Made by a program: the position numbers and the translations under genes
Source of the DNA: Wallemia ichthyophaga EXF-994
Taxonomy: Eukaryota > Fungi > Basidiomycota
Assembly: GCF_000400465.1 (NCBI RefSeq)
Contig: NW_008806277.1
Coordinates: forward strand, 330,001-362,000
Direction of reading: 5' to 3'
DNA: 32,000 bases
Notes under the pieces: generated by a model
Databases searched by the model: none
Told to the model about the DNA's origin: nothing
What the model saw: the letters and a program-made list of their open reading frames with translations, nothing else
Shown: positions 1 to 32,000 of the stretch, piece by piece
How the letters are laid out: each line of letters starts with the position of its first letter
Position numbering within the stretch: position 1 is the first letter of the stretch

Positions 1-433
1 GTCTTGCATTTCGAGCAGCTCGAGGAGAGTGCCGTTGCTGGCGAGTGGGAGTTGCAGTAAGAGGTCCGTATCCGTTTGGAACGCAGAGATCATCGGCATA
101 CAATGGCTGCTTTTGTGTGTCAACGCTAGCAGATGCACGCTGCGCTCGTTGTGTGGATTGCTGTACTGCAAGTATGCGTGAATAGCAGCGTTAATGAGAG
201 AAATACTAACGCACACTAATATGTCTCCTGCTAAAACCTTTATTCATCACCTTCAACGCGTAAAATGACCCATTCAGTCGGCATTTGGCTAGCTGAATTG
301 TGCCGAACTGCCCTTTGCTGATCAACTTGAGCGTCTTGAAATCTGTGCTGTTTATATGCAATTGATTATATTTTACATCATTTCCCTTAATATTTCTTAG
401 CTCCTTGCGACGTTTCAACCATTCTTCCATCAT
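1..433 (-). CDS. AGC-group Ser/Thr protein kinase (DMPK/MRCK/citron-like N-lobe), 3' partial; exons 433-215 and 165-<1
   Basis: DFKTLKLISKGQFGTIQLAKC...FYALKVMNK gives subdomains I-II. A phase-0 GTGCGT...TTGCAG intron (214-166, 49 nt) joins to YSNPHNERSVHLL...SAFQTDTDLLLQLPLASNGTLLELL (subdomains III-V). Subfamily call is by recalled similarity only. Confidence 0.8.
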
Positions 434-454
434 GTCGATGATGATGGCATCGGT

Positions 455-3045
455 TCAAGCGACGTACCGGTAAATCATCCGATTTTCAGTACGTTCGAGG
501 TATTCTCGCTGTTTGTCCCGTTAAAATGTCCTCATTATCTACTCCACACTTACCTCTATCAACGCCTCTATCCGCTTCTTGATCGCTTGCGGCGTGGGGG
601 CGAACCGCGAGCCTAGCATCTTTGAAGCTTCAATTACTATCTCGTTATGAGATGCTTGTTTCCTTGACTTCATTATCCTCACAACACACGCCTGTTTTAT
701 TTTTGTCAAATTTTCACTTTCTCACTTTCCACTAATCACACTCACGTCAGTCTGGTGCTTGCGCTCCTCCTCAACCTTTTCATCTGTTTCTTTTCGCTCT
801 TCGCTCGTCTCTACGCGGTTTGCTATCGTCGCTATCTTGATCTTGGCCAGTGGGGAGCTGAAGTTAAGATTGACGCGGAAGCTATCTGACGCGCGTACCT
901 CCTTCCCTTTAGGATCCTTCTCTAGCAGTTTATACTTACCGCATGCCAGCGTCTGCAGATTCCGCTTTAGTTCATTCTCGGGTATGTTAGTCGTCGACAG
1001 TATGTCACTGTACTTCAGCCACTTTCCATCCTCGACATCATCAAACAGCAGCAAAACGATGGCGCCGAGAGTCGACACATTCACATCGTATTTCCTCTCT
1101 TGGTACTCCACCTTCATGTCCACGGTCCCCTGCGTCACTTGCCATAGCATCCGTCTACCGCTGTGGCGCTGGAGGTAGAAACGCTCGTACTGCTGCTGCA
1201 TCCTCGTCATTACATCAGGCAGAGTTGCTGTGTTTACCTGTGCCGGCATTGGCCAGTACGAAGCGGTGAGAACATTTACATTCAGTTCGGCCTTGTCGGA
1301 GGGCTGTGAGGTGTATGAGAAGCGTGAAGCACAAGACATAAAGTCATCCCACCTTTTCTTTAATACTCAAGTGATTTTTATACGCTCTCATATTGTCTGC
1401 AGATGTGCGCATGTCTGTGTACAGTCATAGTTAGCATGAGTATCTCGCAAAAACCTCCACCAACCATTGAACATTCCCTCCATCTTTTGCGTAAACTGAA
1501 CTCCACATTCCACTTTCAGCTTGGCCAGCATTCCACGCTCGGCATCGTCAGACACTGACCTGCCCTGAATCAATCTGCGTGCAAGATGTCTCTTATAAAA
1601 CACCTCAAAGACATCCTTGTCAACGAGGAATCTAAACAAAACTATTGTCTGATCGAGCACCTCGTCTGCCTCATCTTCACTCTTTCCCTTGAGACCTTTC
1701 TTGAGGTTATCGTCGATGAAAAGGGAGATGAATTCTGAAGCTTTGGTGTTCATGTTGACAAAGTTTTCAAATCCTTCATTTATATATGTTTGGACATCCT
1801 CGTCGTGTTTAAAAGCCTTCTGCCAGAGATTGTCAAACTTTAGCTTGAGTTGGAGTGTCTGTTTGACCCATTGGAGGGCGAGATTGAGGGTGGAAACGTC
1901 ACTGGATGGAGGCTTCTTCGAGTCGTTTTTGGGTTCGTGTATGAGCGAGAAGACATCCGAGTTGATCGCCTGGCCGCGTCTAATGACGTCTTCTTTGATT
2001 GCTTTCCGCAGAGCAGGTGGACCGTGAGTGGGTATGAGATGAAAAAGGTTGTGAAGTCTTGAGAGGTCTTGAATAGCATCATTTTCAATCAAATCAACCA
2101 ATTGAGAGAGTATGTCAGGTATTTTGTTAGTCAGGAGTTCATTTTCGAGGACGTGCTGGTAAATGGGAGCTGTGTGGAGACTCAAGTAGTGCGAACAGCG
2201 ATTACTCTCCTCAATCAGCCTATCCTCGACCCTCCTGAGATAAGAAGGGATGTCATTCGACGCGAGGAAGTTGGAGGCTTCTTGGTTGTAGTACTTGACA
2301 CACTCCAATTCAAGTTGTGGCTCTAGTGACAAATTGTAAAGTGAAGAAAGTGAGTCAGAAGGCGGAACATAGCTGGATGGAGTGTTTGGAGGAGTCAATG
2401 ACAAACCTAATAGGATATCACAGCAGGATTTCAATACTGATCTGTTTATAACACAACCATCCCTTTCGAGATGTATTTGAGAGTGGATCGCGTTGAAAAG
2501 GGATGGTTGTATATCAGGGCATGTCTCAGAGTTGAAAAGGACGTGATCTCTGAACAAATTGAGACCGAGCTCCCAAGTATTGGCGACGTTGTTAGATGGG
2601 GTGTAAACTTTATCCATATACTTAAGCACATCGCGTAGCTTGCTCAATGCAGCGATGTGATCGTTCCAAAGGAGAAGAAGGGACTTCAAGAAGGATTCGC
2701 CCGAGTGGAGAGTGTGAGAGAGGGTAATGTCATGTGCCATGTAGCGCCTAGTGAGAGACCTGAGGAAGGAGACAGTGAGCTTGGACAGACCATCGTAGAG
2801 CTTATCGCCGTTCTTGTGGAGTACAAGGGTGTAGGCACTGCGATAGGTCTCCTCAAAAGACAGATTGGAAGCATTGTGGTTTTGGATTTCCTTGATAGCC
2901 ACCGAAAGCCTCTGCCAGGAATCCTCGAAAGATCTCCCGGCGTCGATCTGAGTAATTACGAGATGAATAAAGAAATAATAAATCAAATGTAAAATACCTT
3001 CTTTGGTGGTTTTATCTTTGGTTTCACTGGTCTTCTCGTCGACAT
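455..3045 (-). CDS. CUL3: Cullin-3 (E3 ligase scaffold), 6 exons: 3045-2998, 2947-1465, 1414-1353, 1303-746, 691-554, 508-455
   Basis: Spliced start MSTRRPVKPKIKPPKK|IDAGRSFEDSWQRLSVAIKEIQNHNASNLSFEETYR. Also has FRFLVDKDVFEVFYKRHLARRLI, the neddylation motif VVRIMKSRK and the end REYLERTENRMIYRYVA*. All five introns are GT-AG, 45-54 nt, and preserve the frame. The ORF-track start at 3100 is a GTG. Confidence 0.95.
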
Positions 3046-3080
3046 GATGATGGCTGTTCTGTTGAAGACTTACTATCGTC

Positions 3081-3596
3081 ATGACTGTAGCACCAGGCAC
3101 TCAAATACCACCAGCTTCCTTCAATTACATCCCCCACTCCAAAGACTCGGAATCAATCCAAGCCTGTGGAATTCCAATATCCCTCAACGCCCATGAGGAG
3201 TGGAAGGGCAAGCGAGTCGTCGTCATCAGCGTACCGGGCGCATTCACTCCGACTTGCCACGCCAACCACCTCCCCCCATTCGTCGCCAAGGCCTCTGAGA
3301 TCCACGATAAGGGCGCAGACGTCATTGCGTTTCTCAGCTCAAACGACCCGTTCGTGTTAAGTGCCTGGGCCAAGTCCGCGGGCGTGAAAGACAACTCTAT
3401 CATCTTCATCAGCGACGGCAACGCGGAGTGGTCAAAGCAATTGGGCCTCGACGTCGACCTCACTAGCAAGGGCATGGGCATGAGGTCCTCCCGCTACGCA
3501 CTCATTATCGACGACCTTAAATTGAGCTACGTTGCACAGGAAGAGCCAGGCAAATTACAAGTGAGCTCTGCAGATGCTATCCTCGCTAACCTGTAA
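3081..3596 (+). CDS. AHP1: Peroxiredoxin, Prx5/Ahp1/Pmp20 (Asp f 3-like) type, intronless
   Basis: PGAFTPTCHANHLP peroxidatic Cys motif, N-terminal ACGIP Cys, NDPFVLSAW, and GMRSSRYALIIDD. Confidence 0.93.
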   Translation: MTVAPGTQIPPASFNYIPHSKDSESIQACGIPISLNAHEEWKGKRVVVISVPGAFTPTCHANHLPPFVAKASEIHDKGADVIAFLSSNDPFVLSAWAKSAGVKDNSIIFISDGNAEWSKQLGLDVDLTSKGMGMRSSRYALIIDDLKLSYVAQEEPGKLQVSSADAILANL

Positions 3597-3822
3597 AGTG
3601 ATATAGCTGTGTATATCCATGTGAAATTTTTCAAAAAGCAATGGTAAACAAAACGGATATGTGAGCGGGATTGCGGGAGATAGCGCCAAATTGATTGACT
3701 GAGAATTACTCATAATACCCGAATTATGATACAGTTTATGATATCATGTGACGCCATTAGGGCTAGATTTTGTTCGATGATCAAGTCCTATTTTTGCGCA
3801 TTCACTTGGAAATCACTTTGAA

Positions 3823-4363
3823 ATGCAATTGTTTGTTGAGCAAGCAAAAAAATCGGCCGAAATCGACTCAAATTCCGTTATTCAAAGCGTGAGTGTCTTG
3901 TGTCTGTTGGGATTGAAGGTGCTCACAGAATCGCCAAAAGCACCCACGCCCACCAAATGAAGCAGCAGCCTTCTCCAAATATCACGAATCCCATCATCTA
4001 GCCACTTGCCGTGAGTTTCGAGGTTCACCTCAGTGGCATCACTCACTAATCCCGCTCAGCTTACTATCCTGAATCGAAAAATCTTACAGGAAATGAAGAA
4101 ATTGATTACAGCCCGATAAGCCCGAGAGCAACAACCTACGACCAGCTCACCCGTAAGCTCAGGAGTACCTCTATCAGTAGACGTGGGTCCCAGATAAAAA
4201 GTCTCAGTTTCGGAAAGGCGCCGCAGAGGAGAAATTCGGTGCACTCGACAACATCGTCGACTGTAATATCTCCGACGTTAGGCTATAAGGAGGACTACGG
4301 ATGTGCGGATGGATATAGTGGCAAGCTGTATAAGTAACTTTCTGCTGACGTTCAGGTGTATAA
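3823..4363 (+). CDS. Spliced orphan protein of about 132 aa (exons 3823-3888, 3929-4010, 4060-4302, 4356-4363); 141 aa ending at 4337 if the last intron is retained
   Basis: Introns GTGAGT..GCTCACAG (40 nt), GTGAGT..CTAAT..CAG (49 nt) and GTGCGG..GCTGAC..CAG (53 nt) join an ATG-initiated open frame MQLFVEQAKKSAEID...RRGSQIK...RRNSVHS...EDYGCV*. No recognisable family. Confidence 0.65.
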
Positions 4364-4380
4364 GTTTTTGTGTATCTGTA

Positions 4381-4410
4381 TATATGTTTGTATATGTTTG
4401 TATATGTGTT
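4381..4410. repeat. Short tandem repeat TATATGTTTG x2 plus a degenerate third copy, between convergent 3' ends
   Basis: Read directly: tatatgtttg tatatgtttg tatatgtgtt. Confidence 0.8.
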
Positions 4411-4431
4411 TAACAGCCACGCCAACTATCT

Positions 4432-5398
4432 CTAACTGCTTTTCCTATTCCATTCCACTAGCTGATCGAACTTGACCTGAGTGCCGCCAAAGATATCAAG
4501 TGCGCTGTGGCTAGTGAGTTTACTTATATCGCAGTAAACATAGCCTACCTTCCATACGTAAGATCCACTTTGCCATGTGATAGGGTGTTCACTAGGTCCA
4601 AATCGTCAATGTCTGAGCAGTAAAAGTGAGAAACAAGACGAAAAGCACCATCAAAACCTACGCTTAGCACCGCCAGCGTATGTAGTTGGTATACTAACCC
4701 ACTCGCCGAGCTTCTGCACCAAATCCTCATCGATCCCATTACACAAACCCTCTACATCGGCAGCGTGGATGAGGAATTCTGAGCAAAACTGGCTAATCAA
4801 GCTGATAGAATCCTGTGTGACCTCCATATCGGTGAGGGTCTGCCATTTGTTCATGGCTACCACCCAGCGATTATCACGACGTCTGCAACTGAGATCCACG
4901 ACGAGTCTGTGCCTTCCAACAGACTGGGATACACTGCGCAGCCTCTCTAAGCTGAAAGAAGCGTCTGGGAAGAGGAAGCTAGTTACGATAACCTGAAATG
5001 GGTCTTGTGAGTTAAGCAAATGACGTGCAATCACGATAAGCCACCTTCTCTGCACCGGCCACAATCCACTGCTCTGCATTAGCGTCATTAATCCCACCGC
5101 CTACATGCATCGCGTCTGCATAAACAGCTTTAGTGCTTTGATAACGGCTATGTGGTGCAATCTACACACCGGGCCACGCTGCGACGGCGGAGAGGGCTGC
5201 ATCGTCATTTCCTGCGCCTAATTTTATTATGTGTCCGCCGATAAGCCCGTTATCGTGGTAAAGTCGCGCGTACTCTGCTGGAGCCATCTCTGCGACAAAG
5301 TTGGTGTGTAACGCCGCGGGATCGTTCGATAGAGTACCGCCAACGATCTGCTTGACGACGCCGCTGTGTAGATCGATGCACGGTCTGAATTTTGTCAT
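4432..5398 (-). CDS. HIS6: ProFAR isomerase (histidine biosynthesis), 5 exons
   Basis: [84 protein letters not shown]. Canonical introns; stop TAG at 4434-4432. The ORF-track start at 5401 is a TTG; the ATG is at 5398. Confidence 0.95.
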
Positions 5399-5454
5399 CA
5401 AAGGTTTTGCGTGTTGGGTGTTTTGAGCAAACCACCAACAGCAGCTATAGCACC

Positions 5455-7173
5455 ATGTTCAGGGCATTCCCCAATTCGGCAGTTAGAGTTGCCGGTGTTA
5501 GAGTTGCCGGCGTCTCGGCTCGGCGTATCAGTACACAGCCAGGCTCGGGCTCAGGCTTAGGCTCGCGCACACGCAACACACAACATCCCCACACTCACCA
5601 CTCACGCTCACACTCACACCCACGCCCACGCAAACCCACTTACGACGGCACTGGGAAGTTGCAGGCGAATGACTCGTACTTGCTCAGCCAGCGCGTCCGG
5701 GAGCTCAGCCAGCGTAGCAAATTCGACGAGGCACTTAAATTGGTCCTTAGTGAGAGCAGGGGCGAGGGGCTAGCGAATGTTGTTGTGTGGAACCAGCTTC
5801 TACAGGAATCCCGCGTGGCTCAAAACTCAAATCCCACAGAGACATACAAACTTTTTATGGACATGAAAAAAAGAGGTATCACCCCTAATTCCCGCAGCTA
5901 TACTATTCTTTTTAGAGCTTTTAGCGGCGGCGAGAAAGATCGTCCGTCAAAGAAGACTCTCGAGGCTGCATTGACCGTCTTCCGCCAGTTAGGCAGCTAC
6001 CACGCTTACCTGCGCGAGGAAATGGATGAAGAAATTATCCAAGAGGAAAGCAGTGTTCTTCCTATCAACGCTTACCTCGCTCTTCTCGCTAAAGTGGCCC
6101 ATTCTTACGAAATGATGAAAATTTTCGACGATATGGCTCAATCTGGCCCTAGCTCACCCGACCTGTACACCTACACCACCATCTTCCAGGGTCTACTACG
6201 CGCTGGCCAGGCAGAGGATGTGGAGCGTGGCCATGAGTTGTGGCGGGTGTATATCGCGCGTCTGAAACAGGCCAGTATTGATGCAGATAACGGCGCAGAT
6301 AATGCCACACAATCGCTCCAACGCCTCACCCCAGACACAGCACTCATCTCGAATGTCCTCCGTCTGTTCACAAAAGGCACGCCGAAAGACTGCAAAGCGG
6401 GTTTAATGATAGCCCACACCTTCCTCTCCGTCCCGGCCCCATCACCGTTTATAGAGAGACAAAAAGGGTATCTACCGCGAGTCGAACTGAACGACCGCGT
6501 CATAGATTCTCTATTCCACCTCGGTCTGGCTGCTGGGCGGCCGTCACTGGTGATACGTCATGCAGATCACCTCCTCAACCAGGAAAAGGTGCGCTCGTTT
6601 CTTCGCACGCGCAGCATGTTCTTCGCCCTCCTCGCCTGTGCGCGGGAAGGAGATGCGGGGAAGGCAATTGAGTATCTGCGGGTGATGCGTTCGCTCAAGC
6701 ATGGACAGCCAGATGCACAGTCATTCGAGCAGGCCATGGCTGCTGCTATGAGGGCGCAAAATGCGTCGTACAAGAAGGCCTGCGAGGTGTGGGAGATGGT
6801 GCAGGCTACCAAGACACCCGTAGACATACGCATTATGAGCTCACTCATGAAGGCGTCGCTTAATGAGAGGGATGTGGATGTGTGGGATGCGCTGGAGAAG
6901 CTGAGCGGATTCCCACTCTCAGCTTTCTTCAATGCGAAAACACATGCAGCACACCCCAATGACTCTCGCGGCCAGCTCAAACATCAGCAATTCTGGGAAC
7001 ATAGACTCGCTAAGAGCCTTTTGCAGGCTGTAGATAGAGTGGGGCGGGGTGAACACGTGAATATCCCTGGTAAAACGCGTAGACATGACGAGATGCTGGA
7101 TGAATACGCCGACATGGCGAGAACGGTGTTAGGAGTGGAGCAGAGAGCACCCCGCAAGCAACACAAGCAATAA
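5455..7173 (+). CDS. Pentatricopeptide-repeat (PPR) protein, probably mitochondrial
   Basis: Arg/Ser-rich acid-free N-terminus from the ATG at 5455 (MFRAFPNSAVRVAG...). PPR-like starts NVVVWNQLL, PNSRSYTILF, PDLYTYTTIFQGL, PDAQSFEQAM and DIRIMSSLMKA. Intronless. Confidence 0.8.
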   Translation: MFRAFPNSAVRVAGVRVAGVSARRISTQPGSGSGLGSRTRNTQHPHTHHSRSHSHPRPRKPTYDGTGKLQANDSYLLSQRVRELSQRSKFDEALKLVLSESRGEGLANVVVWNQLLQESRVAQNSNPTETYKLFMDMKKRGITPNSRSYTILFRAFSGGEKDRPSKKTLEAALTVFRQLGSYHAYLREEMDEEIIQEESSVLPINAYLALLAKVAHSYEMMKIFDDMAQSGPSSPDLYTYTTIFQGLLRAGQAEDVERGHELWRVYIARLKQASIDADNGADNATQSLQRLTPDTALISNVLRLFTKGTPKDCKAGLMIAHTFLSVPAPSPFIERQKGYLPRVELNDRVIDSLFHLGLAAGRPSLVIRHADHLLNQEKVRSFLRTRSMFFALLACAREGDAGKAIEYLRVMRSLKHGQPDAQSFEQAMAAAMRAQNASYKKACEVWEMVQATKTPVDIRIMSSLMKASLNERDVDVWDALEKLSGFPLSAFFNAKTHAAHPNDSRGQLKHQQFWEHRLAKSLLQAVDRVGRGEHVNIPGKTRRHDEMLDEYADMARTVLGVEQRAPRKQHKQ

Positions 7174-7180
7174 CATTTGA

Positions 7181-7220
7181 ATGTATTCATGTATTCATGT
7201 ATTCATATATTCATATATTC
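7181..7220. repeat. 8-nt tandem repeat (ATGTATTC)x3 (ATATATTC)x2 just after the PPR stop
   Basis: Read directly from the sequence. Confidence 0.85.
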
Positions 7221-7298
7221 ATTATTTATTTTCTCTACGGGAATTTCCGGTTCGACGCGGCATCTCTCCGGCTTACGGCTTAGATCAACACACTGAGG

Positions 7299-9143
7299 AT
7301 GAAAATAACAGGCGCAACAAATATCCACAAATTAGGAGGCACTCAGGGGACACATGCAGCGCGGAACCTGATGCAGCTGACGCACTCTCCGTCGTGTGGC
7401 TGCTCGGCGTGTGGCAGTGGCAGTCGCAGTCTCAATTCTCAGAATGGGCCCGTCGGCGACAATGCATTTGAGGTGGGAGGCTAATTCTGCAGCGTAGAGA
7501 ATCACCTCACACCGCACTCTACACTCTACTCCAGATGCAATCGGCGGCTATCCGATTCGGTCATAACGTCACGAGAGAAGTCGGCCAAGATCTCGCGTCG
7601 ATGCGGGCGCGGATGGTGGGCGTGTACACGGATCCCACAGTAGCGCGACTGAGGCCAGTTAGAGCGGTGGGTGTGTGTCAGGTAGGTGTGCACCGCTAAC
7701 GCGCGTGCGCGTGCGCGTTTAGGTACTCGAGAGCCTCGAAGAGAACATGGTCCCACACAAGTTGTTCGAGCAGGTCAAATGTGAACCCAACGAAGACAGT
7801 TTGCAGGCAGCTATCGACTTTGCACGCCTGCACAACTTTTCCCATTTCGTTGCGTGAGCTAGGCCTAACTACTATCCGGACCACAAGCACTGACTATGGA
7901 TTCACAGCGTCGGCGGCGGCTCTACAATAGACACTACCAAAGTAGCCAACCTCTTCAGCGTTTACAAGAACGATCCTCTGCTCACCTTTGTCAATGCGCC
8001 CGTTGGGAAGGGGCAATTAGTGACGCAGCCGCTCAACCCGCTCATAGCGATTCCTACGACGGCCGGTACGGGCTCGGAGACGACTGGGCAGGCCATTTAC
8101 GATCATCAGAGCTTAGGCGCCAAGACGGGGATAGCGTCGCGCATGCTTAGACCCACTATGGGCATAGTGGATGCTTGGAATATCGACACATGTCCTGTGG
8201 AAGTGCATATAAGCGCTGGATTAGATACGCTATTTCACGCTCTCGAATCATACACCGCTATACCCTACACACAACGCTCACCACGCCCCCAGCACCCGTC
8301 GGAAAGACCCGCTTATCAGGGCGCGAACCCCATGTCGGATGTGTTTTCCCTCTGGGCACTCAAAACGACGGTCAAGAATCTGCCCAAGGTCGCAGCGGAC
8401 CCAACGGACAAACGCGCTAAAGAACAGATGCTCCTCGCTTCCACTTTCGCCGGCTACGGGTTCGGTACGGCTGGAGTGCACTGTGAGTCTTGAGGTTGTA
8501 AAAGTATGTGTTCTAACTGTGTCTTAGTATGTCACGCTTCTTCATACCCTGTAAGAAGGATTTTGATCATTAGAAACGAGAGAAGTCCTGACACTTTCAC
8601 AGATATCCGGCCTCAATAAGAAAGGTCCTCAGTATTGTCATCCGGGATATGAGGATGTAGGAGAAGCAATAATTCCACATGGCATCAGCGTCGCGTTGAC
8701 GGGACCAGCTGTGTTCAAGTTCACCACACCATCTAACCCCGCACGGCACCGCGAGGCTGCGGCTATCTTCGCTGGAATGGATATGGAACCGGCTGAGTGG
8801 GCCAGGCTTCCCGACAGCGATATCGGCCAGCTGCTCTAGTGAGTTGTGTGATTTTGTGGGGTGTATTGCTGACGTGAACTTTTCAGCGACCAGATTGTTG
8901 CTTTCTTGGGTAAGCTCGGCGTGCCAATGGGATTGAGCCGTGTGGGGTACACGCATTCGCATATTCCAGCACTGTGAGTCGGGTATCGGAGCGGGTAGAT
9001 GACTTTCTAATACAAACACTCTCAGCGTCGATGGCACGCTCCCGCAGAGGAGAGTCCTCAGTCTGGCGCCTAACTTTGACCCAGGTGTGGATGTGGCTAG
9101 GGAACATCTCGCTGGGATTCTCGAGTCGTCAATGAGGTATTGA
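7299..9143 (+). CDS. Hydroxyacid-oxoacid transhydrogenase (ADHFE1/HOT, iron-containing ADH family), 8 exons including a 23-nt microexon at 8528-8550
   Basis: DNAFE|[84 protein letters not shown] and [12 protein letters not shown]. All introns are GT-AG and frame-preserving. Confidence 0.92.
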
Positions 9144-9366
9144 GGGTAGTAATATTCAATGTCGCCACGATTATCATAATGCATAAAGCAGTCTAATGTA
9201 CATCTATAAATCCAACATGACATATGTCTTAAATCTATTCAAACAAATCGGCTCTCAGTACTTATTGGTAAAGTCAGTGAAGTGAGTTGCAATATGGTGG
9301 AGCGTGTCAATAGGTTTGATATTGAAGTTTTTTGTCTGACCTTTTGTGGCGTATTTAGCACGCATT

Positions 9367-9394
9367 TGACGCGTAGATGACGCGTAGATGACGC
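9367..9394. repeat. 11-nt tandem repeat TGACGCGTAGA x2.5 containing two ACGCGT (MluI/MCB-like) cores
   Basis: Read directly: tgacgcgtaga tgacgcgtaga tgacgc. Confidence 0.8.
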
Positions 9395-9560
9395 TTGCCG
9401 ATACGATTCCATCTGATAATGGATCAAATTTCGTTGAAAACCTCTCTACGATACGCTACTCTGCGGATGTCATCGAGGGTTCATTGGATGCACATTTTTC
9501 TTTTTAAATCTTACAAGAACGAAGAAAGTAGTAATATTGCAAGCCATTGTGATGATTACA

Positions 9561-9691
9561 ACGTCAAGTATTATGATCTGTGTGACGTCACCTTGATCAA
9601 TCTGATATTACCATGGATAGAAGAGAGAGCAGAGGAAGAGGAATGGTGTGGATTTGATAGGGCTTTCCAAGGATATCAACATCTACGTCAT
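9561..9691. promoter_or_regulatory. Cluster of ATF/CREB-like sites upstream of the Rtc3-like gene
   Basis: ACGTCA at 9561-9566, perfect palindrome TGACGTCA at 9583-9590, and ACGTCAT at 9685-9691. Function is inferred, and the sites overlap a possible small ORF. Confidence 0.35.
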
Positions 9692-9783
9692 AAATATCTA
9701 TCTGCTCATTAAAATTTATTTCAAGTCGTGGGGCCAAGGGATCCTAAGCGAAACGTCTTTTTCGTTCACAACGACAAACCAAA

Positions 9784-10098
9784 ATGAAGAGCACAACACA
9801 AGTATTCTACAAGCCATCACCTACCGAACACGAGACCTTCTCAGTGGTTGTAAACCCAGACGAGTACAAGAAGTGGTCACAAGGCGACAGGACGATCCCA
9901 TTGGTTGAAGTTGTCGACTCATTTGATATCTTCTACTCTGAACAAGGCTTCCAAGGCAAGTTGGGCAGAGCTTCAAAGCAGCAATTGGACAATGTTTTCG
10001 GTACTCACACTGATGACGTCGTCGTCGCAAAGATATTGGAAGCTGGTACTGATCAACCAACTGAATTGAGTGGTGGTAGCGCAATCAAGCATCGTTAA
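9784..10098 (+). CDS. RTC3: SBDS N-terminal-domain-only protein (Rtc3/YHR087W-like)
   Basis: QVFYKP...EYKKWSQGDRTIPLVEVVDSFDIFYSEQGFQGKLGRASKQQLDNVFGTHTDDVVVAKILEAG matches the recalled family pattern. Confidence 0.85.
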   Translation: MKSTTQVFYKPSPTEHETFSVVVNPDEYKKWSQGDRTIPLVEVVDSFDIFYSEQGFQGKLGRASKQQLDNVFGTHTDDVVVAKILEAGTDQPTELSGGSAIKHR

Positions 10099-10233
10099 AG
10101 GAATTTCATTTTGATCCTACGAAACGAATCTAACGAGAAAATTTGACGCATGTTTTACATTTGAATAATGAATTGATTTGGATGCATTTGTTTAACATGC
10201 TTGGGTATATGTGCGTGTACAATATACAAAGAC

Positions 10234-10659
10234 TTAATTTGATTTCTTAGTGTTGCCGTTATCATTCCACTTGACGGGATTCTTATTGTAACATGGCCAA
10301 GCTGGACCAACCACCTATCAAGAGTTAATTAGAGTGATATTATACTTGAAATTCACCCACAATCGCCGCAATTACGCATCCAGCCACGAAGATTATTCCC
10401 GTCACTTCAATTCTCTGCATAGCCCATCCAATGACGAATGCTATAATCTACATAACAAATAAGCACGCCTCTCACACTCCACATATACTCACCGTCGTTG
10501 TGGATATAATGTACTTCTGCAGACGCTCTGCTTTCAGTTGACCGATGTAGTCCTGGGGAGTTGGTGTAAGCGTGTTTACTGCAGCGTGCACTAAACAGCA
10601 ACATGAAACCCCAATCAACGTACAATTTCACCCGCCAAAAACCTCTGAATACGCTCCAT
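10234..10659 (-). CDS. SPC1: Signal peptidase complex subunit SPC1/SPC12, 87 aa, 4 exons (10659-10624, 10552-10493, 10447-10361, 10314-10234); absent from the ORF track
   Basis: Three phase-0 GT-AG introns (71, 45 and 46 nt) give MERIQRFLAGEI|DYIGQLKAERLQKYIISTTT|IIAFVIGWAMQRIEVTGIIFVAGCVIAAI|VVGPAWPCYNKNPVKWNDNGNTKKSN*. This has the SPC12 D.xGQ..AE start, two TM helices and the P.WP.Y...P..W motif. Confidence 0.92.
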
Positions 10660-10677
10660 CGATGTTAGAACTCAACG

Positions 10678-11359
10678 ATGAAATTGGGATATTTGGGACC
10701 AGTTGGGAGTTATTCGAATATATTAACAGAGAAATACTTTGCTCACTCCACATACACTCTCCACCCGCACTCGCAGATACAGCAGCTCTTTGAAAATCTC
10801 GACAGCGACGCAATTGAGTTGGCGATTGTACCGATCAGGAATTCAACGTTTGGGGAGGTACGCGAGAGTGCTGAGGAGAGAGCAATACGGCCGAAGCTGC
10901 GAAAGCTAAGAGAATATTCACTCAAAGTGGAGCATTGTCTTGTGGGAAGGCAGGGAAGTAAGGTGGAAGACGTACAATTGGTCAGCTCACACGAGCAAGC
11001 GCTGGGACAGTGTAGGGAGTATTTAGCAGGCAGAGGCATAGCCAAACACCTCAAAGCATCTTCTACCGCTAACGCTACGCATTCTTTGTCAACACAAAAC
11101 TCAATTGAAGGCGTGGATGTGGGGAAATGTGCGAGTATCTGCTCAGAGAGTTGCGCAGGTTTGTTCGATAATCTTGCTATACTGGATAAAGGTATACAAG
11201 ATAACAAAGGTGGGCTAGATTAGCGGGGCTTTGATGGCTTTGAGTTGACTCGAATTTGCAGACAACACTACAACATTCTATCTCATGTCTTATAGAGATA
11301 TTGATGGGCATTCACAGTCACCAATCACCACTCAACAGAATAACCTTTTTGGTCTGTAG
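10678..11359 (+). CDS. PHA2: Prephenate dehydratase catalytic domain, short, with no ACT domain detected; exons 10678-11209 and 11262-11359
   Basis: YLGPVGSYS, AIVPIRNSTFGEV, VEHCLVG, SSHEQALGQC, SSTANA and GIQDNK|DNTTTF, with a 52-nt GTGGGC..TTGCAG intron. The conserved ENS and TRF motifs are altered. Confidence 0.78.
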
Positions 11360-11629
11360 GATTCACCGCTGTACTTGAAAGGCGCCAATTTCAACGGCAA
11401 GAAGGCGAAAAAGGTTAAATTGCGTAGAATTTATTGCTCATTATGTATTTCACATCCAAATCCCTTTTGCCGTATTCAAATTACTCCAATATACATGAAT
11501 TAGATTTATTTACGACCAGCTAGCTTTAGTAAGATTGAATGAACATCGTAGTAAACCTTCCCTCTGCCAAGCTGCCGACTTGAATCACTCCTTCTCAGTC
11601 CCTCTAACCCCAACCACCAACACTGCCGA

Positions 11630-12896
11630 ATGAACTCATTGAAGCTGATAGACAGAATTCTAACAGCGCCGTTGAGAAGATCGCGGAGGAGTAGATATAG
11701 GAGAGCTTATGCAAGTGCAGGTGGGTGGCCTTCCTGCCTTGTGTACGCCATTCTAACACGCATGCGTGATACAGACATACATCTACAATTCAATACACCT
11801 AGAGTGCGCAGCAATAGCCTAAATAGATCCATCTTCCAATATTTATACACTTTCTTTTCAAAAGCCGAGAAGCCGACGCATACGCAGCCAATCAACGACG
11901 AATCCAATCTACACAAGGAGAAGGATCAATTGGATGAGTTCTTGAGCGTCGATAGTAGCAGTGGCAGTGGTACTGTCAAGAAGCGCCCATCGTATCATGA
12001 TTTACTCACAAACCCACCAAAACAAAAACAATCAAACAAAACCAAAGACCAGCAAAATCCATTTGCGCGTGTGTTTTTTGCTTACATTACATGAAACCAT
12101 CTTACAAGTCCCAACAGCGCCCTTTAATAGGCGACGAACAACCTCTAGTGACGGTTTACTTCCGAATCCATTGCCTTCGCGAAATTTGTTGGCTGTGAGT
12201 GGTGGCAGTACAACTACAACACCTTCAACATCTTCATCGCCTTCTCATACCCCTTCAATCGTTGAGCAACAAAAGAAGTTGACAAGCAAGTCAACAGGCG
12301 TGCACATGCCAAAAACTTTGGTACTTGACTTGGATGAAACACTGATTCACTCTACTAGCAAAGCACCCGCACGTATCGCCAATTCTTTCAGTCTTGGTTT
12401 GAGAGGTGTTTTGCAGGGAGGCAGTAATGATGGCGGTGCACATATGGTTGAAGTAGTTTTAGGTGGTAGATCGGTACTCTATCATGTCTATAAACGACCT
12501 CACTTAGATTTCTTTTTAAAAAAAGTGGCTAGTTGGTATACACTTGTGATATTCACCGCATCAATGCAAGAATACGCAGATCCTGTTATTGATTGGATAG
12601 ACGGTGGCAGGGGGGTGTTTGCAAAGAGGTTATTCAGGGAATCATGCACACAAGCCTCGAATGGATCTTATATGAAAGATCTAGATGTTATAGATAAGGA
12701 CAACGATTTGAGTAGAGTAGCTCTAGTCGATAATTCACCTATCAGCTACTCGATAAATCCAGCCAATGGGATACCAATATCTGGGTGGATATCAGATCCC
12801 AACGATGAAGCGTTGCTCGATCTGCTACCATTTCTAGACAGTCTGCGCTTCACAACGGACGTTCGACGTGTTTTAGGAGTTAGAGGGTTTACGTGA
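11630..12896 (+). CDS. NEM1: HAD/NIF-domain phosphatase, Nem1/CTDNEP1-like, about 3 exons
   Basis: PKTLVLDLDETLIHSTS (DxDxT), HMVEV, YKRPHLDFFLKKV, IFTASMQEYADPVIDW, RLFRESC and LVDNSPISY. An intron at 12069-12117 links the two ORFs, and there is a probable in-frame first intron near 11721-11774. Confidence 0.85.
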
Positions 12897-12909
12897 GTGT
12901 ATATATAAA

Positions 12910-13514
12910 TTACAAGTTATCAGACTTCCACGATTGAAGCCATGTAATAAATCTATCAGTATTGCTTTCTAAGTTGTCGAGATTTTCACTGTCAAGCTCA
13001 ACGACTTGGCCGGGGTTGGGGAAGGCTTCAAGAGCTTCATGAAGACATTCACCGAATATTTCAGCGTCGTTATTTTCGTTGATTTTCTCTGGGGTGTAAT
13101 TCCTGAGTGGGGTTTGAGTGTGAGTGAAAAACTTCAAAAACCAAAAGACGCGAGTACACACCGATCTTCAAGTCTCTTGAACAAAATCTGATGATCGCAT
13201 CGCAATACAATGATCAAATCGAGAGAAGATTCTGGGAATATCTCAGAACAATGCCAGTCTAGGATGCAACCACCGAGGTCTAAAAGGGGTTCGAGCTCGT
13301 CAAGGATTTTGTCATCGTCAACGTCGTAGCATTGGAATTGTTGATTATAACCGATATGAAGATCCTTGTGCTTGACCAAGTCGCCTACGCAAATATGGCT
13401 AAATTTGTTATCGGACTGCGAGTTGAGTGATTCCAGGAGACTCAAGGCCAGCGTAGATTTGCCAGTACCTGGAGTACCTGTGATGAGAATATTTGGCAAT
13501 TTTCTAGATGCCAT
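12910..13514 (-). CDS. FAP7: Adenylate kinase 6 / Fap7 ATPase (40S biogenesis), 2 exons
   Basis: PNILITGTPGTGKS (Walker A), ILDWH and DLIIVLRCD. The intron joins LEDR to NYTPEKINENNDAEIF. Confidence 0.93.
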
Positions 13515-13541
13515 GGATGTAACCTCTTCAAACGCGTCATC

Positions 13542-14856
13542 ATGAGTGCAGCTGAAATTAATCAATTAAAAGGAATTTTGAGTGGCTGTAAGAGTTATTT
13601 GGTGGTGTAAACGCTAGCTTATTATATATCACAGCATCTGCCACTGCTACCTCCTCCGATGACCTCTTACGCCAGCAAGAATCAGCGCTTATTAGGCTCG
13701 GTGAAATCTACAGGGATCAGCAGAACTCCGCGGAGCTTAGCGGCGTTATTAACTCATCCAGATCGTTCATGTCTTCCACCGCCAAAGCTAAAACTGCGAA
13801 ACTGATACGCACTCTCATCGATTTCTTCGACCAAATTGAAAATAGCAGACAGGCACAGCTTAATTGCCTCGTTGACAATATCACCTGGGCTAAATCTGAG
13901 AAGAGAGTCTTCCTCCGCCAGTCCCTCGAGATCAGATTGGCTGGATTGTACTACGAATCCAAAGAATATAAGGCTGCGCTTGATTTACTTGATGGCCTCC
14001 TTAAAGAGCTCAAGAAGCTTGATGACAAGATTATTCTCACCCAGGTTCACAATTTGGAGTCAAAGATATACTACAGCACCGCGAACTATGTAAAGTCAAA
14101 AGCTGCGCTCACCTCAGCTAGAACTGCCGGAAACGCTATTTACTGCCCTCCTATCTTACAGGCTCAGCTTGACTTACAGTCTGGTATCCTTCACGCCAAC
14201 GACAGAGATTGGAAGACTGCTTTCTCGTACTTTTTCGAGACTCTTGAGGCTTTTTCTTCTCAGGACGATGATAGAGCTGTTAGCGCACTCAAGTATATGC
14301 TTTTGTGTAAAATTATGCTCAACTTGGTACGTGTTTTGTGTATACGTATTCCGTCACTAACACACTCCAGTCCGACGACGTCGACTCCATCATACAGAAC
14401 AAAATGTCTCAGCGTTACGCAGGCGCAAACGTTGAAGCTATGAAGGCAGTCGCACAGGCGCACAAGAAGAGATCATTGACAGACTTTGAGAAGGCTTTGA
14501 AGGACTACAAGCAGGAACTATCAGCTGATCCAATCATCAAGTCACACTTGAGCAGTCTCTACGACACTCTTCTCGAAAGCAACCTCCTCAAAATCATCGA
14601 ACCCTACAGTAGAGTCGAGATTGATTATATGGCTTCTCTCCTCTCACAGCCAGTCAACGCGATTGAGGGGAAGCTTTCACAGATGATTCTCGATAAGGTC
14701 TTCTATGGTATTATAGATCAGGGTAACAACTGCCTCATTGTTTTCGATCCGCCTCACCAAGATCACCTCTACGACGCTACTTTGAAAACTCTCGGTAATG
14801 TCGGTCAGGTGGTTAATGGATTGTTTGAAAAGACGGCAAGCTTGCAGTCAGTGTAA
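13542..14856 (+). CDS. RPN6: 26S proteasome lid subunit Rpn6, 3 exons (first intron 13588-13634)
   Basis: Spliced start MSAAEINQLKGILSGS|...QQESALIRLGEIY. Also AKAKTAKLIRTLID, EKRVFLRQSLE, LKELKKLDDK, SRTAGNAIYCPP-type motif (SARTAGNAIYCPP), ALKYMLLCKIM, and a PCI domain with LLKIIEPYSRVEI and KLSQMILDK. Confidence 0.95.
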
Positions 14857-14996
14857 AGTGTAGTGTGATCAAATGTATTTTATTTTCATGTGTCTTGTTG
14901 CAATCAGGTCTTGGATATTGAATGGGGTCTATGAAAATAACAAATGGTATGCGCTGCGTGCTATGGGATTTGTGATAAGTACTTAAAGGACATTGC

Positions 14997-15274
14997 TTAA
15001 ACTGTTCTCTTATGCGCTATGCGTCCACCTCTTTCCTCAAAAACTGCCATCATCCGGGTGCACGGACAGGAAGACTCGAAGCTGTTTACTAGGATAGTTA
15101 TAGACTACGTGCTGCTTGACTACACCACCCAATTCACCCAACTCACACCGGATTTGGTTCTATCGAAGGACACCCACGGAAATAGAAGGACATGTCACCT
15201 AAACGCGTGTAAGTTGTGTTGATATCGTCTGCAATCAACTCACCATGGTAATCGGTTTGGGTTTGTCCCTTCAT
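14997..15274 (-). CDS. Candidate spliced microprotein of about 55 aa (exons 15274-15244, 15198-15147, 15081-14997); could instead be a spliced non-coding RNA or nothing
   Basis: Two GTGAGT donors with TAG and CAG acceptors (45 and 65 nt introns) keep an ATG frame open. No family recognised, and it overlaps the 5' end of the + strand gene. Confidence 0.3.
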
Positions 15275-16747
15275 TCTCTCCCTCGCAGACGATTTGGACC
15301 ACGAGATCCAAGTGGTAACGATGGCAATTTAGGCGCACCAAAATCCAGCCCTGCAGCTTCTGTCTCTCCGCTACTCTTCTTCCCCGAGCCTGAGAACGCG
15401 GACGCGAACTCAAACGGGCCGCCAGCACTGGCATCACCACCACCGCCCGCACCGCCAGCAGCTGAGACCAAGGGGAAAAAGGAGAGGAAGAAGAGCATCA
15501 AGCGGAAGCCTTTACCTAAAGACAAAGACAAACACAAGGATAATGACAAGGACAAAAAGGCAAATCAGGAAAAACCAGAAGCAGAGCACGAGGGAGAGAA
15601 TAAAGGTACAGTCGCTTTTATAAACACACCAACACTGGTAGCTGAAGATTTCTATTCTGAAGATGGCCACGGTTCGCCCATGTCTGTGCCGATGGCCAAT
15701 GCAGACGACGAGCCGATTATAGAGGACTTGTTTCACGAGATCGAACGTGACTCGAGGCTGCTCAAAGCTGAGCATGATAAGGAGAACGATAAGAGAGATT
15801 ATAAGGAGGTTGACGCCGAGAAGGAAGATGAGACACCTGCTATTCCGGACACTAGCGCGAGCGAAGCTGAGACAAGCAATACAAGCAATACAGGTGGTGG
15901 CTCAGGCTCAGGCAAAAAGAAGAAGAAGAAGAAGGGTAAAGGTGGTGGTGCCGGTGGTGCTGGTGGTGGCGAGAAACCCGCGGACAAGCCAACAGACGAA
16001 GCAGCGCCTAAATCAGAAGAAAATGTAGAAGATAAACCTACAGAAGACAAGCCAGCACAAGATAAATCACCCCTCCCACCAACGCCAGATGCGCCGCCTG
16101 CACCACCCAAAGACGAGATAGAAATGAAAGACAATGCTCCACCAACAGAGGCAGGAGAATCGGCAGAACAATCACTCCCAATACCACCAGTAGATATAAA
16201 GATAGATGGACCAGCTGAAATAAAGATAGATCCACCGATAGACGGGCCAGCTGAAATAAAGATCGAACCGCCTGAAAGCGATAAGCAAGGCCAAGATAAT
16301 CCAGCCATGAACCCACCAAAGGCGCCAACAACAGCAGTAAGCTCATCCTTTGGTGACATGGACTCAACAGCACCACCACTCTCAACACCACCGACATCGC
16401 CTCCAGCGTCTCGTCCTGGGACACCACCGCCTGCAACTACGCCAAATATGCAAAATATGCCCCCTGCGCACAGTCAATACGATCCACAGACCATGTTTGA
16501 AGACGGGAGACCATCACTCCTATCAGTCGCATTTCACGCTATTGCTTTCAACAAAGACAGTCTAGCTATACCGCCCCATCCTGGAAATGATGTGCTCATG
16601 AACTCAACTATTAATATGGTGGATAGAGATGTCGACCTCTTGCCACAGACTGAGAGAACTGGGTTTACAGGTGAGGTGTCTGAGATGGCCAAACAGCTTA
16701 TTGCGGCTAGTAACGAGTTAAGGAAAGCGTGGCATGGATCTATGTGA
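15245..16747 (+). CDS. Low-complexity Pro/Lys/Glu-rich protein of unknown function, about 500 aa; start uncertain (15245, or spliced from 15192)
   Basis: Long open frame with coding-like composition, poly-K tracts, a 12-aa repeat, and a more hydrophobic C-terminal ~90 aa. The ATG at 15245 is in an ACCATGG context. Confidence 0.75.
   Translation: MVIGLGLSLHSLPRRRFGPRDPSGNDGNLGAPKSSPAASVSPLLFFPEPENADANSNGPPALASPPPPAPPAAETKGKKERKKSIKRKPLPKDKDKHKDNDKDKKANQEKPEAEHEGENKGTVAFINTPTLVAEDFYSEDGHGSPMSVPMANADDEPIIEDLFHEIERDSRLLKAEHDKENDKRDYKEVDAEKEDETPAIPDTSASEAETSNTSNTGGGSGSGKKKKKKKGKGGGAGGAGGGEKPADKPTDEAAPKSEENVEDKPTEDKPAQDKSPLPPTPDAPPAPPKDEIEMKDNAPPTEAGESAEQSLPIPPVDIKIDGPAEIKIDPPIDGPAEIKIEPPESDKQGQDNPAMNPPKAPTTAVSSSFGDMDSTAPPLSTPPTSPPASRPGTPPPATTPNMQNMPPAHSQYDPQTMFEDGRPSLLSVAFHAIAFNKDSLAIPPHPGNDVLMNSTINMVDRDVDLLPQTERTGFTGEVSEMAKQLIAASNELRKAWHGSM
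16202..16273 (+). repeat. 36-nt coding tandem duplication IDGPAEIKIDPP / IDGPAEIKIEPP
   Basis: Two adjacent near-identical 36-nt units, 16202-16237 and 16238-16273. Confidence 0.85.
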
Positions 16748-17223
16748 ATCTTGGGTCAATGTTAATATGGCACTGTGTATTTAGACTATAAATTGTTGTA
16801 TCATTAGCACATTTGATTAAATTACGGCGATTACTCATTCTTTATCACTTAAAGTCTTCATTAATTGGGACTTGATATGGATGATCTTTTAATTAATGGT
16901 TAATTACTCCTTCCTGATTTGGTAGGTCCGCAAATGAAAGGTTGTGAAAGTTTTCATATCTTTGGGCTTATGTAAAGGGGAAATAGGTATTGAAATAAAT
17001 TGAAGAAACCTTGAGTACAGAAAAAGCCTTTTCAATTTGAATAAAGCTTCAATCACTCCATCTCTCAGAAAATCGCAATTACTGAAAATTTTGATAATCG
17101 CCGAACCCAAGAAACATTGACCAAATAAGGATAAATTTAATCTTACAGTATAAATAGCTAGAAATATTTCTTCACACACTCTAACTTGATCCATACCATT
17201 CACGAAACACCTTACAGCAAGAT

Positions 17224-19311
17224 ATGCGCAACAACAACATCAAGAGAAGCAGCCTTTTAGCAGCTGCATCGCTCCTCGCTGCAGGCCAAGCAGCTAACCC
17301 TGGTGGTTATGAGTTGGTAAGGCTGATCCCTATGTTCATGCCCGCCCGCTCTAACAAGGTTCAGGTCGGTGATTCACTCGTCAGTGCACAGATGGCATTC
17401 TTGGGCCGTGACGGCAATGTTTGGATCGTTGACAAGACTGAGAACAATCCAGCTCAGATAAACGGTCATCCTGTCAGTTGCTTCTCTTTCCGCTATCACC
17501 ATCTTCTTACAATTCTCAAAAGGCATGGGCGGCTGTCTATAATCCTAAAGATAACACAGCCGAGCCAAAAGATATCATAACAAATTCCTTCTGCGCCGGC
17601 GGTGCTGTTCTCGGTGATGGCAGATGGCTCAACGTCGGCGGCAATCAGGCAGTTACCCACGGAGGTGTGAGTTTGGCTTATAAATACGCGTCTGAACGAT
17701 CTCATCTTACACTCTAATTAGGCTGCGGTCAACAGCTTCCCAGACCATCCAAATCCATACCAAAACGAAGACGGTGGTGCGGCTATCCGTCTCCTCGATC
17801 TCGCAGGATCCAAGGAATGGTCAGATAACAACCAGTTCATGACGGGCAGAAGATGGTACCCAACCGTCGAGACTCTCGGAGGCGGTGACGCTGTTATTAT
17901 GGGTGGTGATCAATGGGGTGGATACATCAACGGCGAAGCGCAAAACAATCCAACGTGAGTTCATCTCAATAACTGAGTTAGATGATGTGTTTACACGGTT
18001 TCTAGTTACGAGTTCTTCCCTCCACGCGAAGGCGATCCAGTTGATTTTGATTTCCTCGGCGAGCGCACAATGCCAATCAACTTATATCCACTCGCTTACC
18101 TCCTCCCATCTGGTAGACTCTTCGTGCAAGCCATGTACGCCGCGATCGTATGGGATCTTGATGACAAGTACGAAGCCAAGACTTTACCAGATATTCCACA
18201 CGCCGCTAGAGCTTATCCAGCTAGTGGTGCTACTGCAGTATTACCCTTGACTCCAGAAAATGATTATAACCCCTCATTCCTCTTCTGTGGTGGCCAAGAT
18301 ATTCCTCAAGACGGTTGGGGTGACGCTGGCGGACCAGGATTCGACATTACAAAGAAATTGGCTGACACTTCCTGCGTTAAGATCCAACCAGAAGGCAGTG
18401 AGAATCCAGAGTGGGAAGAAGATGATGAACTTCCAGAGCCACGCACAATGGGTAACTTTGTCTACCTCCCTAATGGTAAAATGGTCCTTTTGAACGGTGG
18501 TGCCACAGGTTCAGCTGGATATGGTAATAAAACTTGGGCTGTTGGACAGTCTTACGCCGATGAACCAACCTATACGCCTCTGATCTTCGATCCTTCAGCC
18601 CCACAAGGCGAGCGCATTTCTCGCGATGGTTTGGGGAGCTCCGACATTGCAAGATTGTACCACAGTGTAGCAACACTTTTGGAAGATGGTTCTGTATGGG
18701 TCTCAGGATCGAATCCAAACGTCGATGTGATCCAGACACCACATCGTCAATGGAACACAGATTACAGAGTCGAGAGATGGTACCCAACTTGGTTCAACGA
18801 ACCTAGACCACAACCTCAAGGATTGCCAGATGTCTTATCATACGGTGGCGATTCATTTGACATACAACTTTCATCCTCAGATCTCAAAGGAAATTCGGAT
18901 AATCTTGAGAATGTCAAGGCGGTTGTTATCAGACCTGGATTTTCGACACACGCTATGAACTTTGGACAGAGATATCTCGAGTTGCGCACATCATATACGG
19001 CAACTTCGGAAGAGGAGGGAGTGTTGCATGTGGGACAGATGCCAAACAACCCTAACATATTCCAGCCAGGACCTGCACTTATCTTTGTCACTGTCGATGG
19101 TATTCCTAGCTACGGCCATTGGGTAACGATTGGATCGGGAGAAATCGGGCAGCAACCAACCAAGGAGAACTCGCAATTGCCAGAGTCTAGTAGAGCGGAG
19201 AAGTCAAGCTCAAACGCACAAGACAGTTCAAGCATTCGTCACTACAGCGGATCAGTCGTTGGTGCTGTGGCTATCGGAGCACTTGGACTTGTGGCATTGG
19301 TTTGTGTTTAG
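17224..19311 (+). CDS. Copper radical oxidase / glyoxal oxidase-like (CAZy AA5_1), secreted and probably GPI- or membrane-anchored, 5 exons
   Basis: Signal peptide SLLAAASLLAAGQA. Active-site motifs TNSFCAGG (Cys), RWYPT (Tyr), RLYHSVATLL (Tyr-His) and GFSTHAMNFGQR (His). A Ser-rich linker is followed by a hydrophobic C-terminal tail. Confidence 0.93.
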
Positions 19312-19496
19312 ATGATTGAGTTATAACATACCACGGACAATTTTGCTCTTATTTCTACTCACGCTGTACATATTTTCTTTCTCCTCATTGTATATATTTA
19401 TTCATTATGTGCTTATCGATCAATGACGTTATTATGTGAATTTGTAACTGAGTAGTCGCAGTAAATTGAGAATTTTTCACCCAGGTAGAACTGTGA

Positions 19497-19513
19497 ATTA
19501 GGCTTAGCCTAAT
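19497..19513. repeat. 17-bp inverted repeat ATTAGGCT-T-AGCCTAAT
   Basis: Perfect 8-bp arms with a 1-nt spacer, about 250 nt upstream of the antiporter ATG. Confidence 0.7.
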
Positions 19514-19765
19514 ACTCCCACTGACTCGGAATAAAAAATTCTACAAAAATTCACCAAATTCGTCAATTCGCCACGCTAAAGTCACACAAGCGCAACGACG
19601 ACGAGGAAGGAAGCGAGAAATTAAATAAAAATACAAAGAAAGCAAAAGAAGCAAAGAAAGCAAGACAAAGAACGTTTCTATCTGGATTTCTATCTCGATT
19701 CCCTGGACAGGCTGTCAATCGACGTCAAATCTTAATTAATCCTACTGGCTTTATCGATTACAACG

Positions 19766-22356
19766 ATGCCGATTCTCTATCCGGCACTTTTAGACAGCAT
19801 ACAGCTCACAAGGAGAGCAGGCGTTTTCCAAGGCGGGAAGCCTAACGAGGTCAGCTCATCCGATCCACTATCCTTATTCGTTATTCAAGCATCTTTCATT
19901 ATCATTTTCACAAGGGCTATCGGTTACCTACTGGCCAAAATGAGACAGCCGAGAGTTATCGCTGAACTCATCGGCGGTATCATTCTCGGACCCAGTATAT
20001 TCGGCCAGATACCCAACTACATGGATGATATCTTTCCAGAAGACTCCTTACCTTATCTGAATCTCATTGGTACACTCGGCATTATTCTCTTCTTATTTAT
20101 TATTGGCATGGAGATTGATTTCACTGTTTTGAGAAAACGCGTCAAATCTGGCTTGGCTGTAGCTTCAACTACCCTTGCAATCCCGTTAGGCGCTGGTATA
20201 GCTTTGGGCGTTGGTTTATGGAAGCAATTTAGCCACAATCAAGACGTTTACTTTTCTCATTACATTCTTTTCATCGGTATAGCTATTTCTGTCAGTGTCT
20301 CATTTCCTATCCACCCTTACATCTAACTTCTACACAGATTACAGCTTTCCCCGTTCTTTGTCGTATACAGGTGGAGCACAAGCTCACACACACACCTGTA
20401 GGTGCTGTCACCATGTCAGCCGGTGTCATCAACGACGTCGTAGGATGGATCCTACTCTCCATCATTGTCGCACTAATTAACGCAGATGGTAGCATCATCA
20501 CTTTGTGGATTCTATTAGTAATCCTCGGTTGGACACTACTCATGGTTTTCGCAATCAGACCTCTTTTCTACGCCTTTGCAAGACGTAATGGCAGTTTAGA
20601 CGGTAGTGGTCCAAGTGAATTTGTTATCATGTTGTCGCTCTTACTCGTCTTCATATCTTCATTCCTCACTGACATTGTCGGTGTGCATCCAATCTTTGGT
20701 GCTTTCTTAGTCGGTTTGATTATGCCCAAAGAAGGTAGATTCAATGTTATCATTACTGAGAAGATTGAAGATGTCGTTATGATCATTTTCGTACCAATAT
20801 TCTTCGGTTTGGTCGGTATACAAACTGATCTCTCTTTACTCAACTCTGGAACTATCTGGGGATATACAATATTGGTTATAGCTGTAGCCTTCTTCTCAAA
20901 GTTCCTCTCTGGCGCTGTCACAGCTAAGCTCTGTAGATTTAATGTCAGAGAAAGCGGTGCGATTGGTACACTCATGTCTTGCAAGGGACTGGTAGAGATC
21001 ATCGTCCTGAATGTTGGACTTCAAACTTCGATCTTAGATAGGAGAGTGTTTTCAATGATGATTTTTATGGCAGTTATCACAACGTTCATCACAACCCCAA
21101 TGGCACGCATCATGTACCCATCTAAACACCGTCCAATGAAGATGGATGAAGATGGCGAAGAGGATGAAAAACCGAGGCCATCGACAGAAAAAGGTCAATT
21201 GGATAGATACCTAATGGTAATGCAAAAAATGGAACATGTATCGACTCTACTCCACTTCACCAAACTCCTCGAATCGGATAAACAGCAGCATCATATAGAT
21301 GCACTGAGATTAGTTGAACTCACAGAGAGAACTTCTGATGCACTTCGATCTGAAACTCAAGAGATGAAATCAGATCCATTGTTGGGAATATTTACGACGT
21401 TCGCACATCTGCGCAATATGATCTGCCACCCACTGTTGAGTCTGACGCTGCAGGATAACTTTGCAGAAACTGTAGCTGAACAGGCAAATGAGAGTGATCT
21501 CGTCGTTTTGCCATGGAAGAGTCACAGAGAGGCTATTGAGAAGGAGCAGCAAGCAGGACATCAGAATCCATTCGACACGTTATTCAACCTTCAAAGTGCT
21601 TCACAAAGATATATACAATTCGTAAGGAAAGTACAGTCGCAATCGATGGCATCTACAGCGATTTACCTCGATCAAGGTAGTGTGGATGACGGGGACAGTT
21701 GGAATGGAATGACGATATTCATGCCATTTTTCGGTGGATCAGATGATAGAACGGCATTAAAATTGGTCCAGCAACTGTGTAATAGACAGGATGTTAATGC
21801 AATAGTTGTTCGGATCAAGAAGGAGTTGGAAACCAAGGCATCTAATGATACGACGACGGGACAATTAACCGAGTATTCACCACACGCTCTCCCAGATACA
21901 ATTTATGCGGCACAGAATACGCAGCAAATGTTAGAATCTGAAACAGCTGATGATCTTTGTTGGATGGAGTGTATTAGAGTAGCTGGTGGACTTGGAATGG
22001 AAATGAGGGAGAGTATGTCTTCTAAGCCACTCTATGAGGCTACAGGAGTAGCAAAGCAAGTTAAGGAAGGGTGTAGTGGACAAATGTTAGTAGTTTGCGG
22101 AAGAAGTCGGAATAAAGAGAACCATAGGCAGGAATTGGCAACGATATTGGAATCTGAAGGGATACAGAATCAGCCATCAGCACTCGCGGCTAACAGGTTT
22201 AATCATTTATTCCAAGTTAGTGCACCGCCCTCACCATCGACGCATCAGCAAATTGGACAAGAGGAACGCAAGACGCTAGGGGAACTGGCGACAGCATTGA
22301 TAATAAAGTTAGTAGACGTTTCAGCAATAATTGTACAATCATCTAAATCTGTTTAA
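19766..22356 (+). CDS. KHA1: Cation/H+ antiporter, CPA2 family (Kha1-like), 2 exons (intron 20291-20337)
   Basis: DPLSLFVIQ, RQPRVIAELIGGIILGPS, AIS|ITAFPVLCRI, AGVINDVVGWILL, GVHPIFGAFLVG, PIFFGLVG and LMSCKGLVEIIVLNVG. The cytosolic tail contains PFFGGSDDRTAL. Confidence 0.92.
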
Positions 22357-22411
22357 ATCTGTTTGAATAAATTTTCCTTCTTCTTAGACAGTCAACAAGC
22401 GTACTTGGAGA

Positions 22412-24348
22412 ATGCCAAAAATAAGGAAGAGTGAGAATACATTTAGTGATAAAGAGTAAAGGCTAAGATGTACACCCCCAGAAACATCAAAGAGAACGGG
22501 ATTGTTCGAGCGTGCAAAGATAAAGCAGAAAGCTAAAGAGACACGGAGGAAAAGGTCTAGGGATGAAAGGAGGGATCCGACATGGAGAAATAACAAGAAG
22601 AAGAAGGCTGATCCAGGTATACCGAACAGTTTACCCTTCAAGGAAGAAGTTTTGGCGGAAATTGAAGAGAAACGTACAAATGCTCTTGAAGCAAGAGAAG
22701 CTGCAAAGGCCGCTAAAGCTGCTGGTGAAGACGTAGAATTGAGCGAGAGCGATGAGGAAGATGAAGTGGGCGACGATGTGGACGATGACCACCCAGACTC
22801 AATCCCTCAACTCATCGACTCATCAATCACCACAGAAGCACCAAGCAACTTTGGTGAAAGCGTTGATGCAGCGGATGTCATTCTTCAAGTACTCGACGCT
22901 AGAGACCCACAAGGATTCAGAGTTGAAGCGTTGGAGAAGCTTTCAAAGCAGAAGAAAGTAGTCGTTATTCTCAATAAAGTTGATTTGGTTCCGAAAGAGA
23001 CTGTTAGAAGTTGGTTCAACACTCTCAACAGCCTCCTTCCTACCATTGTTTTCGCTTCTTCTGCTCATATTAATCCAATTGAAGGCTTAGAAGGGTGTCT
23101 TACAGCAGATACTGGCGTTGATGCACTCAAAAACCTACTTAGCTCATACTCAAAGGATAAGAAGGGCAAAAACCCTCTCAAAGTTCTCGTCGCTGGATTG
23201 CCAAACGTTGGAAAATCTGCACTCTTAAACACTCTGATTAAGCAACCATACTTTAAGACAGCTTCAGTTTCAACAAACTCCTTAATCGGCGCTAAGAACC
23301 CAACGACGACAACGACATCCATCTCTGCTGTCAATGTCGATGGCATTGTCTACATTGATTCACCTGGTTTATACTTTATTGGTCAATCTGGGCATTACGC
23401 TGCAGATATCCTCAGAAGGAACCTCGGCAGACCTGATAAAGTTAGAGAACCTCAACTTTTAGCAGACTGGATATTAAACAGATCAAATGAGGAAGATTTG
23501 ATGATGTTCTTCAAATTGCCTGCATTTGCTTCAGGCGATTATGAAGCTTTCTTTAAATCATTCGCCAATGTCGTAGGTCGTGTGAAGAAGAGGGGTGTTT
23601 TGGATGTTAATGGTGCTATGAGGGACTTTATTCTCAAGTACGTCAAGTATGATATGCCTTACTACACTGTTGCACCTGCAAATGACAAGCAGGAGAAGCA
23701 GAAGAAGGTGAAACAGATCAAAGGTGTCACTGATGTCGTTGCTCGGGATATCGATCGACTGCCTTCGAGAAAGCCAATGAGGAAGGCCAGAGGAGAGGTC
23801 AGACTCGTGGCTGCTCCTTCCGATGCTACAATCGAGAGCCGCGAATATGTCCCTACTGTTGGTGGTCCCGTCGAAGAAGAGAGTGAAGAAGAGCAAGCCG
23901 AAGACGATGAGGATGATGAAGAGGAGGACGACGACGAAGATGAGGATAATCAGGATATCGATGTACTTGGCGCTGTTGAGGATATGGAAGAACATGACAT
24001 GACTGTGGGTGACATGTTAGACCTTAACCCCCAACTACTAACCTTTTTGAATAGCCCGACGCCAACATTGAACCAGAAGCTCCATCTTCACCTCCACCGA
24101 AACACTCTAAGAAGAGGAAGGAGAGAGCACCCAAGGTGAAGTTTGCCAAGGAAGTGGAGACTTCGGATGCACCAAAGTCTAACAACAAGGCCACTGTCAG
24201 CAAAATTAAGACGAACAAGGAAATTGAGAAGCCAAAGCCAGCCAAGAAGGCAAAGGTTGAAGAAGGTGTATCAGCCAAGCAAGGACTCAAAGGGAAGAAG
24301 TCGGACAAGGTGGAAGGAGAAGCATTCGACTTTAACGAGTTCTTCTGA
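22412..24348 (+). CDS. NUG1: Nucleolar circularly permuted GTPase Nug1/GNL3 (Grn1)-like, 3 exons (introns 22431-22481 and 24005-24054)
   Basis: MPKIRK|KTSKR, KKADPGIPNSLPFKE, VLDARDP, G4 NKVD, G1 GLPNVGKS and G3 DSPG. Acidic tract, ending EAFDFNEFF*. Confidence 0.9.
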
Positions 24349-24458
24349 TGATTTGTTTTAGAATGAATTGAGTGTAATACAACATCATGAATATATTAAC
24401 TTATTAGGGGATGAATACGGTAAAATGTGAGATGATGAGATAAAGGAATTAAGTGAAA

Positions 24459-27400
24459 CTACCAACTGAAGCTCTCCTCGAATGCCACAGTCTTGGTTTT
24501 TGATTTGGAAACCAAGTTTTTCATCGTAAGGTTTAGCGCATCAGGGCCGCAGGTAGCAACGAGCAGAGCGTTATCATCGACCAGCTCCGACTCCTGACTG
24601 AATATAGTGTCCAATTTAGGTCTACCGCTTCGAGCAAACTCTGCAATGGAGAAGAGGTCACCTTCCTCAATAGCGTCGAGGACGATGTTATCAGGATCAG
24701 GCATTTTCAATTGAGATGTGTGTGATGTGTGTGGTGTATGTGAAGCTTGAGGGTCTGAATTAGATTGATCGATGGTGTGAACCTTGGGTGTCTCAGCGAA
24801 TGTTATATTAGGTGCATGTGTTGGTTTGTCAGGATGCGTGAGGGTTGTTTGAGTTGGATGCATATGAACGCTATGACCCATATTTGACCTCGCTCTAGCT
24901 ATATCACCCTCTGCACTGATCAGTATGCTCAACTCTCTCTCGACGGCCGGAGCAGGCTCGTTATCTTCACCGTCGAAGTCGACGAAATCGTTAATACTCG
25001 ACCGTTTGTTAATATCGTCTATGTCTTCTTCTGCGAACTGGTTGGACGCTGCAGTGGTGAAATCTGATTCTGCCACGTGATCCTGGTACTGCTGCTGCTG
25101 TTGCTGTTGCTTTTGCTTTTGCTCTCGCTCTCGCACTGGAGGCAAGTTCTTGTCGATTTGCGGCGAGCTCCGCGCTGACCGGAACGAGGGCTGTATACGA
25201 CTAGCAGAGTGCGTCGCATTGACAGCAACTGGAGGTACTTGTAGAGTTGGAGTGATGGAAGCTGCCGCTGTCTGCATGCTGAGGTCACTATGAGAGCGAC
25301 CCAAGTCACCCGCATCGCCCGAATCCTCACCCAGATTGGTTGCAGGTGTGTAGAAGCGCTGCACAGGCGAGCGTGGCGGCGAGTACGGCGATCCACCCGC
25401 GTCTCCTGCGTAAGGAGCTGCTGGCGTCGGCGGGAAAGGCGAATCAGGTGATGGGAAAAAGGAGCTTATAGTATTAGGTGCGTCGATTGTGGGCTGCGAT
25501 GTGACGAATATCTCGAGCTGGAATGCGTCTTGCGGGAGAAGTGTGGCACATCTGCGCAACGCACTGGCAACCCATTGTACATGCGCAAACTCCTTGACGA
25601 GCCACACGAGCCTCACGCGTCGCAGTGGTCCCGCGCCGAGGCTGATAACGTTAGTGACATGCTGCAAGATCGACACGCCGAACTGTGAACGTTGTCAGGA
25701 TGGCTGTAATAAAAGATAACCGTCCACACTCACACTTATTCCGCTCCCACCACAGACGAGTAGAATGGAGGAGTAGTTGGACCATCGCACCCGCCCCGCA
25801 CTGCCGAAGGGGCCGTCGATAAGAGCACGGATGTACACAGGCGGTGCTGCGCAGGGGAGGTAGCTGTGCGCATCGTTCCTATGCTCAGTGCCATTCCCAT
25901 TCCCGTTCCCGTCGCTCCGCTGCTGCTGCTCGCTCGTAATGAACTTGGGCTGGCGCATCAATCTCACCTTCTCCCACAGCTTGCGCGTCCAGCCGCTCTT
26001 GGCACGCACAATTACCACCACTTTATAAGGATCGTCTTCTGAGACATTTGCAATAGTGAATGGATGCGCACCGAAGCGGGAAATCTCCGGGATGATGATA
26101 GATGCGTGCTGGCCAGGCTGCCAGTGGAGTGGCGACGACAGACACAGCGTCAGCCGTACGCTCTTGCCAGGCAACAGCTGTGCATGTGTGAACCCAGTCG
26201 GATGCGAACGTCTAATCGGGAAAGACAGGCTGCTGGGTGGGGGAACGAGAGATGGTGTGGAGGTATCCTTCTTCGCACCATCCTTTTCCTTGTTCACTAC
26301 TGCTGTAGGTGAGAGATACTTCTCGACGCTGTCGTTGGATTTGTTTACTGTTGTCTTGCTTTGGCTTTGGCTGTTGGTGTTGCTCCGGGTGCTACTCTCG
26401 TCAGCCACCGCTTCCCGGCTCTTTTCGAGCTCCTCCCAGCCGAGCAGCGTGAGGTTTGCGGGCTTGTCCATCTGCGGAGAGACAAGAGACCTGATCGTTT
26501 GGGCGGGGCGCATGACCGTCGACCAGTGCACACCAGCGCCTGTACCTGATCCTGGTCCTGCATTCCCCTTGCCCTTCTTCATTTCACCCGCAAATCGTCC
26601 AGCGCCGGCATTGAGCCAGAGCACACGGAGACCGCGCCAGACGCGCTCAGCGAGCCAGAACGCCAGCGGGGTCCAAATAAACGGTGCAAGTGGCTTGTAG
26701 TGTATCCCTGCTGCGACGAGAAAAGCGAAGACAAGAACTATGTGCACAATGTGAAACAGTGCGTAGAATTTGTTACGGATGGGTGGGATAGAGAGGACAA
26801 GGATGAATGATAGAAAAAGGAGAGCCTGTAAAGAGTGTAAGAGCGTATCTCATAATCCGCAAACACACAACCACCCACCATAAACCCAGAAGAGTTAGTG
26901 CGCGATGACCATATCTCATTCCAAACACCTGTCTCATCCCTCTCTGGCCATGTGTGCTTAATCCAGAGAACCGTATGAGCGAAACTAAACGCCCACACCC
27001 CGACTCCACTCACGAAATGGAACAGAACGGCCTTGTCGAAATGGAGATTGGTGAAAAACTTCCAAGCGAATATAGCAAATGGTGGCATCTTTAGTCCGAG
27101 TATTACGACGAGCGGTGTGAGTATAAATGCCATCACACCTGTCCTATCAAAGGCATTCCTCTCCATTGAGTCGTGTATGTCGGAGCTAGTTCTCGAGAGT
27201 ACCATTGAAGGTGACTCAGGGCCAGTCAAGACGAGCATCGTGGGGAATGCACACAACGCCAGTATTCCAATCATGTGCGCTGTTGATGGGAGTGTGATGT
27301 ATGACCGGTGATTGGCTGTGTAGCGCAGCGTTGGAGTGTAGAGCGACCAACGCGTAAATTTGTTGTAGATGCCATTCTTATGCGTTAGGCCAGTTTGCGT

Positions 27401-27589
27401 CACTAATGCTGTTACACACGCAATCACTGCGAATACTAGAATGAGAAGATATCCGTAGAAAATCGCTGGACTGCCGTGCTCATGATCGTGATCGCCGTGT
27501 TCACCGTGATCTGCGTCCGCGCCACCTTGCTCTGCTTGAGCTTGTGCTATTGACAAGAACGCAGAAACTGCTAAAAACGCCTTTATCAT
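24459..27589 (-). CDS. Ferric/cupric reductase-like transmembrane oxidoreductase (FRE/NOX family), 3 exons (introns 26878-26826 and 25733-25683)
   Basis: Signal peptide, then a TM domain with heme-ligand His pairs (FHFVSG..FAHT and FHIVHIV). FAD motif HPFTI, NADPH motifs DGPFG and GGSGIS|FGVS, RLVWLVK, VATCGPDAL, and the end AFEESFSW*. Confidence 0.9.
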
Positions 27590-27857
27590 TTTTGTTTTGC
27601 CCTCTTAAACCTACGTTAACGATGAAAATTACGTTGAAAAAGCTAAATTGATGGCGTTGATGATTGATTAAACGAAAGATCTAGATCCACAGTAGCCAAA
27701 TTGCTTATAATTAATCAATTATTTCCGTATTTGGAAGGTTGATGACGGCATAATTTCATCTGAAACAGACAGGAGAATTTTCCAAAATTCCATTTAATAG
27801 TTAAGTTATATTTAAGATATATTAAGAATAGGGTTTTAAATTTTCATTTTACTCATT

Positions 27858-28955
27858 TTAAACTGGAGGTTGTGGTACAGATTGCATAGCGGCGTTCATT
27901 TCTTCAGGAGTCATTGTGGTTGATTCTAACATGATACCGACACCAAATTTGGAAGCATTCTTGAGATGATCAATTTCGCCTGCGACCAAGAAAGCGAATG
28001 CAGGAGTGAATCTTTGCTCGAGCAAGGCTGAAACTTTTCCGGTTGAATCAAGTTGACCTCTGAAAGAAGCCATTCTGAAGTCATACTTTGCACCTAAGCT
28101 AGCATTTGCTTCCTTGCCTTGAGGTCTGTTGATAACTTGTAAAGTGGCAGCAGCGTCAACTTTATCGGACAATTTGTGGTGGTAAGTAGCTTCGAGCATT
28201 CCAGAGGGGTTAATTTGAGCGGTAGCCAACCAGTCCCTGTTTGAGCCATTCAATCTAACCAAATAAGAAGTCAAGGATTCAGAGACGCCCGGTTGAGGTC
28301 TTTGGAGGAGGGTTTCGAGGCCGAGGGCGATGTTTGGAGTGAGAGATTGGAGGTAGCTACCAATGTAAATACCAGTACCATCAATCATGGAAGGATTCAT
28401 AGCTTTACCGTTGAGGGAATAGTCTAAACCTTGATAGTCATGCTCTAATTGGATCATGGATTGACCAGGAACTTCAGAAAGCTGAGCTTGAACCTTTCCA
28501 GTACCGAGGTTAGCGAAGGATTGATTGGCGCGTCCAGTGAGGGTACCTGTGTGATCAACAGCACCTTGTAAGAAAGACTTTGCGTCTGCGTAGACTGCGC
28601 CGAAAGAGTAGTTTGGAGGGGATTGTTGAGAGCCCAGAGCGAAAGAGTGGGTGACTTGGAAAGCGGGGTTTAAGGAAATACCCTTTGTAAGATCAGCTCT
28701 AGCGCCGTCAAAGATGAAATTAGAGAGGAGCGTAGTTTTGGCTTCTCTGCCCATAGCTTCAGCGGTACCAGGGTTACCTAAGCTAAGGGATTTCCTCCAA
28801 TTCATGAATCTATTGTAGGTGGATGAGATAGGGCTGAGTGCGGCGGCAGCAGCAGATTTCTGTGGCTGCTGTTGCTGTGTATCGTGGTGGACCTCTGACT
28901 GGGTAAGAACCGGGGCTGCTTCACCTGGAGCGACTTGTTGGACTGGCGTGGTCAT
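27858..28955 (-). CDS. TOM40: Mitochondrial outer-membrane translocase Tom40, intronless
   Basis: SLSLGNPGTAEAMGREAK, FDGARADLTKGISLNPAFQVTHSF, YLQSLTPNIALGLE and FRGQLDSTGKVSALLEQR. First ATG is at 28955; the ORF-track start at 29054 is a TTG. Confidence 0.95.
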   Translation of the reverse strand: MTTPVQQVAPGEAAPVLTQSEVHHDTQQQQPQKSAAAAALSPISSTYNRFMNWRKSLSLGNPGTAEAMGREAKTTLLSNFIFDGARADLTKGISLNPAFQVTHSFALGSQQSPPNYSFGAVYADAKSFLQGAVDHTGTLTGRANQSFANLGTGKVQAQLSEVPGQSMIQLEHDYQGLDYSLNGKAMNPSMIDGTGIYIGSYLQSLTPNIALGLETLLQRPQPGVSESLTSYLVRLNGSNRDWLATAQINPSGMLEATYHHKLSDKVDAAATLQVINRPQGKEANASLGAKYDFRMASFRGQLDSTGKVSALLEQRFTPAFAFLVAGEIDHLKNASKFGVGIMLESTTMTPEEMNAAMQSVPQPPV

Positions 28956-29095
28956 ATTCGTAATAAAATCTAAATTTTTATATTCCTCGTCGCCGTTTAT
29001 TGTGAAGGCGATTAAGCTGTGGTGGTTTTCTGCAATTTTTAAAATATCAGACAAGGCTATTAAATTACTAGTGTAAGCTGCAAATTACTAGGAAT

Positions 29096-29683
29096 ATGTC
29101 TGCGTGTCTATCTTTCGTTAGAAATGTACTTGAATCGAGTTTGAAAAATATGGGACATGATTGGAGTGTGTTTGGTACACGCAATGGCACACACTCTGTA
29201 ATCTCTGCAAAGCCTGGATTCGTGCACCTGCGATTTATCGTCGATAAGCATAACTTGAATAGGCAGGGCTCTCTAAACGGCGGCTGTATTGCTTCTTTGA
29301 TCGACAGCGCTGGCTCGTTGGCTGTGTCCTCTCATGGTCTCTACTTCACCGGTGTATCCACTGACATGAGCCAAACATTCGTCAAGCCAATCCCATATGA
29401 TCAACCCGTTGAGATATACGCAACTGCTGCTAGCCTCGGTAGGACAATGGCCTTTACTAGAGTTGAGTTTTGCGATTCAAGTGATTCGCGTCGAGTTATG
29501 GCTTTTGGAGGGAAGTAATTAGTATACTAGTACAAACGCCTAACACTCACCACAGGCCACACAAAATACATTGCAAACAGTCAAGGCCAAGAGGTATGCA
29601 AATTTTCATCATTACAAATGTCTGCTCACATGACACGACAGGGTAACGTAAAGTTTAGTGAGGATGGTGAGAGTACTTTGTAA
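29096..29683 (+). CDS. HotDog-fold acyl-CoA thioesterase (ACOT13/PaaI-like); the 3-exon model needs a non-canonical donor at 29511
   Basis: NLNRQGSLNGGCIASLIDSAGSLAV, GVSTDMSQTFVKP and LGRTMAFTRVEF. Downstream exons HTKYIANSQGQE|GNVKFSEDGESTL* are linked by a canonical 48-nt intron (29594-29641). Confidence 0.85.
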
Positions 29684-29707
29684 GAGTTTATAATCAAGAA
29701 ATAATCA

Positions 29708-30607
29708 TCAGTCCTTTCGAAGCCTATCTAATCTGGCTTGTAAGCTGTCTTCGTCGGTTTTAGTTTGAGTTGAAGTGGTGGCTTGGGTGGTTGTAGTGGG
29801 GTTAGCAGCGCCAGCACCAGCACCAGCACCAGCACTGCCGCTCAATCCCTCAGCCATCGGCGTCTTTTTGTTTTTATCTGCGCCAGTATCGACGTCCAAA
29901 GTATCAGGCGTATTTGCGAGTTGTTGATTGAGAGTAACGCCAATGTCATCGAGTACCTGGCCAACGATCTTCTCCTCCTCCTCTTCACCTTGATCATCCT
30001 CCATAACGTCGTCAACAGCGTCAGACATAATTTCCTCTTTCATGTCCATTGAGGATGATTCACGTTCGAAATCGTTCATGATACGGGTAATTTGAGGGAG
30101 GTTGAGACTTCTATTCATCATAGCCATGCTCTGGTGGTGTGATAAGAAAGATGACGACATGAAAGCTATCAACACACCTTTGTTGCACCTTTCATAGCCT
30201 CAGACATTTGCTGATTCGATCTGAGTGTTTGGATACGCAGACTAACAGCTTGTAACTGAGTGCGCATCTGATAAAACTTCTGGATGTATTTCCTAGTCCG
30301 AACGAGATCCTTGGCCATGAGTTTGGTTGGTGCCTGGAGGATGTGTTGAGTGAGTGTCTACAGGGGATAAACAAGTACCTACCATTTGACCATTCTTGGC
30401 GCTCTTCTTAATATCGCTGATCAATTTGCTCTCCTGTCCCTCCAGCTTGCCACGCTCTCTGTCCAACTCGCGCTGAGCTTTCTCCAGTGCACGCTGATGC
30501 CGTCTCAGCCGTTCTTGGGGAGTGAGTGATTTACCAAATAAACTTTCCTATAGGTTTTATGAGTTTTTCCATTTTTACTTTTTATTTCAACCTACGATTA
30601 TATTCAT
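29708..30607 (-). CDS. DID4: ESCRT-III subunit Vps2/Did4 (CHMP2A), 4 exons
   Basis: MNII|ESLFGKSLTPQERLRRHQRALEKAQRELDRER...KNGQM|APTKLMAKDLVRTRKYIQKFYQMRTQLQAVSLRIQTL...|SMAMMNRSLNLPQI..., with the MIM1 tail DSLQARLDRLRKD*. Confidence 0.95.
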
Positions 30608-30634
30608 TGTGGTTGTTGATTGATAACGAGTGTC

Positions 30635-31270
30635 ATGACTGCTATTTGCATTTATTCCGGCAGCTCAGACGGTTCTACTCCGATATACAAAGACGTTGCC
30701 CGGCAAATTGGTTCTACGCTTGCCGCACACAACATTCCACTCGTTTACGGCGGCGGTGACGGTGGTCTGATGGGTCAAGTAGCCCGTAGTGCGCTGAGCA
30801 GCGGTGGACACGTCACGGGCATCATACCGCGCGCGATGGTGGCTGTGGGCGAGAAGGGTGAGCGCGGCAGCACCAGCCATACCACTCTCCCCTCCCACCC
30901 AAACCTCGACTCTATCGTCGTCGATAGCATGCACGAGCGCAAACTGGCCATGGCTCACCGTTCCTCCTCTTTCATCGCCCTTCCTGGTGGTTTCGGCACT
31001 TTCGAAGAACTCCTCGAGGTGACCACGTGGTCTCAATTGAATATCCACGCCAAGGCGGTCATCGCCGTCAATGTAGATGGCTTCTTCAACCCCCTCAAGC
31101 ACCTCATCGCTTCCGCTGTTGACGCCGGTTTCATAAGCAGCAAGAACGCTCATCTCATCCACTTTCTGGATCATCCCCTCGATGGTGACTGGGGCTTGGC
31201 TGCTATAGACGCTTGCAAAAACTACTCACCCACTGGCGAAGAGTATGCCTTTGATTGGTCGCGGGTGTGA
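30635..31270 (+). CDS. LOG1: LOG (Lonely Guy) family phosphoribohydrolase, intronless
   Basis: ICIYSGSS, LVYGGGDGGLMG, VTGIIP, MHERKLAM and the signature ALPGGFGTFEELLEVTTWSQL. The ATG is at 30635; the track start at 30620 is a TTG. Confidence 0.93.
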   Translation: MTAICIYSGSSDGSTPIYKDVARQIGSTLAAHNIPLVYGGGDGGLMGQVARSALSSGGHVTGIIPRAMVAVGEKGERGSTSHTTLPSHPNLDSIVVDSMHERKLAMAHRSSSFIALPGGFGTFEELLEVTTWSQLNIHAKAVIAVNVDGFFNPLKHLIASAVDAGFISSKNAHLIHFLDHPLDGDWGLAAIDACKNYSPTGEEYAFDWSRV

Positions 31271-31365
31271 GGTTGAGACATTTTTTTTTTTCTAAGACAT
31301 AACATGTATTCTAAGATAAATAGATATTCATTTGGTCACTTGGGTGAACACCAGAAAATACTACA

Positions 31366-32000
31366 CTACGTCGTCGTTGTCTTGAACACCCGGCTCACCT
31401 TGTTCGTCGTCACAGCAGCACCGACGCCGACAGCGAGGAGGAGAGCGCCATCCGAGGCGAGTAGGGCGACGGCCGCGAGCATAAAGCGAGGAGCGAAGAC
31501 CTGCGACAAGTTACAGTTAGGTAAAGTTATTCCGCAAAATCGAGCAGCCATCGCCACCACATCTACCCACCTTCCACACCATAAGATGTCTACGGAAGTA
31601 TCCCGCTGCCCCCATGGCCGCGAGAGCTATAGCTGAGTGATAAGCCAGGAAAGCGCAAGCGGTGCGCAAGAGATGTGTATCCAACGGCGCGCTCCCATTC
31701 ACTCTCGGCGCCCTCTTCCAGTAGATGAGCAGAGGGAGGAAGGTAGCCGGCAAGACGAATCCAGCGAGGGTGTTCGCACCAACGAGGAGAGGCGCATAAG
31801 GATAAGACAGTGTAGGGAAACCCACAAACGCCGCCTTCCACTGCAGTGTGCTCAGTACAGCCTGGTGGCCGGTAGCGTAGAAAACGAGATGACCAAGTTG
31901 AGCCAGCCAAGCCGCACGCCAGAATGGCGGTGAAGGGGTGGGTGGTGTGCTCATTGCACCGTTTGCTCCCTTTTTGTAGCGCTGTGGACGTCGGATTAGC
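31366..32000 (-). CDS. GPI13: GPI ethanolamine-phosphate transferase 3 (Gpi13/PIG-O), 3' part only; intron 31570-31501
   Basis: FYATGHQAVLSTLQWKAAFVG and FRRHLMVWK|VFAPRFM, which are the conserved C-terminal motifs of the family. Confidence 0.88.

Follow-up and report, generated by a model that had tools for sequence, protein, structure and literature searches.

Head-to-head genes that share one short regulatory region are familiar from yeast, plants and mammals, where the two transcription start sites (TSSs) of a classical bidirectional promoter lie on either side of a nucleosome-depleted region that measures about 100-200 bp or more, and hundreds of nucleotides separate the start codons. 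Giardia, Entamoeba and similar compact protists possess unusual initiator-driven promoters. For Entamoeba, antisense overlap is among the features reported (PMC7677554). In microsporidia, transcripts overlap neighboring genes and often initiate in upstream genes, and the 5'UTRs of intracellular stages rank with the shortest on record (PMC3629993). Published work describes a compact Wallemia genome of 9.6 Mb, roughly three quarters of which is coding (PMC3849046), and nothing on Wallemia promoter or UTR architecture was found in the searchable literature. Here, a window of 32,000 nucleotides from the salt-loving fungus Wallemia ichthyophaga EXF-994 (scaffold KE007227.1, 330001-362000) was analyzed; gap statistics refer to a divergent-pair sample of about 39 kb.

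Five divergent gene pairs and their start codons

The original prediction had placed five pairs of divergent ATGs in the window, and locating the minus- and plus-strand ATGs returned exactly these positions, with spacers of 35, 56, 18, 27 and 27 nt. All five pairs consist of opposite-strand protein-coding neighbors with facing 5' ends, as in a classical bidirectional pair. The features, including a looser divergent pair at 27858-29518, are as follows (positions within the window).

455-3045, minus strand: CUL3 (cullin), ATG at 3045, stop codon 455-457, Cullin domain from residue 27
2998-3045, minus strand: CUL3 exon 1, 16 codons
2948-2997, minus strand: CUL3 intron 1, 50 nt, 78% AT
3046-3080: CUL3/PRX spacer, 35 nt
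3081-3596, plus strand: PRX, Ahp1/Prx5-type peroxiredoxin, 171 residues, single exon
4432-5398, minus strand: HIS6 (ProFAR isomerase), ATG at 5398, His_biosynth domain from residue 6
5399-5454: HIS6/PPR spacer, 56 nt (W. mellicola counterpart 28 nt)
5455-7173, plus strand: PPR-repeat protein, 572 residues, presequence-like N-terminus
10234-10659, minus strand: SPC1 (signal peptidase 12-kDa subunit), SPC12 domain at residues 12-80
10624-10659, minus strand: SPC1 exon 1, 12 codons
10553-10623, minus strand: SPC1 intron 1
10660-10677: SPC1/PHA2 spacer, 18 nt
10678-11223, plus strand: PHA2 (prephenate dehydratase), first exon, PDT domain from residue 4
12910-13514, minus strand: FAP7 (adenylate kinase 6 homologue), 181 residues, one intron
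13515-13541: FAP7/RPN6 spacer, 27 nt
13542-14856, plus strand: RPN6 (proteasome lid subunit), RPN6_N domain from residue 6
13542-13587 and 13588-13634, plus strand: RPN6 exon 1 and intron 1
27858-28955, minus strand: TOM40, left half of the looser pair
29150 or 29096 to 29518, plus strand: 4HBT thioesterase, right half of the looser pair
29708-30607, minus strand: DID4/VPS2 (ESCRT-III), 3' end as suggested by the open reading frame 29708-30175
30596-30607, minus strand: DID4 exon 1, 4 codons (MNII)
30548-30595, minus strand: DID4 intron 1, 48 nt, 75% AT
30608-30634: DID4/LOG spacer, 27 nt
30635-31270, plus strand: LOG-family cytokinin riboside 5'-monophosphate phosphoribohydrolase, 211 residues, single exon

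GenBank coding sequences of strain EXF-994 use identical ATGs for CUL3, PRX, HIS6, PPR, PHA2, FAP7 and RPN6, the FAP7 product being an exact match to EOR02865.1. The EXF-994 loci compared end ahead of DID4 and LOG, but the orthologues of both genes have annotated starts at the equivalent positions in W. mellicola and W. hederae. SPC1, for which EXF-994 has no annotation, is annotated at the same position in W. mellicola. Each ATG is the first in frame after an in-frame stop located 12-114 nt upstream. In nine of the ten genes checked a Pfam domain sets in 4-27 residues past the ATG (PDT at residue 4, His_biosynth and RPN6_N at 6, AAA_18 and LDcluster4 at 9, SPC12 at 12, Redoxin at 17, Snf7 at 21 and Cullin at 27), and the next in-frame methionine, if present, lies inside that domain. 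In the PPR protein, ATG 5455 is the only one in frame from the upstream stop as far as the repeats, the first of which (residue 108) precedes the next methionine (residue 135). The length of PRX matches that of its fungal homologues (168-173 residues, coverage 97-100%). Furthermore, the short first exons of CUL3, SPC1, RPN6 and DID4 require GT..AG introns of 47-71 nt, and L011, a spliced RNA contig of a close relative (see below), confirms the splicing of CUL3 exons 1, 2 and 3.

It could be argued that the spacers are annotation artefacts and that the true starts, located further downstream, leave gaps of ordinary length. GenBank models in Wallemia are indeed error-prone: alternative PRX starts occur, SPC1 is absent, and genes are fused, as in model 10678-12883, which joins PHA2 to a downstream NIF phosphatase gene. 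The tiny gaps themselves account for frequent errors of this kind, for example fused models and missed small genes. However, the domain onsets close behind nine ATGs, the position of the first PPR repeat, the conservation of the N-terminal peptides in W. mellicola and W. hederae and the fact that RNA-derived frames of the relative begin at the orthologous CUL3, PRX and LOG ATGs make this explanation highly improbable. Starts at internal ATGs had been named beforehand as one outcome that would overturn the prediction; upstream stops and domain onsets show that the starts are sound.

Gap lengths in Wallemia and its relatives

Divergent gaps in the W. ichthyophaga sample do not exceed 194 nt in any of seven pairs and are 66 nt or shorter in six of them. 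Their median is 35 nt (n=7), compared with 268 nt for tandem and about 100 nt for convergent gaps; the corresponding medians in W. mellicola are 38, 167 and 56 nt. The difference between divergent and tandem stop-to-ATG gaps is significant (one-sided Mann-Whitney test, p=0.013), as is that between Wallemia divergent gaps and the four present in a 20-kb sample of Malassezia cuniculi, likewise a compact basidiomycete (p=0.005). The latter measure 244-313 nt. Tiny divergent gaps also occur in W. mellicola and W. hederae (11-47 nt). They are genuine and genus-wide, and they are the extreme of a known genome compaction, not a new mechanism.

The looser TOM40/thioesterase pair, originally given as 140 nt, has this distance when the thioesterase starts at ATG 29096, whereas the ATG used by GenBank (29150) results in 194 nt; the W. 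mellicola counterparts are 204 nt apart. Individual spacers vary in length between species. That between SPC1 and PHA2 comprises 18 nt in W. ichthyophaga, 11 nt in W. mellicola and 40 nt in W. hederae, and that between DID4 and LOG 117 nt in W. hederae, 122 nt in W. mellicola and about 131 nt in another Wallemia. Judged from these lengths, the 27 nt of DID4/LOG are a shrinkage specific to W. ichthyophaga, in which about 90-100 nt of the ancestral spacer were lost. The idea of a genome-wide promoter logic therefore survives in part: all divergent pairs of the 39-kb sample show the pattern, as do W. mellicola and W. hederae, yet the freely drifting lengths look like tolerated deletion rather than conserved design.

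Transcript ends and promoter placement

Two explanations had been offered for the short spacers, overlapping 5'UTRs with each core promoter inside the partner's coding region, or nearly leaderless mRNAs. They differ solely in where the TSSs are placed. A preinitiation complex has a footprint of about 60-80 bp. As the 18-56 nt between the ATGs fall short of this, both options require promoter DNA to overlie the transcribed 5' end of the partner. In addition, the tandem gaps together with a PRX 3'UTR of about 55 nt, read from L011, suggest that a free-standing promoter plus leader occupies about 100-200 nt, so that two of them would find no room within 35 nt.

Evidence on transcripts comes from two spliced Logan RNA contigs, L011 (source run SRR23314750) and L012, of a Wallemia about 91-96% identical to W. 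mellicola; contig ends give approximate TSS positions only. L011 has lost about 20 GT..AG introns, each on the correct strand, and poly(A) is present at the PRX end. The contig runs unbroken from spliced minus-strand CUL3 (exons 1-2-3) across a 38-nt spacer into plus-strand PRX, which is likewise spliced. Logan assembles with k=31 and retains 31-mers seen at least twice (PMC12424806). Continuity at k=31 implies that the CUL3 and PRX RNAs share at least 30 nt and that their leaders together measure 68 nt or more. Head-to-head 5'-5' overlap is thus observed for a single pair of the five, in the orthologues of the relative, and to this extent the overlapping-5'UTR option is supported. Since only two reads per 31-mer are needed, rare read-through or antisense RNA could also bridge a spacer while the main TSSs lie elsewhere, the more so as PRX is probably abundant. 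Genomic DNA did not bridge spacers in the library of L012, since this contig stops inside the 122-nt DID4/LOG spacer. It ends 20 nt short of the LOG ATG, with TATAAATA another 33-40 nt farther upstream, which points to a short LOG leader and ordinary TATA-to-TSS spacing. The relative's phosphodiesterase mRNA is spliced and has a leader of at least 19 nt, with a 5'UTR intron that ends 6 nt before the ATG. No transcript-sized contig carrying PRX of W. ichthyophaga itself was found.

If the mRNAs were nearly leaderless and arranged back to back, both TSSs would fall within the spacer without overlap and each leader would take up at most about half of it (5-25 nt). Such an arrangement would resemble Giardia or intracellular-stage microsporidia. 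Leader length is limited by upstream ATGs at -16 (PHA2), -25/-26 (RPN6 and FAP7), -29 (DID4) and -31 (PRX), and the LOG contig carries a leader of only 20 nt; in view of the upstream ATG at -16, PHA2 may possibly be near-leaderless. On the other hand, leaders of a few nucleotides are not what the relative has: LOG and phosphodiesterase have at least 20 and at least 19 nt where room exists, and CUL3 and PRX together require their 68 nt or more over a 38-nt spacer. Moreover, spacers of 11-18 nt would mean leaders of 5-9 nt, which give leaky scanning in yeast and mammals. We regard this layout as unlikely.

The opposite extreme would be deeply interleaved genes, with the main TSS and core promoter more than 100 nt inside the partner and long antisense-overlapping 5'UTRs, possibly with a 5'UTR intron. 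Such an intron would splice to an acceptor just before the ATG. The phosphodiesterase intron of the relative is of this kind, and L011 also spans a 132-nt spacer between ERCC4 and a 247-residue protein, so that these two leaders must add up to 162 nt or more. The 100 nt immediately past the partner ATG are depleted of sense-strand ATGs (1.0 versus 1.66 per 100 nt), and SPC1 and PHA2 of W. mellicola and W. hederae are free of upstream ATGs for 104-179 nt. Against this, six of the ten W. ichthyophaga genes (PRX, PHA2, FAP7, RPN6, DID4 and CUL3) possess out-of-frame upstream ATGs at -16 to -37, most of whose frames overlap the main ATG; PRX is preceded by three of them (plus strand, 3044, 3047 and 3050). 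These positions argue for leaders of about 15-36 nt in W. ichthyophaga that are unlikely to extend far into the coding region of the partner. Furthermore, plus-strand RNA arising inside the partner would keep the partner's intron, whereas L011 represents the spliced form, and the relative's LOG RNA starts 20 nt from its ATG with a canonical TATA element upstream. Deep interleaving appears even less likely than back-to-back leaderless mRNAs. As to a dominant TSS inside the partner's transcribed region, upstream ATG positions and ATG depletion point in opposite directions, and contig continuity requires no more than two reads per 31-mer.

AT content is 56-61% from -90 to +60 around the spacer centers as against 39-50% farther out, which fits a nucleosome-poor zone of about 150 nt covering both start codons; this signal and that of the upstream ATGs come from a small sample with non-independent orthologues and are both confounded by coding composition. 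Partner exons and introns yielded no conserved core-promoter motif. The FAP7/RPN6 spacer contains ACGCGTCATC, conserved among three species, directly beside the RPN6 ATG.

On balance we favor, with some reserve, a layout that followed from deletion-driven compaction, in which the leaders are short and overlap and promoter DNA covers the first exon or intron of the partner. Across the genus, deletions would have brought most head-to-head intergenic regions down to 11-66 nt while each member of a pair is still transcribed independently. The TSSs of W. ichthyophaga would lie in or at the edge of the spacer, near the partner's start codon, and leaders of about 15-45 nt would overlap, each running through the one spacer from its own side. 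The depletion of sense-strand ATGs past the partner ATG counts in favor of this layout as well. The DNA upstream of the TSS that is bound by the preinitiation complex would then coincide with the partner's start codon, its first exon and, if present, its AT-rich first intron. The two promoters would be superimposed instead of side by side and could probably be occupied by only one complex at a time. Of the core promoters initially proposed to reside inside the partner's coding region, promoter DNA over the partner's 5' end is retained on geometric grounds, but the leaders are probably not deep.

A more specific version, which we advance as a tentative and rather doubtful suggestion, holds that, once a spacer is deleted, a gene's promoter relocates to intron 1 of the divergent partner; start-proximal introns would then be kept and shaped because they also serve the opposite gene as a nucleosome-free, TATA-like core promoter. 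The first intron starts just 12-48 nt past the ATG in one partner of four of the five pairs, and CUL3 intron 1 with its 78% AT is located upstream of PRX. The DID4/LOG spacer of W. mellicola contains TATAAATA. DID4 intron 1 is rich in AT and contains T-tracts in W. ichthyophaga, as opposed to about 40-56% AT in three relatives with long spacers.

Wallemia compared with other compact genomes

If the pattern is true, Wallemia would be a fungus that is free-living, culturable and rich in introns and has most of its divergent promoters lying on top of coding sequence. It would then lend itself to studying the minimum of dedicated promoter DNA in a eukaryote, the possible competition of two opposed preinitiation complexes over the same 60-80 bp, and the takeover of promoter function by coding sequence or introns after deletion.

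With classical bidirectional promoters Wallemia shares head-to-head genes and one short regulatory region, and the distance of less than 1 kb is trivially given. In contrast, its ATGs are 18-56 nt apart and the RNAs overlap in the one orthologous pair tested: non-overlapping TSSs are contradicted by CUL3/PRX of the relative, although they are consistent with DID4/LOG in the same organism, where the spacer has 122 nt. Malassezia resembles Wallemia in genome size, about 9 Mb (9.0 Mb for M. globosa; PMC3849046), and in short convergent gaps (1-305 nt). The long divergent gaps of M. cuniculi (n=4) indicate that compaction alone does not yield the Wallemia pattern. Very short intergenic regions and short leaders are also found in Giardia, Entamoeba and other compact protists, from which Wallemia differs in that an RNA 5' end of the relative is preceded, at a distance of about 35 nt, by a canonical TATAAATA. 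The microsporidia Encephalitozoon cuniculi and Antonospora locustae have compacted genomes of fungal lineage in common with Wallemia. Wallemia, however, is free-living with an ordinary intron density (2.41 introns per gene; PMC3849046), its tandem gaps still measure a few hundred nucleotides, and the collapse concerns mainly divergent and to a lesser extent convergent gaps, whereas microsporidian overlap has been described mainly for spore-stage transcripts.

Start codons and gene models of the tight pairs

The five tight head-to-head pairs of the original prediction, CUL3/PRX (peroxiredoxin), HIS6/PPR, SPC1/PHA2, FAP7/RPN6 and DID4/LOG, were all recovered at the coordinates listed here, with spacers of 35, 56, 18, 27 and 27 nt between the divergent ATGs. 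By exact sequence matching, the window corresponds to positions 330001-362000 of scaffold KE007227.1 of Wallemia ichthyophaga EXF-994.

Spacers of the tight pairs (window coordinates for W. ichthyophaga; lengths in nt). W. hederae was covered for SPC1/PHA2, FAP7/RPN6 and DID4/LOG, and L013, a Logan Wallemia, for DID4/LOG.
3046-3080, CUL3/PRX: W. ichthyophaga 35, W. mellicola 38
5399-5454, HIS6/PPR: W. ichthyophaga 56, W. mellicola 28
10660-10677, SPC1/PHA2: W. ichthyophaga 18, W. mellicola 11, W. hederae 40
13515-13541, FAP7/RPN6: W. ichthyophaga 27, W. mellicola 47, W. hederae 40
30608-30634, DID4/LOG: W. ichthyophaga 27, W. mellicola 122, W. hederae 117, L013 ~131

The ATGs of CUL3, PRX, HIS6, PPR, PHA2, FAP7 and RPN6 are the CDS starts of the EXF-994 GenBank annotation, and equivalent starts of the DID4 and LOG orthologues are annotated in W. 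mellicola and W. hederae. An origin of the tiny gaps in annotation artefacts, with the true starts lying further downstream as the original prediction had allowed for, is essentially excluded by upstream stops, domain onset and the position of the next methionine. The nearest in-frame stop is located 12-114 nt 5' of each ATG with no in-frame ATG in between, Pfam domains start 4-27 residues past the ATG in nine genes (the first repeat of the PPR protein starts at aa 108), and the next in-frame Met lies within a conserved domain or does not exist. Furthermore, the N-terminal peptides are kept in the W. mellicola and W. hederae orthologues. In CUL3, SPC1, RPN6 and DID4 a first exon of 4-16 codons is followed by a GT..AG intron of 47-71 nt.

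Fused models are common in Wallemia annotations at tiny gaps. They include PDT (a domain of PHA2) with NIF in EXF-994 (560 aa, 10678-12883), the Na/H exchanger with the GN3L GTPase in W. hederae and W. mellicola (19766-24348), and RPN6 with the downstream 500-aa gene in other W. ichthyophaga strains (868 aa, 13542-16747). GenBank also merges CUL3 and a protein kinase into one 1,439-aa protein. The CUL3 stop (455-457) is separated by 21 nt from the kinase ATG at 433 on the same strand (window 433-457); in a relative, the gap is 15 nt (RNA-derived contig L011, 5837-5855), and this unbroken contig encodes cullin (811 aa) and kinase (656 aa) in separate reading frames. Either the transcription start site (TSS) of the kinase is situated within CUL3 coding sequence, or the two genes share a bicistronic message. 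The ORF at 722-1339 was rejected as the downstream kinase, as it is an internal cullin exon. SPC1 (10234-10659), the signal peptidase 12-kDa subunit, has four exons and an SPC12 domain (E=7.5e-27); it is absent from the EXF-994 GenBank annotation and annotated in W. mellicola.

An in-frame ATG 45 nt 5' of the PRX start is present in W. mellicola (L009 10001-10007) and in the RNA-contig species (L011 8282-8288), where it overlaps the opposite-strand CUL3 start codon (ATGACAT / ATGTCAT). Several GenBank models use it for a 183-aa PRX; the downstream ATG is backed by a JGI model (168 aa) and by fungal homologues. The corresponding upstream ATGs of W. ichthyophaga are out of frame. Two features mark the PPR N-terminus (5470-5640): a direct duplication of 15 nt, GTTAGAGTTGCCGG[T/C], which reads VRVAG VRVAG, and a His/Ser/Pro-rich insert, HPHTHHSRSHSHPRPR, which is missing in the W. 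mellicola orthologue. The 500-aa reading frame at 15245-16747 is without Pfam hit, shows a strong A skew (AT skew 0.18-0.24) and has a counterpart of 445-455 aa in W. mellicola and W. hederae. G+C content reaches 52-57% at 5000-9000 (PPR/Fe-ADH) and 25000-27000 (ferric reductase) versus 42-48% in most of the window.

Gap classes and spacer evolution

The genome of the halophilic basidiomycete W. ichthyophaga comprises 9.6 Mb, three quarters of which are coding; gene density is 514 per Mb, and introns number 2.41 per gene and measure about 61 nt (PMC3849046). Across the window and the 7 kb preceding it, the seven divergent gaps measure 66, 35, 56, 18, 27, 140/194 and 27 nt (median 35 nt). The median for tandem stop-to-ATG gaps is 268 nt, within a range of 21-640, and convergent stop-to-stop gaps amount to about 100 nt, ranging from 26 to 189. 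In length, the divergent class falls below the tandem class (p=0.013). In S. cerevisiae divergent gaps are the longest and convergent gaps the shortest, and against this general background the order in W. ichthyophaga appears reversed. The pattern is repeated in W. mellicola, with medians of 38 nt for divergent (n=11) and 167 nt for tandem gaps; its tight pairs include SPC1/PHA2 (11 nt), SRP72/TPK (15 nt) and HIS6/PPR (28 nt). Another compact fungus was compared, as envisaged originally: in a 20-kb sample of Malassezia cuniculi, a basidiomycete whose genome is just as small, divergent gaps are 244-313 nt, and those of W. ichthyophaga are shorter (p=0.005), the separation being complete and the samples small. 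The short divergent gaps are neither due to chance nor to generic compaction. No structured RNAs or tRNAs were found as the cause of larger gaps.

Other gap classes contain short members as well. The Na/H exchanger stop lies 55 nt from the ATG of the GN3L/nucleostemin-like GTPase in tandem (22357-22411), and the convergent NIF and FAP7 stop codons are 26 nt apart (12884-12909), so that the 3'UTRs must overlap. In W. mellicola, two convergent gaps measure 5 and 17 nt.

Spacer lengths are not conserved among Wallemia species and look like the outcome of ongoing, tolerated deletion rather than of a fixed design. Since the DID4/LOG spacer has 117-131 nt in the relatives, W. ichthyophaga recently lost some 90-100 nt there. 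No motif shared by the spacers was seen, inspection by eye revealing just CAACG/ATC-type context before ATGs. A possible likeness by eye between two spacers (GCTGYTCT..TTGAAGA) is not claimed as a motif. The sole pair-specific conserved block is ACGCGTCATC, directly 5' of the RPN6 ATG (13532-13541; L009 20146-20155; L010 ~6398-6407). It is kept in W. ichthyophaga, W. mellicola and W. hederae, the remaining spacer varying in length and sequence; it includes a MluI-box-like ACGCGT and, judged from sequence, may serve as a site for a transcription factor or belong to the leader (5'UTR).

Leaders and promoter placement

Out-of-frame upstream ATGs are found 16-37 nt before the start codon in six of ten W. 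ichthyophaga genes (PHA2 -16, RPN6 -25, FAP7 -26, DID4 -29, PRX -31, CUL3 -37), and most of their reading frames overlap the main ATG. Together with efficient translation, this would limit leaders to a maximum of roughly 15-36 nt. As the spacers concerned measure 18-35 nt, TSSs should consequently lie within the spacer or just at its border, near the start codon of the partner. Two further signals, both weaker, would accommodate some longer transcripts and a nucleosome-poor zone over both start codons: past the partner's ATG, sense-strand ATGs are rarer in the first 100 nt (by a ratio of 0.62, at a nominal p=0.004, with orthologues being non-independent), and a zone of about 150 nt with the spacer at its centre has raised AT content. 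Deep interleaving of the genes, with 5'UTRs that are long or spliced, is quite unlikely and may at best apply to individual pairs.

Transcript evidence comes from two Logan contigs of run SRR23314750, L011 and L012, which clearly derive from RNA. Their source is a Wallemia that matches W. mellicola at ~91-96% of aligned bases. In L011 (8,912 nt), five genes from the two strands are joined; some 20 GT..AG introns (42-53 nt) present in genomic W. mellicola are missing, each on its own gene's strand, and the contig terminates in poly(A) ~55 nt past the PRX stop. Precisely spliced CUL3 exons 3-2-1 (minus strand) run unbroken through the 38-nt spacer and on into PRX, which is spliced too (plus strand). 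Assemblies by Logan use k=31 and keep 31-mers seen at least twice (PMC12424806). The unbroken path therefore implies that CUL3 and PRX RNAs share at least 30 nt, and that their leaders sum to at least 68 nt. Since two reads per k-mer suffice, the bridge in L011 could stem from rare read-through or antisense RNA. The 132-nt ERCC4/247-aa spacer is bridged as well.

L012 (3,658 nt) covers LOG together with a phosphodiesterase gene convergent to it. The contig's left end lies 20 nt 5' of the LOG ATG and 33-40 nt 3' of TATAAATA, an element carried by the DID4/LOG spacer of W. mellicola, and maps within that 122-nt spacer; at its right end the contig holds 19 nt of a spliced 5'UTR. This supports short leaders where space allows, with ordinary TATA-to-TSS spacing, and supports that spacer bridging in this library does not result from genomic DNA contamination. 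The phosphodiesterase 3' of LOG has a 49-nt 5'UTR intron (GTCAGT..ACAG) ending 6 nt before the ATG, which is spliced out in the RNA contig (L012 3637-3658 versus L014 13709-13775).

An exact look-up of W. ichthyophaga PRX matched the GenBank scaffold alone, with no contig of transcript size; for FAP7, PDT, SPC12 and PPR of W. mellicola, the clusters listed held only genomic-type fragments stopping at exon ends; a homologue search with a PDT exon gave no RNA-derived representative; and FAP7 and PDT scans of JGI/ENA metagenome contigs yielded no Wallemia, with matches at most 40% identical.

The polymerase II preinitiation complex covers roughly -45 to +20 around the TSS. Given the geometry of the pairs, each gene's complex would sit on the 5' end of its partner. 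We consider as best supported, and somewhat more likely than not, a picture in which short leaders overlap across the spacer and the first exon or intron of the partner contains the upstream promoter DNA. The first of the two alternatives proposed originally, overlap, gains support from CUL3/PRX in the relative (L011), and the second, leaders of a few nucleotides, does not hold there (L011, L012). Near-leaderless, non-overlapping transcripts are unlikely overall and conceivable for individual pairs. It may be speculated that start-proximal AT-rich first introns act as the partner's core promoter, an idea prompted by DID4 intron 1 (75% AT in W. ichthyophaga versus ~40-56% in long-spacer relatives) and CUL3 intron 1 (78% AT). 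TATA-like elements occur in some partner introns, for example that of RPN6 in two species (absent in W. hederae); they prove nothing, since introns are AT-rich anyway.

Relation to described systems

In the literature searched, no paper turned up on how promoters, UTRs or TSSs are organised in Wallemia. The closest described system is the overlapping transcription of microsporidia with very short 5'UTRs (PMC3629993). Unlike microsporidia, Wallemia is free-living and rich in introns, and compression has affected its divergent gaps far more strongly than the tandem ones. Classical bidirectional promoters are distinguished by non-overlap, which does not seem to apply to CUL3/PRX of the relative, the one testable pair, and leaderless systems by leaders of a few nucleotides, which the relative does not share. 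We rate the Wallemia pattern as belonging with the overlapping promoters of compact genomes.
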